A stretch of 64,000 nt of DNA, taken from Rubripirellula sp. (GTDB taxonomy: Bacteria; Planctomycetota; Planctomycetia; Pirellulales; Pirellulaceae). Shown here piece by piece: positions 1 through 64,000 of this stretch. The first letter of the stretch is position 1. Every line of letters begins with the position of its first letter. Under the pieces are notes generated by a model. It did not search any database, was not told the origin of the DNA, and saw only the letters and a program-made list of their open reading frames with translations. Position numbers and translations under genes: made by a program. Where the stretch lies: the NCBI GenBank assembly GCA_965216875.1, contig OZ244207.1:7904001-7968000 (forward strand), read 5' to 3'.

Positions 1-1023
1 ACTGACAAGCCATGCGCCCGAGTAGATCAGGCCAATGCCGAGCGCCGCATAGACACTCATCGCAGCGCGTTTGGGACCGCTTTCCAGCAGGTGTCTGCCG
101 ACGAGCACCGATGCCGCGATGGAGACACCGACCAGCGGAATGAAAGCGACCATGTTGAAGTTGATCGCCATGGTTGTCGCCCGGAGGGGAATGTCACCGA
201 GGCGGCCAATGCGCAACACGATGACGGAGAACCCGCCCGATTCGGTCAGGTACATCAAGCCGGTCGGGAAGCCAAAGAAGAAGAGCTTGCCCAGCAGGGA
301 ACGGTCAAAGCTCAATCCCTCCCAGACATGGTAGCGCTGGTCATGTTTGGGCCGCAGGATCAACGCACCGTAGCAAACCACTTTGAACCAAAACGACACA
401 GCGCTGCCGATGGCGGCGCCAACAATGCCAAGTGCGGGGATGGGACCGAGGCCAAAGATGAGTGTGAGGTCGAGAACAAGGTTGAGCAGCCCTGAGGCGA
501 TCGATGTCCACATGATCACGCCGGTCCGTTCGGTTCCGCTAAAGAAACCACTCAACGCCGTTTCGAGCACCACACCGGTTGCCCCCAGGATCATCAGGTA
601 GCTCATGTAGGACGCTTCCAGTGGCACCAGCGACTCGGGTTGGCCAAACGTCCTAAAAATGTTCGTGGCGAACATGGCGGCCGTGACGAATAGTGGAGTT
701 GCCAACAGAGACAACCAGACGGCTTGCCAAAGGAAGCGGCCGATCCGGTTTTCTTCTCCAGCGCCGACGTATTGGCTGATGATCGCTCCGGTCATCGAGG
801 CGATGCCGACGGGAAGGCAGACGAGCACCCAAAACATGTTGCCGCCGGCCATGGCGGCACTCATCGATGCGCCGTCAAATCGCAGCAATAGCGTTCGATC
901 AACAAACAACACGAGCGAAAACGTGCCGGCGCTGACCATCAACGGCAACGCAACGCGAACCACCTCCGCAGCGGCCTCGAACATCGTCTCTTTCGATTGC
1001 GCTTCAGCCGTGGCGGAATTCAT
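1..1023 (-). CDS. MATE family efflux transporter (3' end outside window)
   Basis: Not in the ORF track; translated by hand from the ATG at 1023: MNSATAEAQSKETMFEAAAEVVRVALPLMVSAGTFSLVLFVDRTLL...ISQYVGAG...LNLVLDLTLIFGLGPIPALGIVGAAIGS. These are typical MATE motifs. Frame stays open to the window edge. Confidence 0.88.
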   Translation of the reverse strand, partial: MNSATAEAQSKETMFEAAAEVVRVALPLMVSAGTFSLVLFVDRTLLLRFDGASMSAAMAGGNMFWVLVCLPVGIASMTGAIISQYVGAGEENRIGRFLWQAVWLSLLATPLFVTAAMFATNIFRTFGQPESLVPLEASYMSYLMILGATGVVLETALSGFFSGTERTGVIMWTSIASGLLNLVLDLTLIFGLGPIPALGIVGAAIGSAVSFWFKVVCYGALILRPKHDQRYHVWEGLSFDRSLLGKLFFFGFPTGLMYLTESGGFSVIVLRIGRLGDIPLRATTMAINFNMVAFIPLVGVSIAASVLVGRHLLESGPKRAAMSVYAALGIGLIYSGAWLVS

Positions 1024-1111
1024 TGTGCGGGCCAGCTGGCGAAAAGAGGACGGGGTGGGATCGAGTCACGACGTTGGACCGAAGCGACCAACCACAGGTT
1101 CACCCCTTTCC

Positions 1112-2068
1112 CTAGATTTTTCTGGGCAGCGATCGCGCGACCGCCATCCCGGCCAACAGACCGCCGATGTGGGCTCCGTTGGCCACCGAACCCATCGTCA
1201 TGCAGAGGAACAACCAGCCAATCATGATCACCACGTTCGAACTGGACAATCGAACCGGATACTCAGGTTTGGCGAAGGGACGAATCCAGATAAACCCAAA
1301 CAGTCCATACACGGCCCCCGAAGCTCCGATGGCAAACGGAGATCCTTGCAAAGGTTCCGGTAAGAAATCCATGCCCGTCGTCCCGACCTGCAACGCCATC
1401 CCGGCGATCTGCGTTCCCAGGGTGAGGATGAGAAAAAAGAGCGACCCATGGAGGCGTTCGAGTAGCGAACCCAGCATGAACACCCAAATCATGTTGAAGA
1501 GTAGGTGTAGTGGATTCACGTGCATGAACATCGGCGTAACGAGTCGCCATACCTCGCCTTTGCGAAGCGATGCGTAGGGGTCGCCAGCGACAAGAAACTC
1601 GGTAACGTCCACGAACGAAAGTTTTTGGTAAACCGTTTGTTGAAGCTGCGTCCGATTCCTTGCTTCGCCAAAATTGGTCGTGAAGCTGCAGATGACTGAG
1701 ATCGCGATGATTCCGATCGTGATGGGAATCGATTGCTGCTTTGCTCCCACGCCAAGACCAGGTCCGTACGATCGCGTTGGGGCCGACTGCACCAGTTTCT
1801 CTTGTTGGGCTCGGCGACGTTTTAGTTCGGCTTCTTTCTCTTTGCGGATCTGTTCGGCTTGCGAGCGGACTTCGTACTGTGCGTCGTTCGGATTGGACGA
1901 AAACGACTCGAATGCTTGCTTGGCATTGTCAACGTCCCGCTCATCTCGGATCCAAACGTCCCACAATCCATCATCGCCCTCACTGGTCGACGCATCGATC
2001 GACCGGGTGATCAGGTAGTCGGTAAAACGCTCAGCTGCAGCTTGTTCCAGGGAGCCGATTCGGCGCAT
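1112..2068 (-). CDS. Rhomboid family intramembrane serine protease (GlpG-like, soluble N-terminal domain)
   Basis: WRLVTPMFMH, HLLFNMIW, catalytic GASG and ANGAHIGG motifs. Confidence 0.92.
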   Translation of the reverse strand: MRRIGSLEQAAAERFTDYLITRSIDASTSEGDDGLWDVWIRDERDVDNAKQAFESFSSNPNDAQYEVRSQAEQIRKEKEAELKRRRAQQEKLVQSAPTRSYGPGLGVGAKQQSIPITIGIIAISVICSFTTNFGEARNRTQLQQTVYQKLSFVDVTEFLVAGDPYASLRKGEVWRLVTPMFMHVNPLHLLFNMIWVFMLGSLLERLHGSLFFLILTLGTQIAGMALQVGTTGMDFLPEPLQGSPFAIGASGAVYGLFGFIWIRPFAKPEYPVRLSSSNVVIMIGWLFLCMTMGSVANGAHIGGLLAGMAVARSLPRKI

Positions 2069-2509
2069 TGAGTTTTCTCAGTTGGCGGCAGCCTGGGTTG
2101 CGCGGGTCGCAGCCGGGGCTGTGCGCAATCCATTGAGGGCTGCCCTTGGTTGCAGTCAGGGCTGCGCGGGCGAAAAAAGGAGCCCAATGTTGTACGTTGG
2201 TGGGTCCAGTTCCGCACGCCCAGGATCGCGGTTTCGTCCGCTGAATCGCCGCGGATGTCCATCGAACCGCATCGCGTGTTGGACAACCGAGGGGGCAACG
2301 TGGCACGAGATATCCCCGAAATCCCGCAAAATCGGGGGCGATATTCGCCCATGTCGAGGCTTCGGGAAACGACTGATTGCTTGAGCCTTGCCGCAAAGTG
2401 ATCGGGATGAATAATATGGTACTGGTCGAAGTGGCCCGCCCACCACGACCTCCCACCCACAAGTACGATTCCCAACACACTCGTCACCGACGAAAAGGTT
2501 GATTCTACG

Positions 2510-2842
2510 ATGGCAGTGAAACTGACCGAACGAGCCGCTGAGGAAGTCAAGCGGTACCAAAAAGAGCACAATTTTGACGAAAAAGTCGTGTTGCGAATCG
2601 GCGTCGCCGGAGGCGGATGCAGTGGCTTCAACTACACGCTGAACTTCGACGAAAGCTTTGACGAAACCGTCGACAGCAAGTACGAATGCCACGGCGTTGC
2701 CGTTGTGGTCGACAAGAAGAGTGCCCTCTACCTCGACGGCACGACCGTCGATTGGTTTGAAAGCCTCGAAAAACAAGGCTTCACCTTTGAGAATCCAAAC
2801 GCAGTGAAAACTTGCGGCTGCGGAAGCTCTTTCCAAGCATAG
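2510..2842 (+). CDS. iscA: HesB/IscA family Fe-S cluster assembly accessory protein
   Basis: GGGCSGFNY and C-terminal [14 protein letters not shown]. Confidence 0.93.
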
Positions 2843-2881
2843 GTCCCCGATCGGGACGTCTTGAAGAATACGAATTTGCTG

Positions 2882-2916
2882 AGCCGGATCGACCGTGGTC
2901 GATCCGGCTTTTTTTG
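2882..2916 (+). terminator. Rho-independent terminator of iscA
   Basis: AGCCGGATCGAC-cgtg-GTCGATCCGGCT perfect 12-bp stem followed by a T run. Confidence 0.9.
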
Positions 2917-3205
2917 TTGTGAGCCGCTGGCCGTCAGGCCTCGGGCCTTTGCGGCGCGCGAGAAGATTCCGGCTACTGCTCGAACTACCAACGGGCTTTG
3001 ACTCAATCATCGCGGCACAGCAAAACCAACCAGAGTGTGATCGGTTGCGATTGGGACGGGCCGCGGAGCGGCGAAATGGGTGTCGCCACGTGGACCGAGG
3101 CAACAAGGGGATTGAAAACCGTGACGGCAATGCCCCTTCCGCGCCGATCGGCTGGGAAGTATAGAATCGTGCCGCCGAGCTTCTTTCGTTGATTCGCAGC
3201 TTTCG

Positions 3206-5173
3206 GTGGAACAATCCCGATACCTTACTGCCCCGGTTGGAACGCCATTGAGCATCGCTGAACGAAAAGTCAACGTCACGGACCTGTATGGTGTCGACCG
3301 CTGGGGCGACGGCTACTTTTACGTTGGCCCCAGTGGCACGTTGCATGTTTCGCCGCAGCGCGACGATGGGCCGAGCATCGACCTGAGTGAATTGGTCGAT
3401 CAACTTCACCAACGTGGACTGAGTCTGCCCGTGTTGGTGCGGTTCAATGGCATCCTTCAGAATCGACTCAAGCGGCTCAATGATTGCTTCGATCGGGCGA
3501 TCAAGGATCACGAATACAAGAACGACTACCGATGCGTTTACCCCATCAAGGTGAACCAGCAAAGTGAAGTGGTTGAGCAGTTGGTCTCACACGGTCGAAA
3601 GTATGGCTTTGGTGTCGAGGCTGGCAGCAAGCCCGAGTTGTTGGCCGTGATCGCAATGACCGACAACGAAACGCCGATCGTTTGCAATGGGTTCAAAGAC
3701 AATGACTTTGTGCGGCTCGCATTGCAGGCGCAAAAGATCGGTCGAGACATCACGCTCGTGGTCGAAAAAGCGAGCGAGCTTGACTTGATTCTCAAGCACG
3801 CCGAAACGTTACAGGTGCGCCCTTCAATTGGGATTCGCGTGAAGCTTGCGACGCGTGGTTCGGGCCGGTGGCAGGCCAGTGGCGGGTACCGAAGTAAGTT
3901 CGGGTTGACGGTCGCCGAAGTCCTGCACCAATTACAAAGGCTCGAGGAATTGGGGCTGGCCGATTGTTTTCGGTTACTTCATTTTCACGTTGGCAGTCAA
4001 ATCACCAACATCCGGCAGCTCAAGTCAGCCATCCTGGAAGCCGCCCGCATCTACGCCGACCTCCATCGCCGCGGTGCCGGGTTGGACGTGTTTGACGTCG
4101 GCGGCGGCCTTGGGGTCGACTATGACGGTTCGAGCAGCACGGGGCACTCGAGCACCAACTACACGATGCAGGAATATGCCAACGATGTTGTCTATTTGGT
4201 GCAAACGGTCTGTGACGATGCCGACGTGCCGCATCCCCGGCTCGTTTCCGAAAGTGGACGCGCCGTCGCCGCGCATCACAGTGTGCTGATCGTCGAAACG
4301 TTGGGCGTGACCGCGCAAGGAAACGTACAACAGCTGCCCGAATCGATTCCCGAAAACTACGAACAACCGGTCCACGATCTATGGTCGACCTATCATGATT
4401 TAAGCGAAGCGAATTTGCGCGAGTCGTTTCATGATGCGCAAAACTCGCTCGACTTGGCGATGAATCTTTTCAGCGGCGGCTACCTGCCGCTGCAGCAACG
4501 GGCCGTTGCCGAGAACCTTTACTTCGCAATCTGTCACCGAGTACGCAAGCTTGCCGATCAGCTTGATGAGTTTCCAGGTGAACTCAAACACCTCGATCGA
4601 ATGCTCTCGGACATTTACTTCGTCAACTTTTCGCTGTTTCAGTCGATGCCCGACTCGTGGGCGATCGGTCAAATGTTCCCGGTAATGCCCATTCATCGAC
4701 TTGATGAAACCCCAACGCGGCATGCGGTGTTAGGAGACATCACGTGTGATAGCGATGGTCACATTGAACAGTTCACTCGAGACGGCAAGTGTTGCAACAC
4801 CATGTTGCTGCATCCGCTGCGCGAGAATGAACCGTATCGGCTTGGACTCTTTTTGGTCGGCGCTTACCAAGAGATCCTCGGCGACTTGCACAATCTGTAT
4901 GGTGACACACATGCGGTGCATGTCGAACTCGACGGCGATCAGGTCTCGATTCAATCCGTCGTGAAGGGCGACTGTGTCTCGGAAGTGCTTGGCTATGTCC
5001 AGTACGACGATCGACGTTTGATCAAGAATTGGCTCGACTCGGTGGAAGTCGCCGTTCGGCAGGGACGGATATCGCACAGTGAAGCTGGGCAAGCCATTCG
5101 CTGTTACGAAGAGGCGCTCAATGGATACACCTATCTCACCGCCGAACTAGAGAAAAAAGGCACTGTTAAGTAA
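3206..5173 (+). CDS. speA: Biosynthetic arginine decarboxylase
   Basis: YPIKVNQ (PLP lysine), EAGSKPEL, HFHVGSQI, DVGGGLGVDYDG, ESGRA, DITCDSDG, GAYQEILG. Confidence 0.96.
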   Translation: MEQSRYLTAPVGTPLSIAERKVNVTDLYGVDRWGDGYFYVGPSGTLHVSPQRDDGPSIDLSELVDQLHQRGLSLPVLVRFNGILQNRLKRLNDCFDRAIKDHEYKNDYRCVYPIKVNQQSEVVEQLVSHGRKYGFGVEAGSKPELLAVIAMTDNETPIVCNGFKDNDFVRLALQAQKIGRDITLVVEKASELDLILKHAETLQVRPSIGIRVKLATRGSGRWQASGGYRSKFGLTVAEVLHQLQRLEELGLADCFRLLHFHVGSQITNIRQLKSAILEAARIYADLHRRGAGLDVFDVGGGLGVDYDGSSSTGHSSTNYTMQEYANDVVYLVQTVCDDADVPHPRLVSESGRAVAAHHSVLIVETLGVTAQGNVQQLPESIPENYEQPVHDLWSTYHDLSEANLRESFHDAQNSLDLAMNLFSGGYLPLQQRAVAENLYFAICHRVRKLADQLDEFPGELKHLDRMLSDIYFVNFSLFQSMPDSWAIGQMFPVMPIHRLDETPTRHAVLGDITCDSDGHIEQFTRDGKCCNTMLLHPLRENEPYRLGLFLVGAYQEILGDLHNLYGDTHAVHVELDGDQVSIQSVVKGDCVSEVLGYVQYDDRRLIKNWLDSVEVAVRQGRISHSEAGQAIRCYEEALNGYTYLTAELEKKGTVK

Positions 5174-5557
5174 ATTTCGGATAACCGCATTTTTAGGGGG
5201 ATAGGTGCCAAAATGCGGTGAAACCAATGGATGAGGGCAATGAGGCAGCGCCAATCACCACTTGATAGCTGGCAATCGTAAAACGCTAGCAAATGATTGC
5301 TCTTTACGCTTTTCGGCGTGAAACTCAGAATCGCTCTCGTTCAAGTGGTGTGTGGGCCTCCCGCTGAAGCGTCATGCGGTTTATCGCAATTGACATCAGC
5401 AAGTGGCCCACTGCGTCCCTTGGAAAACAGCAACCTGATTCACAACTTGTCCCGCTTCGATGGCTGTCATCCAGGGCGCCATGACTTGATCGGCCTCAAG
5501 TAGGAGGTTCCACCATTAGGCGGGGGCTGAGTTGTCGATTTCTGCAAGGAGTGTGTG

Positions 5558-6343
5558 ATGTTGGTTTTGTCACGTCGCGAGTCGGACAAGGTACTGTTTC
5601 CCAGTTTGGGCATCTCGGTTGAGGTGCTTCGGATCCAGGGCAACAAAACAAGGCTAGGGATTTCAGCGCCGGATGATGTCCCGATTCTTCGGCATGAAAT
5701 AGCTGGGCTAAAGGACATTGAGTTTGCCCCGGGCGAAGGTTCTCAGGCTGACCGGCTACGGCACCTTGTTCACAGTATGCGTGGGCATTTGGACGCGACG
5801 GCAACGCAGCTGAACCAGTTGCATACGTCGCTCGATCAATCGGGCAACGATTCAGCCCAAACGATCATCGACCAATTGTTTGGCGAACTGCGGGCGCTCG
5901 AAAAAGAAGCACATCAAGTGCTCGAAGATTCGGGCAAGCAGTTCAACGTGACTCCGCAAGCGCTGTTGGTCGAGGATTCGGCTGCCGAACGCAAGCTGCT
6001 CGAAGCCTATTTGGACGTCAGTGGATTTGCCGTGACAACGGCAAAAGACGGGCGCGATGCGCTTGATTACCTTTCATTACATGCACCGCCAGACGTCGTC
6101 TTGCTCGACATGATGATGCCTCGCATGGATGGTGTCGAATTCGTCAAGAACGTACGCAGCGATCCCAAGCTCAAGCAATTGTCGATCTTTGCGTTGACAG
6201 GCTTGGAGCAGCACGAGCTTAGTCAGCTTGGGATTCCAACGGGACCAGAAGGTGTCAATCAGTGGTACACCAAACCGGTCGATCCCAAGTCGCTCGTTCA
6301 CGACGTTGCCGTTCACCTGACGAGTTTGGCGACCGTCGCCTGA
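5558..6343 (+). CDS. CsrA-like RNA-binding domain fused to a C-terminal response-regulator receiver
   Basis: N-term MLVLSRR..ISVEVLRIQGNKTRLGISAPDDVPILRHEI matches CsrA. C-term LLVED, VVLLDMMMP, LTG and TKP form an intact receiver. SD AAGGAG upstream. Confidence 0.88.
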   Translation: MLVLSRRESDKVLFPSLGISVEVLRIQGNKTRLGISAPDDVPILRHEIAGLKDIEFAPGEGSQADRLRHLVHSMRGHLDATATQLNQLHTSLDQSGNDSAQTIIDQLFGELRALEKEAHQVLEDSGKQFNVTPQALLVEDSAAERKLLEAYLDVSGFAVTTAKDGRDALDYLSLHAPPDVVLLDMMMPRMDGVEFVKNVRSDPKLKQLSIFALTGLEQHELSQLGIPTGPEGVNQWYTKPVDPKSLVHDVAVHLTSLATVA

Positions 6344-6362
6344 GTGATTTCGACCGATCGGA

Positions 6363-6583
6363 CGTAGCTATGCTCGCCAGAGCGTGGGGCTGGAAGAGAA
6401 CGTCCAGCCAACACATTCCACCTTCTGGCGAAGGTAGCTACGACGCGTTCGTCGTGAGCCCAGCGCGCTAGCGTCGGGCCTTGTCCTCTGTTGCGCGATC
6501 AAGGCCCGAGGCCTCACGGCCGGCGGCTCACGGGATTCCGCCTGAAGGCGGGACTACGAACGGTGACCACGGCCGGCGGCTCA
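6363..6583. repeat. Mosaic cluster of REP-like palindromes between convergent genes
   Basis: GTAGCTATGCTCGCCAGAGCGTGG with inverted CCACCTTCTGGCGAAGGTAGCTAC; GTGAGCCCAGCGCGCTAGCGTCGGGCC with inverted partner; TTCCGCCTGAAGGCGGGACTAC. Same motifs recur at ~49.3 kb and ~57.4 kb. Confidence 0.85.
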
Positions 6584-9500
6584 TGTTGCCGAAAGGCTGC
6601 CAAAGATCCTCACTTCGGCCAGAGCCAGCACATCATCGACGCCTGCCATTTGAATGCGCAAGTACCGACCAAGAGTGCCGATTGCGATTGATTCAACCGG
6701 ATCGGCCTCTTCGACTTGGTTGAAGGCCCAGATTCCTGGATCGTTGAGCGCGGCGTCAAGGTTTCCGCTACTCAGTGGATCCTCCGAAACGATGACCCAG
6801 AAATTGCTGAGCGGGAAGCTTGTTCCATCGGCCAAATGGATCTCAAGGGTGCTGAGATCGTAGACTTGGCCAAGGTCGATTTCCCAAAGGGGTGTTCGAG
6901 TTCGAACGGTTTGGGAGAAGGATGCATCGGCCGGGCTGGAGCTCGTATTGCCATCGACGGCGCGCGATGCGTACGCGCCTGATTCGGTGGTCGATTGGAA
7001 GGTGGGACGACCGAGCGCCAAGTTGCCATCCGTCGGCGCGGTTGCAAGCACGTCGATCTCGACTTCGCGCGTGCTGGTTCCACCACGGTCATCCACGACG
7101 ACAAGCGTGGTCGTATTGCGACCGACCGTGACGTAGGCGTGCGATGCGGTCGCTCCACTCGCGTCGATGATCCCGTCCGATTCGAAGTCCCAGAAGAACG
7201 CGAGGGGATCGCCGTCAGGGTCGGACGAGGCGGTCGCATCGAGGGTCACCAGTTTTGGCGTTGGCCCCGCGGTCGATGACGCTGACGCGAACGCGATGGG
7301 GTTGGTGTTGCCCGATCCTTGGGAAGTGTAAACAAGCCGTTCGAGCTTGCCTGTGATCAACGACAACGTCCAAAGGCTTCCGTCGGGGCCGATTTGAATG
7401 TCAACAACTCCCGGGAAGGCGCCAAGGTCGCCGAAAGGTTGGTAGTTCCCTTGCGAATCGGCCGAATAAACGATGCCTTGGTTGAAGTTCCCGAAGAAGT
7501 AGCGTCCGTTGTAGATTTCGGGATAGATCGCCCCGTCGCCACGCCAAACCGTTCCTCCAACGATGGCATCGCCGCCACCAACATCGGTGTGAGGCAAGGC
7601 AATGAAAGCTGACTCATAAACGAAGTTTTGCGGAACCGTTCCATAGGGAGTTCGGTTTGTGTCTTCGTAGTAGGGCCAGCCGTAGTTAAGAACCGTCGAG
7701 CCATCGGCTCGCATGACATTGATTTCTTCGGGGCCACTATCGGTGACTTCGCCCATGTAGACATCACCGGTGGCGCGGTCGACACTCATCTTCCAAGAGT
7801 TGCGTAGCCCGACGGCCCAAACACGTGAGGCGATGCTTGATGGATCGCTGACATCGTAGAACGGGTTCTCGGGAATTCCCTCGAAGGTTTCACGATTGAT
7901 TCGGAACAGTTTTCCTTGTCGCGAGGTTGGGTCTTGCGTCGCAAGGCGAAGGTTTGGGTCAAAGCCGCCATCACCCCACGTGTAAATCAGGTTCCCCGCA
8001 TTGTCAAAGTCGATGTCGCCCACCGCATGAGTTGCGTGAGACATCTGATGGCCATCTTGAATGACAACCCGTGTCGTGGGATCAGCCACGTTGGGATCGG
8101 CCGCCGAGGCGCTGATGCGAATCAATTGTCCAGCCGCAGCCGTGTTGAAGTCTTCTTCGTCGGGGTTGGTCGGATTGAGTTCGACTGCGTATTGAACGTA
8201 AACGTGTCCGTTGGTGGCAAAGTCGGGGTCGATTGCAATGCCCATCATGCCACGATCAAAGAAGGAGTTGACTTCTTCGTTGATGTCAAGGAAGGGTGTC
8301 GCAAGCAATTGGCCGTTTTCAATGACCCGAATCACACCTGCCTTTTCGACAACAAAGATTCGTCCATCGGGCGCTGCGGCAAAGGCGACCGGTTGGTTCA
8401 GACCTTGGGCGATGGTTTCGGTGGTGAAGCCGGAACCGTTGGGGATCGTTGGTCCATCAGCCAGCGGGTTGCCAATTTCGATGATGCCGAAGTGCGTCTC
8501 GGCAGAACCCACATTGGTCCATTTCAGCTCGCCACCATCATTCATGGTGACAAAGTCGTTGCCGGGGTCGCCGGGGTTGTCGGTCGCCCAATTGGTGTAG
8601 GTCGCAGGTTGACCACTGACCCATTGAAACAGGTCGGTACCCGCCGGATCGCGAAGCCCGATCCAATAGGGTGATGTCGTTCCGAACGTGGTTTGCAACC
8701 ATGTTTCTTCAGCGGCATCGTTGATGGTGACAAGGTTTCCGCCCACGGCTTCGGCTGCCGTTTGTGCATCGGACCACGATGACGACGAAGGTGTCAGCAG
8801 GTAGAGATGTCCGTTGTATTGAAAAACCGGACTGCCACCGAGTTTTGCCGGGTCATCATCGGAGAGGATACCAAGGGCGGATGCTTGATCGATCGATGCG
8901 CCGCCGGTTGGAGCGGACAGCGCGACCGTGAAGGACTCGGTTGGTTCGTCGACGTCGTCGCTGATGATCGCGACGTTGACCGTCTTGCTTAGCTCGCCAT
9001 CGGCGAAGGACACGAGTGTCGAAGTTGCTTGGTAGTCTTCACCAGCGATCGCTTCGCCATCGATCGTGTCGAATACGACAGTGACCGCACCATCGCTGCC
9101 GCCCGAGCGAGTGATGACGAACGAGACGGCGCTATCAGCCTCGGTGGCTACCGCAATTGGCGGCGAGACGGAGAGAACACCAGGGCTTGGCGGTTGGTCA
9201 TCGTCGATAATGTTGATTCGCGTGCTCGCCAATCCAAGCCTTGCACCGCCAGTGGGATCACTTAAGACCAGGATCAGCGATTCGTCACCTTCAAACAAAG
9301 CGTCAGGAAGGAGGTCGAGGGTGATCGATGCACTCATTTGGCCGTCGGCGAAACTGACCGTGCCTGTTGCAGAGACATAGTCTTCTCCGGGAGTCGCGGT
9401 TTCGGCGGTCGTTGCATAGGTCACCGCAACCGTGCCAACGTTTCCGGCACGGACGAGTTCGATTTGAACGGAGTTCTCATTCTCGCTAACCGATTCAACG

Positions 9501-11341
9501 GCCGCGGTAACCGAAATCTCACCCGGGTCAGCATCGTATTGAAAGAATCCGTTCGCGTGCAGGATCTCGCTTTGGCGATAACCGGGTTGGATCCCGTCAC
9601 CAGGCAACCAAGTGCCCGTGGAAAAAACCGTCGGCGATTCGGTTTGGAAATCGACGCCATCGATTGAGATTTTGTCGACACGCAGGTTGCGGTCGATTCC
9701 GTTGCCGAAGCGGTCATTGTTGAACGTGACGCGAACACGATCGGCAGTGATCGTTTCATTTGCTGTGTAGCCGTAGTTTGCAGGCGTCAAGCCGATTGAG
9801 TTCCATGAAGCGACGGTTTGGCCATCGATTTGAAGGCTCATCGATTCGTCCCCTTCAAACCCTGACGCGGTGACCGAGATTTGCGACCCGTTGCCCGATG
9901 GCGTGTCGGCGTATTGGAAGTAGCCGTTGGTGTGCAGGATTTCGCTTTGCCGGAAACCGGGCTGCACACCGTCAGAAGGTAACCACGTTCCGGTCGAGAA
10001 CACGTCAGCCGCTTCGGTTTGATAGACCTGGCCGTCGACTTCGATCGAATCGACGATCAGATTGCGATCGATACCTGCCGAAGGGTTCCAAAGGTCATTG
10101 GTAAAGGCCACACGCACTTGTCCGGCGTTGATGGTGTCGGCAGCCTGAAAACTGAAGACCTGGTTTGCCGTGCCAATCGCTGCCCAGGTTTGGACGGTGA
10201 CGCCGTCAATTTGCAGTTGCAGGTTTTCGTCACCTTCACTGCCCCGCGCAACCACGTTGATGATCGATCCGTCGCCGCCTTGTGGGATCGCAGCGTATTG
10301 GAAGTAGCCGTCGGTATGGAGGTATTCGTTCTGACGAAAGCCGGGGACCACGCCGTCACTCGGAAGCCAGGTCCCCGTTGAAAAGACGCTTGGGTTTTCG
10401 GTTTCGTAGACCACTCCATCGATCGTGACGTTGTCGATGCGCAGGTTTCGGTCGCCCTCGATCGGGTCGATCAAATCGTTGGTGAACACCAACCGGACTT
10501 GCCCTGGATCCATCCCGTCGATGTTTGCCGTGTACGTCTCAAAGACGCCGGCATAGGCGTCGCCGCCAACATTGTTAAAAGTTGCAACGGTTGCGCCGTC
10601 GATTTGCAGCAGCATCTGTTCTTGGTTGGTCACACCCGCAGCCCGAATGCTGATCGGCAGCGTTCCCCGGTATTGGGCCCGAAACGATTCGGCAAACGCA
10701 AGTTTCGTTTCGATGGTTCCCAGTTGACGCTCGAGAATCCAATCGCCGCGTTGCAGGTTGCCCGTCACATTGGTTGAGGCGGCGACGTCCGCGCCGGACA
10801 ACTTCGAAAGGAGCGATACGAACGCGTGACCGCTGTTGCCAGATCCAACCTTGCAGCCATAGATCAGGATGTCGGCCGTGTTTGATAAGTGCGTTTGCCA
10901 ATTGCGAATCTTGCTGGCGTTGTTTGCCAGCGTGGTGCGGTCGACTTGTTGGTCGCCCAAAGCGAGCCGTCCGCTTTCGCCGTGAGTCACCAAATGAATG
11001 CTCGAGACACCCGTGCGACCTTGCAACGCTTCGCTGATCTGGTCAACGAGTGGCACGTTGGGCGACAGCAGCACAAGATCGTGCTGCGAACCGACATTCG
11101 CCAACACCGAATCGAACTGGGGAACATCCCCCGCCACGAAAACGATTCCAGGCGAACTTGCCGATTGAGTCACTGATTGCGTGGTCGATGGTGACGCGTC
11201 CAGCGGTGGCGCCACCACCGCTGGGGTGACATCGCCCGCAAGCATCAGTCGCGGTTCGAGGCAAGAGGCTGACCAGGGGGCGGTCCACTTGGATTGACGC
11301 CCCGACTGCTTCCGTTTTTTCATGCCCTGCAGCTTCATCAA
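6581..11341 (-). CDS. Large extracellular protein: LEPR motif, DUF4347, 3x carbohydrate-binding module (CBM60-like), 2x Calx-beta, C-type lectin, PQQ-type glucose/sorbosone dehydrogenase propeller, PKD, F5/8C-F-type-lectin-like domain
   Basis: LEPRLMLA; IHLVTHG/LIYGC/GDWILE (DUF4347); 3x 'DRNLRxD.I.IDG..YETE..VFSTGTW'; ATPGEDY/SFADGE; WSDAQTAAEAVGGNLVTIND..WIGL; RGMMGIAIDPDF, GLRNSW, NYGWP; SSDPDGD; NLALGRP..ASRAVDGN. Confidence 0.82.
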   Translation of the reverse strand: MMKLQGMKKRKQSGRQSKWTAPWSASCLEPRLMLAGDVTPAVVAPPLDASPSTTQSVTQSASSPGIVFVAGDVPQFDSVLANVGSQHDLVLLSPNVPLVDQISEALQGRTGVSSIHLVTHGESGRLALGDQQVDRTTLANNASKIRNWQTHLSNTADILIYGCKVGSGNSGHAFVSLLSKLSGADVAASTNVTGNLQRGDWILERQLGTIETKLAFAESFRAQYRGTLPISIRAAGVTNQEQMLLQIDGATVATFNNVGGDAYAGVFETYTANIDGMDPGQVRLVFTNDLIDPIEGDRNLRIDNVTIDGVVYETENPSVFSTGTWLPSDGVVPGFRQNEYLHTDGYFQYAAIPQGGDGSIINVVARGSEGDENLQLQIDGVTVQTWAAIGTANQVFSFQAADTINAGQVRVAFTNDLWNPSAGIDRNLIVDSIEVDGQVYQTEAADVFSTGTWLPSDGVQPGFRQSEILHTNGYFQYADTPSGNGSQISVTASGFEGDESMSLQIDGQTVASWNSIGLTPANYGYTANETITADRVRVTFNNDRFGNGIDRNLRVDKISIDGVDFQTESPTVFSTGTWLPGDGIQPGYRQSEILHANGFFQYDADPGEISVTAAVESVSENENSVQIELVRAGNVGTVAVTYATTAETATPGEDYVSATGTVSFADGQMSASITLDLLPDALFEGDESLILVLSDPTGGARLGLASTRINIIDDDQPPSPGVLSVSPPIAVATEADSAVSFVITRSGGSDGAVTVVFDTIDGEAIAGEDYQATSTLVSFADGELSKTVNVAIISDDVDEPTESFTVALSAPTGGASIDQASALGILSDDDPAKLGGSPVFQYNGHLYLLTPSSSSWSDAQTAAEAVGGNLVTINDAAEETWLQTTFGTTSPYWIGLRDPAGTDLFQWVSGQPATYTNWATDNPGDPGNDFVTMNDGGELKWTNVGSAETHFGIIEIGNPLADGPTIPNGSGFTTETIAQGLNQPVAFAAAPDGRIFVVEKAGVIRVIENGQLLATPFLDINEEVNSFFDRGMMGIAIDPDFATNGHVYVQYAVELNPTNPDEEDFNTAAAGQLIRISASAADPNVADPTTRVVIQDGHQMSHATHAVGDIDFDNAGNLIYTWGDGGFDPNLRLATQDPTSRQGKLFRINRETFEGIPENPFYDVSDPSSIASRVWAVGLRNSWKMSVDRATGDVYMGEVTDSGPEEINVMRADGSTVLNYGWPYYEDTNRTPYGTVPQNFVYESAFIALPHTDVGGGDAIVGGTVWRGDGAIYPEIYNGRYFFGNFNQGIVYSADSQGNYQPFGDLGAFPGVVDIQIGPDGSLWTLSLITGKLERLVYTSQGSGNTNPIAFASASSTAGPTPKLVTLDATASSDPDGDPLAFFWDFESDGIIDASGATASHAYVTVGRNTTTLVVVDDRGGTSTREVEIDVLATAPTDGNLALGRPTFQSTTESGAYASRAVDGNTSSSPADASFSQTVRTRTPLWEIDLGQVYDLSTLEIHLADGTSFPLSNFWVIVSEDPLSSGNLDAALNDPGIWAFNQVEEADPVESIAIGTLGRYLRIQMAGVDDVLALAEVRIFGSLSAT

Positions 11342-11588
11342 AAACCCTCCGTTGGACCTTGTCCGTTCCGTGACGCGCTCGTGCTGGCTCGCTACGCAGA
11401 AGATGGATCACTTTGATAGCACAATCCTAATGGATGCAGGGTGGGAGTTCTGTGAAGTTTGCGAGGAATGGGGGATTGTCGGGCGTTTGGAGTCCTAGGG
11501 AGTTCCAATGTCGATCGACGTTGACCTGAGCAGCCCGAGCCTGCTATCCGAGGGCAAGACATCCACCACTTGCGGATAAATCAGCCTC

Positions 11589-12773
11589 GTGCTTCAGCAA
11601 TTCCAGCCAGATTTTCGGAAAAAACGCCGGCGAATCCGACCGATCGAGTCGGTGTCGCTCTTGTTGTGCGTTTGCGCTGTGAGTTCGGTTGGCTGTCGCG
11701 GAAAGGCCCAGCAAGATGTTTATCGCCAAAAAATGGTGAGTGAGATTCGGGTCCTCGAGGACCAGCTCTATGCGGCGGACTACGAGAATCAGGTGCTTCG
11801 CGATCGCATTGACCTGTTGGAAAGCCGAGTCGATTCGGGGTCGGCGAAGGTTCTCGAACCGTCGAATCCCAACCAATCGCCCAAACCAAGCGTCGCGCCC
11901 AAACCGCGCGAGGCCGAGCCGGTCGAATTGCCCGACTTGCCACTCGACGATTTCAACATGGAAGTCGAAGAGGGCCAGCTTTCCGATCCCAACGCGCTGG
12001 ATGATCCCAATGCTTTGACAGACCCCGGAACGTTGTCTGACGGGCTTCCCGACCTGCCCAGCCTGCCGGAAGGCGACCCCTTCATGGATGACGCCAAGGC
12101 GCCCGAAACCGACGCGCCCGACGCAAATACGCCCGATGCCAATACGCCCGAAACCGGAGGTGCTCGATTGTTGCCGCCACCAGGTGGACCTGAGCCTCCA
12201 GGCACTCGAGATTTGCAATTGCCAGAAGTGAGCGAAGGCGAAATCATTCCGCCACCCGCTGGGGCGAAGGCAGAAGACCAGGATTCACCCGGCGGGCAGA
12301 TCATCTTGCCTGAGTCGATTCAATCACGAGGGGCATCGGTTCCCGAGTCGATCCGGATTCATCAGGGGCTTTCTGGCAAGCATCAGTTTGATGAAGAACC
12401 GGCAGAGGGCATCTTTGTGGTGATCAACGCGATCGATCGCAAAGGACGCATGGTCGATCTGAGTCAATTTGACATTGAAGCGGACTTGACCGTTGTTGCG
12501 GTTGACCCTTCCGATCAAGCACCTGCGGAGCCGCTTGGGCGTTGGGAGTTCAGCAGCAACCAAGTCAAGTCGTTTGTGCGGCAGTCGCCAGCAAGTGGTT
12601 TTCACATTCCGCTGCGATGGCAAGAGACCAAGCCGATGGGCGACGAAGTCGTGCTTCACGTTCGCCTGCGAGCCGAAGACGACGAGATGCGGTGCGAAGG
12701 TCGGTTGAAACTAACCGACAAAACGAATGTCGCAGATTGGACGCCACGAGCTGAATCGGTGCTCGTTCGCTAA
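11589..12773 (+). CDS. Hypothetical Pro/acidic-rich probable lipoprotein
   Basis: Basic N-terminus, hydrophobic stretch ending SSVGC (lipobox-like), coiled coil, low-complexity linker, folded C-terminal domain. Start uncertain. Confidence 0.65.
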   Translation: MLQQFQPDFRKKRRRIRPIESVSLLLCVCAVSSVGCRGKAQQDVYRQKMVSEIRVLEDQLYAADYENQVLRDRIDLLESRVDSGSAKVLEPSNPNQSPKPSVAPKPREAEPVELPDLPLDDFNMEVEEGQLSDPNALDDPNALTDPGTLSDGLPDLPSLPEGDPFMDDAKAPETDAPDANTPDANTPETGGARLLPPPGGPEPPGTRDLQLPEVSEGEIIPPPAGAKAEDQDSPGGQIILPESIQSRGASVPESIRIHQGLSGKHQFDEEPAEGIFVVINAIDRKGRMVDLSQFDIEADLTVVAVDPSDQAPAEPLGRWEFSSNQVKSFVRQSPASGFHIPLRWQETKPMGDEVVLHVRLRAEDDEMRCEGRLKLTDKTNVADWTPRAESVLVR

Positions 12774-12775
12774 GC

Positions 12776-15700
12776 CTACTTGAGCTTGCGGGACCGCGAA
12801 CGCTCGGCGGGAAGGTGCAGCCGCAACTGAGGAATCGCTTCCTCATCTTCTTCGTGCAACTCGGCTGGCTTCGAAGTCTCATCACTCGACGTCTCTTGAT
12901 CCCCGTCGAGTTTGGATTCCGACTTTGCATCGTCGTGATGTCGATTGGCCAAGTGGGGCCGTGGCTTAAAGAACCGGCCTGCTGGACCAGCCAGTAGAGC
13001 GGGCAGCAAGATCAGGTCGCCCACCAAGGCGGCCGACAGCATGACCAACATCAGCGTCCCAAAACGTTGTGTTGGCGTGAACGTCGAGAGGGCGAAGACG
13101 AATAGGCCAAGTCCGCCCACGATCGTGGTCTGGGTCATCGCGGGGCCAACCCGCCGGTAAGTCTCGATGACCGCTTCGACGCGGCTGAGGCCTCGGTCGA
13201 GATTGGCGCGGAACCACGAAAGGAAATGGATCGTGTCGTCCACTGCGACGCCCATGGCAACCGAAGCTGTCATCATCGTGCCAATGTCAATCTTGATTCC
13301 CATATGGCACATCACGCCAAACACCAGCAGGACGGGGAAGACATTGGGGATCATCGACACCATGCCCGCGGCAAAGGCGTTGCCCATGTTGGATGGACGA
13401 AACGCCCGCCCAGGAAAACGACCTGGATTCAGGAGTGCGATCATCACGCAGGCGATCAACACAAACGCGAGACCGATCGAATGAGCCAAGCTTGTTAGCA
13501 GGGTCCGCTGCGCCTTGTAGACGACGGGAACGACACCGGTGTAGATCGCTTGCAGGTTTCCGACGCCTTGGACCTCGGGGATCTTGCCGTCGACGAGCGC
13601 TGCAATCGGTTCTTGTTCGATCACGTTGTGAGCGTCGACCAATCGTTGGGCCGACGCGAAGTGCTCTTTGGTGAGACCATCGCCGGCAAACCAGACAACG
13701 GCATCAAACTTGGCCAGGACCTTGTTCCAGCCTTCGCTTCCCGGTTCCAGCTTCGCGCTGGCTTCGTTGGCATCGAGCCAAGCGACTTTTCCGTTGATCT
13801 TTTCACCGGCCAACAGTTCGCGGAACGTGCCTAGGAAGATGTTCTCACTGATGATGTCATGATCCTCGCCCTGGACGACATCAATCGTGCTCAAACGAGC
13901 GGGACGTTTGCTGCCGACAACCAGAACGCGATCTTTTCCCGAAAGTGGAGTTCGTTTGCCGTCGGCGTCGGTCATCAACTGCGTCAGCAACTCGTCCCGA
14001 ACGTCATAGGCTCGCATGACCGGTTCAACGGTATCGCCCAGCGTCGAAATGAACAGTCCGTAGTCGACGTCGGAGAGCGCGCCGACACGAAGGCTGATCC
14101 GCCAAAGTTCGCTGCCCTGGTAGGGTCCATCTTCTTCGACGCGAAGGTAATCTGTGCTGATCAAGTCGGCGTGGGCCGCGAGCATTTCGTCGTTGAACTC
14201 GTTGCGGCGCCAATCGTAGCTGTTCTTGGGTGCCGGTAACGGTTTGAGGAAGGTTTCGACACTTGTGGTTTGACCCACAGTACCCTTGCCCGGTTCGCCG
14301 AGTGCACGATGCACGACTTTGCCAACACGTGAAATCATCTCGGCGCGTTGCAACACATTCAACGTGGGCTGAACCTCGGCCGAGGCGTCGTCGAGCTTTT
14401 CCGCTTGGATCGTTGGCGGAACGCGAACGACAAGTTCCATCGGAACGAGCTTGCCAAAATTGGATTCCAGCCATGCATAGTCTTCAATGATGCGCGCGTC
14501 CGGATCAAACAGCTTCAGAAGCTGTACGGAAGTTTGGATTTTGGTCAGGCCGAACGTGGTGACCGCTAACACCAACAGACATGCCGTTGCGACGATTCCA
14601 TGACGCTTGGTGATCCACCGTCCGACGGCCGCCCAGCAATCGGACAAAAAGCTCTCTTTGGGTGGCGGTACATCACCGCTATCCGCTTTCGTTTTTTCAA
14701 TGTTGAGGGTGGGGCGAAAGGTTTCCAGCGCGGCAGGCAAATACGAAAACAGGATGGCGAGTGTTGTGAGTACGCCGATTGCCGAATAGAGCCCAAAGTT
14801 GCTGATCGGAGCCAAGTTGCTGGTGAACAGCGAGACCAAGCCGATTGCCGTCGTGACCGAAGCGAGCGTGCAAGGCAGAAACGCGTGCCGCAAGGCTCGA
14901 CCGGGAGCGCCACTGGCACCGCGAGCGCGCACCTCGTCGCGATAGTAGTTGATCACATGAATCGCGCCCGAGAGTCCGAGCACGTAGACCAGCGACGGCA
15001 TGCTCATCAGAATCGCGTCGACTTGGCCGTCGGTCCACCAAACGACTGCCATGCTAAGCATTGCCGAGGAGCCACCGACAATGAAAACCATGATGGCGAT
15101 TTTGAAGCTGCCAAAGCAAAGGAACGAGAGGACGAATCCAATCACAATGCTGTAGCCAACCAATCGCACCAGCGTGATCGTGCCTTCTTCGTCGATCGCA
15201 ACGTTGTCGACTGGCGGCCCACCAAGACGCAATGGCGGCAAACCAGCGGCGACGACCGGGTCGGCGTCAAACGGTGGCGGCGCGATTGAGGGTGCCGGTG
15301 CCGCTTGAATCCCCGATTGTTCGGCGAGTTCAAGCAATCGTCCGCGTGGGCTGCCCAGGACGCCGCGGCCGAGCGCGTAGGGAAGGTTTTCTTTGGCCAG
15401 ATCGGTCAGCGTGACCAAGACACAGGTCGCCCGGGGTGGTGGTTCCACATCCGCATAATCGTAGACCGCGTACCAGACCTCAGTCTGTGTTTCGGTCGAG
15501 GCCGCCGCCAAGTTCTCGGTGTAGCCGTCGAATTGATCGTCGATGATCTCGGTCAACTTTTCAGAGACCAAGAACTCGAAATCCTCTGGCAGATCCCCAC
15601 GACGTTTCTCGGGAATGGCTGCGGTGAATTCATCGGGATTCCACGTGAATCCGTTGGGCACTGCCGGAGCGAACAGCGATCCGGTGAACCGTTTCATGGC

Positions 15701-16477
15701 CAATCGTTCGGCCACCAACTTTCGCTTGTCGGCATCGGTCAAGTCGATCGGCCAAAGCGGACCTTGCTCACAGGCAAGCTGCTCGACGATCGTTGCTCCC
15801 GTTTCGACCTTTTCGAATAGGGGCGCGCACAGGAGCGATGGGTCGTTGTAGAACGGGTTGACGAATTCTTCGGTGGACTCGGGTCCAAAGGCTGCAACGA
15901 ATTGGCCTTCAAGCTTGAAGTTGCCCCTGGACTTGCTGTATTCGCGAAAGCCCGAATACAGCGGGCCTTCGGTGACTTCCCAGCGAAAAAGACGCCCATC
16001 CGGTGTGATGTAGTGCCATACACCATCTTTGGCAGACTTGAGCCACTTCTCTTGCTGGCCGCCCCAATTGCGGTGATCGTTGTTGCCGGTGCGTAGAAGC
16101 TCGTACTTCTTTCCGGTTTCGCGAGCACGGAGGTAGGAGTCGACGAGCGAGTCCGAGACGACGCCGCGCGGGTCAAACTGCTCACTCTCGTGACGAATCT
16201 TTTCTTCAAAGAGTCTTAGACGGTCGTCGTCGCTACTGCAGCCTGGCCATGTTGCGACGACAAAGCTCTCACCGACGAAATGATCCGCAAACCAATTGAG
16301 TTCGGCGGTTTCGCGAAAGTCGCTTGGCAGCCAATCCTTGACGTCGTTTTCTTTCTTATTGAGGCTTTGGCGTGCTCCTCGAAAACCGAAAGGCAGCAGA
16401 AAGAAAAAGCCGAGGAGGATCAGAAGCGCATACGGAATCCCCAGCGGGCCACGTCGCTCTAGCAGGGGTAACTTCAT
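12776..16477 (-). CDS. MMPL/RND superfamily transporter
   Basis: Two TM bundles separated by large loops; GLSGAIHVINYY, ASVTTAIGLVSL, GVAVDDTIHFL, GPAMTQTT. Confidence 0.9.
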   Translation of the reverse strand: MKLPLLERRGPLGIPYALLILLGFFFLLPFGFRGARQSLNKKENDVKDWLPSDFRETAELNWFADHFVGESFVVATWPGCSSDDDRLRLFEEKIRHESEQFDPRGVVSDSLVDSYLRARETGKKYELLRTGNNDHRNWGGQQEKWLKSAKDGVWHYITPDGRLFRWEVTEGPLYSGFREYSKSRGNFKLEGQFVAAFGPESTEEFVNPFYNDPSLLCAPLFEKVETGATIVEQLACEQGPLWPIDLTDADKRKLVAERLAMKRFTGSLFAPAVPNGFTWNPDEFTAAIPEKRRGDLPEDFEFLVSEKLTEIIDDQFDGYTENLAAASTETQTEVWYAVYDYADVEPPPRATCVLVTLTDLAKENLPYALGRGVLGSPRGRLLELAEQSGIQAAPAPSIAPPPFDADPVVAAGLPPLRLGGPPVDNVAIDEEGTITLVRLVGYSIVIGFVLSFLCFGSFKIAIMVFIVGGSSAMLSMAVVWWTDGQVDAILMSMPSLVYVLGLSGAIHVINYYRDEVRARGASGAPGRALRHAFLPCTLASVTTAIGLVSLFTSNLAPISNFGLYSAIGVLTTLAILFSYLPAALETFRPTLNIEKTKADSGDVPPPKESFLSDCWAAVGRWITKRHGIVATACLLVLAVTTFGLTKIQTSVQLLKLFDPDARIIEDYAWLESNFGKLVPMELVVRVPPTIQAEKLDDASAEVQPTLNVLQRAEMISRVGKVVHRALGEPGKGTVGQTTSVETFLKPLPAPKNSYDWRRNEFNDEMLAAHADLISTDYLRVEEDGPYQGSELWRISLRVGALSDVDYGLFISTLGDTVEPVMRAYDVRDELLTQLMTDADGKRTPLSGKDRVLVVGSKRPARLSTIDVVQGEDHDIISENIFLGTFRELLAGEKINGKVAWLDANEASAKLEPGSEGWNKVLAKFDAVVWFAGDGLTKEHFASAQRLVDAHNVIEQEPIAALVDGKIPEVQGVGNLQAIYTGVVPVVYKAQRTLLTSLAHSIGLAFVLIACVMIALLNPGRFPGRAFRPSNMGNAFAAGMVSMIPNVFPVLLVFGVMCHMGIKIDIGTMMTASVAMGVAVDDTIHFLSWFRANLDRGLSRVEAVIETYRRVGPAMTQTTIVGGLGLFVFALSTFTPTQRFGTLMLVMLSAALVGDLILLPALLAGPAGRFFKPRPHLANRHHDDAKSESKLDGDQETSSDETSKPAELHEEDEEAIPQLRLHLPAERSRSRKLK

Positions 16478-16899
16478 ACGAAGATCAGGTGCCTGGGCAG
16501 ATGGAGCAATGGATCGGGCAACGAAGGTGGTCCCGATGGATCGATTAAGCTACCGCCGATCGGGAAAACGGTCTACTTCAAACCGAGCTTGGCGGCAGTG
16601 CCAATCGCGATCCAATTGATGGTTGTTCCGGTCGCGGTCACTTTGACGATGACGGTCTGGGGTGAGGCGTTTGGTCGCTTCACCCGCCGAAACGAGCTGA
16701 ATTCTGATTCGCAATAATCTAATCACTGGCGAAAAAGGCGATAGAGCTACTTTCCCCTTCGGATTCCCACCTTGCATCTTGGGGGCAAATGGGCTCGATT
16801 GACGCTTGGCTCACCCCCCAAGGCGTCCATCCCCGTTTCTCGGGGTTGATGGGGATTGGTTAATCACCCCCCTCGACCCCCATTTGGGAGGCAAATTGA

Positions 16900-17955
16900 A
16901 TGTCGGAATCCCTGCGATCCCTTACTGCGACCGGAACGAAACTCTATCTCGATTCGGTGGATCCCACCGAAGTTGATCGCAATCTCGCTTGGGGCGCCGT
17001 CGGCGCGACGAGCAATCCAGCGATCATTTCCGGAATTGTCAAAGCCGGTGGATTTGACGCAGACATCGAGCGTTTGATCTCTGAGGGCAAAGATGACGAG
17101 GCGGTCGCCTGGGGTTTGACCGAAAAACTGGTCAGCGAAGCGGAAGCCAAGTTCGCTGGGATTCACCAAGAATCGGGCGGCAACACCGGTTGGGTCAGCT
17201 TCGAACTCGATCCATTGCTCGAAGATCCCGAAGCGGGACTGAGCGATGCGGAGCGAACTGAGCAATACATCGAAACGGGCAAAGCTTGGGCCGCTGGACG
17301 CACCAACCGCATGATCAAAGTCCCAGCAACCGAAGCTGGTCTGGCAGCGTTGGAAGAGTTGGCCGCTGCAGGCGTGACGCTCAACGTCACCCTGATCTTT
17401 ACGGATGATCAATATCGACGCGCTCGCGAAGCGGTATGGCGTGGGGCGCAGCGACGTGATGATCTTTCTACATTCAAGAGCGTGTACAGCATATTCATCT
17501 CGCGCATTGACGTTTACACCCAACAGCAAGTGTCGGATCTCTCCGACGATGCTCAAGGGCAAGTCGGTATCTTGAATGCCAAGCGGATTTGGGCCGAGAA
17601 CCAGTCGTTTTGGGCCGACAAAGGTTTGGCTCTTGAACAAGAGTTGATCTTCGCCAGCACTGGAACCAAAGACCCCGCCGATTCACCTTGGCGATATGTC
17701 GACGCGTTGGCTGGCAGTGACATTCAAACCAACCCGCCTGGGACCAACGACGCGATCGCTTCGGCGGATGTCACGTTCACTCGCAAAGTCGATCAATTGC
17801 CAAGTGATGCCGTCGCGAGCGAGATTGATGCAAAGGTCGACGTGGCCGCGATGCACAAAACCTTGATGGAAGAAGGCGTCGCCAAGTTTGTTCAACCGCA
17901 ACAAGCACTGTTGAATCTGATTGCCGAGAAGCGTCGCGAGTTGTCGCCCGCTTGA
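16900..17955 (+). CDS. tal: Transaldolase family protein
   Basis: [21 protein letters not shown] (Schiff-base Lys), [21 protein letters not shown]. Confidence 0.9.
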
Positions 17956-18040
17956 GTGGCCGCTTAGCGGTGAGCCTTGATCGCGTCAGCGACCGGGCCG
18001 TTCTTTCCTATCGTCCCTGCGCCGCAAGACGGCGCACGGG

Positions 18041-20446
18041 CTATTCCGGCAGATTGTTGCCAGCGAGCGCGGCGCGAAGGTATTCACTTTGCGTTGCGCG
18101 ACAGATGTCAAGCAAATCGTGCGTGTCACGAAGCAGTTCGAGCCACTTGACCTCTTCGGCTTTGGCTTGATCGCCAATGCGTTCTGCGGCAACGGCGATT
18201 TGTTCGATGTCGCAGGTTCTTGCGATCATGCATAATCGCTCGGACAAAGACTGTAACCCTTCGGCATCCTGCGCATCGATAGCTTGCGCCAACCGCTCGA
18301 CTTGGTAGCCGATTTGCAAGGTGGTTTGTTTACGCAGCGAATGTGCTCCCTTAGTGATCGCAGCGTGGCGCATCTCAATTTTCTCCGCAAAGTGCTCAAC
18401 CAATCTTGGGTCGAATTGCGTGCCGGCACAACGCCGCAGTTCCTCGAGTGCTTCCTCGTGCGTTCGGCCTTTCCGATAGACGCGATCGGAAACCATTGCA
18501 TCGTAGCTGTCGGCGATGCTAAGCAACCTCGCGCCCATTGGGATGTTGTCTCCGGTTGGCAAATGCGGGTCGCGAGCTGCGCCGCCATAAAACGCGTGAT
18601 GCGTTGAAATGATGGAGGTCAATTCCGGGCAATCAAATGCGCTGGCGATGATCTCGACGCCGATGCGATCGTGTCGCCCCATCAACTCCCATTCGTCCCG
18701 GGTCAGCGGTCCTGGTTTGAGCAGGATGTGATCGGGAACACCAATCTTGCCAATGTCATGAAGCAAGGCGGCGATTTCGAGCACGTAAGTTTGTTCCGGA
18801 TCAAACAGACCATCCGAGACGCGTGCGCAAAGGTCGGCAACACGGCGACTGTGTTCCGCCGTGTTGACATCACGGTAGGAAAGCGCGGAGATTAACGCGG
18901 TGACCGCTTGGTACGGAATGTCAATTCGCTTGGCCGGTTTATCTTCGGTCGCCTGATCGATCATCTCAGCCATGCTGGTGTTGTAGACGATCACGCGGTT
19001 TCGTCCTTCACGTTTTGCCACGTAAAGGCAAGCGTCGGCTTGGTTGATCAAATCTTGCGGGTCGGTCGGATCAAACCGCAACTCCGAAACACCCATACTG
19101 GCCGAAAGTTTGAGGTCGGCGGGGTCTTCGAGAACGATGTCCATGATTGCCAGCCGCGTTTTCTCGGCTTCAGCCGACGCACGTTCGACATCAAATCCGG
19201 GCAACAGCACACAGAATTCTTCGCCACCGTAGCGGCAGACCAGTCCATGGTGTTGATGCATTTCGCGAATCGTCTTCGAAACGCGCCGCAAGACTTCGTC
19301 ACCGGTATGGTGGCCGTACGTGTCGTTGACGCTCTTGAAGTGGTCGATGTCCATCATCAAGCAGGAAAGCGGCACGTTTGACTTGCCAGCTTCGGCCCAC
19401 AGCCGATCAAAGCGTTCGAAGAACGCGCGTCGGTTCAAGCAACCAGTCAACGCATCTTGCGTCGCCAAGATTTCGAGTTCGCTGTTTTTGCGTTTGATTT
19501 CATCGCGGCTGCTTCGCAGCAAGCTGAGCATCTTTTCCAGCTCCGCGCGGTGCTCCTCGATATGCGTGACATCGCGGAACGTCGCGAGCGCCCCGCGTTG
19601 CGACCGATCTTTTCCAAGCGGTGCGGCATTGACCGAAAAGATCCGTTGGGTCGTGTCACTGCTTGCATATCGCAGCATGTGTTCGGATTGCACTTCGAAG
19701 TTGTCGATGGCACGCAGCCAGGGAAACTCGATCGTTTCGTTTTCTGCGGTGACCCAAGCGAGGTCACTGGCAAGCTTCCCGGCAAGCTCTTCAGGGGTTT
19801 TGCGAACGGTGTCGGCAAACGCACGATTGGCCAAGACGATCCGTCCGTCCTCGTCGAGCACCAAGAGTCCCTCGGCAAGTGTGTCCAATGCTTGTCGAAC
19901 ACGCTCGGGAACCACCTGAGTGTTGTTGAACAGTTTCAGTACGCGAACCACGAAAAACGTGTAACCAAAAACGCCGGTGATACAGAAGAACGCGACCAAC
20001 CTCAGCAGCGGATGGTGCATCGCCTGTTCGAACGCCGTCCCGTGGGGTTTTTTGTAGCAGATTTCGACATCCCCCCAGGGACGCCGGTTCAGCGTGATCG
20101 GTACTTGGACCGCTTCGACGCGCGTGTCTTCTTTTTCGCGGGTGGGCCAAATCTCGGCGTGATGGCCCGTATCGACGCGCAAGGTTCCCAGATCACTGCG
20201 CAGACCGATCGACAAGATGTCGCTGTTGCGGTCAACCAGCGTCTCGAGCGTGACCTGCAAGTCCGACCATTGCTGTTTGCGGACATGAGCGGCGACGTTG
20301 ACCGCGATGGTTTCGCTGATCGATTGGCGCGCATGGGCAACGACAGGCGCGGAATCGGGAACAAACCCGAACCAGTGCGCCCCAAGGATAAGGCTGGCGC
20401 CGACGCAAACGAGTGCGACGGCCAACCTCAGCGATGCGAAGTACAT
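18041..20446 (-). CDS. Membrane-anchored PAS-GGDEF-HD-GYP c-di-GMP enzyme with Hpt-like tail
   Basis: Two TM segments, PAS (LVLDEDGRIVLAN), DALTGCLNRR, DIDHFKSVNDTYGH, RYGGEEF, HSRRV, LLHDIGK, ADSYDAM, GTQFDP. Start placed at ATG 20446 because the track's extension to 20764 reads through a repeat element. Confidence 0.88.
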   Translation of the reverse strand: MYFASLRLAVALVCVGASLILGAHWFGFVPDSAPVVAHARQSISETIAVNVAAHVRKQQWSDLQVTLETLVDRNSDILSIGLRSDLGTLRVDTGHHAEIWPTREKEDTRVEAVQVPITLNRRPWGDVEICYKKPHGTAFEQAMHHPLLRLVAFFCITGVFGYTFFVVRVLKLFNNTQVVPERVRQALDTLAEGLLVLDEDGRIVLANRAFADTVRKTPEELAGKLASDLAWVTAENETIEFPWLRAIDNFEVQSEHMLRYASSDTTQRIFSVNAAPLGKDRSQRGALATFRDVTHIEEHRAELEKMLSLLRSSRDEIKRKNSELEILATQDALTGCLNRRAFFERFDRLWAEAGKSNVPLSCLMMDIDHFKSVNDTYGHHTGDEVLRRVSKTIREMHQHHGLVCRYGGEEFCVLLPGFDVERASAEAEKTRLAIMDIVLEDPADLKLSASMGVSELRFDPTDPQDLINQADACLYVAKREGRNRVIVYNTSMAEMIDQATEDKPAKRIDIPYQAVTALISALSYRDVNTAEHSRRVADLCARVSDGLFDPEQTYVLEIAALLHDIGKIGVPDHILLKPGPLTRDEWELMGRHDRIGVEIIASAFDCPELTSIISTHHAFYGGAARDPHLPTGDNIPMGARLLSIADSYDAMVSDRVYRKGRTHEEALEELRRCAGTQFDPRLVEHFAEKIEMRHAAITKGAHSLRKQTTLQIGYQVERLAQAIDAQDAEGLQSLSERLCMIARTCDIEQIAVAAERIGDQAKAEEVKWLELLRDTHDLLDICRATQSEYLRAALAGNNLPE

Positions 20447-20683
20447 TTTGCCCAAGGTGGTTCTGCGCTTTTTAGCAGACCTACGTTTGGCCCCCCGCGC
20501 GCGCAAAGAGCCTTTATGCAAGTTTTGCTCATCGACAAATCGAACGTCGCAGAAATGCCATGGTCCATCGACAGTGGTGGGAAACCTTCGCGGGTTGTAC
20601 CGATTGTGATGGCTGATTCCGATCGAGCGGGGGAGAACGCGCGAACGGGGGCGTGGTGGGGAGGTGGGAAGAGAAGTGAATCG

Positions 20684-20787
20684 GGGACTCGTGCCGTAGT
20701 GGACGAGGCCACGAGTCCCTTCGAGCCCACCGTGCAACGATGAGGGACTCGTAGCCTCGTCCACTACGGGAATTCGTCCACTACGGG
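20684..20787. repeat. GTAG-type REP-like inverted repeat with partial extra copies
   Basis: CCGTAGTGGACGAGGCCACGAGTCCCT (20694-20720) inverted at 20743-20769 with 1 mismatch; partial copies at ~20684-20693 and ~20774-20787. Confidence 0.85.
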
Positions 20788-20794
20788 AGCGTCG

Positions 20795-23700
20795 TTATCC
20801 CAGGAAGCGATCGAGGCCGTCTTTGCCGCGCGCGGTTCGGTAGGCGGTCAGCAACGAGGTTGGGTCAATCATTCTCCAGGCCGGCATGCTCGAGGCGACC
20901 GCCGTCATGAACGCTCCGCCGCGCAGCGCCCACAGCACGTAGCCGACTGAAAAGACGCCCGCGCCTGCGCCCGCCGTTCCGACGAAGTAACTCATCGGTG
21001 TCTGACCAAAGTCCTCCTGAGCTTCGTCCCACTGTTGCCAAACGATCGCCTGTTCCATGTCGAGATGCAGGAGTCGTTCGAGCATTTCGATTTCGGCCGA
21101 ATACTGTTGCGAGGAGAATTCAAGTCGGGACAGGTCGCCGGAGTAGCCTCGAGAAGCAGCTTCCATCGCTGCGTCACGCAGACGCTTCGCAGCGTTCGCG
21201 CGTTCCTCTTCAGGGCTCATGTCGCCTGGCATGCGCTCCTTAGCGGCTCGTTCTTTTGCCGAGATCGATTGAGGCGCGACTCCTACCGTCGTGCCCGAAT
21301 CGGCCGGGCTCTCATCACCATCAAGTGAATCGTCCTCGGTTTCAGGTTCTGGATCCGGTTCCGGATCGGGTTCTGGATCCGGCTCGGGATCAGGTTCTGG
21401 CTCGGGATCCGGTTCGGGGTCAGGGTCTGGTTCAGGATCCGGATCGGGCACACCGCCGATCACGGTGATCTCGACAGTAACGATGTTCCCTAGCAGTGAT
21501 CCGTCGCTCACTTGGTAGGTGAGCGTGTCGACGCCAACGAAGCCAGCGTCGGAGGTGTAGTTGATGGTTCCGTTGGCCAGCACTGTCACGTTGCCGTGAG
21601 TCGGTGGGGTGACCAAGATCGCCATCATCGGATCCCCTTCGGGATCAAAGTCATTGACCAAGACTCCCGGCGTCCCGACCACCATTGAACTGCCACTTGT
21701 CGTGCTGTAGCTATCGTTGTTGGCGATCGGCGCTTCATTCACGTCGGTGATGTTGATCGAAAAAACGCCGTCGCTGAACGAGCCGTCACTGCTGGTCGCT
21801 CTTACGGTGATGTTGTGGCTGGTGTCGGTCTCGTGATCAAGTCCGCCCACCACGGTGACGACGCCACTTGCCGAATCAATTGCAAACCGCCCACCGGCGC
21901 TGTCAGCAAGCGAGTAGGTGATCGAGTCCGATGCGTCGGGATCGATTGCGGATCCTGTGATGCCGACCACTGTGCCGGTGATCGCGTTTTCAGCAACCGA
22001 ATTGGCCGATCCGTCGACGTCACTGACGGAACCGACGGGTGACTCGTTCACATCGTTGATCGCGATCACAAACACCGATGTGGTCGAAGATCCATCGCTG
22101 CTCGTGCTGCGAACGGTAATGTTGCGACTGGCCCCATCGAGCTCGCGGTCGATGGAACCAGCAACGGTCACCACACCTGAATTGAGGTCGATTGCGAAGC
22201 GGCCTCCATCGTCGTCATCCAGCGTGTAGGTCACATTGTTGTTGGTTGCATCTGCGTCGGACGCCGAGGCGGTGATGCCGACCGTCGTTCCGACCGTCGC
22301 GTTTTCGTTCACGTTGTTGCCGGTGGCATCGATGTCGGTGGTCGAGGAAACCGCGAACTCATTCACATCGCCGATGCTGATCGTAAATGATTGGGTTTGG
22401 AAGGAACCATCAGTCGATGTTGCGCGCACGGTGATGCTTCGCGTTGCTCCATCCAGCTCGCGATCAATCGCGCCCGCGACGGTGACGATTCCCGAATTCA
22501 GGTCGATCGCAAAGCGACCACCGTCGTTATCATCAAGTGTGTAAGTGACCGTGTCGCCAACGTCGAGATCGTCTGCGAAGGCCGTCACGCCAACCGTGGC
22601 GCCGATCGTGCTGTTTTCGAGGACAAAGTCGGCGCCGCCATCGCTATCCGAAACGGATGTGATCGCGTTGTCGTTGATTAGTGTGATCGCAATGTTAAGC
22701 GTGCCCGTTGCGGGGACCGCGCCGTCCTCGCCGCCGTCAGCAAGTGAGAAACTAAAGGCATCGCTATTGGTTTCCGTGCCATCGTGGTCGTAGGTGACCA
22801 ACCCAGCGTCAATGTCGGCCTGGGTGAACGTGTCGTTGAGTCCCAAGGCACCAAAACCAGCGAGGAACAGCGTGCCGTTGTCGGTCACATTGGTGATGGT
22901 GTAGGTCAAGCCAGCGCCGGCGTCATCCACATCGCTCTCGGCAAGCATCGCTGTTGTGATGGTATTGCCCGTCGATCCTTCAACGAAGGTCGGTCCGTTA
23001 AGAATCACCGTTGGCGAGTCGTTAACGGCGGTGATGTCGACACTGATGCTGCCCAGATCGATGTCCGTTCCGCCGCCAGCACCGGTGTTGCCGTTGTCGT
23101 TGATTTCGACTTGAATCGAATCGGCGCCCACACCGTTCAAGTTCAATGTGGTGTGTTGGTAGCTCAGGTTGGATGTGTTGTTGAAATAGGTGTTCAGGTC
23201 GGTAAGCGTGCCGGTGAGGGTGATCGCAGACGGCGTTCCGCCAAGAGTGATCCCGGCCATGGTTGCGGCGGTCAGATTGCCCCCAGTGCTGGTGCTTAAC
23301 GTGACCGTCAACAAGTCGCTCGCACCTGCGTCGATGTCGGCAAAGTCGACAGCCGACAAATCGATACTCGTTGCTGCGTCTTCAGTGACCGTGACGCTTG
23401 CTGGTAGTGAACCATCGTTGGTTGGGTCGTTGTTGACGCCGCCAATGTCGACCGAAACACTTCCCAAATTGATGTCGGTTCCGCCGCCGGTACCGGTGTT
23501 TCCATTGTCGTTAATTTCAACCTGAATCGAATCGGCACCCACGCCGCTTGTGGCGGGAACCGAGTGAAGGTAGCTGAGGTTCGACGTGTTGTTGAAATAG
23601 GTGTTCAGGTCAGCGAGTGTACCGGTGATCGTCAGTGCCGAAGGTGTCCCACCGAAGCTGATGCCGGCCATCGCGGCACCTGACAAGTTTCCGCCAGTGC

Positions 23701-26700
23701 TGGTGGTGAGGGTGACGGTAAGCGTGTCGCTCACGCCAGCGTCGATATCGCCGAAGTCGACTGCGGATAAGTCGATGGTCGATGAAACATCTTCAATGGC
23801 TGAAACCGTCGCGGGCAGTGATCCATTGTTGGTTGGGTCGTCGTTGGTTGCCGTGATGTCGACGGCAACACTTCCCAAATCGATGTCGGTCCCGCCACCG
23901 GTGCCGGTGTTTCCGTTGTCGTTGATTTCAACCTGAATCGAATCGGCGCCCGAGCCGTTGGTGTTTGACGTCCCGTGCAGGTAGCTCAGGTTCGACGTGT
24001 TGTTGAAATAGGTGTTCAGGTCGGCGAGCGTACCGGTAATCGTGAGTGCCGTCGGAGTTCCACCGAAGGTGATGCCGGCCATCGCGGCAGCTGACAGATT
24101 CCCGCCCGTACTCGTGGTGAGGGTGACAGTGAGCGTGTCGCTTCCACCAGCGTCAACGTCGGCGAAGTCGACGGCAGAAAGATCGATCGTTGTCGAGACG
24201 TCTTCGGTCACCGTCACGCTTGCTGGCAGCGATCCATCGTTGGTCGGGTCGTCGTTGACACCGGAGATGTCGACCGAAACACTTCCCAGGTCGATGTCGG
24301 TTCCACCACCAGTACCGGTGTTTCCGTTGTCGTTGATTTCAACCTGAATCGAATCGGCGCCCGAGCCAAAGGTGTTAGCAGTGCCGTGCAGGTAGCTGAG
24401 GTTCGACGTGTTGTTGAAATAGGTGTTCAGGTCAGCGAGTGTACCAGTGATCGTCAGTGCCGAAGGTGTCCCACCGAAGCTGATGCCTGCCATCGCAGCA
24501 CCCGACAAGTTTCCGCCGGTGCTGGTGGTCAGAGTGACAGTGAGTGTGTCACTGCCACCGGCGTCGATGTCGGCGAAGTCAACCGCGGATAGGTCGATGG
24601 TGGTCGAAACGTCTTCGGTCACCGTCACGCTTGCTGGCAGTGAACCATCGTTGGTTGGATCGTCGTTGGTTGCCGTGATGTCGACGGCAACACTTCCCAA
24701 ATCGATGTCGGTCCCGCCACCGGTGCCGGTGTTTCCGTTGTCGTTGATTTCAACCTGAATCGAATCGGCGCCCGAGCCGTTGGTGTTTGACGTCCCGTGC
24801 AGGTAGCTGAGGTTCGACGTGTTGTTGAAATAGGTGTTCAGGTCGGCGAGCGTACCGGTAATCGTGAGTGCCGTCGGAGTTCCACCGAAGGTGATCCCGG
24901 CCATCGCAGCACCTGACAAGTTGCCGCCCGTACTCGTGGTGAGGGTGACAGTGAGCGTGTCGCTTCCACCAGCGTCAACGTCCGCAAAGTCGACGGCAGA
25001 CAAGTCGATGGTGGTTGACATGTCTTCGGTGACGGTCACGCTTGCTGGTAGTGATCCGTCGTTGGTCGGATCGTCGTTGACACCCGAAATGTCGACCGAA
25101 ACACTTCCCAGATCGATATCCGTTCCACCACCGGTACCAGTGTTTCCGTTGTCGTTGATTTCAACCTGAATCGAATCGGCGCCGGTTCCAAAGGTGTTAG
25201 CAGTGCCGTGTAGGTAGCTGAGGTTCGACGTGTTGTTGAAATAGGTGTTCAGGTCAGCGAGTGTGCCGGTGATCGTGAGTGCCGTCGGAGTTCCACCGAA
25301 GCTGATGCCTGCCATTGCAGCGCCTGACAGATTCCCGCCCGTGCTGGTGGTGAGGGTGACGGTAAGCGTATCACTGCCACCGGCGTCGATGTCGGCGAAG
25401 TCAACCGCAGACAAGTCGATGGTGGTCGAAACGTCTTCGGTGACCGTGACGCTTGCTGGTAGGGATCCGTCGTTGGTTGGGTCGTCGTTGGTCGCGGTGA
25501 TGTCGACGGCAACACTTCCCAGATCGATGTCGGTTCCGCCGCCGGTACCGGTGTTTCCGTTGTCGTTGATTTCAACTTGAATCGAATCGGCGCCCGATCC
25601 GTTGGTGTTTGACGTCCCGTGTAGGTAGCTGAGGTTCGACGTGTTGTTGAAATAGGTGTTCAGGTCAGCGAGCGTGCCGGTGATCGTGAGCGCCGTCGGA
25701 GTTCCACCGAAGGTGATGCCAGCCATTGCGGCAGCTGACAGATTCCCGCCCGTACTCGTGGTGAGGGTGACTGTGAGTGTGTCGCTTCCGCCAGCGTCAA
25801 CGTCCGCGAAGTCGACCGCGGAAAGATCAATCGTCGTCGAAACGTCTTCGGTCACCGTCACGCTTGCTGGCAGCGTTCCATCGTTGGTCGGGTCGTCGTT
25901 GACACCGGAGATGTCGACCGAAACAGTTCCCAAATCGATGTCGGTTCCACCGCCGGTACCGGTGTTTCCATTGTCATTGATTTCAACCTGAATCGAATCG
26001 GCGCCGGTTCCAAAGGTGTTAGCAGTGCCGTGCAGGTAGCTGAGGTTCGACGTGTTGTTGAAATAGGTGTTCAGGTCGGTGAGCGTACCGGTGATGGTTA
26101 GCGCTGTCGGAGTCCCACCGAAGGTGATTCCAGCCATCGCAGCACCTGACAAGTTTCCGCCAGTGCTGGTGGTCAGAGTGACAGTGAGTGTGTCACTGCC
26201 ACCGGCGTCGATGTCGGCGAAGTCAACCGCGGACAAGTCGATGGTGGTTGAAACATCTTCGGTGACCGTGACACTTGCTGGCAGTGAACCATCGTTGGTT
26301 GGATCGTCGTTGGTTGCCGTGATGTCGACGGCAACACTTCCCAAATCGATGTCGGTCCCGCCACCGGTGCCGGTGTTTCCGTTGTCGTTGATTTCAACCT
26401 GAATCGAATCGGCGCCCGAGCCGTTGGTGTTTGACGTCCCGTGCAGGTAGCTCAGGTTCGACGTGTTGTTGAAATAGGTGTTCAGGTCGGCGAGCGTACC
26501 GGTAATCGTGAGCGCCGTCGGAGTTCCACCGAAGGTGATGCCGGCCATCGCGGAAGCTGACAGATTCCCGCCCGTACTCGTGGTGAGGGTGACTGTGAGT
26601 GTGTCGCTTCCGCCAGCGTCAACGTCCGCGAAGTCGACCGCGGAAAGATCAATCGTCGTCGAAACGTCTTCGGTCACCGTCACGCTTGCTGGTAGTGATC

Positions 26701-29700
26701 CATCGTTGGTCGGATCGTCGTTGACAGCAGAGATGTCGACCGCAACGCTTCCCAGATCGATGTCGGTTCCACCACCGGTGCCGGTGTTTCCGTTATCGTT
26801 GATTTCAACCTGAATCGAATCGGCGCCTGATCCAAAGGTGTTAGCAGTGCCGTGCAGGTAGCTGAGGTTCGACGTGTTGTTGAAATAGGTGTTCAGGTCA
26901 GCCAGCGTACCGGTGATCGTGAGTGCGGTTGGTGTCCCACCGAAGGTGATGCCGGCCATCGCAGCACCTGACAGATTCCCGCCCGTGCTGGTGGTGAGGG
27001 TGACGGTAAGCGTGTCGCTACCGCCGGCGTCGATGTCGGCGAAGTCAACCGCGGACAAGTCGATGGTGGTTGAAATGTCTTCGGTCACCGTGACACTTGC
27101 TGGCAGTGAACCATCGTTGGTTGGATCGTCGTTGGTTGCCGTGATGTCGACGGCAACACTTCCCAAATCGATGTCGGTCCCGCCACCGGTGCCGGTGTTT
27201 CCGTTGTCGTTGATTTCAACCTGAATCGAATCGGCGCCCGAGCCGTTGGTGTTTGACGTCCCGTGCAGGTAGCTCAGGTTCGACGTGTTGTTGAAATAGG
27301 TGTTCAGGTCGGCGAGCGTACCGGTAATCGTGAGTGCCGTCGGAGTTCCACCGAAGGTGATGCCGGCCATCGCGGCAGCTGACAGATTCCCGCCCGTACT
27401 CGTGGTGAGGGTGACAGTGAGCGTGTCGCTTCCACCAGCGTCAACGTCGGCGAAGTCGACGGCAGAAAGATCGATCGTTGTCGAGACGTCTTCGGTCACC
27501 GTCACGCTTGCTGGCAGCGATCCATCGTTGGTCGGGTCGTCGTTGACACCGGAGATGTCGACCGAAACACTTCCCAGGTCGATGTCGGTTCCACCACCAG
27601 TACCGGTGTTTCCGTTGTCGTTGATTTCAACCTGAATCGAATCGGCGCCGGTTCCAAAGGTGTGCGGCGTCCCGTGAAGGTAGCTCAGGTTCGACGTATT
27701 GTTGAAATAGGTATTCAGGTCAGTGAGCGTACCGGTGATGGTTAACGCTGTCGGAGTTCCACCGAAGGTGATGCCTGCCATTGCCGCACCCGACAGATTC
27801 CCGCCGGTGCTGGTAGTGAGGGTAACGGTGAGTGTGTCACTGCCACCGGCGTCGATGTCGGCGAAGTCAACCGCGGACAAGTCGATGGTTGTCGAAACGT
27901 CTTCGGTCACCGTCACGCTTGCTGGTAGGGATCCATCGTTGGTCGGATCGTCATTGGTCGCCGTGATGTCGACGGCGACACTTCCCAAATCGATGTCGGT
28001 CCCGCCGCCAGTGCCGGTGTTTCCATTGTCGTTGATTTTAACTTGAATCGAATCGGCGCCCGAGCCGTTGGTGTTTGACGTTCCGTGCAGGTAGCTGAGG
28101 TTCGACGTGTTGTTGAAATAGGTGTTCAGGTCGGCGAGCGTACCGCTAATCGTGAGCGCCGTCGGAGTTCCACCAAACGTGATCCCGGCCATTGCCGCAC
28201 CTGACAAGTTTCCGCCCGTACTCGTGGTGAGGGTAACTGTGAGTGTGTCGCTTCCGCCAGCGTCAACGTCCGCGAAGTCGACCGCGGAAAGATCGATCGT
28301 TGTCGAGACGTCTTCGGTAGCCGTCACGCTTGCTGGCAGTGATCCGTCGTTGGTCGGATCGTCGTTGATACCCGAAATGTCAACCGAAACAGTTCCCAGG
28401 TCGATGTCGGTTCCACCACCGGTGCCGGTGTTTCCGTTGTCGTTGATTTCAACCTGAATCGAATCGGCGCCCGAGCCAAAGGTGTTAGCAGTTCCGTGCA
28501 GGTAGCTGAGGTTCGACGTGTTGTTGAAATAGGTGTTCAGGTCAGCGAGTGTACCAGTGATCGTCAGTGCCGAAGGTGTCCCACCGAAGCTGATGCCTGC
28601 CATCGCAGCACCCGACAAGTTTCCGCCGGTGCTGGTGGTCAGAGTGACAGTGAGTGTGTCACTGCCACCGGCGTCGATGTCGGCGAAGTCGACCGCGGAC
28701 AAGTCGATGGTGGTTGAAACATCTTCGGTGACCGTGACACTTGCTGGTAGGGATCCATCGTTGGTCGGATCGTCATTGGTTGCCGTGATGTCGACGGCGA
28801 CACTTCCCAAATCGATGTCGGTCCCGCCGCCAGTGCCGGTGTTTCCATTGTCGTTGATTTCAACTTGAATCGAATCGGCGCCCGAGCCGTTGGTGTTTGA
28901 CGTTCCGTGCAGGTAGCTCAGGTTCGACGTGTTGTTGAAATAGGTGTTCAGGTCGGCCAGTGTGCCCGTAATCGTGAGTGCCGTCGGAGTTCCACCAAAC
29001 GTGATCCCGGCCATTGCAGCAGCTGACAAGTTGCCGCCGGTGCTGGTGGTGAGGGTGACGGTAAGCGTGTCGCTTCCACCAGCGTCAACGTCCGCGAAGT
29101 CGACGGCCGACAAGTCGACGGTAGTCGAAACATCTTCGGTAACCGTCACGCTTGCCGGTAGTGATCCGTCGTTGGTCGGATCGTCGTTGACACCGGAGAT
29201 GGTGAATGTGAACGTCCCTGTGTGGGGTGACGAACCGCCTTCGCCGCCATCAGCAAGCGAGAAGTCAAAGCTATCGGTCGACGCCTCGCCGCCGGCGTGA
29301 TCGTAGGTGACATTGCCAGCGTCGATATCTGCTTGGGTGAATGTGTCGTTGAGTCCGAGTGCGCCGAATCCGGAGAGGAACAGGGTGCCGTGGTCGGTGA
29401 CATTGGTGACCGTGTAGGTGAGGTCCGATCCATCGTCATCCGGGTCACTCTCATTGAGCATCGCGGTCGTGAGCGTGTTGCCGGAAGAACCTTCCACGAC
29501 GGTCGCGCCGTTGTTGATGACCGTTGGCGACTGGTTTGGCGTGATGGTGATGTTGTCTGCAAATTCAGAGGTCGCACCGTACGCTGCCAAGTCGTCGACG
29601 CCGACCATGCCAGGAGCTTCGATTTCGGTTGCCGTCGCAGTGACATAATCACCGATCGCGAGGGTGACTCCCGAGATCGTTTGTGCACTAAACGAGGCGT

Positions 29701-32700
29701 CGCCACTGCCATCAGTTGTGACGGTCAGTGTACCGAGGAAAGTGTTGGCTTCCCCGTTGGTTGGGTCTTGCGAACCCGAAGCATTGCCGTAGAAATCGAT
29801 TCGGTAGGAGGTCGAGGCGACGCCCGTGTTCAAGCTTCCCGTAACGATGAGGTCGGTGCCAATCAGGCTCGCGATGGTCAGCAACGGAAAGTTCAACAGG
29901 TCATTGGCGCCAGTGTCACCGTCACCCGAATCGTTTGCGGTGACGCCGTCGTCACCCAGGTCGATTCCCAGGCCAGTATTGGAATGAATGGTGTTGCCAA
30001 GGAGCGTGGCTTCGGAGTCGCCGGTTGCCGCAATTCCGTCTTGCCCATTGTTCGCAATCAGGTTTCCTGCGCCCGCTGTCGTTCCACCGATTAGGTTGCC
30101 TGTCCCACCGTTGGCGTCGTCGATCAAGACACCGCTGCCGGTGTTCGCAAGCGCGGTCGTGCCATCGGCAGCCGTCCCGATGTAGTTACCTTGAACGACG
30201 TTGTTGGATCCGTCGATCGCGACGCCCCACGAGTTGTTTCCTGAGATCACGTTGCCTTCACCGGCGCCATCGCCACCCAGGGTGGTGCTGTCACCACTAA
30301 TCAACACGCCACCCCAAGCACCGATTCCGGCTTGACCGTTAGCAATCGCAGTCGTGCCATCGAAGTTCGTTCCGATGTAATTGCCTTGGATGGTGGTTCC
30401 CGTGACTCCGGCGCCGATCTCAATGCCTTCGTCGCCGTTGCCCGAGATCACGTTGCGATCCGATGCGTTGGTTCCGCCGATCACCGTGTTGTTGGCGCTA
30501 CTAGAAACGTGAATGCCGTCCGATCCATTGCCAACGGCGGCAGTCCCGGCCTGATTCAAACCGATGTAGTTGCTTCGAATTACATTTGCGGTACTCGAAG
30601 CTCCCGAGACGAGAATACCGTGTCCGGTGTTGCCAGAAATGACATTGCGAGCGGCGGTCGATCCGCCGATTGTATTGCTGTTGGCGCCCGACAGAATCTC
30701 GACGCCGTGGGTGGAGTTGGCGATCGCCCCCGTGCCATTGAGGTTCAAGCCAATGTAGTTGCCTTGAACGAGAGTCGCCGTCGTTGCAGCCCCACTGAGC
30801 GAGATACCGGCGAGCGTGTTGCCCGAAATCACGTTGCGATGATTTGCGGTGGTGCCCCCGATCGTGACGGCAGCTGTTTCAGAGACTTCGATCCCCGCGC
30901 CGCCATTGCCGAGGTCGGCCAGGCCGGTCGAGTCCGTTCCGATCAAGTTACCGGTGATCGTCGTTCCCGATCCGCCGCTTGAAATCGAGATCCCGGCGCC
31001 GGTGTTGCCCGAAATCACGTTCGCCGCTCCGGCGCTCAACCCGCCGATCGTTGTATTGGTCGCACCGGCACTCACGTGAACACCAGACAAACCGTTCGCA
31101 TAGGCCGTTGTGCCATCGTTGCCGATCGTGTTTCCTTCGATGACCGTGCCAGTGACGGGAACCGTGTGCGTCCCGTTGGTGGTTCCATCGACGAAGATCC
31201 CGTGCCCGGCGTGATTGCCGATGAGGTTGCCTTGGCCAGCACTGGGGCCACCGATTCGGTTGTTATCCGAACCGAGGCTGACAAGGATGCCATGACCAGC
31301 GGTAGCCGCTGCGGTGACGCCGTCCGCAAGGAATCCAATGATGTTGCCTTCAACAATGTTGTTGTCTGAATTGTTGAAGATCACAATCGACGCAAAGCCA
31401 GCGTTCGTACCCGCGATCACGTTGGCTTCGTTGACACCAGCGCCACCGATTTGATTGTTGCTGGCGCCCCAGGCCATCATGATGCCATGCTCGGCATTGC
31501 CATGGACGTTGTTTTCTAGGTCGATACCAACCCAGTTGTTTTGGACGGTGTTATTGTCGCCACCGTGAAGCTCAATGCCTTCATCAGGGGAACCGTGAAC
31601 CGAGAACCCTTTGATCGTGCTGTTGCTCGCACGCACATTGAAGATGGCATCGCCCGAAGCCATGCTTGACGCGTCAATCTCGATCACAGGCCGACCCGTT
31701 CCCGCGTTGTATCCGGACTGTGTGGTCGCATCGATGATCACCGAGTCGGTGATGTCGCCAAGGAAGGTCGATTGATTGATTTCCCAATACTCGTCCCCGT
31801 TGGCGGGGATCGCGTCCGGGTCAACGTAGCCAGCATCTGAGGTGCTGATGTCGAAATAGATCTCGTCGGGGCCGCCGTTGTTTGTGGTGTTGTTGGCGGC
31901 CTGGATCGCTTCGATCAGCGAGATCTCGCCATCGGCACCGCGGTCAAGCAACAGAGCCGAGATGGAGCTGGTGTCACCGTCGGCTTGGTCACTTGTCGTT
32001 GTCACATACAGGCGTGATTCCCAAGTCCCGCCAAATTGCACGTTTCCAAACAAGCTCGGGTTGGACCAGGCCCACGACGTTTCATCGTTCCATAAGAGGT
32101 GTCCATCGCGTGCTCCACCGTCGTCGTCATCATTATGCTGGACGTCGATGCCAATGAACTGGCCCTCGTTGGGCGTGATGCCAAGGGTCGACCAAGGAAC
32201 TTCAACCTCGAAAACGCCTGAGCCTCCCGATTCATTCATGACCCAAGAGACACCCGTCGTGTCGGTCACCGAACCGCTCGCTACTGTGAGCGCGCCATCG
32301 GATACTTGAAAAACAACGTGGAAGTCATCGACTAGATCGTAGTCCGAGTTGCTGCTGAAGTCGGGGTTGATGTAAAGCTCGATCGAGTCGTCGTCCCATG
32401 GATTGGTCGAGTCGTCGACGATCACGTCATCGGTGAATTCCACCAGGACATACAGGTGCGTGTCGGTCGCCATTGCACGCCATGACGATGTCAAGTCAGC
32501 GCCGTTGTCGATCGTTCCATTCTGGTGAGTGATGGAATGTGTGGTAACGTTCGACCAGGCCGCATCGACCGTTCCGTCGACGGTCGGTCCTGAGGCCGCG
32601 ATGTTGAGCTGAGCATCAGCGAAGATCGGCATCAAAGCCAAACTGTGAATTTCTTCGTCTGCCGTATCCAGATCCATTTCGTTGCCGGCAAGCAACATCG

Positions 32701-34963
32701 TTGTGGAACCGATGCTGGTCGCGCCCGCTTGGGTCAGATCGAGTGCGACGATATCGTGTGGTTGGGTCGAAAGACCGCCAGGATCGTCAGCATCGGTAAA
32801 GGTCCAGAGCAGCGAACCGTCTCGCAAGGTCGTGCCACCGATCGTCGGCGTGCCCGATACCAGGTGCAAGCCAACGGTGCGGTTGGTGGTGTTGACATTG
32901 AGGTCACTCGAATCGATGAAGAGCGACGACGAGCCGACAGAGTTGCTGCCAGCGGTGGTGATTTGCCATCGCGAAACGTCTTCTCCGTCTTCGGCGACAA
33001 GCAGGTCGCCAGCATTCAGGGCCACGCCACCAACGGTGACTGCCGATTCGACAACCGTGATCGCTTGAGCGTCGCTGGTGACACCGATGTCGCTGCCGTC
33101 GATCAACAGAAAGAAGGTTCCGCTGCTCAGATCACCTGGCGTGGTGGGGCGAAAAACAAGGATGTCTTCGTCCGCGACGGCGATACCCGAAATGGTCTCG
33201 TCGGTTGCGGTCGAAAAGAGCACGTCACCTGCAAGTAGCGCCGTTCCGCCAACGGTGACATCGTTGCCAACGTAGTGGATCGCATTGATGTCGGCATCGC
33301 CATCACTCACGTGAGGGTTGAGGTCAAAGACACTTTCGACCGTGCCAAGGGAGGCACCTGGCTCATAGGTGGCTCCGCCAAGACGCAGGATTTCTGCAGC
33401 CTCCCAGTTCGCAAGGCCGTACGTGTTGCTGCCCGTGACGTCGCTGTTGGTGGTGAACAGTAACTCATGCGTCATTCGATCGGGCTGTAGGTACAGTTCA
33501 CGCACGTCGCCTTCGACCAAACCACGGTCGTAAACTCGGAGGTCATCGATCAGTCCATTGAATTCACCTTGGACGGTGCCAGAGTTGTAGGCGCCGATTG
33601 TTGCGGTCGTGAGTCCCTCGAGGTCATCCAGGAAGACGTTCGTCGTATCACTGCCCTCGCTATAGGTTCGTTCCGACGCTTCAAGTTCCTTGCCATTAAT
33701 GTATAGACGGCTTCCGGATGACGTCACGGTGACTGCGACATGGTGCCAGTTGCCATCGTTGATGGTGGCGTTTGATTCGACGCGTAGCGAATAGCTTTCA
33801 TCAATCGAAACGTCGAACTTGAGTTTGCCGCTGTCGAGATAGAACGACATGAAGTCGTCCGTTTCGCTGCCGTCGCCAATGTCGAAGATCGTGCTTACGT
33901 TCGAGCTTGTCGTGTTGATCCAAGCAGAGAACGTTCCTTCTGAAAGCGACGCAAAGGAACTGACGTGAGCCGAGGCGTCAACGCAATCGAGCGTTCCGTC
34001 AAGGCTCAAGTGTCCGTCGCCAATCTGGCTATGAATACTGTCTACGACCGTTGCATTGTCGGTAAGCACTCCGTCGTTGGATCCGGCGCTGTCGCTGGCG
34101 TCCGTTTCGAATTCCCAGTGCGCCGTCAGTCCCGTTTGTATGTCAAGCAGAGACATCCATTGGCTTCGTGCGATCGAGGTGAACGCGACTTCCGTTTCGA
34201 CCACACCGACGGTGTATTCCAGGTCCCAGTCACCGCCAAGGGATTCATGTCCGGTTTGGTCGTCGCTGGCGGCAACATCACACTCGCAAAGAACGCTCAA
34301 CGCATCGATCAGCTGGCGGCCATCGACCGAAGCGGCCAAATCACATCCATAAATCAGAAGGTCGGCATCGGTGTCAAGTGAGTCGGCCCAGCCTGCGATT
34401 TGTCCGGCATAGGCATGTGCCGATTCAATATCCAAATGCGTGCGACCGAGTTGGATTCCTTCGCCATCGCTGTGACTAAGGATGTGAACAGCATCGACTC
34501 CGGAGAGCGAAGCCAAGGTCGACGAAATCGTTTCGACTCCATCTTGTTCGAGAGAGATCGAGACGACGAGCCACTGGGTTTCGTCGTCACCATCGCCCCT
34601 CAGACCGTCGATCAGCGTCTGAGCATCATCAACATTTGAATCGACAAAGACGACTTCAAGGGGAAGTGCCGGGTCGAAAATCGGTTGTTGGTCAAGCGGG
34701 GTCGCCTCGAAGTCCTGGTCAGGTTCGGGCGGTTCAATGTACGGCAGCTCTAAAAATCGATCGGGATCGTGCTGCTGTGCGTCGATCTCTTGCAGCATTA
34801 AATCGACATCGGGCGCAGGCGGATCGATTGCCTCTGCCGGCCCCTCGCCATTCAAGAGGACACGGTCCTCGAGCAAGTAGAAGTTGATCGCGCGTCGCGC
34901 ATTACGGTTTTCAGGGGTGCGGTTTCGTCTGCCCACGATCGACTTCCACTGCAAAAAAATCAT
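20795..34963 (-). CDS. Giant (~4720 aa) repetitive surface/adhesin-like protein: LEDR motif, DUF4347, LamG, CBM9-like, beta-helix, cadherin-like/Ig repeats, Pro-Glu/Asp linker, hydrophobic C-terminal motif
   Basis: LLEDRVLL; VHILSH/LLIYGC/GGDWDLE; WHHVAVT..IDDLRVY (LamG); WDDDSIELY..IGIDV (CBM9-like); many 'NVISGN..GNYIG' beta-helix turns; DVNE/AIDRE cadherin motifs. Start is ATG 34963 or the alternative at 34984. Confidence 0.9.
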   Translation of the reverse strand: MIFLQWKSIVGRRNRTPENRNARRAINFYLLEDRVLLNGEGPAEAIDPPAPDVDLMLQEIDAQQHDPDRFLELPYIEPPEPDQDFEATPLDQQPIFDPALPLEVVFVDSNVDDAQTLIDGLRGDGDDETQWLVVSISLEQDGVETISSTLASLSGVDAVHILSHSDGEGIQLGRTHLDIESAHAYAGQIAGWADSLDTDADLLIYGCDLAASVDGRQLIDALSVLCECDVAASDDQTGHESLGGDWDLEYTVGVVETEVAFTSIARSQWMSLLDIQTGLTAHWEFETDASDSAGSNDGVLTDNATVVDSIHSQIGDGHLSLDGTLDCVDASAHVSSFASLSEGTFSAWINTTSSNVSTIFDIGDGSETDDFMSFYLDSGKLKFDVSIDESYSLRVESNATINDGNWHHVAVTVTSSGSRLYINGKELEASERTYSEGSDTTNVFLDDLEGLTTATIGAYNSGTVQGEFNGLIDDLRVYDRGLVEGDVRELYLQPDRMTHELLFTTNSDVTGSNTYGLANWEAAEILRLGGATYEPGASLGTVESVFDLNPHVSDGDADINAIHYVGNDVTVGGTALLAGDVLFSTATDETISGIAVADEDILVFRPTTPGDLSSGTFFLLIDGSDIGVTSDAQAITVVESAVTVGGVALNAGDLLVAEDGEDVSRWQITTAGSNSVGSSSLFIDSSDLNVNTTNRTVGLHLVSGTPTIGGTTLRDGSLLWTFTDADDPGGLSTQPHDIVALDLTQAGATSIGSTTMLLAGNEMDLDTADEEIHSLALMPIFADAQLNIAASGPTVDGTVDAAWSNVTTHSITHQNGTIDNGADLTSSWRAMATDTHLYVLVEFTDDVIVDDSTNPWDDDSIELYINPDFSSNSDYDLVDDFHVVFQVSDGALTVASGSVTDTTGVSWVMNESGGSGVFEVEVPWSTLGITPNEGQFIGIDVQHNDDDDGGARDGHLLWNDETSWAWSNPSLFGNVQFGGTWESRLYVTTTSDQADGDTSSISALLLDRGADGEISLIEAIQAANNTTNNGGPDEIYFDISTSDAGYVDPDAIPANGDEYWEINQSTFLGDITDSVIIDATTQSGYNAGTGRPVIEIDASSMASGDAIFNVRASNSTIKGFSVHGSPDEGIELHGGDNNTVQNNWVGIDLENNVHGNAEHGIMMAWGASNNQIGGAGVNEANVIAGTNAGFASIVIFNNSDNNIVEGNIIGFLADGVTAAATAGHGILVSLGSDNNRIGGPSAGQGNLIGNHAGHGIFVDGTTNGTHTVPVTGTVIEGNTIGNDGTTAYANGLSGVHVSAGATNTTIGGLSAGAANVISGNTGAGISISSGGSGTTITGNLIGTDSTGLADLGNGGAGIEVSETAAVTIGGTTANHRNVISGNTLAGISLSGAATTATLVQGNYIGLNLNGTGAIANSTHGVEILSGANSNTIGGSTAARNVISGNTGHGILVSGASSTANVIRSNYIGLNQAGTAAVGNGSDGIHVSSSANNTVIGGTNASDRNVISGNGDEGIEIGAGVTGTTIQGNYIGTNFDGTTAIANGQAGIGAWGGVLISGDSTTLGGDGAGEGNVISGNNSWGVAIDGSNNVVQGNYIGTAADGTTALANTGSGVLIDDANGGTGNLIGGTTAGAGNLIANNGQDGIAATGDSEATLLGNTIHSNTGLGIDLGDDGVTANDSGDGDTGANDLLNFPLLTIASLIGTDLIVTGSLNTGVASTSYRIDFYGNASGSQDPTNGEANTFLGTLTVTTDGSGDASFSAQTISGVTLAIGDYVTATATEIEAPGMVGVDDLAAYGATSEFADNITITPNQSPTVINNGATVVEGSSGNTLTTAMLNESDPDDDGSDLTYTVTNVTDHGTLFLSGFGALGLNDTFTQADIDAGNVTYDHAGGEASTDSFDFSLADGGEGGSSPHTGTFTFTISGVNDDPTNDGSLPASVTVTEDVSTTVDLSAVDFADVDAGGSDTLTVTLTTSTGGNLSAAAMAGITFGGTPTALTITGTLADLNTYFNNTSNLSYLHGTSNTNGSGADSIQVEINDNGNTGTGGGTDIDLGSVAVDITATNDDPTNDGSLPASVTVTEDVSTTIDLSAVDFADIDAGGSDTLTVTLTTSTGGNLSGAAMAGISFGGTPSALTITGTLADLNTYFNNTSNLSYLHGTANTFGSGADSIQVEINDNGNTGTGGGTDIDLGTVSVDISGINDDPTNDGSLPASVTATEDVSTTIDLSAVDFADVDAGGSDTLTVTLTTSTGGNLSGAAMAGITFGGTPTALTISGTLADLNTYFNNTSNLSYLHGTSNTNGSGADSIQVKINDNGNTGTGGGTDIDLGSVAVDITATNDDPTNDGSLPASVTVTEDVSTTIDLSAVDFADIDAGGSDTLTVTLTTSTGGNLSGAAMAGITFGGTPTALTITGTLTDLNTYFNNTSNLSYLHGTPHTFGTGADSIQVEINDNGNTGTGGGTDIDLGSVSVDISGVNDDPTNDGSLPASVTVTEDVSTTIDLSAVDFADVDAGGSDTLTVTLTTSTGGNLSAAAMAGITFGGTPTALTITGTLADLNTYFNNTSNLSYLHGTSNTNGSGADSIQVEINDNGNTGTGGGTDIDLGSVAVDITATNDDPTNDGSLPASVTVTEDISTTIDLSAVDFADIDAGGSDTLTVTLTTSTGGNLSGAAMAGITFGGTPTALTITGTLADLNTYFNNTSNLSYLHGTANTFGSGADSIQVEINDNGNTGTGGGTDIDLGSVAVDISAVNDDPTNDGSLPASVTVTEDVSTTIDLSAVDFADVDAGGSDTLTVTLTTSTGGNLSASAMAGITFGGTPTALTITGTLADLNTYFNNTSNLSYLHGTSNTNGSGADSIQVEINDNGNTGTGGGTDIDLGSVAVDITATNDDPTNDGSLPASVTVTEDVSTTIDLSAVDFADIDAGGSDTLTVTLTTSTGGNLSGAAMAGITFGGTPTALTITGTLTDLNTYFNNTSNLSYLHGTANTFGTGADSIQVEINDNGNTGTGGGTDIDLGTVSVDISGVNDDPTNDGTLPASVTVTEDVSTTIDLSAVDFADVDAGGSDTLTVTLTTSTGGNLSAAAMAGITFGGTPTALTITGTLADLNTYFNNTSNLSYLHGTSNTNGSGADSIQVEINDNGNTGTGGGTDIDLGSVAVDITATNDDPTNDGSLPASVTVTEDVSTTIDLSAVDFADIDAGGSDTLTVTLTTSTGGNLSGAAMAGISFGGTPTALTITGTLADLNTYFNNTSNLSYLHGTANTFGTGADSIQVEINDNGNTGTGGGTDIDLGSVSVDISGVNDDPTNDGSLPASVTVTEDMSTTIDLSAVDFADVDAGGSDTLTVTLTTSTGGNLSGAAMAGITFGGTPTALTITGTLADLNTYFNNTSNLSYLHGTSNTNGSGADSIQVEINDNGNTGTGGGTDIDLGSVAVDITATNDDPTNDGSLPASVTVTEDVSTTIDLSAVDFADIDAGGSDTLTVTLTTSTGGNLSGAAMAGISFGGTPSALTITGTLADLNTYFNNTSNLSYLHGTANTFGSGADSIQVEINDNGNTGTGGGTDIDLGSVSVDISGVNDDPTNDGSLPASVTVTEDVSTTIDLSAVDFADVDAGGSDTLTVTLTTSTGGNLSAAAMAGITFGGTPTALTITGTLADLNTYFNNTSNLSYLHGTSNTNGSGADSIQVEINDNGNTGTGGGTDIDLGSVAVDITATNDDPTNNGSLPATVSAIEDVSSTIDLSAVDFGDIDAGVSDTLTVTLTTSTGGNLSGAAMAGISFGGTPSALTITGTLADLNTYFNNTSNLSYLHSVPATSGVGADSIQVEINDNGNTGTGGGTDINLGSVSVDIGGVNNDPTNDGSLPASVTVTEDAATSIDLSAVDFADIDAGASDLLTVTLSTSTGGNLTAATMAGITLGGTPSAITLTGTLTDLNTYFNNTSNLSYQHTTLNLNGVGADSIQVEINDNGNTGAGGGTDIDLGSISVDITAVNDSPTVILNGPTFVEGSTGNTITTAMLAESDVDDAGAGLTYTITNVTDNGTLFLAGFGALGLNDTFTQADIDAGLVTYDHDGTETNSDAFSFSLADGGEDGAVPATGTLNIAITLINDNAITSVSDSDGGADFVLENSTIGATVGVTAFADDLDVGDTVTYTLDDNDGGRFAIDLNSGIVTVAGAIDRELDGATRSITVRATSTDGSFQTQSFTISIGDVNEFAVSSTTDIDATGNNVNENATVGTTVGITASASDADATNNNVTYTLDDDDGGRFAIDLNSGVVTVAGSIDRELDGASRNITVRSTSSDGSSTTSVFVIAINDVNESPVGSVSDVDGSANSVAENAITGTVVGITGSAIDPDASDSITYSLADSAGGRFAIDSASGVVTVVGGLDHETDTSHNITVRATSSDGSFSDGVFSINITDVNEAPIANNDSYSTTSGSSMVVGTPGVLVNDFDPEGDPMMAILVTPPTHGNVTVLANGTINYTSDAGFVGVDTLTYQVSDGSLLGNIVTVEITVIGGVPDPDPEPDPDPEPDPEPEPDPEPDPEPDPEPDPEPETEDDSLDGDESPADSGTTVGVAPQSISAKERAAKERMPGDMSPEEERANAAKRLRDAAMEAASRGYSGDLSRLEFSSQQYSAEIEMLERLLHLDMEQAIVWQQWDEAQEDFGQTPMSYFVGTAGAGAGVFSVGYVLWALRGGAFMTAVASSMPAWRMIDPTSLLTAYRTARGKDGLDRFLG
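21341..21448 (-). repeat. In-frame (PD/PE)n low-complexity linker of the giant protein
   Basis: PDPDPEPDPDPEPDPEPEPDPEPDPEPDPEPDPEPE, 6/12-bp periodicity. Confidence 0.9.
23024..29188 (-). repeat. 15 tandem in-frame 411-bp (137-aa) cadherin/Ig-like repeats
   Basis: Units begin NDDPTNDGSLPASVTVTED; antisense shadow ORFs recur every 411 bp from 23190 to 28944. Confidence 0.96.
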
Positions 34964-35306
34964 CAAGTGTGCAGCTTCATACACACTGCACCAATCAAAA
35001 CTTAGGTCACTTTCGGACCACCGGTGGGGGATTTACTGGTTCAATCGGAATGTTGCGAAATTGGCGATGGTGCGGAACGACACAATCCGCTCATAGTCAA
35101 TCGCTCCCCCCATGCTAAGGACGCTGCGAATCTGTAGGGCTTGGGGTTCTTCTGCGGCCTTTGCCGAATGCTCATGCCGTATCAGTCTTGCGCACGCAAT
35201 TTCGGCACAGACCGTGCCACCGATACTGGGGATCGAACCGATGAGCGAATGGAGGGGCTGCGCGTAGCCACAGGTCTGCGCGTCCGCCATAGGGGTACGA
35301 AAACAT

Positions 35307-37148
35307 TTGTGGGCAGAAATGTTTAGCCGGCGAATGCGCAAAATGGTCTACACGGCGGTGATCGTTGCGGTTGCAACGATGCCAATGTGGTTCTGCGCGC
35401 ACTCGGTACATGCCCAAACACGATTGCCGGCTGTGGCTCGGCCCGTGAAACTGCCCGCCGTGAAACCCAGCGGCGCGGACAGCTCGGCGGCGACTCCTAC
35501 CTTCATTGCCAGCACCGATTCCACGAGGTTGGATTGGTGGAACGAGAAGGTGAGCGCAAGTTTGCTCGACCAGCCGCGCTGGGTCACCTTTGATCTGCAA
35601 ACCGTCTTGCTCGATACGCTTACCATGAGCCCCCGCATCAAGGGCGTCTCACAACGGACCAGCGTTGCACTCGAACAAATCGTCCAGCAGGACGCGGCAT
35701 TCGATCCGTCGATTCTGTTTGATGGAAAGATCGGACGAACGAATGATCCCGTTGGCAACTCACTCATTACGGGCGGACCTCCAAGGTTGATCGAAGAGTC
35801 CTTGACGTTGCGCGGGGGTATGCAGCGAACGACTCGTCGAGGCACCGAGATCAATCTCAACCAAGAGATCGGACTGCTCGACAGTAACAGCAACTTCTTC
35901 GAGCCGGCACGACAAGCCAACGCGCGACTGAGTTTGAGTTTGACGCAACCACTCCTGGGACGCGGTGGGCGGGTCTATAACGAGCGTCTTTTGACGCAAG
36001 CACGGATCGACAGTAAATCGAGTTGGCAAGAAATGCGTGGCGAGGTCGAAAACCGCATTGCGGAAGTGATCGATGCGTATTGGCGACTCTACGAGCTCCG
36101 CTGCCAATGGATGCAGCAACATGAACTGCTTAAACGCGGCAAGCGGATCGAGGACATCTTGCAGGGACGTGAGGAGTTCGACGCGTCACGCATCGAGCTT
36201 GCCAAAGCACGCGGTCGCGTTGCACGTCGCGTCGATCGCCAGTTGCTGATCGAAGCGGAAATCCAGAAACAACAATCAAGGCTGGCGTCGTTGGTCGGAA
36301 GCGAAGAGCTGGCGATGGCCGATGGGCAATTGGAAATGATCCCGTTGCAATCGCCCGTGATCCCAGCGATCGATATCGAACTTCGCGACGCGGTCGTGCG
36401 TGGGATCGAAAACCGCCCCGAAATCCGGGTCGCTACCGCGGATTTGGAATCGGCAGCGCTGGCAATCGAAGTCACACGGACTGAGCTGATGCCCGAATTG
36501 ACCGGCATCATCGACACTTACTTGATGGGGCTCAATGGTCGTTACAACGTTGGCGAGTCGCTCACCGATCAATTCACTCGCGGCGGTCCTGGCATCTCGG
36601 CCGGACTTCAGTACGAGTTGCCGCGCGGTAGGCGTGCGGCTCGCTCGCGCCACCGCGAGGCGCATCATCTGTACCAGCAACGCAGTGAAGAGCTGCGTGA
36701 AACGATCCAGCTTGCCCGCGCCGAGATCGAAACGGCTTTGATCAACGCCAACCTGGCCCTTGCCCAACAACAAACCAAACGTCGCCTGTTGACCACCGCG
36801 ATGGAAGAGGAAACCGTGCTGACACGTCGTTGGGAAATGATGGGTGGTGACGGGGCAGCCGTCGGTACGGTGCTCGAAAACCTACTCGACGCCCAGCAGC
36901 GTCGGACCGATGCAGAGCGTGAGTGGACAACCGCCCAGATTCGCTACCTGACGTCGCTTGTGGAATTGCAAAGGGCGATGGGGACACTCTTGATTCGCGA
37001 AGGCATTCAACCGATTCGCAGTCATTGCGACAACTCGATTGAGTTCATTCATTCGCAAGCCGGCGAAAAACCGCTTCATACGACTCCCGTTCCGGAAATT
37101 TCGAAAGAGCAATTTGACGCTCTGATCAACGACGAGGTGACTCGATGA
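35307..37148 (+). CDS. TolC family outer-membrane efflux protein
   Basis: Signal-like N-terminus; LSLTQPLLGRGG, AYWRL, ENRPEI, LLDAQQRR..YLTSLVELQRAMGTLL. Start may be 35334-35343. Confidence 0.88.
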   Translation: MWAEMFSRRMRKMVYTAVIVAVATMPMWFCAHSVHAQTRLPAVARPVKLPAVKPSGADSSAATPTFIASTDSTRLDWWNEKVSASLLDQPRWVTFDLQTVLLDTLTMSPRIKGVSQRTSVALEQIVQQDAAFDPSILFDGKIGRTNDPVGNSLITGGPPRLIEESLTLRGGMQRTTRRGTEINLNQEIGLLDSNSNFFEPARQANARLSLSLTQPLLGRGGRVYNERLLTQARIDSKSSWQEMRGEVENRIAEVIDAYWRLYELRCQWMQQHELLKRGKRIEDILQGREEFDASRIELAKARGRVARRVDRQLLIEAEIQKQQSRLASLVGSEELAMADGQLEMIPLQSPVIPAIDIELRDAVVRGIENRPEIRVATADLESAALAIEVTRTELMPELTGIIDTYLMGLNGRYNVGESLTDQFTRGGPGISAGLQYELPRGRRAARSRHREAHHLYQQRSEELRETIQLARAEIETALINANLALAQQQTKRRLLTTAMEEETVLTRRWEMMGGDGAAVGTVLENLLDAQQRRTDAEREWTTAQIRYLTSLVELQRAMGTLLIREGIQPIRSHCDNSIEFIHSQAGEKPLHTTPVPEISKEQFDALINDEVTR

Positions 37149-38140
37149 GAACTGAGCCAACAGTAGGTGAATTCCGGTCCAAACACATTCGTGCTTTGGC
37201 GATCGCGTCTCGCACAGGAATCGATAAGCGTTACATGGTGGCTACCGCCGTGTTGTGGACGCTCATGGTGCTTGTCGCGACTTCAGCACAAGCTCAAACG
37301 CGCGAGCATTCCGGAAGTATGGCTTCGATGTTGTACGAAGGGTTCACCGAGCCACTGCACGATATCCAAGTCGCCGCGGCCGAGATTGGACGCCTTGAAA
37401 CGATCGATGTCAAAGTTGGCCAACGTGTGCAGTCCGGCCAAGTACTTGGGAAGCTCGAGGACTCGCTTCAGCAGGCGGCCGTCAAGATCGCCACATTGCA
37501 AAGTTCACTGGTGGGCGAGCTGGAAGCGGCCAAGGCAGAGGTCAAGCTAAACCAATCTCGCACCGACAAGCTTCGCAAACTTGCTCAGGACCGACTCGCT
37601 CGCCCAGATGAGCTGACACGAGCCGAAACCGAGTTGCAGATCTCGTTGGCGCGGCAACTTGCTGCCGAAGAGCAACTCAAGATGAGAGTCGCCGAACTTG
37701 AGCGTTACAAGTTGCAACTCGAACGCCGCAAGATTCGTAGCCCGATGACAGGTGTGATTTCGAAAATCTACCACCAACCCGGCGAGTACATCACTCCTGG
37801 AGACCCTGCCATCATCCGATTGTTGGTGATGGACCGGCTCTACGCGGTGTTTAACGTTCCAGTTGAAGATGTTGTTGGCGTCCAGCCGGGCACCGATGCT
37901 CGCATCTACTTGCGAAGTAGTGGGGTCACCATCGATGCAAAGGTTTCGACGGTGGCACCCGACATCGACGGCGAAAGTGGGACGGTGCAGATCCGAGTCG
38001 AGCTCGACAATGCCAAGGGTACGTTGCTGGCCGGTGACCGATGCACGCTACAGCTGATGCGCACGCATCCGATGTCGCAACGCAGTGCGTTCAACGGTTT
38101 GACACCCCTCCCTCATGTGCAAGGAGCGGATCGGCGATGA
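37145..38140 (+). CDS. Efflux periplasmic adaptor (MFP/HlyD family)
   Basis: GRLETIDVKVGQRVQSGQVL, IRSPMTGVI, PDIDGESGTVQIRVELDN; ATGA overlap with tolC. Confidence 0.9.
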   Translation: MRTEPTVGEFRSKHIRALAIASRTGIDKRYMVATAVLWTLMVLVATSAQAQTREHSGSMASMLYEGFTEPLHDIQVAAAEIGRLETIDVKVGQRVQSGQVLGKLEDSLQQAAVKIATLQSSLVGELEAAKAEVKLNQSRTDKLRKLAQDRLARPDELTRAETELQISLARQLAAEEQLKMRVAELERYKLQLERRKIRSPMTGVISKIYHQPGEYITPGDPAIIRLLVMDRLYAVFNVPVEDVVGVQPGTDARIYLRSSGVTIDAKVSTVAPDIDGESGTVQIRVELDNAKGTLLAGDRCTLQLMRTHPMSQRSAFNGLTPLPHVQGADRR

Positions 38141-39681
38141 TGAATCCCAAGCATCCAGCCGAGACTGCGATGCACGTCTCGTTGGTCGGAAGCCACGAGG
38201 CGTCGATGACCGATGCGCTCGACGATGCGTTGCAGAAGCTCGCTGCGATCACGCCGCCGCCTGGCGGACCAATCACTCAACACGATGTCGAGGAACAACC
38301 AACGCCGCGAGTCGATCGTGGGCCTTCGGCAAATCATGAGCAAGGCCAAACCAAGCGTTTGATCGCGCTCATTGACGAGATTTCGTCCTCGGCCAGCCGC
38401 GTTGATGCAATGGAAAGGGTCGTTGATTTTCTGTCGGGGCAATTCCCCAATGCCGCTGTGCGATGTGCCAGTGGAACTCATCGCCTTTCGCGACTGTACG
38501 ATGCACGTCTCGGTTGGCTCGGCGCGGAAAGTTCCGTTCGCGACGATGCCGAAAGCCGCTGGGAAACACTCTTCGGCGACCCCGTCAAGGAAATGGAGAG
38601 TGACGCGGGCGCCGATCTGGCCGTTGAATCGAGCATGGATTCCGAGCCGAATTCGGATGCAGAGACCCACTCGGGACCGGAGGCGAGCTGTGATGTTGAC
38701 AACCATCGCGTCGAGCTGAAATTGCCAAACAAAGATGGCGTAGGCAACTGTGTTATCTGGGTCGAGGGTGAAGGGGTCAATTCGATCACCGGGCATTGGC
38801 TTGCGACCTACCCGACGGCGATTGCGAACGTATTTTGGAGTCGACCCGCAAGGTCTTGGCCAAGTCTGCTGTCACGGGTTGGACAAAAGTACAGAATCGC
38901 GCTCGCATCGGTGGCCGTTGCAATTCTCGCGATCGCCGCTTGGCCGGTGCATTACCGAGTCGCTTGCAAAGTCAAGGTCGACACGCTCAAGCAGCGTTTG
39001 GTTGCAACGCCTTTCGAGGCGTCACTACTTGAATCAAACGTCAAGCCTGGTGATACGGTCAAACGGGGCGACGTGCTGGCGAGGTTCGACGGACGACCAC
39101 TGAGGATCGAGCGTGAATCGATTGAGTCCGAGATACAGCAGGCCGCAAAGGAACGCAACGCGGCGCTGGCCAGCGGCAGGATCGCGGATGCACAGCAAGC
39201 GAAACTGAAACGCCAACAGCTCGAGCGCCGCCACCAGCTGCTGACCGATCGGTTACAGCGGCTTGCCGTGGTCAGCCCGATCGACGGCGTGATTGTGAGT
39301 GGAGATTTGGAAAAACATATCGGCACGCCGCTCAAGCTAGGGCAAAAGCTGATGGAAGTGGCGCCGATGGACTACATGATGCTCGAGGTCGAGATACCTG
39401 AGCATGAGATTGGTTTTGTTTCTGCGGAAGCCGATACGCGCATCAAGATCGATGCGATCGGGGGACCCTCGATGCAAATGCAGCTTGACGAGTTGCTTCC
39501 GGCTGCCGAACTACGCGAAGAGCAAAACGTTTTTGTCGGCAGGATCAGGGTCGACAATCAACAATTGAGTCTACGCCCCGGTATGCGAGGTGACGCAACC
39601 GTCTACGGCCCATTGCGCCCGTGGATCTGGTCGTGGGCACGCACAGCAGTTGAACGCACGCTGTGGTGGGTTGGCTACTAG
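38137..39681 (+). CDS. HlyD-family membrane-fusion protein with long cytoplasmic N-terminal region
   Basis: TM at ~aa255; VATPFEASL..VKPGDTVKRGDVL, VVSPIDGVIV, LRPGMRG; ATGA overlap and AAGGAG SD. Confidence 0.85.
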   Translation: MMNPKHPAETAMHVSLVGSHEASMTDALDDALQKLAAITPPPGGPITQHDVEEQPTPRVDRGPSANHEQGQTKRLIALIDEISSSASRVDAMERVVDFLSGQFPNAAVRCASGTHRLSRLYDARLGWLGAESSVRDDAESRWETLFGDPVKEMESDAGADLAVESSMDSEPNSDAETHSGPEASCDVDNHRVELKLPNKDGVGNCVIWVEGEGVNSITGHWLATYPTAIANVFWSRPARSWPSLLSRVGQKYRIALASVAVAILAIAAWPVHYRVACKVKVDTLKQRLVATPFEASLLESNVKPGDTVKRGDVLARFDGRPLRIERESIESEIQQAAKERNAALASGRIADAQQAKLKRQQLERRHQLLTDRLQRLAVVSPIDGVIVSGDLEKHIGTPLKLGQKLMEVAPMDYMMLEVEIPEHEIGFVSAEADTRIKIDAIGGPSMQMQLDELLPAAELREEQNVFVGRIRVDNQQLSLRPGMRGDATVYGPLRPWIWSWARTAVERTLWWVGY

Positions 39682-39694
39682 GGATTCTATTTCT

Positions 39695-41872
39695 GTGAAT
39701 CGAGAATCAAGCGAAACGAACGCACCTTCGACACCGCCACCGATGCGCGTGCGTCTCGATTCGACAGTGACCTTCTCGCAGCGAACTACCGGTGCGCAAA
39801 CGCTGTATGTTGCATATCACGCGGGGCTCGGCAAGTATTTTCAGTTTGGTGCCGAAGAGCATCACATTGCTTCCTTGCTCGATGGCAATCGCACGATTAC
39901 CGACGTCCTGCTTGCACTTCAAGAGGCGGGGATTCAATGGGATCCTCGAGATGTCGCCGAGTTCATCTCGAGGATGGTGGCAAGCAAACTCGCAACCACG
40001 GTCGAAAGTGAATCCACGGCGACGGGACTTGCTGAACCAACACCGACCAAGTCTTCAGGCGATGTGGCCTCAAAGGTTTGGAACGTTCACTTGCCAAAAC
40101 TGCTGGCGCACATTGTTTCTCAGCGGTTTCCGTTGATGAATGGCCAACGTGTCGCGATCGCACTGGAACGACGTTTTGGATCTCTTTTCGATCTGACTGG
40201 CATGGCTTGCTGGGTCATGCTCGTCTTCAGTGGGCTTTTGATTGTCTACGGAAACGCGAACGCGTTTGCCGCCGAATTGAGACGGATGTTTGATCCGAGT
40301 CTGTGGCTGGTGTTGATCGCGATGTGGATTGTTGCCAAAGCGATCCACGAAGCGGGGCATGCGATTGCGGCAAGACATCATGGCGTCAACGTTGGCAAGG
40401 TGGGCGTGATGTTGTTCTTTCTCGCCCCGTTGGCTTACGTCGACGTGACCGACGCATGGAAACTACGCAGTCGATGGCAACGCGTGCAGATCGCCCTGGG
40501 CGGCGTGTATCTCGAAATCGCGGTGGCCGCGATCGCTGCGTGGGTATGGTGGATGTTGCCCGCTGATGCTGCGCTTGCAAAACACCTGGCGGCTCAGTTT
40601 TTCTTGATCGCAGGGCCCGCAACCTTGTTGGTCAATGCGAACCCGTTGTTGCGTTTAGACGGATACTATGTCCTGTCGGACCTGACCGAGATTCCCAATC
40701 TTCGTATGCACGGTCGGCAACAGTTGACTGGCTTGATCCAATTCCTGCTACTTCGCATCCCTCGGCCGACACCGCTCCTGCAAGGATGGCGGCGACGTTT
40801 CGCCACGACGCATGCTCTTCTAAGCGTCGTTTTTCAGATCGTTTGGATGGGCGGTCTAATCGTTGCCGTTTCGATGTGGGCCAAAGGAGTTGGGCTGATC
40901 CTGGCCGGCTCGGCATTCGCTCTATGGTGTGTGATTCCGTTGACACGGACCACGTTGCGGCTGTGGTTGAAGGAACCAGGCGAAGGCTGGTTGAGACTTA
41001 ACGATACCCGACGACGACTGCTTGGACTTGCGAGTTTGATTCTGGTTCTGACTCAATACCTTTGCGCGGCTCGGTCGCCGCTCGATCGCCGTGTCCCCGT
41101 CATCGTTCGTTATCGGAACGAGCAGATCGCTCGGGCGACGGCGGATGCCTTCGTTCGCAACGTCTATGTCACCTCGGGGCAACGCATCAAACGTGGCATG
41201 TTGGTTGCCGAGCTCGAGGATGCGGAATTGGGGGTGCGTCGAAACCAGAAGTCCGACGAGCTTGTGATCGCCGAATTGAAGGCGATCCAACATCGACGAT
41301 TGGGGCAACACGCCCTCGCCGCGGCTCAAACCGAACATGCGGCGAGCCTAAAACGGCAACTTGCCGAACTCGATGCCCAACTGACCGGGCTACGCGTGAT
41401 CGCTCGGCGCGACGGGATCGTGATCGGTTCGCATATCGAGAATCTCGAAGGCGCGTTTGTTGCGGAGGGCCAGGAGCTGTTGCGAATTTGCGATCCGCAA
41501 GAAAAGGAACTGCTGGCGTCCGTTCCAGAGCAAGACATGCAGGCGTATCAAGAGATCGTCGAGAAGGATGTGACAACCGAAGTACGGCTGCGTGGTGGGA
41601 CGATTGTACGTACGGTTCCGGCGTCTCTGCGCCCGCGAGCACGCCGCCGTTTGCCTCACCCTGCCCTCGCCGCAACCGCGGGCGGTCCGCTCGCGGTCGA
41701 ACCGTCGCCCGACGATGATACTGAGCTGAGGACGGTCTTGCCGAGACTTGAGAGTGTGACGAAGCTTGACCCCGTCACGAGCGTCGAGATTCGGGCGGGT
41801 CAAATCGGAACGATGATGATTTCCGACAATCGTTCGCTGGTTTCAAGAATGTTCGACTCTTTGCGCCGTTGA
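39695..41872 (+). CDS. PqqD-like / M50 (site-2) metallopeptidase / HlyD-like fusion protein
   Basis: YFQFGAEEHHIASLLDGNRTI (PqqD/RRE-like); IHEAGH (HExxH); AYVDVTDAW; NANPLLRLDGYY; C-terminal biotinyl-lipoyl/hairpin VTSGQRIKRG..IARRDG. Start GTG 39695 or ATG 39743. Confidence 0.85.
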   Translation: MNRESSETNAPSTPPPMRVRLDSTVTFSQRTTGAQTLYVAYHAGLGKYFQFGAEEHHIASLLDGNRTITDVLLALQEAGIQWDPRDVAEFISRMVASKLATTVESESTATGLAEPTPTKSSGDVASKVWNVHLPKLLAHIVSQRFPLMNGQRVAIALERRFGSLFDLTGMACWVMLVFSGLLIVYGNANAFAAELRRMFDPSLWLVLIAMWIVAKAIHEAGHAIAARHHGVNVGKVGVMLFFLAPLAYVDVTDAWKLRSRWQRVQIALGGVYLEIAVAAIAAWVWWMLPADAALAKHLAAQFFLIAGPATLLVNANPLLRLDGYYVLSDLTEIPNLRMHGRQQLTGLIQFLLLRIPRPTPLLQGWRRRFATTHALLSVVFQIVWMGGLIVAVSMWAKGVGLILAGSAFALWCVIPLTRTTLRLWLKEPGEGWLRLNDTRRRLLGLASLILVLTQYLCAARSPLDRRVPVIVRYRNEQIARATADAFVRNVYVTSGQRIKRGMLVAELEDAELGVRRNQKSDELVIAELKAIQHRRLGQHALAAAQTEHAASLKRQLAELDAQLTGLRVIARRDGIVIGSHIENLEGAFVAEGQELLRICDPQEKELLASVPEQDMQAYQEIVEKDVTTEVRLRGGTIVRTVPASLRPRARRRLPHPALAATAGGPLAVEPSPDDDTELRTVLPRLESVTKLDPVTSVEIRAGQIGTMMISDNRSLVSRMFDSLRR

Positions 41873-41893
41873 TCCCGACCCCGCAGATCCCGA

Positions 41894-42313
41894 CTAGGTA
41901 CCCGGCAAACTCGACGCATCGAACACATCGGGTAACAATTCGGAAAGACGTTTGATTCGATGGGATCCATCTTCAACGTCGGCCATGATCACCCACGTGT
42001 CGAGGGCGAATTCGGAAAGGAATTGCCGACATGCGCCGCAGGGGGAGACGCCCCCTTTGGTCACGACCGCTACGGCGCGCCAGTACCGGTGGCCAGCCGC
42101 GACGGCCGATGCGGCAGCAACGCGTTCGGCACACAAGCACATTGAATAGCTTGCGTTTTCGACATTGCATCCAATGATGATTTCGCCGTCGGGAAGCAAC
42201 AGTGCGGCGCCGACGAGGAAGTTGCTATGTTCGGCAAACGCTCGCAGGCGAGCTTCCGTGGCAGCCGACACCAAGCGGTCAATCTCGTCGGTCGTCAATT
42301 CGGGATTGGACAT
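41894..42313 (-). CDS. cdd: Cytidine deaminase
   Basis: SNFLVGAA, GCNVENASY, CAERVA, PCGACRQ. Confidence 0.94.
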   Translation of the reverse strand: MSNPELTTDEIDRLVSAATEARLRAFAEHSNFLVGAALLLPDGEIIIGCNVENASYSMCLCAERVAAASAVAAGHRYWRAVAVVTKGGVSPCGACRQFLSEFALDTWVIMADVEDGSHRIKRLSELLPDVFDASSLPGT

Positions 42314-42338
42314 TCGATCTCAGTTAAGTTTCTTTGGC

Positions 42339-43628
42339 TTAGCGGCGCTCGATGATCAATGGTCTTGCATCAATGGGATCGCTCGAAACGGTGACTGCCG
42401 ACTGCAACGCGGCGTGCATTTTCGAAGAAAGTTCGTCGCGAGAAAAAACGGTCAGCAGCGGTTGCCCCTGTTGGATTGGATCGCCAATCCTTGAATGAAT
42501 CGTCAAGCCAACGCTGTGGTCGATCTCGTCGCCGGTTTTTCGTCGTCCACCGCCGAGTTCCACGACCGTTTCGCCCAGCGTTTCGCAATCGACAGACGAC
42601 GCGAAACCATCTGTCGTGGATTCGATCACCGTCTCACGACCAAGAGAGATCGGGTGATTCAAGTTTCCGCTTTGAGCGTGAATCATTTTCTCGAAACGTT
42701 CCATTGCTTGGCCGTTGTCGAGTGATCGCTCGAGTGCTTCACGCGCCGCATCGAGATTGTCATGGATTTTTACGGCGACAAGCACGTCGGCGCACAATTC
42801 GATGGTGAGCGACCGAACTTCGGCTGGCCCTTCGCCACGCAAGACATCGATCGATTCATTCACTTCGACGGCGTTTCCGACCGCCGCGCCGAGCGGTTGG
42901 TCCATGTCCGACAGAATCGCGGTCGTCGGCATCCCAGCTTGACCGCCAACACGAACGATCGAATCGGCAAGTTGTTCTGCTTGTTCGAGCGTTTTCATAA
43001 AGGCGGCGTCGCCAACTTTGACATCCATTACCAAGGCATCCAAATTCGCCGCCAGTTTTTTGCTGAGGATGCTTGCGGTGATCAGCGGGACAGACTCGAC
43101 CGTTCCGGTGACATCGCGAAGCGAATAGAGCCGTCGGTCGGCCGGCGCGATGCTTTCCGATGCGCTGATGATGAATGCGCCGACGTCCTCAAGGATTTGG
43201 CTGGAACGTTCGATTTCCAAGTTGCAATCGAATCCCTCGATCGCTTCGAGTTTGTCGAGCGTGCCGCCGGAGAGGCCAAGGCCGCGCCCGGAAACCATCG
43301 GAACATCGACTCCCTGACATGCCAGCAGTGGTGCGAGGATCAGTGAGACCTTATCCCCCAGGCCGCCAGTGCTGTGTTTGTCCACGCGAGGGCGGGCCGT
43401 GGCCGAGCCGGAAGGCCGCGGCAGACGATCGCCACTTTCGAGCATTGCAAGGGTAAGCGTGGTGATTTCCCGGGGTTCCATTCCCTGCAAGCAGATTGCC
43501 ATCGCGAGTGCCGACATTTGATAGTCCGCAACTTCGCCACGGCAAAAGCCGTCGACAAGAAAGCGAATCTCATCGTCAGTCAGAGCGTGTCCGTCGCGTT
43601 TTTTCACTAATAGAGAGGCGGCAAGCAT
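42339..43628 (-). CDS. Thymidine/pyrimidine-nucleoside phosphorylase
   Basis: KKRDG, VDKHSTGGLGDK, SGRGLG..GGTLDKLE, ASILSKKLA, DVKVGDAAFM. Start set at MLAASLL. Confidence 0.94.
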   Translation of the reverse strand: MLAASLLVKKRDGHALTDDEIRFLVDGFCRGEVADYQMSALAMAICLQGMEPREITTLTLAMLESGDRLPRPSGSATARPRVDKHSTGGLGDKVSLILAPLLACQGVDVPMVSGRGLGLSGGTLDKLEAIEGFDCNLEIERSSQILEDVGAFIISASESIAPADRRLYSLRDVTGTVESVPLITASILSKKLAANLDALVMDVKVGDAAFMKTLEQAEQLADSIVRVGGQAGMPTTAILSDMDQPLGAAVGNAVEVNESIDVLRGEGPAEVRSLTIELCADVLVAVKIHDNLDAAREALERSLDNGQAMERFEKMIHAQSGNLNHPISLGRETVIESTTDGFASSVDCETLGETVVELGGGRRKTGDEIDHSVGLTIHSRIGDPIQQGQPLLTVFSRDELSSKMHAALQSAVTVSSDPIDARPLIIERR

Positions 43629-43934
43629 CGTGACCAGCAGGGCGAGAGGAGCAAGTGTGGGCAGAGCCACGCGGCAAAGGGGACAGCACAGACTGCTGAC
43701 CACCCGCTATATTGCACTGTCTGTTTTGGTCGTTGGTCAAGCGTGCTTGCCGATTGTTGATCGTTTTGTACCAAGTTGTGCGAAGAGAATTGACGATTGC
43801 CCTTGCACGACTTGCCCACTGTCCAACAGGCCGTCGCAATTTCCAGGCCCTCGCAATCACTAGGCCCGCAGCTACGCCCTCGCATAAGCGTGGAACACTC
43901 GAGTGCCTGTCCGCCGCATCGAAATCGAATCAAC

Positions 43935-45164
43935 ATGTATCAGAGACTTTCGACGGTCCCCACGGTCGTCACCTTCCTTGCTTTGCTGATGATCACGCCG
44001 ACAATCGGGTTGGCCGACGATGGCGAAGAGCCGGTTGTGGCACAGCAAACCGACGCCGACCGAGCGGGGGCCCGCGAGCTTTCACGTGCCTTTCGGTTTG
44101 CCGCTCGCAAGGCGACCCCTTCTGTGGTGACCGTTTTGTCCTATGGCCAAAACGCGGGCCAAAACAATCAAAACCCTGACGCACCCCCTGTCGATCCCGC
44201 TCAACAATTGACGGGGCTCGGGTCCGGGGTGATCGTGAGTGAAGACGGAATGGTGATCACCAACAACCACGTGATTGCCAACGCGGTGCGCGTTGTGATC
44301 CAGCTGTACGACGAAACGGAGATCGAAGCGACAAACGTTCATGGCGATCCCGATAGCGATGTGGCGACGTTGCGAATCGAACAGGACTCGCCTTTGAAGT
44401 GTGCCGAAGTGGGTGACTCCGAAGATATGGAAATTGGCGACTGGGTGCTGGCCATCGGCAGTCCGTTTCGTCTCGAAGCGACTGTCAGTGCCGGGATCAT
44501 CAGCGCCAAGGATCGCAGCATCGCAAGAATTCGTCGGGCGCGATTGTTTCAAACCGACGCCGCCGTGAATCCAGGAAACTCCGGTGGCCCTCTGATCGAT
44601 TTGGACGGCCGCGTGATCGCGATCAACACCGCGATTGCTACTCGGATTGGTGGTTATCAAGGCGTCGGGTTCGCCATTCCGATCAACCATGCCAAATGGA
44701 TCGCGGATGAACTTGCCAAACATGGCGAAGTGCGACGCGCGGCGATTGGCATTCGGATGGCCGAGTTGAAGCCAAAGATTGCGGTTCGCTTCAACCTGCC
44801 CCCTTCGCTTGGCGTTCTCGCTTATGAAGTGATCAAAGATTCTGCTGCGGATCGCGCGGGTGTGAAGCCGCGTGATGTGATCCTTGAATTCGCTGGTCAA
44901 CGTGTTCGCAATCCGAGTGGATTGCAGGAAGTGATTGAACGCGAGCCCATTGGTTCGAAACAGAAGGTGAAGATTTATCGCAAAGGCGAAGAAATCACGC
45001 TCGAAGTCGAACTTGCACCGCTGGAGGACCCAACGGTCTCCTCCGCAGACGACGAAGAAGACAAGGACGACGAAGAAGACAAGGACGACGAAGAAGACAA
45101 GGACGATAAAGAAGACCAGGACGATGAGGAGAAAGGGGATTCATCCGAGACCGATTCACCCTAA
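43935..45164 (+). CDS. HtrA/DegP-like trypsin serine protease with one PDZ domain and an acidic tail
   Basis: GSGVIV, TNNHV, SDVA, QTDAAVNPGNSGGPL; signal peptide after MYQRL. Confidence 0.93.
   Translation: MYQRLSTVPTVVTFLALLMITPTIGLADDGEEPVVAQQTDADRAGARELSRAFRFAARKATPSVVTVLSYGQNAGQNNQNPDAPPVDPAQQLTGLGSGVIVSEDGMVITNNHVIANAVRVVIQLYDETEIEATNVHGDPDSDVATLRIEQDSPLKCAEVGDSEDMEIGDWVLAIGSPFRLEATVSAGIISAKDRSIARIRRARLFQTDAAVNPGNSGGPLIDLDGRVIAINTAIATRIGGYQGVGFAIPINHAKWIADELAKHGEVRRAAIGIRMAELKPKIAVRFNLPPSLGVLAYEVIKDSAADRAGVKPRDVILEFAGQRVRNPSGLQEVIEREPIGSKQKVKIYRKGEEITLEVELAPLEDPTVSSADDEEDKDDEEDKDDEEDKDDKEDQDDEEKGDSSETDSP
45048..45130 (+). repeat. 18-bp in-frame tandem repeat (DDEEDK)n
   Basis: GACGACGAAGAAGACAAG repeated, ~4.5 units with a decaying end. 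Confidence 0.9.
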
Positions 45165-45168
45165 CACT

Positions 45169-45208
45169 GTAGGCCGGATCAATGAGCGACAGCGACGCAG
45201 ATCCGGCA
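45169..45208. repeat. REP-like palindrome between convergent genes
   Basis: GTAG-GCCGGATC...GATCCGGC-A. Confidence 0.7.
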
Positions 45209-45239
45209 CGAACTTATCGTCACCGGTGCTCTTCACCTT

Positions 45240-46217
45240 TTACTCGACCACTTCACGGATGAAGTTGGGTGTCGGGTCCGACTTGCCCTTTTTGTCACAG
45301 CGGAAAAACTCGCTGACGTAGCGGACGGGCGTCTTCTTTTCTGGCACTTTGAATCGATCACCTTTTTGCAGGACGGGTCGAAACTCGTCCATGCGTCCAA
45401 ATTGACGCGTGCCGGCTGCCTGGCAGGGGAACCAATGCCCGTTGCCATCGGGATCTTCGAGATAAAACTCGGGGTAGCAGTGGTCTGGAATCCAAACCAC
45501 GCGAGCCGGGATTTTGGCGTTGCGGCACATCGCAACGAACAAACTTGTCATCTCTTCGCAATCGCCCTTGCCGTCTCGCAAAGCATCCGAAGCACTCTTG
45601 AGCGAGCCTTCGACGTACTGGACTTTTTCGCGAACATAGTCGTAGATCAACTCGACCCGTTCCCAATCGTTGGCGGCGTCCATCGCAGCGACTTCGCGCC
45701 ATGCTGCTTTGATACGGCGGTCGGACGCATCGATGTAGGGACTGTTGCCAAGGAACATGCGAAGTTCGCGGCCAGTTCGCTTGGGAATGACGAGGTCATC
45801 GGTCACATCGGGCGCGATGATCCGGCTGCGTTCGACTTCGACAAGGAACGTCGCTTCGACGGTCGAACCGCCCGGTACACGGGCCATTTGAAGCACGATT
45901 TGTTGTGCACCATCGCCCAATTCGCGCGGTGCCCAACGCGTGACCAGAGGACTGATTTTTTGATCGACCACTCGCACCTTTTGCTCGGGCCAATCTTGGG
46001 GCACGGGAAAGGTTGCCAACACGTTGGTGCAGGTCACCGGCGTCTGCAAAACGAGACCGATTCGCCACGTTTGTGTTTGTGGCGATTCGTAGCCAAGGCG
46101 AGGCGTGACCGCGTCGTCGTCTGAGTCGTCGGCCAGCAACACCGAAGGCATTGCAACGAGTGATGCCGTAGCAGCAAGGAAGTGTCGACGATTCGTTTGA
46201 AAGTTTGCGTGATGCAT
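45240..46217 (-). CDS. Transglutaminase-like domain protein with Tat-like signal
   Basis: NRRHFLAA; GKGDCEE, IPARVV, DHCYPEFY, WFPCQ. Confidence 0.85.
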   Translation of the reverse strand: MHHANFQTNRRHFLAATASLVAMPSVLLADDSDDDAVTPRLGYESPQTQTWRIGLVLQTPVTCTNVLATFPVPQDWPEQKVRVVDQKISPLVTRWAPRELGDGAQQIVLQMARVPGGSTVEATFLVEVERSRIIAPDVTDDLVIPKRTGRELRMFLGNSPYIDASDRRIKAAWREVAAMDAANDWERVELIYDYVREKVQYVEGSLKSASDALRDGKGDCEEMTSLFVAMCRNAKIPARVVWIPDHCYPEFYLEDPDGNGHWFPCQAAGTRQFGRMDEFRPVLQKGDRFKVPEKKTPVRYVSEFFRCDKKGKSDPTPNFIREVVE

Positions 46218-46479
46218 GATGGTTGCAAAGAGAGTCGTTGCGAAAAATCGAAACGGCCGGAGCTTGAACCGGCAGGTTATGCCGACCGCGCTCCGGCCGT
46301 CGCTCGCTACGGTTCATCGCCAAGCGATTGTCTTGATTGACCAAGCGAACCTAGGCTTGGAACCATTCAGTCTAGTAGCTGGCGATTGATCGTTTTCAAA
46401 AAAGTCCGCCAATGTTCGCTGAAAAACAACGCCCGGACGGGCGGACCTGCGGCACTACTGAGTGACACTATTGAGTGCA

Positions 46480-46947
46480 CTATTGTGCGGGGGTCGGTAC
46501 GGGGACCGACTCGCTGACGATCAGGTCGCCCTGTGCATCGTAGCGCCGTGCTTCCCAGTCACCCATGTAGCCATTGCCGACAACGTCACCTTCAACAACG
46601 ACACCGTTCATGTAGGGGTCGTGACTGATGACTTCTTGGCCGACACCACAACCACAAGCGTTGCCGCTATGAGCTGCACCATAGCTGGGCGCGTAGGTCG
46701 CGCCGTTGCAGCCACAACCCGTTTGTGGTGCGACCACCATGTTCTGTTGAGGCGCGGGCGGGCATTGCGGTGCACAAGGCTGCGCTGCCGCAGTGTTGTA
46801 GTTAGGTGCGGGAGCTTGATTGTCGAGTCGGTTGCACAGACCACAGCGTGCGCCGCGTCCGAACAGGAAGTTTCGCATCCCCGAGCAACCACCCGAGAAG
46901 GTCAATAGCGTTAGAGCCGCCACAACCGTGATAATGCGTGTGTTCAT
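46480..46947 (-). CDS. Small Cys/Gly-rich probable lipoprotein, function unknown
   Basis: MNTRIITVVAALTLLTFSGGC lipobox; CGLC, GCGC, CGCG; AAGGA upstream. Confidence 0.7.
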   Translation of the reverse strand: MNTRIITVVAALTLLTFSGGCSGMRNFLFGRGARCGLCNRLDNQAPAPNYNTAAAQPCAPQCPPAPQQNMVVAPQTGCGCNGATYAPSYGAAHSGNACGCGVGQEVISHDPYMNGVVVEGDVVGNGYMGDWEARRYDAQGDLIVSESVPVPTPAQ

Positions 46948-47245
46948 TGTGATGTCCTTGAATTGCATAGCGAGCGTATTCGGTGATCTCGAGGATGAGA
47001 CCGCTCAAAATTAGGTCGCTCTGAGTGTTGTGCAAACGCAACATCGTTTTTTTTCTGCAACAATTCGTTGCGGTAATGCAGCGGGTGACCTAGCTATTAA
47101 CTACCCACCTGCCCCACGCATCACGGCCACTGCATTGAAGGAACGCATTGGTGTGCCGATTGTTCCGATTACAACACCGTTCGGAGTCCGTTGTTGGATC
47201 GTTGTTCAACCGACTCGCTTACCCTTGATTTGCTTCCCACCTGTG

Positions 47246-48340
47246 ATGCTTACCTCTCACTGTGCAATCCGCCTAAACCGTACTCTCGCAGCGCTGACAT
47301 GTGCGTTCGCTTTGTTGATTACAAATGCCGACGCCGAGACTCATGCGGACGTTAACGCTGTCGATTCATCGCACGCCGAACCCATTGAATTGCTTTCGGC
47401 CCCCGACTCCACATTGATCCCTGACTCCACATTGATCTCTGAGGCGGCGACCTCGATCGAAGAGGCCAAGGATCGATTCTGGTTGGTCAACACACGCGGG
47501 ATGAGCAGCGATACCTGTCGGGCGAATCTTCAAAACCCGAACTTTCGCTTTCGGCGTATGTATTGCGGACGTCCTTCGGAGCCAACGACGCTCGACGACT
47601 ACGTCGCGAGGCTCGGTGAAGGACGACGTGTCGTGATGTATGTCCATGGCAATCGCCTTGATCACTGCGATGCCGTTAAACGCAGCAATATCATCTACCG
47701 GAACATTCGTTGTCGCTGTGGCGATGGTCCGATCGATTGGGTCTTGTTTAGCTGGCCCGCCAGCAAACAAGGCACGCTGATTCATGACTTCCGCGAGAAA
47801 GCGGGTCGGACCGACGCGCAAGGCCTTTACCTAGCATGGTTGTTACGCAAACACGTCGATGGCTCGATGCCGACCGCATTGATCGGCTACAGCTTTGGTG
47901 CTCGCGTCGTGACTGGATCTCTGCACGCACTTGCTGGCGGTCGACTCGGCGGTCGAAAACTACCTGGGGACGCGGTCGTTGGCGCCAACTTTGATGCCGG
48001 TCTGGTCGCTCCGGCTCTGGAAAGCCACTGGATGGAGCCGCGAGGCTACCACGGTCGAGCGACGAAGAACCTTGACCGTCTGGTGGTGTTGTACAACCGA
48101 CGAGATGCGGTTTTAAAGCGATATTGGTTGCTTGATCGGGTGCGCAGCAACGTCGCGCTCGGTTACAGTGGTCCCAAAGCCTTCGGTCCTCGAGCCGACG
48201 GTTCGAGGTTATCAGTACGTGCTCGCGATTGTGCCCGGTTCGTCGGGTTGCAGCACGACGAAGTGGACTACTACACCTCGCCCTGCGGTGCGGGACGAGA
48301 CATGGCAAACCTGATTCATGACACAACCATCACCCACTGA
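47246..48340 (+). CDS. Secreted alpha/beta hydrolase (DUF900-like)
   Basis: VMYVHG, FSWPA, IGYSFGARV nucleophile elbow, D..LK, ALG, C-terminal H. Confidence 0.78.
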   Translation: MLTSHCAIRLNRTLAALTCAFALLITNADAETHADVNAVDSSHAEPIELLSAPDSTLIPDSTLISEAATSIEEAKDRFWLVNTRGMSSDTCRANLQNPNFRFRRMYCGRPSEPTTLDDYVARLGEGRRVVMYVHGNRLDHCDAVKRSNIIYRNIRCRCGDGPIDWVLFSWPASKQGTLIHDFREKAGRTDAQGLYLAWLLRKHVDGSMPTALIGYSFGARVVTGSLHALAGGRLGGRKLPGDAVVGANFDAGLVAPALESHWMEPRGYHGRATKNLDRLVVLYNRRDAVLKRYWLLDRVRSNVALGYSGPKAFGPRADGSRLSVRARDCARFVGLQHDEVDYYTSPCGAGRDMANLIHDTTITH

Positions 48341-49223
48341 TTCCAACGGTTCCCATTCACTCTCCCCTGCGATTGGCCTGTTGGGTGGACGTTGGGTTGA
48401 TCAAGATCAGCTCGTGCTACCTGTCAACGACATTGGTTTTCGACAGGGTGCGACCGCCGTCGAGCGAATGCGGACTTACGGCGGCGAGGTGTTTCAACTC
48501 GATTCGCATCTGGATCGATGGCAGGAGACGGTGGCCCAGCTGGGGATCGAAGGCTTGCCACTTCGAGCGGCGTTGGCGATTTTGATCGATGAACTGATCG
48601 GTCGAAACGGCGACTTTGCGGACGCGGCGGGCGAATTCGGGATCACGATGTTCGCGACCCCCGGTTGCCTCTCTGCAGATCCACCGGTGCCAACCTTTTG
48701 TTTACACCTCAATCCGATCAATCTCGACCTCGTTGCCAAGCGTCGCGAACATGGCCAACCGCTGGTCATGACCGGGGTGCGGCAACCCGCCGCGGAATGC
48801 TGGCCACGCGCGATCAAGGTTCGCTCGCGACTGCATTACTACTTGGCCGATGAGATCGCATCCGGACAGGGTGCCGATACGCTCGGGTTGTTGACCGACG
48901 AAGACGGTAGCGTGACCGAAACGAGTATCGCGAACATTGCGATCGTGACCGAGGGCGAAATTGTTTCGCCAGGACGTCATCAGGTCTTGGGCGGAATCAC
49001 CCAGCAAGTCGTGGAAGCGGCCGCGGCCGATCTTGGGATTCGCTGGAATACGGTTAGCCTGTCCCCCAAATTGGTCGAAACGGCCGACGAAGTCTTGTTG
49101 ATGGGCACCGATGGCGGACTGTGGTTCGCCAATGCCTTTGACGGACGTGCAGTCAACGATGGTAAACCCGGCGAAGTTTACGGCCGCCTGCTCAAGCGAT
49201 TTGATGAGATCGCGCACAGCTAG
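48318..49223 (+). CDS. Class IV aminotransferase / aminodeoxychorismate lyase-like
   Basis: DIGFRQGA..ERMRTY, HLDR, IKVRSRL (PLP Lys), VTETSIAN, LGGIT. Confidence 0.88.
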   Translation: MTQPSPTDSNGSHSLSPAIGLLGGRWVDQDQLVLPVNDIGFRQGATAVERMRTYGGEVFQLDSHLDRWQETVAQLGIEGLPLRAALAILIDELIGRNGDFADAAGEFGITMFATPGCLSADPPVPTFCLHLNPINLDLVAKRREHGQPLVMTGVRQPAAECWPRAIKVRSRLHYYLADEIASGQGADTLGLLTDEDGSVTETSIANIAIVTEGEIVSPGRHQVLGGITQQVVEAAAADLGIRWNTVSLSPKLVETADEVLLMGTDGGLWFANAFDGRAVNDGKPGEVYGRLLKRFDEIAHS

Positions 49224-49242
49224 TCCCCACCTTCCACCCCAC

Positions 49243-49436
49243 CTCGTTACCCCGCTCCGCGTGGTAACGCCGTTTGTCGTCCAGCCTTCAGGCGGTTTGG
49301 TGAGAAGATTCCGGCCAGAGCTCGGTACTACGAACTGGCGCCTTCCGGCCCCCGTGAGCCGAACGCGCTAGTCTAGCGTCGGGCCTTGCACTCTTTGGCA
49401 TCTCGGAGGGGCCGACGCTAGCGCGTTCGGCTCATG
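49243..49436. repeat. Mosaic cluster of REP-like palindromes
   Basis: CGTTACC-ccgctccgcgt-GGTAACG; GTCGTCCAGCCTTCAGGCGG...CCGGCCAGAGCTCGGTACTACGAAC; GTGAGCCGAACGCGCTAG...CTAGCGCGTTCGGCTCA. Confidence 0.85.
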
Positions 49437-49576
49437 AGAATCTCAGCCTCTTCGCACACCCCACCACACGAATTCGTATCTCCCCGTCTCACTTGGGCAT
49501 CGCGACCAGTTAAACTGTTTGCCGTTGTGATACTCGGTTCTGTGATAAGTCATTGCAAAGGGAGTTCGACTCGGTG

Positions 49577-50590
49577 ATGAGTTTTGCTCGGCATCTATTC
49601 GGATGGTTACTGGTTTCGACAGTTTTGTTGGGTGGATGTAGCTCATCGTCCAATACGGCTTCAAGTGATCCTGCTGAAGGCGGCGAAAAGACGATTCGCA
49701 TTGCGGTGATTCCTAAGGGGACGACGCACGAATTTTGGAAGTCGATCCACTACGGTGCCAAGCAGGCTGCGGAAGAAATTGGCAACGTCGAGATCATCTG
49801 GCGTGGTCCCGTGATCGAGAGTGACACCGGCAAGCAGATCGAGGTTGTCAAATCGATGGTCACAATGCAGGTCGACGGCATCGTTCTCGCACCGAATCAA
49901 AAGAGCGGCCTTGTCGATACGGTCAATGAGGTCATCGACGAGGGCATTCCTGTTGTCATCTTTGACAGTGGATTGGATGAAGGTCCCGAAATCGTCAGTT
50001 ACGTTGCGACCGACAATTTCAAGGGTGGCCAAATGGCGGCCGACGCGATGGCAAACGCGATTGGTGAAGAGGGCAATGTGATCCTACTGCGTTATGTTGC
50101 CGGCAGCGAAAGCACAGAGCAACGTGAAGAAGGATTCTTGGACGGACTGAAAAAGTACCCCAACATCAAAGTCGTTTCGAGTGACCAACGTGGGGGCGAC
50201 ACCACGACCGAGTCCAAAGAGAAGGTCGATCAGTTGTTGCAGATTCACCACAACGAAAACAACAAGCTGAGTGGGATCTTTGCCGTCTGCGAGCCGAATG
50301 CGAACGGTGCTCTTGAAGCGCTTCGCAACGCGGGTGTGAACAAAGAGGTCAAGATGATCGCCTTTGACCCGAGTGATGCGTTGATCGAAGGACTCGAGGA
50401 TGGTTCGGTTTCCGGGATCGTTTTGCAAGATCCGGTAACGATGGGTTACACCTCGGTCAAAACGATCGTGGCGTCGATGAACGGCGAGTCATCGGACGCG
50501 TTCATTTCGACCGGTGAATATGTCGCGACGCCCGAGAACATGGGTGAAGACCGGTACAAGGAACTCCTGCAACCTGCGATCGAAGAGTAG
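49577..50590 (+). CDS. Sugar ABC transporter substrate-binding lipoprotein (RbsB-like)
   Basis: LLGGC lipobox; IAVIPKGTTHEFW, VATDNFKGG, LQDPVTMGY. Confidence 0.92.
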   Translation: MSFARHLFGWLLVSTVLLGGCSSSSNTASSDPAEGGEKTIRIAVIPKGTTHEFWKSIHYGAKQAAEEIGNVEIIWRGPVIESDTGKQIEVVKSMVTMQVDGIVLAPNQKSGLVDTVNEVIDEGIPVVIFDSGLDEGPEIVSYVATDNFKGGQMAADAMANAIGEEGNVILLRYVAGSESTEQREEGFLDGLKKYPNIKVVSSDQRGGDTTTESKEKVDQLLQIHHNENNKLSGIFAVCEPNANGALEALRNAGVNKEVKMIAFDPSDALIEGLEDGSVSGIVLQDPVTMGYTSVKTIVASMNGESSDAFISTGEYVATPENMGEDRYKELLQPAIEE

Positions 50591-50728
50591 CCGGCCGGCT
50601 CACGCCCTCCTCCCACCACAAGCCATCCCTCCCTTTCACTTTGCTCATGCGGTCGCATCATTTCGACCCAGAGCAAAGTGTTTTCCTACTGACATCGGTC
50701 ACGATCTTACGCTAGCCAGCTGCTTGCG

Positions 50729-52219
50729 ATGGAAGAAAACGTCTTGCTCGAAATGAAGGGCATCAACAAGCGGTTCGGGCCGACCCGTGCGCTTGCCGAT
50801 GTGTCGCTGCAAGTGCGTCGATCGCGTGTGTTGGCCTTGATTGGCGAAAACGGTGCGGGCAAGAGCACGCTTCTCAAAACTCTTAGCGGTGCGCATCGAT
50901 CTGATTCAGGGACGATGACGATCGACGGAAACGAGTTCCAGCCATCCGGACCGGCCGACGCTCTTTCCAGCGGCGTGGCGATGATCTACCAGGAGCTTAA
51001 CCTGGCACCCGACCTGAGTGTTGAAGACAACTTGATGCTCGGAAAACCGGGCAGCGGTCTGGGGTTGCTCAAGCGATGGCAGCAGCGAGACCGTGTGCTT
51101 GAGGCGTTGCATTCGGTGGGGCTCGGCTCGTTACATCCAAGCGAAACGGTTGGACGGCAATCAGTGGCAACACAGCAGTTGATCGAGATCGCGCGAGCCT
51201 TGATCAGCGAACCGAAAATCATCCTGTTTGACGAGCCAACCAGTTCGCTTCCGCAAAAGGACGTCCAACGTCTGTTCGAGATCATTCATGGATTGAAAAA
51301 GAAGGGGCTGGGAATCGTTTACATCAGCCACTTTCTTGAAGAAGTGCGCGAAGTGGCCGACGATTACGCCGTGCTGCGCGATGGAAACAACGTGGGTGAA
51401 GGCAAAATCGCGGACGTCAGCGACGATGAAATCATCTCGTTGATGGTTGGTCGCGATGTCGAGCATCTTTTCCCGACCGTACCTCACACGCCGGGCGATC
51501 CCTGGGTCGAAGTGGATGCGTTGACCGGTTCGCCAATGCCGAAGGGGGTCACGTTGTCACTTCGGCGCGGCGAGATCTTTGGTGTCGCTGGTCTGGTTGG
51601 CGCCGGTCGCACGGAACTGGTTCGCGCAATTTTCGGACTCGATGCAGTTGATGCAGGAACGGTTGTTGTTGAAGGAAAGCAAATACGAAAGTCAATTCGC
51701 TCGCGAATGGCAGCGGGGTTCAGCTTGCTGTCCGAGGATCGGAAAAACGAAGGTCTCGCCCAGGACTTGTCGATCGTCGAAAACATCACGATGGGGTCGT
51801 TGTCGCCCTACACAACGGCTGGCGTTCTCGATTTGAAACGTCGTGAGAAGGACGCTGCCGAATTGATGCGCACCGTCGAGGTCAAAGCGCACTCGGGCGG
51901 CCAGAGTGTTTCCGAGCTTTCAGGGGGCAATCAACAGAAGGTTGCAATTGCGAGAATCTTGCATCAAAAGGCAGACATCTTGATGCTGGATGAACCAACC
52001 AAAGGCATCGATGTGGGGACGAAAGCGGAGGTGTACCGGATGATGGGTGAGCTCGCGGCGGAAGGTAAAACGGTCGTCTTCATCAGCTCGTACCTTCCCG
52101 AGCTGCTTGCTGTCTGTGATCGCATTGGCGTGATGTCTCGCGGTGAAATGCGTCAGGTCAGTGACACGTCCGAGTGGACCGAAGATGCGGTGATGGCTGC
52201 GGCGATCTCGCTCGATTAG
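50729..52219 (+). CDS. Sugar ABC transporter ATP-binding protein (RbsA-like, two NBDs)
   Basis: GENGAGKST, DEPT, LSGGNQQK, LDEPTKGIDVG. Confidence 0.95.
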   Translation: MEENVLLEMKGINKRFGPTRALADVSLQVRRSRVLALIGENGAGKSTLLKTLSGAHRSDSGTMTIDGNEFQPSGPADALSSGVAMIYQELNLAPDLSVEDNLMLGKPGSGLGLLKRWQQRDRVLEALHSVGLGSLHPSETVGRQSVATQQLIEIARALISEPKIILFDEPTSSLPQKDVQRLFEIIHGLKKKGLGIVYISHFLEEVREVADDYAVLRDGNNVGEGKIADVSDDEIISLMVGRDVEHLFPTVPHTPGDPWVEVDALTGSPMPKGVTLSLRRGEIFGVAGLVGAGRTELVRAIFGLDAVDAGTVVVEGKQIRKSIRSRMAAGFSLLSEDRKNEGLAQDLSIVENITMGSLSPYTTAGVLDLKRREKDAAELMRTVEVKAHSGGQSVSELSGGNQQKVAIARILHQKADILMLDEPTKGIDVGTKAEVYRMMGELAAEGKTVVFISSYLPELLAVCDRIGVMSRGEMRQVSDTSEWTEDAVMAAAISLD

Positions 52220-52248
52220 ATAAGACAAAGGTTCGAAGAGAAAACCAG

Positions 52249-53346
52249 ATGAGCGATTCATCGTCCACTGACAACAGCAATTCGATTGGCCGTCTGATGC
52301 GCGGCTTTAGTTGGGGCCAGCTCGGTCCGATGCTTGCTTTGGTCGTGATCATCGTCTTGTTTGCAATTGCCGAAGGGGCGTTGGGACAAGGCGTATTTGT
52401 GTCGGCACGCAATGCGCGCGTGATCCTCAGTTCAACAGCACTGGTTGCCGTCCCCGCCCTCGGGATGACGATCATCATCATCGCGGCTGGAATCGATTTG
52501 TCGGCCGGGACAGCGTTGACACTGTGCGGAACCGTGCTGGCGAGCTGCTTCAAGTTTTCAGAGGTCACGTCGGGGGAAAGTGGCTTTGCGTTTTACGTCA
52601 CGATGTACTTGGGGCTGACCGTTTTGGTTGGCTGCTTTTGCGGGGCCGTCAACGGCGGTTTGATTGCCGCAACAAGGGTCGTGCCTTTCATCGTCACGCT
52701 CGGAACGATGACCATCTTTCTTGGCGTTGGTCAAATCGTCGCCGATGAATCTTCGGTCAAAGCAGACCCCGATAGCTATCCCGAGTGGATCCGTTTCCTT
52801 TGCTACACCGGAAAGAATGCCGACAACTATTTGATGCCGTATCTTTCGATTCCCACCAGTGCATTAATTTGCGTTGCTCTGGCGATCTTGCTTGCCCTGG
52901 TGCTGAAGTACACCGTACTTGGTCGCAATATTTTTGCGATTGGTTCAAACGAATCGACAGCGCGTCTTTGCGGGATCAATGTTCCGTTGACGTTGATTGC
53001 GGTCTACACCATTTCAGGTTTCTTTGTTGCAGTCGGCGGGTTGCTTTATTTTTCGGACGTCAAAATTGGTAACCCTTCTGACGGTATGGGCAAAGAGCTA
53101 GAGATCATCGCGGCCGTCGTGCTTGGCGGCGGCAGTCTCAGCGGCGGTCGCGGTTCCGTGTTGGGAACGTTGGTCGGCGCTCTCATCATCACCGTGATCC
53201 GCAACGGCTGCACGCTGCTTTCGATACCCAATACATATACGCTGATCATCATCGGCTGCATCATCATCGCTGCTGTGATCGTCGATCAATTGCGACACGG
53301 GTCCCCCGAGTGGTTCTTTCGGATGATTCGTAAAGGCCCGCAGTGA
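52249..53346 (+). CDS. Sugar ABC transporter permease (RbsC-like)
   Basis: GIDLSAG, PFIVTLG, GRNIFAIGSNE..ARLCGI, ELEIIAAVVLGG. Confidence 0.93.
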   Translation: MSDSSSTDNSNSIGRLMRGFSWGQLGPMLALVVIIVLFAIAEGALGQGVFVSARNARVILSSTALVAVPALGMTIIIIAAGIDLSAGTALTLCGTVLASCFKFSEVTSGESGFAFYVTMYLGLTVLVGCFCGAVNGGLIAATRVVPFIVTLGTMTIFLGVGQIVADESSVKADPDSYPEWIRFLCYTGKNADNYLMPYLSIPTSALICVALAILLALVLKYTVLGRNIFAIGSNESTARLCGINVPLTLIAVYTISGFFVAVGGLLYFSDVKIGNPSDGMGKELEIIAAVVLGGGSLSGGRGSVLGTLVGALIITVIRNGCTLLSIPNTYTLIIIGCIIIAAVIVDQLRHGSPEWFFRMIRKGPQ

Positions 53347-53465
53347 CAGGGTTTGCGATCGGTCGCGCCCTTCTGAAACGCTAAAATGTGCCTGTGGAGC
53401 GTGCCGCCATCGGGTGGCGACTTACAGACACGAAATGGCTGGCGGACGCGTGGTTCGTCATTGGA

Positions 53466-54806
53466 ATGAAATACAAGTTACATCTTCTTCTGGGCATCTT
53501 GGCGTGGACCACGGTGACGATTGCGGTTGCCGGCGTGGTGGGTGGACAAAGATCGAAAGCCAGCCGAACGGCGCTGGTGGACTATTTCACCAAGCGTCCG
53601 TCCACGCTGGAGTTGACCGATGCTTCGTCGAGATTGCGGCGAAATGATCCTGTCTTTATGCAAGACAGTAGCGGTCAATGGAGTCAGGTCGGCCACGTTG
53701 AACGCGGGCGAGCTGATGACAAGGGGCAGACGGGCAAGGGGCAGGCTGACGATCGTCAAGTAAGGATTCGTTGGTACGGTGATGTCGATCCCGACCAGCT
53801 CGAGTGGGAATACCACTACAGTTCCGGCCGGTTAGAGGAAGTGGTGCAGACCATGTTGCCGCCGGAGAAACGGGCTCAGATTCAACAGCGGTTTGCAGAT
53901 CTTTTCCAGCAGCATGGCCGAGAGATGACCGCGGCGCTCTTGCCGTTGGTTGAAGAGTCACTGCGACGGTCGGTTCCGATTGTCGAAAAGGAGTTTCGTG
54001 CGGCGACGAGACGTCATCGTGATGAAATCGATGAGCTCGCTTTGCGCTGGAATGAGGAAGTGATTGACGAGCGATTGATTCCGCTCGCACGTCGCGAAAT
54101 AATGCCATCGGTTCGCAGGCACGGCCAGCCGCTTGCTGAGGAGATTGGTCGCGAATTGTGGGATCGCGCTTCCCTGTGGCGATTCGGGTGGCGCGCACTC
54201 TATGACAAAGCCCCTTTGCCACAACGCAACTTGGTGCGAAGCGAGTGGGACCGCTTCGTCGAACAGGAAGCTGAACCGGTTTTCCGATCGCATTCGGACG
54301 ACATCGTGGGAGTGGTTCAGCGAATCATGACCGACGTTGCTTCGAACCGAAATGTTCGCCGCGAACTTGGCGAAGTGGCCGAGTCCGTTGCGTCGGACCC
54401 GGATGCACGAGCTCTTGTACGTGTTCTGTTGAAAGAGTCGCTGCTCGAGAACCAGGAGTTGCGTGATCTGTGGAAGGAGATTTGGACAAGCGACCGAGCT
54501 CGGAGTGCGATTGACCTTGCCGGTGACCGGATTGAACCTGTTGTGCGTTCGATCGGTGATGACCTTTTCGGGACGCCTGAGGATGGGATCAATCCCGATT
54601 TTGCACGGGTCCTTCGAAATCAAATCCTTGGCAAAGACCGGCGCTGGATCGTGGCGACCGCAGGGGATGCGGATTCTGCCGCGGATCCAGTGATCACCAT
54701 TGCCAGTGGTTCGATGCCCTACCCGCTCGTTTACATGGCCGACGGCATCGACCCATTTGCTGCGCCAGCCGTCGAATCGCGCGCGGAGGCTGGCAAGAGT
54801 GAGTGA
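53466..54806 (+). CDS. Hypothetical membrane-anchored protein, possible divergent MCE/MlaD-like component
   Basis: N-terminal TM, short beta-rich segment (LTDASSRLRRNDPV..QVGHV), long helical region; overlaps the next gene. Confidence 0.6.
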   Translation: MKYKLHLLLGILAWTTVTIAVAGVVGGQRSKASRTALVDYFTKRPSTLELTDASSRLRRNDPVFMQDSSGQWSQVGHVERGRADDKGQTGKGQADDRQVRIRWYGDVDPDQLEWEYHYSSGRLEEVVQTMLPPEKRAQIQQRFADLFQQHGREMTAALLPLVEESLRRSVPIVEKEFRAATRRHRDEIDELALRWNEEVIDERLIPLARREIMPSVRRHGQPLAEEIGRELWDRASLWRFGWRALYDKAPLPQRNLVRSEWDRFVEQEAEPVFRSHSDDIVGVVQRIMTDVASNRNVRRELGEVAESVASDPDARALVRVLLKESLLENQELRDLWKEIWTSDRARSAIDLAGDRIEPVVRSIGDDLFGTPEDGINPDFARVLRNQILGKDRRWIVATAGDADSAADPVITIASGSMPYPLVYMADGIDPFAAPAVESRAEAGKSE

Positions 54807-56370
54807 CGATGAGCCTCGCGAGCTTCGCCCGCTGCGTCTGTCTCAATTGCATATCGCGGTGGGCGACCTAGTCCTGTTGAACGAGACATCGCTGGATGTT
54901 TCCGCTGGCAAAATCACGGTGATTGTGGGTGGTAGCGGGGCGGGAAAATCGGTGCTGCTGCGCACCCTTGCCGGTTTGATCCCCAAGCAGGGCGGCCCGG
55001 TCACTTGGCGCGGAAGCATCGAGTTTGGCGAAACAAAACCGCGGGTTGGGATCGTATTCCAGCAGTTTGCCCTGTTCGATGAATTGTCGCCAACAGCAAA
55101 CGTGCAATTCGCAATCGATCACCGAACCGATCGATCGAAACCACCGGGCCAGACGGCGGCAGAATGGTTGGACGAATTGGGCGTTCCGGCCAAGACACGC
55201 GTGTCAGCACTGAGCGGCGGACAAAAGCAACGCCTCGCGATCGCGAGAACATTGGCAGCAGACCCCGACGTTGTGCTTTATGACGAACCGACCTCAGGAC
55301 TCGATGCGGCGAGCGGAAAAAAAGTCGCTGATCTGATCCGGGCAACCCAGACAGCTCATCGTCGCACCAGCATCGTCGTCACGCATGATTATGAAACGTT
55401 GCTGCCGATCGCAGATGAAGTCCTCTTGCTTGATGCGGGCGAGGCAAAGCTGATTCCGATTCCTAAAGAAGAATGGGATCAGATTCCCGATCGAATGGCA
55501 CTCGTTCAACGTGGAAGCAATGTCGCCGGCAAGCTGTCGAGTGGCGAACCGTCCCGGATGCCCGTCTGGGTTGGCCAACGATTGGGCGACTTCATGGCGG
55601 CAAGCGGTCGAGTGGTGACCGCGTCGGCCCGGTTGCCCTATGATTTGCTTCCGATCGTCCCGCGACCTCGCTGGGGCATCCGATTTCTGATGCACTATTT
55701 GCGATTGGTTGGTGGGCCATCGGCGTGGCTGTACCTGATCATGGCAGGAATGATTGTCGGGTTCACGGCGACCTATTTCACGTTTCGTTTCCTGCCGTTC
55801 CGGCTTTACACCCAGCCCTTGTTGATTGATGAACTGTTGTCATCGATCGGGTTTGCGCTCTATCGAATTCTCGTTCCGGTGCTGGCAACCGTTTTGGTCG
55901 CAGCCCGTTGCGGTGCTGCGGTTGCCGCGGACGTGGGCGTCAAGCAATACGGTGGGCAAGCGGACGCAATGCGCACACTTGGGGTCAAGCCGCGATCTTA
56001 CTTGATGTTGCCGATTGTCGTTGCCTTTGTGATCGCCACGCCCCTCTTGGAATGGCTTGCCTTTTCGGCCGCCCAGTGGGTCAGCTTGATCACGTTTGCT
56101 GAGACCCATCCCGAGGTTGGTTTGCATTACTGGAATCAACATTTCTTTCGCAATTTGACCGACGAGGGCTCGTCGATGCTGGTGGGATGGCATTGGGTGA
56201 CATTGAAAAACGTTCTCTGTGGTGTCGGTACGGCGACGATCGGTTACTATCGTGGGATTGCCGCCAAGCACTCGACAACCGATGTTTCCAACGCGATCAC
56301 GGCGACCGTGTTGTGGACCACACTTTATGTGCTGGTTGTTCATTTCGTTGTCGCCCTGCTGGAATTCTAG
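54799..56370 (+). CDS. ABC ATPase fused to MlaE-type permease
   Basis: GGSGAGKS, VFQQFALFD, LSGGQKQR, YDEPTSGLD, VTHD; C-half RILVPVLATVLVAARCGAAVAADVG..DAMRTLGV..T.DVSNAIT.TV (MlaE). Confidence 0.88.
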   Translation: MSDDEPRELRPLRLSQLHIAVGDLVLLNETSLDVSAGKITVIVGGSGAGKSVLLRTLAGLIPKQGGPVTWRGSIEFGETKPRVGIVFQQFALFDELSPTANVQFAIDHRTDRSKPPGQTAAEWLDELGVPAKTRVSALSGGQKQRLAIARTLAADPDVVLYDEPTSGLDAASGKKVADLIRATQTAHRRTSIVVTHDYETLLPIADEVLLLDAGEAKLIPIPKEEWDQIPDRMALVQRGSNVAGKLSSGEPSRMPVWVGQRLGDFMAASGRVVTASARLPYDLLPIVPRPRWGIRFLMHYLRLVGGPSAWLYLIMAGMIVGFTATYFTFRFLPFRLYTQPLLIDELLSSIGFALYRILVPVLATVLVAARCGAAVAADVGVKQYGGQADAMRTLGVKPRSYLMLPIVVAFVIATPLLEWLAFSAAQWVSLITFAETHPEVGLHYWNQHFFRNLTDEGSSMLVGWHWVTLKNVLCGVGTATIGYYRGIAAKHSTTDVSNAITATVLWTTLYVLVVHFVVALLEF

Positions 56371-56440
56371 CAGTCGCTTTTTTGCCTGCTTTTCAACAAA
56401 AGTTCATAACACATTTCATTGCCAACGAGTAAAAACAGGA

Positions 56441-56614
56441 ATGGATAAGAAAGCCAAGAAACGCCTTGATGTGATCAACAAGAAGTTGCAAACTTTGCGC
56501 CCGCGATTGGCTGGTTCAAAGCAACAGGCGGACGATCCCGAAGAGCTGAAGCAGCTTGAAGACGAGATCGCCAAACTTGAAGCGGAGGCTGCCGAAATCA
56601 AAGCATCAAAGTAA
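56441..56614 (+). CDS. Small coiled-coil hypothetical protein (57 aa)
   Basis: MDKKAKKRLDVINKKLQTLRPRLAGSKQQADDPEELKQLEDEIAKLEAE; purine-rich sequence before the ATG; coding-like composition. Confidence 0.7.
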   Translation: MDKKAKKRLDVINKKLQTLRPRLAGSKQQADDPEELKQLEDEIAKLEAEAAEIKASK

Positions 56615-56748
56615 CTTGGCTTTGAGATCAATGGTCGGACCAAACGTTCACTTGCAATTGGGCTGTGTTGCTCGTGGACGCGATGATGCACGGTCAAAAT
56701 GTGCGACCGCACGGCGGTTGCAAACTCTTTTCAACAGGGAATATTCAC

Positions 56749-57273
56749 ATGCGTTTTCTATTGCTCGCTGCGCTGCCACTGCTGATGGCAGTGACAACTC
56801 TCGCACAAGCTCCACCAAAGTTGACCAAACATCACAAACGGATTGCCGAAGATGTTGGCAAGTGGACCGGCACCATGAAGGTCAAAATGCCCGGCGCCGC
56901 CGATGAAGTCGAAATGCCGATCGTCGAAGAGAATAGCTTGATCGATGGTGGCATGTGGTTGATCAGCGCCTTCGAGTCGGGGCCGTTCAAGGGCCAAGGG
57001 CAATTCGGCTATGACACAAACAAAAAGAAGTACGTTGGTACTTGGGTCGACAATCAATCTTCGCACTTGAACATCATGGAAGGTGAGTACGACGAAAAGT
57101 CAGGCGAGCTCGTGATGACATTCGAAGGTCGAGATGAAATGTCAGGTCAGCTCGTCGACATGAAGTCGGTCACCACGCGTCCTTCGGACGACAAGCGTCT
57201 GTTTGTGATGTACGCCAAGCGTGAAGGCGAGTGGTCGAAGATGTTTGAGATTCACTACTCCAAAGCTGAGTAG
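56749..57273 (+). CDS. Secreted DUF1579-like protein
   Basis: Signal peptide; VGKWTG, GGMWL, FKGQGQFGYD..KKKYVGTWVDN. Confidence 0.8.
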   Translation: MRFLLLAALPLLMAVTTLAQAPPKLTKHHKRIAEDVGKWTGTMKVKMPGAADEVEMPIVEENSLIDGGMWLISAFESGPFKGQGQFGYDTNKKKYVGTWVDNQSSHLNIMEGEYDEKSGELVMTFEGRDEMSGQLVDMKSVTTRPSDDKRLFVMYAKREGEWSKMFEIHYSKAE

Positions 57274-57303
57274 CAGGATTCGTTTCCCATTGCCAAGGTT
57301 TTA

Positions 57304-57610
57304 AGTTCCGTCTTCAGTCGGAAGCGATCGAAGATTCCGGCTGAAGCTCGGTGCTGCGAATTGGCGTATTCCCACGCTCTGGCGAGCGTCGCTACGAAGA
57401 GTGGTACTGCCCGACACTAACGCGTTCGGCTCACCGTTCGTAGCTACCTTCGCCAGAAGGTGGTTCCCATTGTCAGGCCGGCATCCACAATCACCACGCT
57501 CTGGCGAGCGTCGTTAGGAAGAGGGGTAACGCCCGACGCTAGTGCGTTCGGCTCACCGTTTGTAGTCCCGCCTTTAGGCGGAATTTCCCGCGGGTTCACA
57601 CTCGGCTCAT
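57304..57610. repeat. Mosaic cluster of REP-like palindromes with an internal ~72-bp duplication
   Basis: CCACGCTCTGGCGAGCGTCG..GCCCGAC.CTA..GCGTTCGGCTCACCGTT.GTAG at ~57372 and ~57494; GTAGCTACCTTCGCCAGAAGGTGG; GTAGTCCCGCCTTTAGGCGGAA. Confidence 0.87.
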
Positions 57611-60600
57611 GCCTCGCTCGTTACCGAGGCCTCGCTGGGGACGATGAGTTCGTCGGTTGTTTCGGCTAGCGAAACGATCGACGGGTTGTCGACGAATCGG
57701 TTGATCGGGATCGAGATATCGAGTTTGGCTTCGATCGTGTTCTTCAGTTCGAATGCCATGAGCGAATCGAGGCCCAGTGCGGCAAGGGGCGCTTGCGGGT
57801 CGATCGCTTCCGCACCTGTCGACATGATCGACGCGAGTTGACCGATGAAGTAGTCGGTGATCCGTTGGCGACGTTGGTCACTCTCGAGTCGTTTGATTTC
57901 CGAAAGGAACGGGGTGTCGATGGACGTTGAACCGCCAACGGCGGAATCGGCGTCGCTTTTTTGCGAACGCAGAATGGACGGGATTGAAGTTTCCTTCGTG
58001 CCGCCGAGCATGACACCAAACTTGGCATCAACTGCGACAAAGGACTCGCGGTTTTCGACGGCCCCGTCGATGAGAAGGTCAAGTGCGGCGTCAAATTTCA
58101 ACGGTGTTAGCCCGCGCGACGCCAGATTCTTGAGTCGAGCTGGGTCGTCGGCCATGCCGCCAATGTCAACCGAAGCATTGGATCCCCACGGTCCCCAATG
58201 AACGATCGAGGCGGGCTTTCCCTTGGCGCGGCGACGTTTGACAAAGCCTTGCAAGAACGCGTTTGCAGCTGCGTAGTTGGCTTGCCCAGGAGAGCCAAAG
58301 ACCGAAGCGACCGAGCCAAGCACAGTGAAACTTGAAATCGGTTGATGCTTGGTTACCTTTTCGAGTGCGATCACACCGTCGACTTTCGGTGCAAGGACTC
58401 GTTGCAGCGAGTCGGCATCGAGGTCGTGGACCATCCGATCATCAAGCAGTCCGGCGGCATGCACCACGCCAACGACCTTGCCGAATTGGGAGACCGCTTG
58501 ATCAACGGCCTCGTTCATCGAAGCCTCATCCGAGCAGTCCGCTTGTAGGTACGCGATTGATCCGTTTTGTGTCTTCGCCCAATCTTGCAGTGATTGGACT
58601 GCGTCGTTTACTGGCCGGCGGGCGACCAGAGCAACCGCAGTCGCACCTCGCTGGATAAGTCGTTTGGCAAGACCCAGGGCGATCGATCCGCTACCGCCGG
58701 TGATCAGATAGGCACCCTCACGTGCAACACGTTCTGGTTCTGGAGTGGTCGGCGTCAAAACGATTTTACCGATGTTCCGCCGACCAGCCATGAATCGCAT
58801 CGCCTCTGCAAGTTCGCTTAGACGAAACGACGTCAGCGGCGTCGATTGGTAGGTGCCGTCCTGGAACAGCTCAGTGACTTCTCGGAAGAGCTCACGCACC
58901 TCGGCTTCGCGAAAACGGAACATGCGATCGAGGTCGATCGCCGAGTACGAGAGGTTGTCTTGGAATGGAAGGAGCCCGATGGCGCGGTTTTGGTAGATGT
59001 CGGTCTTGCCGATTTCCAAGAACCGCCCGTGTGCGGCCAGCAGTCCCAGAGATGCATCAATCCATTCACCGGGCATGGAGTTAAGGACAACGTCGACTCC
59101 CGTTCCACCCGTGCGCTGACGAATCTGTTGAATCGAATCAAGGTCGCGGCTCGAATAGATGTTCTCGGCTGGCACGCCCATTTGCTGGAGCAGACGACGT
59201 TTGGCAGGGCTGCCGGCTGTTGTAAAGACTTCGGCGCCGATGGAATGGGCGATTTGAATCGCTGCCAAGCCGACGCCGCCCGCGCCGGCGTGAATGAGAA
59301 CTTTCTCACCCGATTGCAAACGTGCGATTTTTCGCAAGGCATGATGCGCCGTCAGAAAGACGATCGGAATGGAGGCCGCCTCTTGATCGCTCAGCGATTC
59401 GGGGACGGGGACTACCAGGTAGTCCTTGGTCACCGCGTGCGATGCGAATCCATAAGGCACGACCCCCATCACGCGTTTGCCAACGAGACTTGAGTCGACG
59501 TTTTCGCCGACGCTTGTCACACGTCCGCAGATCTCAATGCCCATCGGCACGACTTCGTCTTCGATGCCAGGGTAGAGTCCCATCGCTTTGAGCACATCGC
59601 TGAAGTTCAGTCCGATCGCCGAAACTTCGAGCAGCAGTTCACCCGAGGCAGGCTTAGGCAAAGCGATCCGCTCAGTCCACAGTCCTTCCATCCGGTCGGT
59701 GCCATCAAGACGGACGCGATAGCTTCCATGGGACGGGACGGACAACGAAGCGTCGCTTTCGTCTGCAATCAACCGTGGTGCGAAGAAGCGGCTGCGGCGC
59801 AGGGCCAGTTGAGATTCATTGCCGCTCCGTCCAAGCCAATTTGCGATCGCGCTGGCCGAGTCCTCGTCAATGGAATCAACGTCAAGGCACCGAACCTCTA
59901 GTTGTGGGTGCTCATTGGCCACGACCCTTGCCATCGCATCGAGGGCGGTCGCGACCGGATCGGACGGTTCGCCGATGCCGATCGAGTGCGCCTGTTTGGT
60001 GACAATGGATAACATCGGCGCACGATTCGCGTTGAGTGCCGATTTTACCGTTGCCAACAATTGACTTGTTGCTTTGGTGGTCGCTTGGCTTTCGTCGTCC
60101 TCATGCGCCGTCCAGGTCCAAACCCAATGCTCGCGCGTCTCCGATGCGTCGAAGGGAGGCGCGACGATGGATTCAAGTTCTTCGTTACCCAGAAAGACAA
60201 TCGGATGCGAGGACTCGATCTGAAAGCCAAGTTCCGACTCGTCGGCGGATTCAACGTCAAGCGAGGGTTCCCACCGTGTGTGGTAGATCCAATTCTCAGG
60301 ATTGGCAACGGTGGTCGAGTTCGATTTTGAAAGAGCTTTCAACTGAACCGACGAAAGCGATGCGACGCATTCGTCGTTTACCGCGAGCAAGTCGATGTCA
60401 GCGGTGATCAAGTTGGCCGACGCTTGCGTGCAATGCACGATCGCCTTCGCAATCGGAGCAAGCTCACCCAATCGAATCTTACCGATCGTCGATGGCAGGT
60501 AGGTGGTTGACTTGAGCGTGTCGGGAACGACCGCGGCGATCGTCTGCAACGCCCCATCAATCAGCGTGGGATGCAATTGCGATGCCGCGTTGTCCAGGTT

Positions 60601-63600
60601 GGGCGAAAGCTGCAACTTCGCGATGGCATGACGACCGTCTGATTCGATCGCGGTAATCACTTGGAAGTCGGGGCCGTATTCGAGCCCAACGGCTGACATC
60701 GCTTCATAAAGTGAATCGACATCGACCGCCGATACGTTGTCCGCCGGTTCGCAAAGTGAACGATGAGTCGAGGCGAGATGGGACGCTCGTACTGCAACTG
60801 CGGTAGCGCACGATTGCCACTCCGCCGATTCGACATCGGTCAAAGCACTGATTTGGATTCGGCTGCGACCGCCGCGGATTGGCGAAACATCGATCTGCAC
60901 CTCGACCGGTTGGCCTTGCTCAAGGAAGAGAGCACGTTCAATGTCGAGGTCGCAGATTTCAAACGACGCTTCTTCAAAGACGTCGGCTGCGGCGGCGCGA
61001 ATGGCCTCGATCCAGGCGGCTGCCGGAACAGTAACGGCGCCACTGACGACATGGTCGGAAAGATAATACGGTTCTTCGCTTCTCAGCGCATTGCGGAACA
61101 GGGTGTGCCCGGACGCAAGCTGTTGTCGAACACCGAGTAGCGGATGAACCACTGCGCCGCCCGCTTCGTGGTTTCCCGCTTTGGGCGGTTCGTACCAACA
61201 CCGCTGGTGCTGAAACGGATAGTTGGGAAGCGAGCATGCGCCGCGCGGAACTTCGCGCGAATTCAGCTTGGCCTTGGCGCCGACCGACCAAGCTTCGGCG
61301 AGCGTTTGGGACCAACACAAAAGGTCGGGGCGTTTGCCGTCGATGACCGCCGTTGTCTTCAGTTCGTTCGTCGTGCGCTGCGAGGTGGATGCGGCGAGTG
61401 TTCGTCGCACCATCCCACAGAGTTGCGATTTGGGACCGACTTCGATTGCCAGGTCGACGTCCAACTCGGCCAATGTTTCGATCGCATCGGAAAATCGCAC
61501 GGGACTCAGCAGATGCTTGATCCAGTAATCGACGTCGATCTTGGTTTCGCGAACGCCTGTCAGCGTCGAAATGAATGTGGCGGTGCCCGGAATCGTTTTG
61601 GGCTTCAGGAACGCGGAAAGCTCCTCACGCAGCGGCTCGGCCGCGTCGAGCATCAATGGCGAATGGAAGGCATGGGAGACGGCGAGCCGACGAGTCGCCA
61701 CATTTTGGTCGTTGGCGTGCTCGATCATGGCTTCGACTTCGTCGCATGTTCCAGCGATCACCGTGTTGCCGTGCCCGTTCATCGCGGCAATCACGACGGA
61801 AGAACCCGTTGCTTCGATCCAGCGCGAGACAACGTCGTCGGTTGTCAAAATGGCCGCCATTGCACCGGCGGCTTTTGAATCTTCCACTGACGTCAGCTGC
61901 CCCATCAGCCGACCGCGAATGGTTGCGATCCGGAGTGCTTCTTTGCGGTCGAGCACACCGATCGCGTAGAGTCCTGCGATCTCGCCGATGCTGTGCCCAA
62001 CGACAACATTGGGTTTCACGCCGTGAGCTCGCAACGCGTCAACCATCGCACACTCAATGGCACAGATCGCTGGTTGCGCGTACGACGTGTGATCGAGATT
62101 GCGAACGGACTTGCCCGCGATGATTTCGGAAAGTGGTTCGTCGATCCAGTTGTTGATCAGCGTTTCGCATTTGCCCAAGGCTTCGCGAAACTCCGGAACG
62201 TCGCTTGCCAGCTGCGATGCCATCGAAATGGCCTGTGAACCTTGGCCGGTGAACATCATCGCAATCCGAGGCCGACGGCTGGTGCTCTTTTGACCATCGA
62301 TCACATCGGTCTCGGAATCGGCCGCAAATCGTCGCAACGAATGTGCGATTTCATCGCTCGTTTTGCCGATGGCGACCGCACGGAAGGGAAGCCCAGCGCG
62401 ATGGCTGGTGGCAGCAGCGCAGAGATCGGCTAGGGCGCGTTGGTCGCGGCCGGACACGGTATCGGCATATGCGGCTGCAAGCTTCTTGATTGCCGTCGAA
62501 TCTCGAGCTGACAGTGGCAGCGAATAAAGGTTTTGATCTGATTCGTGCCCTTCGGTTTCAGCCGTTGTTGCGATGGGCTGTTGAACAATGACGTGAGCAT
62601 TCGTTCCGCTGAATCCGAATGAACTGATGCCGGCAATGCGGAGGTCGCGTCCATTGGGTTTCCAATCTTGCGACGTCCGCGCGACCTCGATGACACCGGC
62701 GGGGATTCGAATATTGGGATTGAGCGTGGCGAAGTTGGGTTGAGCAGGGATCGTTTGATGCCGAAGCATTTCAACGAGTTTGATGAAACCGGCGATTCCA
62801 GAGGCGGTTTCGGTGTGCCCGACATTTGCCTTGACACTTCCAACGCGGATGGGATCGTGATTGGCTGTGCGACTTGAAAAGACTTCACCGAGGGCCATCA
62901 TCTCGATTGGGTCACCGAGAGGTGTGCCCGTTCCGTGGGCCTCGACATAGCCGATGTCGTCGACACTGATGCCCGCGGCGTCGATGGCTTGACGCACCAC
63001 CGCGACTTGAGATTGTGAGTTGGGTGCAGTGATGCCGCTCGTGCGACCGTCTTGATTGACGGCACTTCCGAGGACGATCGCTTGTATGTTGTTTTTTTGT
63101 CGAGTTGCATCGGCGGTACGCTGCAACAAGACGACGCCGCAACCTTCGCCTCGCACATAGCCGTTAGCGTCGCGGTCAAACGGGCGGCAACGTCCATCGG
63201 GGCTAAGCATCTTCGCTTTGGAAAAGGCGATGGACGTCTCAGGCGAAACAATGGCGTTGACACCGCCAACGACGGCAAAGTCACATTCGCCACGTTCAAG
63301 TGACACGACTGCCGAATGCATCGCAACCAGCGAAGACGAACAGGCGGTGTCGAGGACCATGGTGGGACCGCGAAAGTCGAACAGGTAACTGATGCGACCC
63401 GCAGCAATGCTGAGCGCGTTGCCCGTTCCCGTGTGGGCATCGACGTGTTCGAAGTAGTTGGGGTAGCGCGCCGGGACTTTCGAATAGTCGGTCGTGCCAA
63501 CGCCAATGAAGACCCCTGTCTTGCTTCCGGCGAGCGTGTCGATGGGGATCCCTGCGTTTTCGAACGCTTCCCAGGTGACTTCCAATAACAAACGTTGCTG

Positions 63601-63999
63601 GGGATCCATGCGGGCCGCTTCCCGAGGCGTGATCCCAAAAAAGGCCGGGTCGAACTGATCGACATCAGGTACGGCGCAGATCGTGTCGACCGCCATCTTT
63701 CCTGGGGTTCGACCCGAGCGATCAAAGTAACGTTCGCGATCCCAACGTCCCTCGGGCACACGTGCCGAGACCTCGCGCCGTTGGCAAATCAATTCCCAAA
63801 ACTCATCGGGCGATTTCGCATCGCCAAACCGACACCCCGTTCCCACCACCGCAACTCGATCGGAGCCTGACTTTGACTCGTCGCGTGACGCGGTGGAATC
63901 TGGGGATGCCGAGCCAGTTGGTGAGGTCGGCGCGTCATCCGGTTGAGGACGACCTCGATCAGCCAACCGTTTCTTTAGAAGCTCGCGTTGAGCCGGCGA
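57607..63999 (-). CDS. Type I polyketide synthase, fully reducing module KS-AT-DH-ER-KR-ACP (5' end probably outside window)
   Basis: DTACSSS, HGTGT, GHTE (KS); GHSIG and HAFHS (AT); HVVSGAVTVP and HPTLIDG (DH); LIHAGAGGVG (ER); GGSGSIA, HAAGLLDD, YAAAN (KR); GLDSL (ACP). Frame is open from 63966 to the window edge. Confidence 0.95.
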   Translation of the reverse strand, partial: SPAQRELLKKRLADRGRPQPDDAPTSPTGSASPDSTASRDESKSGSDRVAVVGTGCRFGDAKSPDEFWELICQRREVSARVPEGRWDRERYFDRSGRTPGKMAVDTICAVPDVDQFDPAFFGITPREAARMDPQQRLLLEVTWEAFENAGIPIDTLAGSKTGVFIGVGTTDYSKVPARYPNYFEHVDAHTGTGNALSIAAGRISYLFDFRGPTMVLDTACSSSLVAMHSAVVSLERGECDFAVVGGVNAIVSPETSIAFSKAKMLSPDGRCRPFDRDANGYVRGEGCGVVLLQRTADATRQKNNIQAIVLGSAVNQDGRTSGITAPNSQSQVAVVRQAIDAAGISVDDIGYVEAHGTGTPLGDPIEMMALGEVFSSRTANHDPIRVGSVKANVGHTETASGIAGFIKLVEMLRHQTIPAQPNFATLNPNIRIPAGVIEVARTSQDWKPNGRDLRIAGISSFGFSGTNAHVIVQQPIATTAETEGHESDQNLYSLPLSARDSTAIKKLAAAYADTVSGRDQRALADLCAAATSHRAGLPFRAVAIGKTSDEIAHSLRRFAADSETDVIDGQKSTSRRPRIAMMFTGQGSQAISMASQLASDVPEFREALGKCETLINNWIDEPLSEIIAGKSVRNLDHTSYAQPAICAIECAMVDALRAHGVKPNVVVGHSIGEIAGLYAIGVLDRKEALRIATIRGRLMGQLTSVEDSKAAGAMAAILTTDDVVSRWIEATGSSVVIAAMNGHGNTVIAGTCDEVEAMIEHANDQNVATRRLAVSHAFHSPLMLDAAEPLREELSAFLKPKTIPGTATFISTLTGVRETKIDVDYWIKHLLSPVRFSDAIETLAELDVDLAIEVGPKSQLCGMVRRTLAASTSQRTTNELKTTAVIDGKRPDLLCWSQTLAEAWSVGAKAKLNSREVPRGACSLPNYPFQHQRCWYEPPKAGNHEAGGAVVHPLLGVRQQLASGHTLFRNALRSEEPYYLSDHVVSGAVTVPAAAWIEAIRAAAADVFEEASFEICDLDIERALFLEQGQPVEVQIDVSPIRGGRSRIQISALTDVESAEWQSCATAVAVRASHLASTHRSLCEPADNVSAVDVDSLYEAMSAVGLEYGPDFQVITAIESDGRHAIAKLQLSPNLDNAASQLHPTLIDGALQTIAAVVPDTLKSTTYLPSTIGKIRLGELAPIAKAIVHCTQASANLITADIDLLAVNDECVASLSSVQLKALSKSNSTTVANPENWIYHTRWEPSLDVESADESELGFQIESSHPIVFLGNEELESIVAPPFDASETREHWVWTWTAHEDDESQATTKATSQLLATVKSALNANRAPMLSIVTKQAHSIGIGEPSDPVATALDAMARVVANEHPQLEVRCLDVDSIDEDSASAIANWLGRSGNESQLALRRSRFFAPRLIADESDASLSVPSHGSYRVRLDGTDRMEGLWTERIALPKPASGELLLEVSAIGLNFSDVLKAMGLYPGIEDEVVPMGIEICGRVTSVGENVDSSLVGKRVMGVVPYGFASHAVTKDYLVVPVPESLSDQEAASIPIVFLTAHHALRKIARLQSGEKVLIHAGAGGVGLAAIQIAHSIGAEVFTTAGSPAKRRLLQQMGVPAENIYSSRDLDSIQQIRQRTGGTGVDVVLNSMPGEWIDASLGLLAAHGRFLEIGKTDIYQNRAIGLLPFQDNLSYSAIDLDRMFRFREAEVRELFREVTELFQDGTYQSTPLTSFRLSELAEAMRFMAGRRNIGKIVLTPTTPEPERVAREGAYLITGGSGSIALGLAKRLIQRGATAVALVARRPVNDAVQSLQDWAKTQNGSIAYLQADCSDEASMNEAVDQAVSQFGKVVGVVHAAGLLDDRMVHDLDADSLQRVLAPKVDGVIALEKVTKHQPISSFTVLGSVASVFGSPGQANYAAANAFLQGFVKRRRAKGKPASIVHWGPWGSNASVDIGGMADDPARLKNLASRGLTPLKFDAALDLLIDGAVENRESFVAVDAKFGVMLGGTKETSIPSILRSQKSDADSAVGGSTSIDTPFLSEIKRLESDQRRQRITDYFIGQLASIMSTGAEAIDPQAPLAALGLDSLMAFELKNTIEAKLDISIPINRFVDNPSIVSLAETTDELIVPSEASVTSEA

Positions 64000-64000
64000 C

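Follow-up and report, generated by a model that had tools for sequence, protein, structure and literature searches.

A candidate leader-guided processing and export operon adjacent to a giant DUF4347 protein in Rubripirellula sp.

The stretch of Rubripirellula sp. DNA analysed in the present work (64,000 nucleotides, hereafter the window) harbors on its forward strand a four-gene operon (35307-41872) coding, in this order, for an outer-membrane factor of the TolC family, a short membrane-fusion protein (MFP), a long MFP, and a protein in which an RRE domain, an M50 peptidase and an MFP domain are fused (RRE-M50-MFP), as retrieved from the ORF list and the profile search. The gene content, the predicted folds, the catalytic residues, the linkage and co-occurrence across genomes, and a co-fold that stood up to its controls, all obtained by computation, make it in our opinion rather probable that this operon processes and exports the neighbouring giant DUF4347 protein, acting as a machine guided by the leader of that protein.

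Results

Organization of the operon

The features of the window are reported in Table 1. The four genes are translationally coupled, with ATGA overlaps at positions 37145 and 38137 and with 13 nt between the TAG of the third gene (39679-81) and the GTG at 39695. The ORFs, the profile matches and the letters of the junctions thus bear out the operon content, the overlaps and the 13-bp gap described in an earlier, sequence-only reading of this DNA.

Table 1. Position and main matches of the features identified in the window
Feature	Position	Strand	Remarks
Second DUF4347 protein, 1586 aa	6581..11341	-	DUF4347 161 bits; NF012209 20.5 bits (above cut-off)
MMPL-like gene	12776..16477		19 kb from the operon
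Membrane-bound PAS-GGDEF-HD-GYP (HD_5) protein	18041..20764	-	GGDEF 147 bits, HD_5 82 bits, PAS
Giant adhesin-like protein, candidate cargo	20795..34984	-	4729 codons (4722 from ATG 34963); DUF4347
LEDRVLL motif of the N-terminal leader	34853..34873	-	Basic stretch before the motif
Outer-membrane factor (TolC family)	35307..37148	+	613 codons; PF02321 OEP 77.3 bits, two stretches
Short membrane-fusion (periplasmic adaptor) protein	37145..38140	+	331 aa; TIGR01730 RND_mfp 132 bits (cut-off 94.9)
Long membrane-fusion protein	38137..39681 (ORF open from 38041)	+	514 aa; HlyD_D23 58.5 bits, HlyD_3 47.4 bits
RRE-M50-MFP fusion protein	39695..41872 (ORF open from 39590)	+	Peptidase_M50 35.2 bits; HlyD_3 27.3 bits; HlyD_D23
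Predicted leader-recognition (RRE/PqqD-like) domain, N-terminal	39743..40003	+	Model pLDDT 91.3; Foldseek PDB matches
HEAGH zinc-binding motif of the M50 domain	40346..40360	+	H202, E203, H206 invariant in 62 aligned homologues
Periplasmic MFP domain, C-terminal, of the fusion	41087..41869	+	Foldseek vs PDB: MexA, AcrA, MacA, EmrA, E down to 6.9e-11
ABC ATPase, sugar-uptake-type set	50729..52219		Profile match in the window
ABC ATPase, MlaE-type set	54700..56370		Profile match in the window

The TolC gene likely starts at the ATG in position 35319, followed by a single hydrophobic, signal-like segment (residues 13-31); its matches to TIGR01845 and TIGR01844 fall under the cut-off. The short MFP, which also matches HlyD_D23 and HlyD_3, has an N-terminal anchor or signal (hydrophobic segment 30-48). 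In the long MFP, an N-terminal part of about 250 residues precedes a single transmembrane segment (254-272, numbered from ATG 38137) and the MFP domain. This protein corresponds to the GAF-HlyD proteins found in other modules; the Pfam search retrieved no match in its N-terminal part, GAF included, and hhalign aligned the N-terminal parts of the long MFPs with those of the GAF-HlyD proteins with a probability of 68% and an E-value of 4.8e-5 over just 66 columns. Pfam or NCBIfam matches to the MFP (HlyD/AcrA) family were found in all three proteins, with their anchors detected, and the highest scores are those against RND-type adaptor models. The operon embeds the MFP and the TolC-family factor typical of type I secretion; no ATPase domain was found in any of the four proteins by Pfam and NCBIfam profile searches, and the dedicated ABC transporter of type I systems is missing from the operon.

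Two ABC ATPase genes lie in the window 9-13 kb downstream of the operon. They were rejected as a conserved partner: only two out of 80 related loci have homologues, and in neither case next to the module. The candidacy of the MMPL-like gene as the missing motor was likewise rejected, with homologues in none of the 80.

The RRE-M50-MFP fusion

The fusion protein starts either from GTG 39695 or from ATG 39743; its paralogues align from about 39743, and the methionine at this position is residue 1 in the numbering used here. AlphaFold modelled the whole protein with a pLDDT of 91.1 and a pTM of 0.76. The N-terminal domain, modelled with a pLDDT of 91.3, has the RRE fold, a winged helix of three strands and three helices in which a leader lies beside strand 3. 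Its top Foldseek matches in the PDB were all RREs (TbiB1 with leader, lasso B1, TruD/LynD, TigE, PbtF, MccB, and PqqD): lasso B1 proteins solved with their leader occupy ranks 1-6 (TM 0.59-0.75), the comparison with TbiB1 and its leader giving TM 0.70/0.75 and E 1e-4, and PqqD (5sxy) ranks 17th. According to these models, the domain folds as a RiPP leader-recognition element and is predicted to bind a leader. The term PqqD-like, used in the sequence-only reading, is appropriate for the fold; by sequence, Pfam PqqD is detected only below threshold in six out of ten members of the family and does not match the window's own copy.

The M50 domain (PF02163, cut-off 27.2 bits) carries the HExxH motif and, about 100 codons past it, the second motif NPLLRLDG, whose aspartate (D306) is also invariant in the 62 homologues. 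The protein has nine hydrophobic segments, and the modelled core is polytopic (helices 134-442) with a re-entrant beta-hairpin (219-233). Foldseek returned MFP matches alone when the whole model was used. Moreover, in the phylogenetic tree the window protein clusters with the module proteins of SecA-bearing loci.

The giant protein, its leader and its neighbours

The gene divergent from the operon codes for a protein with DUF4347 at residues 111-280 (158 bits), LamG, CBM9-like and cadherin-like domains (Pfam), a beta-helix-like region, 15 repeats of 137 residues (a tandem array of 14.9 units of 411 bp at 23052-29189) and a Pro/Asp/Glu linker. It ends with a conserved Gly-rich hydrophobic domain, common to two other DUF4347 proteins of the genome and to the giants of two related loci (L029 and L041). 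It contains four cysteines and no GGxGxD motif in its 4729 residues, and its N-terminus has no hydrophobic segment, in agreement with the divergent protein of about 4720 residues, devoid of Sec signal and RTX repeats, previously noticed. The uncleaved C-terminal signal of type I cargos, often of the RTX type, is not what characterizes this protein, whose conserved element is N-terminal.

This element is the leader. All seven DUF4347 proteins of the genome share LE-x-R-x-(L/M/V)(L/F) after a basic stretch. The 24-residue N-terminal profile NF012209 (LEPR-XLL, cut-off 17 bits) scores the giant 12.7 bits (E 0.073), below its cut-off; from its sequence, the giant appears to work like a LEPR-XLL member of a divergent type. 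The other DUF4347 protein of the window, encoded 24 kb away from the operon, has the canonical leader and may be a further cargo. About 50-70 leader-bearing proteins are scattered round the chromosome.

Downstream of the giant, on the same strand and after a gap of 30 nt, the c-di-GMP enzyme already recognized in this position (likely start ATG 20446) is, to judge from the gene arrangement, probably co-transcribed with it. Its orthologues (E 1e-288 to 1e-299) are directly divergent from the TolC gene in two related loci (L016 and L017) and lie beside both a giant and the module in L029 and L041, where this threefold arrangement recurs.

Docking of the leader

Residues 1-445 of the fusion were co-folded with the first 60 residues of the giant. 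The three runs gave ipSAE values of 0.70, 0.68, and 0.71, and the best of three controls gave 0.00; of 157 solved complexes, 116 attain this ipSAE mark, as do 2 of 215 mismatched pairs, counts that are only rough because own alignments were used. The pLDDT of the partner was 51-54, and contacts agreed between runs for at least 48%. The interface involves residues 22-39 of the leader, LEDRVLL included, which contact strand 31-36 and helix 66-81 of the RRE, as well as H202/E203/H206, the hairpin at 228-236 and residues 304-306. The co-fold passes its controls and places the LEDRVLL leader of the giant, in the model, on the RRE and in the HExxH site; part of this result may reflect likeness to solved complexes, since RRE-leader pairs are already in the PDB.

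M50/site-2 proteases normally cut membrane-embedded helices. The leader of the giant is non-hydrophobic, unlike their usual substrates, which counts against the proposed cleavage.

Linkage and co-occurrence across genomes

A survey of the gene neighbourhoods, suggested in the sequence-only reading, revealed that the linkage is conserved: in 8 of the 80 related loci, the module has a DUF4347/LE-x-R ORF no more than two genes away, against an expectation of about 0.4 loci calculated from how dense DUF4347 genes are in the window's genome. The closest locus with a visible giant (L018) has the same divergent layout as the window. Furthermore, leader-bearing giants adjoin the module in four phyla. 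In a Mesorhizobium, a gammaproteobacterium, and a verrucomicrobial MAG (G001, G002, and G004), giants of 4251-8696 codons are found directly upstream of MFP-M50(-SecA) genes and share the leader type in all three loci with a visible N-terminus (two more such loci, cut by contig ends, are outside this count).

We then compared the presence of module and leader in three sets of genomes. Among 151 genomes of a gammaproteobacterial order, 29 have both, 12 the module only, 3 the leader only, and 107 neither; the corresponding numbers are 11, 6, 11, and 93 for 121 genomes of an alphaproteobacterial order and 10, 8, 0, and 63 for 81 genomes of the window's own phylum (NF012209). Fisher p values are 3e-18, 4e-6, and 2e-8, respectively, and are overstated because related genomes are not independent. 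An ORF with the leader (1667-14672 codons, or truncated at a contig end) begins or ends about 0.3-5 kb from the M50 gene in 19 of the 29 gammaproteobacterial and 4 of the 11 alphaproteobacterial genomes. Over the three samples, 26 of the 76 module-positive genomes gave no leader match. Conversely, 14 leader-positive genomes gave no module match, mostly with weak leader matches in short ORFs, although one ORF has 1597 codons, and a lineage-tuned leader profile matched weakly in five module-negative planctomycete genomes; absence of the module here means that it was not found, since 7-13 first-look candidates were scored per genome. The linkage, the leader shared in three loci out of three, the co-occurrence and the co-fold uphold the earlier suggestion that the giant is a plausible cargo.

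Paralogous modules and SecA genes

The genome harbors six paralogous modules, the window operon included. The latter is the only one of the six with a DUF4347 gene immediately next to it; modules A and F alone have a leader-bearing giant less than some 6 kb away, that of the second module being 5.5 kb distant. Strong clustering is not seen within this genome, and the support for the linkage comes from other genomes. TolC paralogues stand at the head of modules B and C.

The genome has three SecA_DEAD genes, all of them outside the window, in line with the earlier remark that no SecA paralogue is found here. The search for a second secA in the rest of the genome, which the sequence-only reading had indicated as a check, retrieved two truncated copies, one in module B (genome positions 7468744-7477532) and one as an orphan gene; both proteins keep the preprotein-binding domain and have no scaffold/wing match. 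The assertion that an ATPase is lacking is thus true for the operon and its four proteins but not for the genome, because of these two genes. Module B is flanked by histidine kinases and by a response regulator with HD_5; an anti-sigma/sigma pair is not conserved beside the modules.

In each of five genomes whose orthologous operons lack SecA, there are 2-4 SecA_DEAD genes. Among the 80 related loci, 25 combine the module with a truncated SecA gene. Of 41 module-positive gammaproteobacterial genomes, only 13 yielded a second SecA_DEAD gene, and one degenerate copy was seen in addition. Probing the other 28 with the degenerate SecA-like protein (from G002) retrieved its self-match alone; this query is a poor probe, since it missed the housekeeping SecA itself.

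Discussion

In peptidase-containing type I exporters, such as colicin V CvaB-CvaA-TolC, the leader is recognized and cut at the inner membrane, and giant adhesins are exported by type I systems such as LapBCE-LapA, under c-di-GMP control via LapD/LapG. The module resembles the former in its MFP and TolC duct and in the predicted recognition and cutting of a leader at the inner membrane, and the window resembles the latter in its giant, repeat-rich, nearly cysteine-free adhesin with an adjacent c-di-GMP enzyme. The differences are several: an ABC transporter is absent in 78 of the 80 loci, the protease is an M50 with an RRE instead of a C39-ABC, the signal of the giant is N-terminal rather than C-terminal and RTX repeats are missing, the MFP-type proteins are three and all different, and those loci that do encode a motor have a truncated SecA in this role. 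In RiPP leader peptidases (the daptide M50 of NF041824, lasso B1/B2), an RRE likewise captures the leader as a beta-strand and passes it on to a protease; in the module, however, the putative substrate is thousands of residues long, and the protease shares its chain with an MFP and is linked to TolC.

The closest described system is the locus identified in silico by Kamneva, Poudel and Ward in 2015 (PMC4452313), which, according to the main text, comprises a secondary SecA_DEAD, Peptidase_M50/HlyD, HlyD, and GAF-HlyD proteins, with or without OEP, and occurs in Planctomycetes and elsewhere; the link with secondary SecA_DEAD genes in planctomycetes, mentioned in the sequence-only reading, was correct. 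Module B is a textbook example of it. The window operon shares with it the M50 protein with HlyD domains, the further HlyD proteins and OEP and differs in having no SecA_DEAD gene and no GAF domain recognizable by Pfam. In the same main text, the M50 membrane protein is proposed to replace the membrane part of the ABC transporter, with SecA_DEAD as the ATPase; hence, the idea of an M50 protein in the inner-membrane slot is not new. That text does not specify a cargo (it never uses "giant", "adhesin", or "cargo", and has "substrate" a single time, in a general sense) and mentions neither an RRE domain nor a leader. Giant LEPR-XLL proteins are described in Chlorobium chlorochromatii (bioRxiv 10.64898/2026.03.19.712371), and Omnitrophota giants bear SecA domains, with the suggestion that truncated SecA domains export giants (bioRxiv 10.1101/2023.11.21.568195); there, the SecA domains are inside the giant itself, unlike the separate SecA gene of the module. 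In the passages of these preprints consulted, the leader is not connected to the M50/MFP module. Searches of the literature, judged from listings, abstracts and passages of text, retrieved PMC4452313 as the sole relevant paper on the SecA/M50/HlyD module, nothing relevant on DUF4347 and secretion, and no link between leader and module for the LEPR-XLL leader, giant genes and RRE-M50-HlyD. The present work adds the link to a putative cargo, the predicted binding of the leader, the inventory of ATPases in the genome and the scale of the leader-bearing set.

For leader binding, cleavage, direction of transport, pore, energy source and regulation, we infer the following scenario. Six paralogous envelope-spanning machines would act on giant surface proteins with a basic stretch and LE-x-R-x-LL, the cargo of the window operon being the adjacent DUF4347 giant. 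The cytoplasmic RRE of the fusion would bind the leader as an added beta-strand; the LE-x-R segment would thereby reach the HExxH/Asp site of M50 and be cleaved there. The connection to the TolC-family channel would be made jointly by the fusion, through its periplasmic MFP domain, and by the short and the long MFPs, and the giant would exit the cell unfolded via this channel. The motor, absent from the window operon, would probably act in trans, as a truncated SecA paralogue or the housekeeping SecA, and the conserved GGDEF/HD-GYP neighbour suggests control by c-di-GMP.

An alternative that we consider unlikely, but that deserves attention, is that the RRE-M50 protein only removes or checks the leader while the giant crosses the inner membrane via SecYEG, driven by SecA or by a truncated SecA, the MFPs and TolC serving as the periplasm-to-outside leg or as a tether. 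The operon has no evident pore-forming component, no M50 protein is known to form a protein-conducting pore, and the truncated SecA found in 25 of the 80 loci retains the preprotein-binding domain. On the other hand, the leader lacks a hydrophobic core suited to SecYEG, three anchored MFP-type proteins with a dedicated TolC resemble a continuous duct, and a second SecA was not found in most module-positive gammaproteobacterial genomes.

Site-2 proteases have a classical role in signalling, and the M50 domain might free a factor upon an envelope or c-di-GMP signal, controlling the expression of the giant. The GGDEF/HD-GYP neighbour conserved in a subclade and the regulators flanking module B fit such a role; nevertheless, the modules have no conserved anti-sigma/sigma pair, a fused MFP and a TolC are unexpected for a signalling protease, and in the co-fold the RRE docks the giant's own leader, all of which makes it very improbable. 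We give hardly any credit to the maturation or export of a small RiPP-like peptide, with the giants being neighbours for some other reason: the RRE fold and the scores of the fusion against NF041824 (daptide intramembrane metalloprotease, 151 bits, half of the cut-off of 300) and NF058609 (YydH/LiaK, 41.8 bits, also under cut-off) speak for it, whereas modification enzymes are absent in or beside the operon, the sole recurrent neighbours are giants with one common leader, and it is the leader of a giant that docks in the co-fold. Finally, an ordinary tripartite efflux pump with its ABC, RND or MFS motor elsewhere, the M50 fusion as a regulator and the giant adjacent by chance would agree with the RND-type scores of the MFPs and with the MMPL-like gene 19 kb away, but the rarity of ABC homologues and the absence of MMPL-like ones in the 80 related loci and the unexplained linkage and co-occurrence with leader-bearing giants render it scarcely credible.

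Returning to leader-guided export by the module, we tentatively propose, although it may well prove too broad, an ABC-independent type of secretion extending over several phyla. LEPR-XLL would be its address tag and the RRE-M50 protein its gatekeeper, within a hetero-oligomeric MFP ring under TolC, and the largest known bacterial proteins would pass N-terminus first. In this genome, six machines would serve some 50-70 tagged proteins, the SecA-less operons would share the orphan truncated SecA, and the adhesin of the window would be gated by its dedicated c-di-GMP enzyme.

Many phyla have giant surface proteins, with sizes from 4,000 to more than 36,000 residues, and authors working on such proteins report that known export signals are absent from them (bioRxiv 10.64898/2026.03.19.712371). 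If true, the path from the LEPR-XLL leader through RRE-M50-MFP to TolC would close this gap and define a new secretion route, with a tag that is both short and transferable and with a recognition domain and a cleavage region that can be predicted; it would also be the first duct of the tripartite type not built on an ABC, RND or MFS motor.

Organization of the operon and of its divergent neighbor

Four ORFs of the plus strand are tightly packed between positions 35307 and 41872 (see the table below). When the junctions were re-read, the sequence-only reading proved exact on the two ATGA overlaps (37145 and 38137) and on the 13 nt that precede the GTG at 39695, and ORF and domain calls gave the same layout of operon, divergent giant gene and c-di-GMP enzyme; the latter is a membrane-bound PAS-GGDEF-HD-GYP protein located 30 nt downstream of the giant on the same strand. 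A Pfam search with the N-terminal ~250 residues of the long membrane-fusion protein (MFP) did not retrieve any match, and the domain matches of the operon proteins include no ATPase.

Features of the window, of the same genome (G000) and of two alphaproteobacterial genomes
Feature	Position	Strand	Description
TolC-family outer-membrane factor	35307..37148	+	PF02321, 77 bits
Short MFP	37145..38140	+	TIGR01730, 132 bits
Long MFP	38137..39681	+	N-terminal part (~250 residues), then one membrane segment
Fusion protein	39695 or 39743..41872	+	Peptidase_M50 (35.2 bits, cut-off 27.2), then HlyD-type domains
Giant DUF4347 ORF	20795..34984	-	4729 codons (4722 from ATG 34963); divergent from the operon, 320 bp apart
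Tandem array in the giant	23052-29189		411-bp unit, 14.9 copies, 83% matches
C-terminal domain of the giant	20798-21217	-	Conserved, Gly-rich, weakly hydrophobic
CsrA-receiver ORF	5555-6343	+	CsrA domain (residues 2-49), response-regulator receiver domain (137-251)
MMPL-like protein (RND superfamily)	12776-16477	-	1233 aa; between both DUF4347 genes
ABC ATPase-MlaE permease ORF	54700-56370	+	ATPase domain, then permease domain
Type I polyketide synthase	57607-63999	-	KS-AT-DH-ER-KR-ACP; >2119 aa, continues past the window end
Orphan truncated SecA (locus L098)	G000:C1:7640010-7642295, outside the window	-	761 aa (DEAD, PPXD, NBD2)
Leader regions (examples)	G000: 7668-14339, 6626347-6651903, 8158316-8182954
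Mesorhizobium giant (L094+L091)	G001:C1, about 2215196-2241000		One 8696-codon frame in the genome search
Split M50-MFP gene	G157:C1:2956127-2958180		Adjacent frames of 382 and 401 codons

The giant, which contains four cysteines, harbors DUF4347, LamG, a CBM9-like module, a beta-helix-like region and cadherin-like domains, and its tandem array corresponds to 137-aa repeats. The earlier statement that it has neither a Sec signal nor RTX repeats agrees with our data, since no hydrophobic N-terminal segment was found and scanning the whole ORF revealed no RTX motif. Its C-terminal domain, with the motifs GY-x-x-WA-x-R-x-G and PAW-x-x-x-DP, is common to three of the genome's seven DUF4347 proteins and to the giants of two distant loci (L029 and L041); it stays under a simple transmembrane threshold and could serve for anchoring or as an additional sorting signal. 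On the other strand, the 411-bp array also gives rise to a series of spurious ORFs, each of 111 aa. Elsewhere in the window, the CsrA-receiver fusion is unusual; the table also lists an ABC ATPase-MlaE ORF and a polyketide synthase.

Structure of the fusion protein

The AlphaFold model of the fusion protein (numbered from the Met at 39743), built from a 62-sequence alignment, reached a pLDDT of 91.1 and a pTM of 0.76. It comprises a compact N-domain (residues 1-87), a disordered linker (91-107), a polytopic membrane region (108-442) embedding HEAGH (202-206), a hairpin (219-233) and NPLLRLDG (Asp 306), and an MFP domain (449-709). Across the 62 aligned sequences, H202, E203, H206 and D306 do not vary. 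The whole model matches MexA, AcrA and MacA via its C-terminal part (E down to 6.9e-11). When the N-domain was modelled alone (pLDDT 91.3), its best PDB matches were leader-peptide-binding RiPP recognition elements (RREs), namely TbiB1 and another lasso B1 protein, both solved with leaders (TM 0.67-0.75), followed by TruD/LynD, TigE, PbtF and MccB, with PqqD at rank 17. At the sequence level, PqqD gave a sub-threshold match in six out of ten family members and was not detected in the N-domain encoded in the window. The nearest NCBIfam model, a daptide intramembrane metalloprotease, scored 151 bits, half of its cut-off of 300. The matches of the three parts therefore identify the protein, as modelled, as an RRE-M50-MFP fusion, with a predicted cytoplasmic leader-binding domain and a predicted periplasmic adaptor.

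Leader-bearing proteins and their docking

In all seven DUF4347 proteins of the genome, the N-terminus carries a basic stretch and, after it, LE-x-R-x-(L/M/V)(L/F), the LEPR-XLL element described by NCBIfam NF012209. This model is passed by the window's second DUF4347 protein (20.5 bits); the giant, with LEDRVLL, remains under the cut-off (12.7 vs 17 bits). About 50-70 leader-bearing proteins, many of them 1,500-8,500 aa long, are scattered over the genome: a regular expression retrieved 71 ORFs of at least 400 aa with LE-x-R-x-LL in the first 160 residues (about four look false), and 48 proteins match a profile made from 20 of the genome's leaders. Any of the 80 other genomes of the phylum has at most five such profile matches; the leader is thus hugely expanded in this genome.

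The giant's first 60 residues were then co-folded with residues 1-445 (RRE and M50) of the fusion protein, with an alignment for each. The three ipSAE values were 0.70, 0.68 and 0.71, and none of the three controls exceeded 0.00; the mark used is reached by 116 out of 157 solved complexes vs 2 out of 215 mismatched pairs, a calibration that is only rough here, custom alignments having been used. The pLDDT of the partner was 51-54, and contacts agreed by at least 48% between runs. The confident interface covers leader residues 22-39, that is, the eight residues before the motif, LEDRVLL, and the NG after it. In the model this segment lies against strand 31-36 and helix 66-81 of the RRE, the usual RRE groove, and also touches H202/E203/H206, the hairpin (228-236) and residues 304-306, 309 and 318-322 of the M50 site. 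The model supports, rather than demonstrates, binding of the leader by RRE-M50, and its RRE half may reflect likeness to known structures, since solved RRE-leader complexes exist.

Modules and SecA genes in the genome

The window belongs to a complete 8.26-Mb chromosome encoding six paralogues of the fusion protein, each within a related module. Modules A (the window operon) and C consist of TolC, MFP, MFP and M50-MFP; module B, which has histidine kinases and an HD_5-containing response regulator at its flanks, of TolC, truncated SecA, MFP, MFP and M50-MFP; module F of MFP, MFP and M50-MFP with a divergent TolC; modules D and E of GAF-HlyD with M50(-MFP). Only module A abuts a leader-bearing protein.

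Three SecA_DEAD genes were retrieved from the genome: housekeeping secA, the module B gene and an orphan. None of them lies inside the window, as the sequence-only reading had stated, and the search for a second secA that it proposed thus disclosed two additional genes. Therefore, its claim that no ATPase is present holds for the operon but not for the genome. Both extra copies possess the DEAD, preprotein-binding and second nucleotide-binding domains, and no scaffold/wing match was found in either; no module genes occur within 15 kb of the orphan. The five genomes with the closest SecA-less orthologous operons, among the matches listed, harbor two to four SecA_DEAD genes each, and in all five a copy similar in size to the orphan is present (open frames of 713-740 codons). 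In the tree of the 62 fusion proteins, the window joins the closest SecA-less loci with full support, and this clade sits beside one mixing SecA-bearing and SecA-less loci. The MMPL-like protein was also considered as the missing motor; it has homologues in none of 80 module loci, so it was discarded.

Conservation of the gene neighborhood

The neighborhood survey of M50-HlyD fusions suggested by the earlier reading was carried out on 80 loci, the best 80 of at least 595 confirmed, whose ORFs were labelled with the window genome's own proteins as queries. The counts are lower bounds, because flanks were of 10 kb or less and many contigs were shorter: truncated SecA in at least 25 loci, GAF-HlyD in at least 20, TolC in at least 15, and an ABC ATPase homologue, never adjacent, in at least two. 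A DUF4347 ORF with LE-x-R occurs within two genes of the module in at least eight loci, about 0.4 being expected from the DUF4347 gene density in the window's genome.

Among the five closest orthologous loci in the matches listed, L018 repeats the window layout, its giant's leader being 48% identical; in L016 and L017 the GGDEF/HD-GYP orthologue (E 1e-288 to 1e-299) is directly divergent from TolC and the giant is absent; L014 has unrelated neighbors and L015 is ended by its contig. In the more distant L029 and L041, a giant with the same C-terminal domain is followed by GGDEF/HD-GYP and then by the module. L016 (a Roseimaritima sediminicola contig, depth 1.05x) keeps TolC, but where the two MFP genes would be expected it has an ORF of 377 aa in the opposite orientation and an M50 ORF of 1012 codons, an arrangement that is probably a sequence error because coverage is so low.

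Outside the phylum, five loci, in each of which the upstream giant continued beyond the sequence first retrieved, were extended. The N-terminus of the giant is visible in three of them (from a Mesorhizobium, a gammaproteobacterium of the Halieaceae and a MAG of the Verrucomicrobia); each of these giants, located directly upstream of MFP-M50(-SecA), opens with a basic stretch plus a motif of the LE-x-R-x-LL type. The other two were ended by contigs. The giant frames range from 4251 to 8696 codons. A separate ORF call divides the Mesorhizobium giant into 5834 and 2988 codons overlapping by about 125 codons, a split that could stem from a frameshift or an assembly error, or reflect two genes.

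Co-occurrence of the module and the leader

Among 151 genomes of the gammaproteobacterial order of G002 (module E ≤1e-40, leader profile E ≤0.05), 41 harbor the module and 32 the leader: 29 both, 12 the module only, three the leader only and 107 neither. Two of the leader-only matches fall in ORFs of 72 and 178 codons, and the third is below the cut-off. Of the 29 genomes with both, 19 have a leader-bearing frame (of 1667 to 14,672 codons, or ended by the contig) that starts or ends within ~0.3-5 kb of the M50 gene; in the other ten, leader and module are on separate contigs or at a distance of more than 60 kb. A second SecA_DEAD gene (E ≤1e-20) is present in 13 of the 41 module-positive genomes vs none of the 110 others, and G002 has a degenerate copy (46 bits); the motor gene is therefore a frequent, not constant, part of the module.

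The 121 genomes of the alphaproteobacterial order of G001 (Mesorhizobium) split into 11 with both, six with the module only, 11 with the leader only and 93 with neither; a leader match in a frame of 1000 codons or more occurs in 11 genomes, ten of which possess the module, and the giant adjoins the module in four genomes. In another alphaproteobacterium (G157), the M50-MFP gene is split; no leader match was found in that genome, so its module may be decaying.

In the window's own phylum (81 genomes, ≥90% complete), 18 harbor the module. The NF012209 leader (E ≤0.01) was found in ten genomes, all with the module, and in none of the 63 module-less ones; the profile made from 20 leaders matched 15 genomes, ten with the module and five without it (single or double weak matches). 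Fisher p values, from 3e-18 to 1e-7, are overstated, because the genomes are related and hence not independent, only 7-13 first-look candidates were scored per genome for the module, and G001 and G002 were picked for having the system. One of the three samples was able to refute the link between module and leader, and the link stood.

A possible leader-guided export machine

The module itself is an already published computational observation. Kamneva, Poudel and Ward (PLoS One 2015, PMC4452313) reported a conserved locus of secondary SecA_DEAD, Peptidase_M50/HlyD, HlyD, GAF-HlyD and sometimes OEP, so the planctomycete link named in the sequence-only reading was correct. As far as the accessible text of that paper goes, SecA_DEAD was proposed as the ATPase and the M50 membrane protein as the pore normally given by an ABC transporter, no cargo is named and no functional experiment is reported. 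The placing of M50 in the inner-membrane slot, the core of the earlier proposal, has thus been in print as a hypothesis since 2015 and is not new. A literature search, on sources available in part, retrieved no paper tying the LEPR-XLL leader or giant proteins to the module. From the available text of two preprints, Chlorobium chlorochromatii giants have LEPRxLL N-termini and lack known transport signals (2026, bioRxiv 10.64898/2026.03.19.712371), and Omnitrophota giants contain truncated SecA domains (2023, bioRxiv 10.1101/2023.11.21.568195).

The most economical reading takes the module to be a machine for leader-guided processing and export, in which the RRE would capture the leader of the giant, M50 would cut it, and the three MFP-type proteins with TolC would take the unfolded, nearly cysteine-free giant out. 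Peptidase-containing type I exporters follow a similar logic, with an ABC unit that the module lacks. The main weak points of the export reading are the scattering of the leader proteins and the single abutting module. An alternative in which the module only processes the giant and translocation is Sec-dependent is unlikely, yet it survives best; the giant has no hydrophobic N-terminal segment, and in most module-positive gammaproteobacterial genomes no second SecA_DEAD gene was found. That M50 acts as a signalling protease, for which the c-di-GMP enzyme and the regulators around module B speak, is very improbable, the RRE being docked to the giant's leader in the co-fold. Maturation of a small peptide, to which the RRE-like fold would be suited, and an ordinary pump with a distant motor, for which the RND-type adaptor models best matched by the MFPs and the MMPL-like gene speak, both appear slightly more improbable still.

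To the proposed system of leader-guided processing and export, this window contributes a stable SecA-less subclade, a genome in which six modules stand alongside dozens of leader proteins, a c-di-GMP partner that is conserved, co-occurrence counts from three samples and a controlled co-fold of a cognate leader/RRE-M50 pair.
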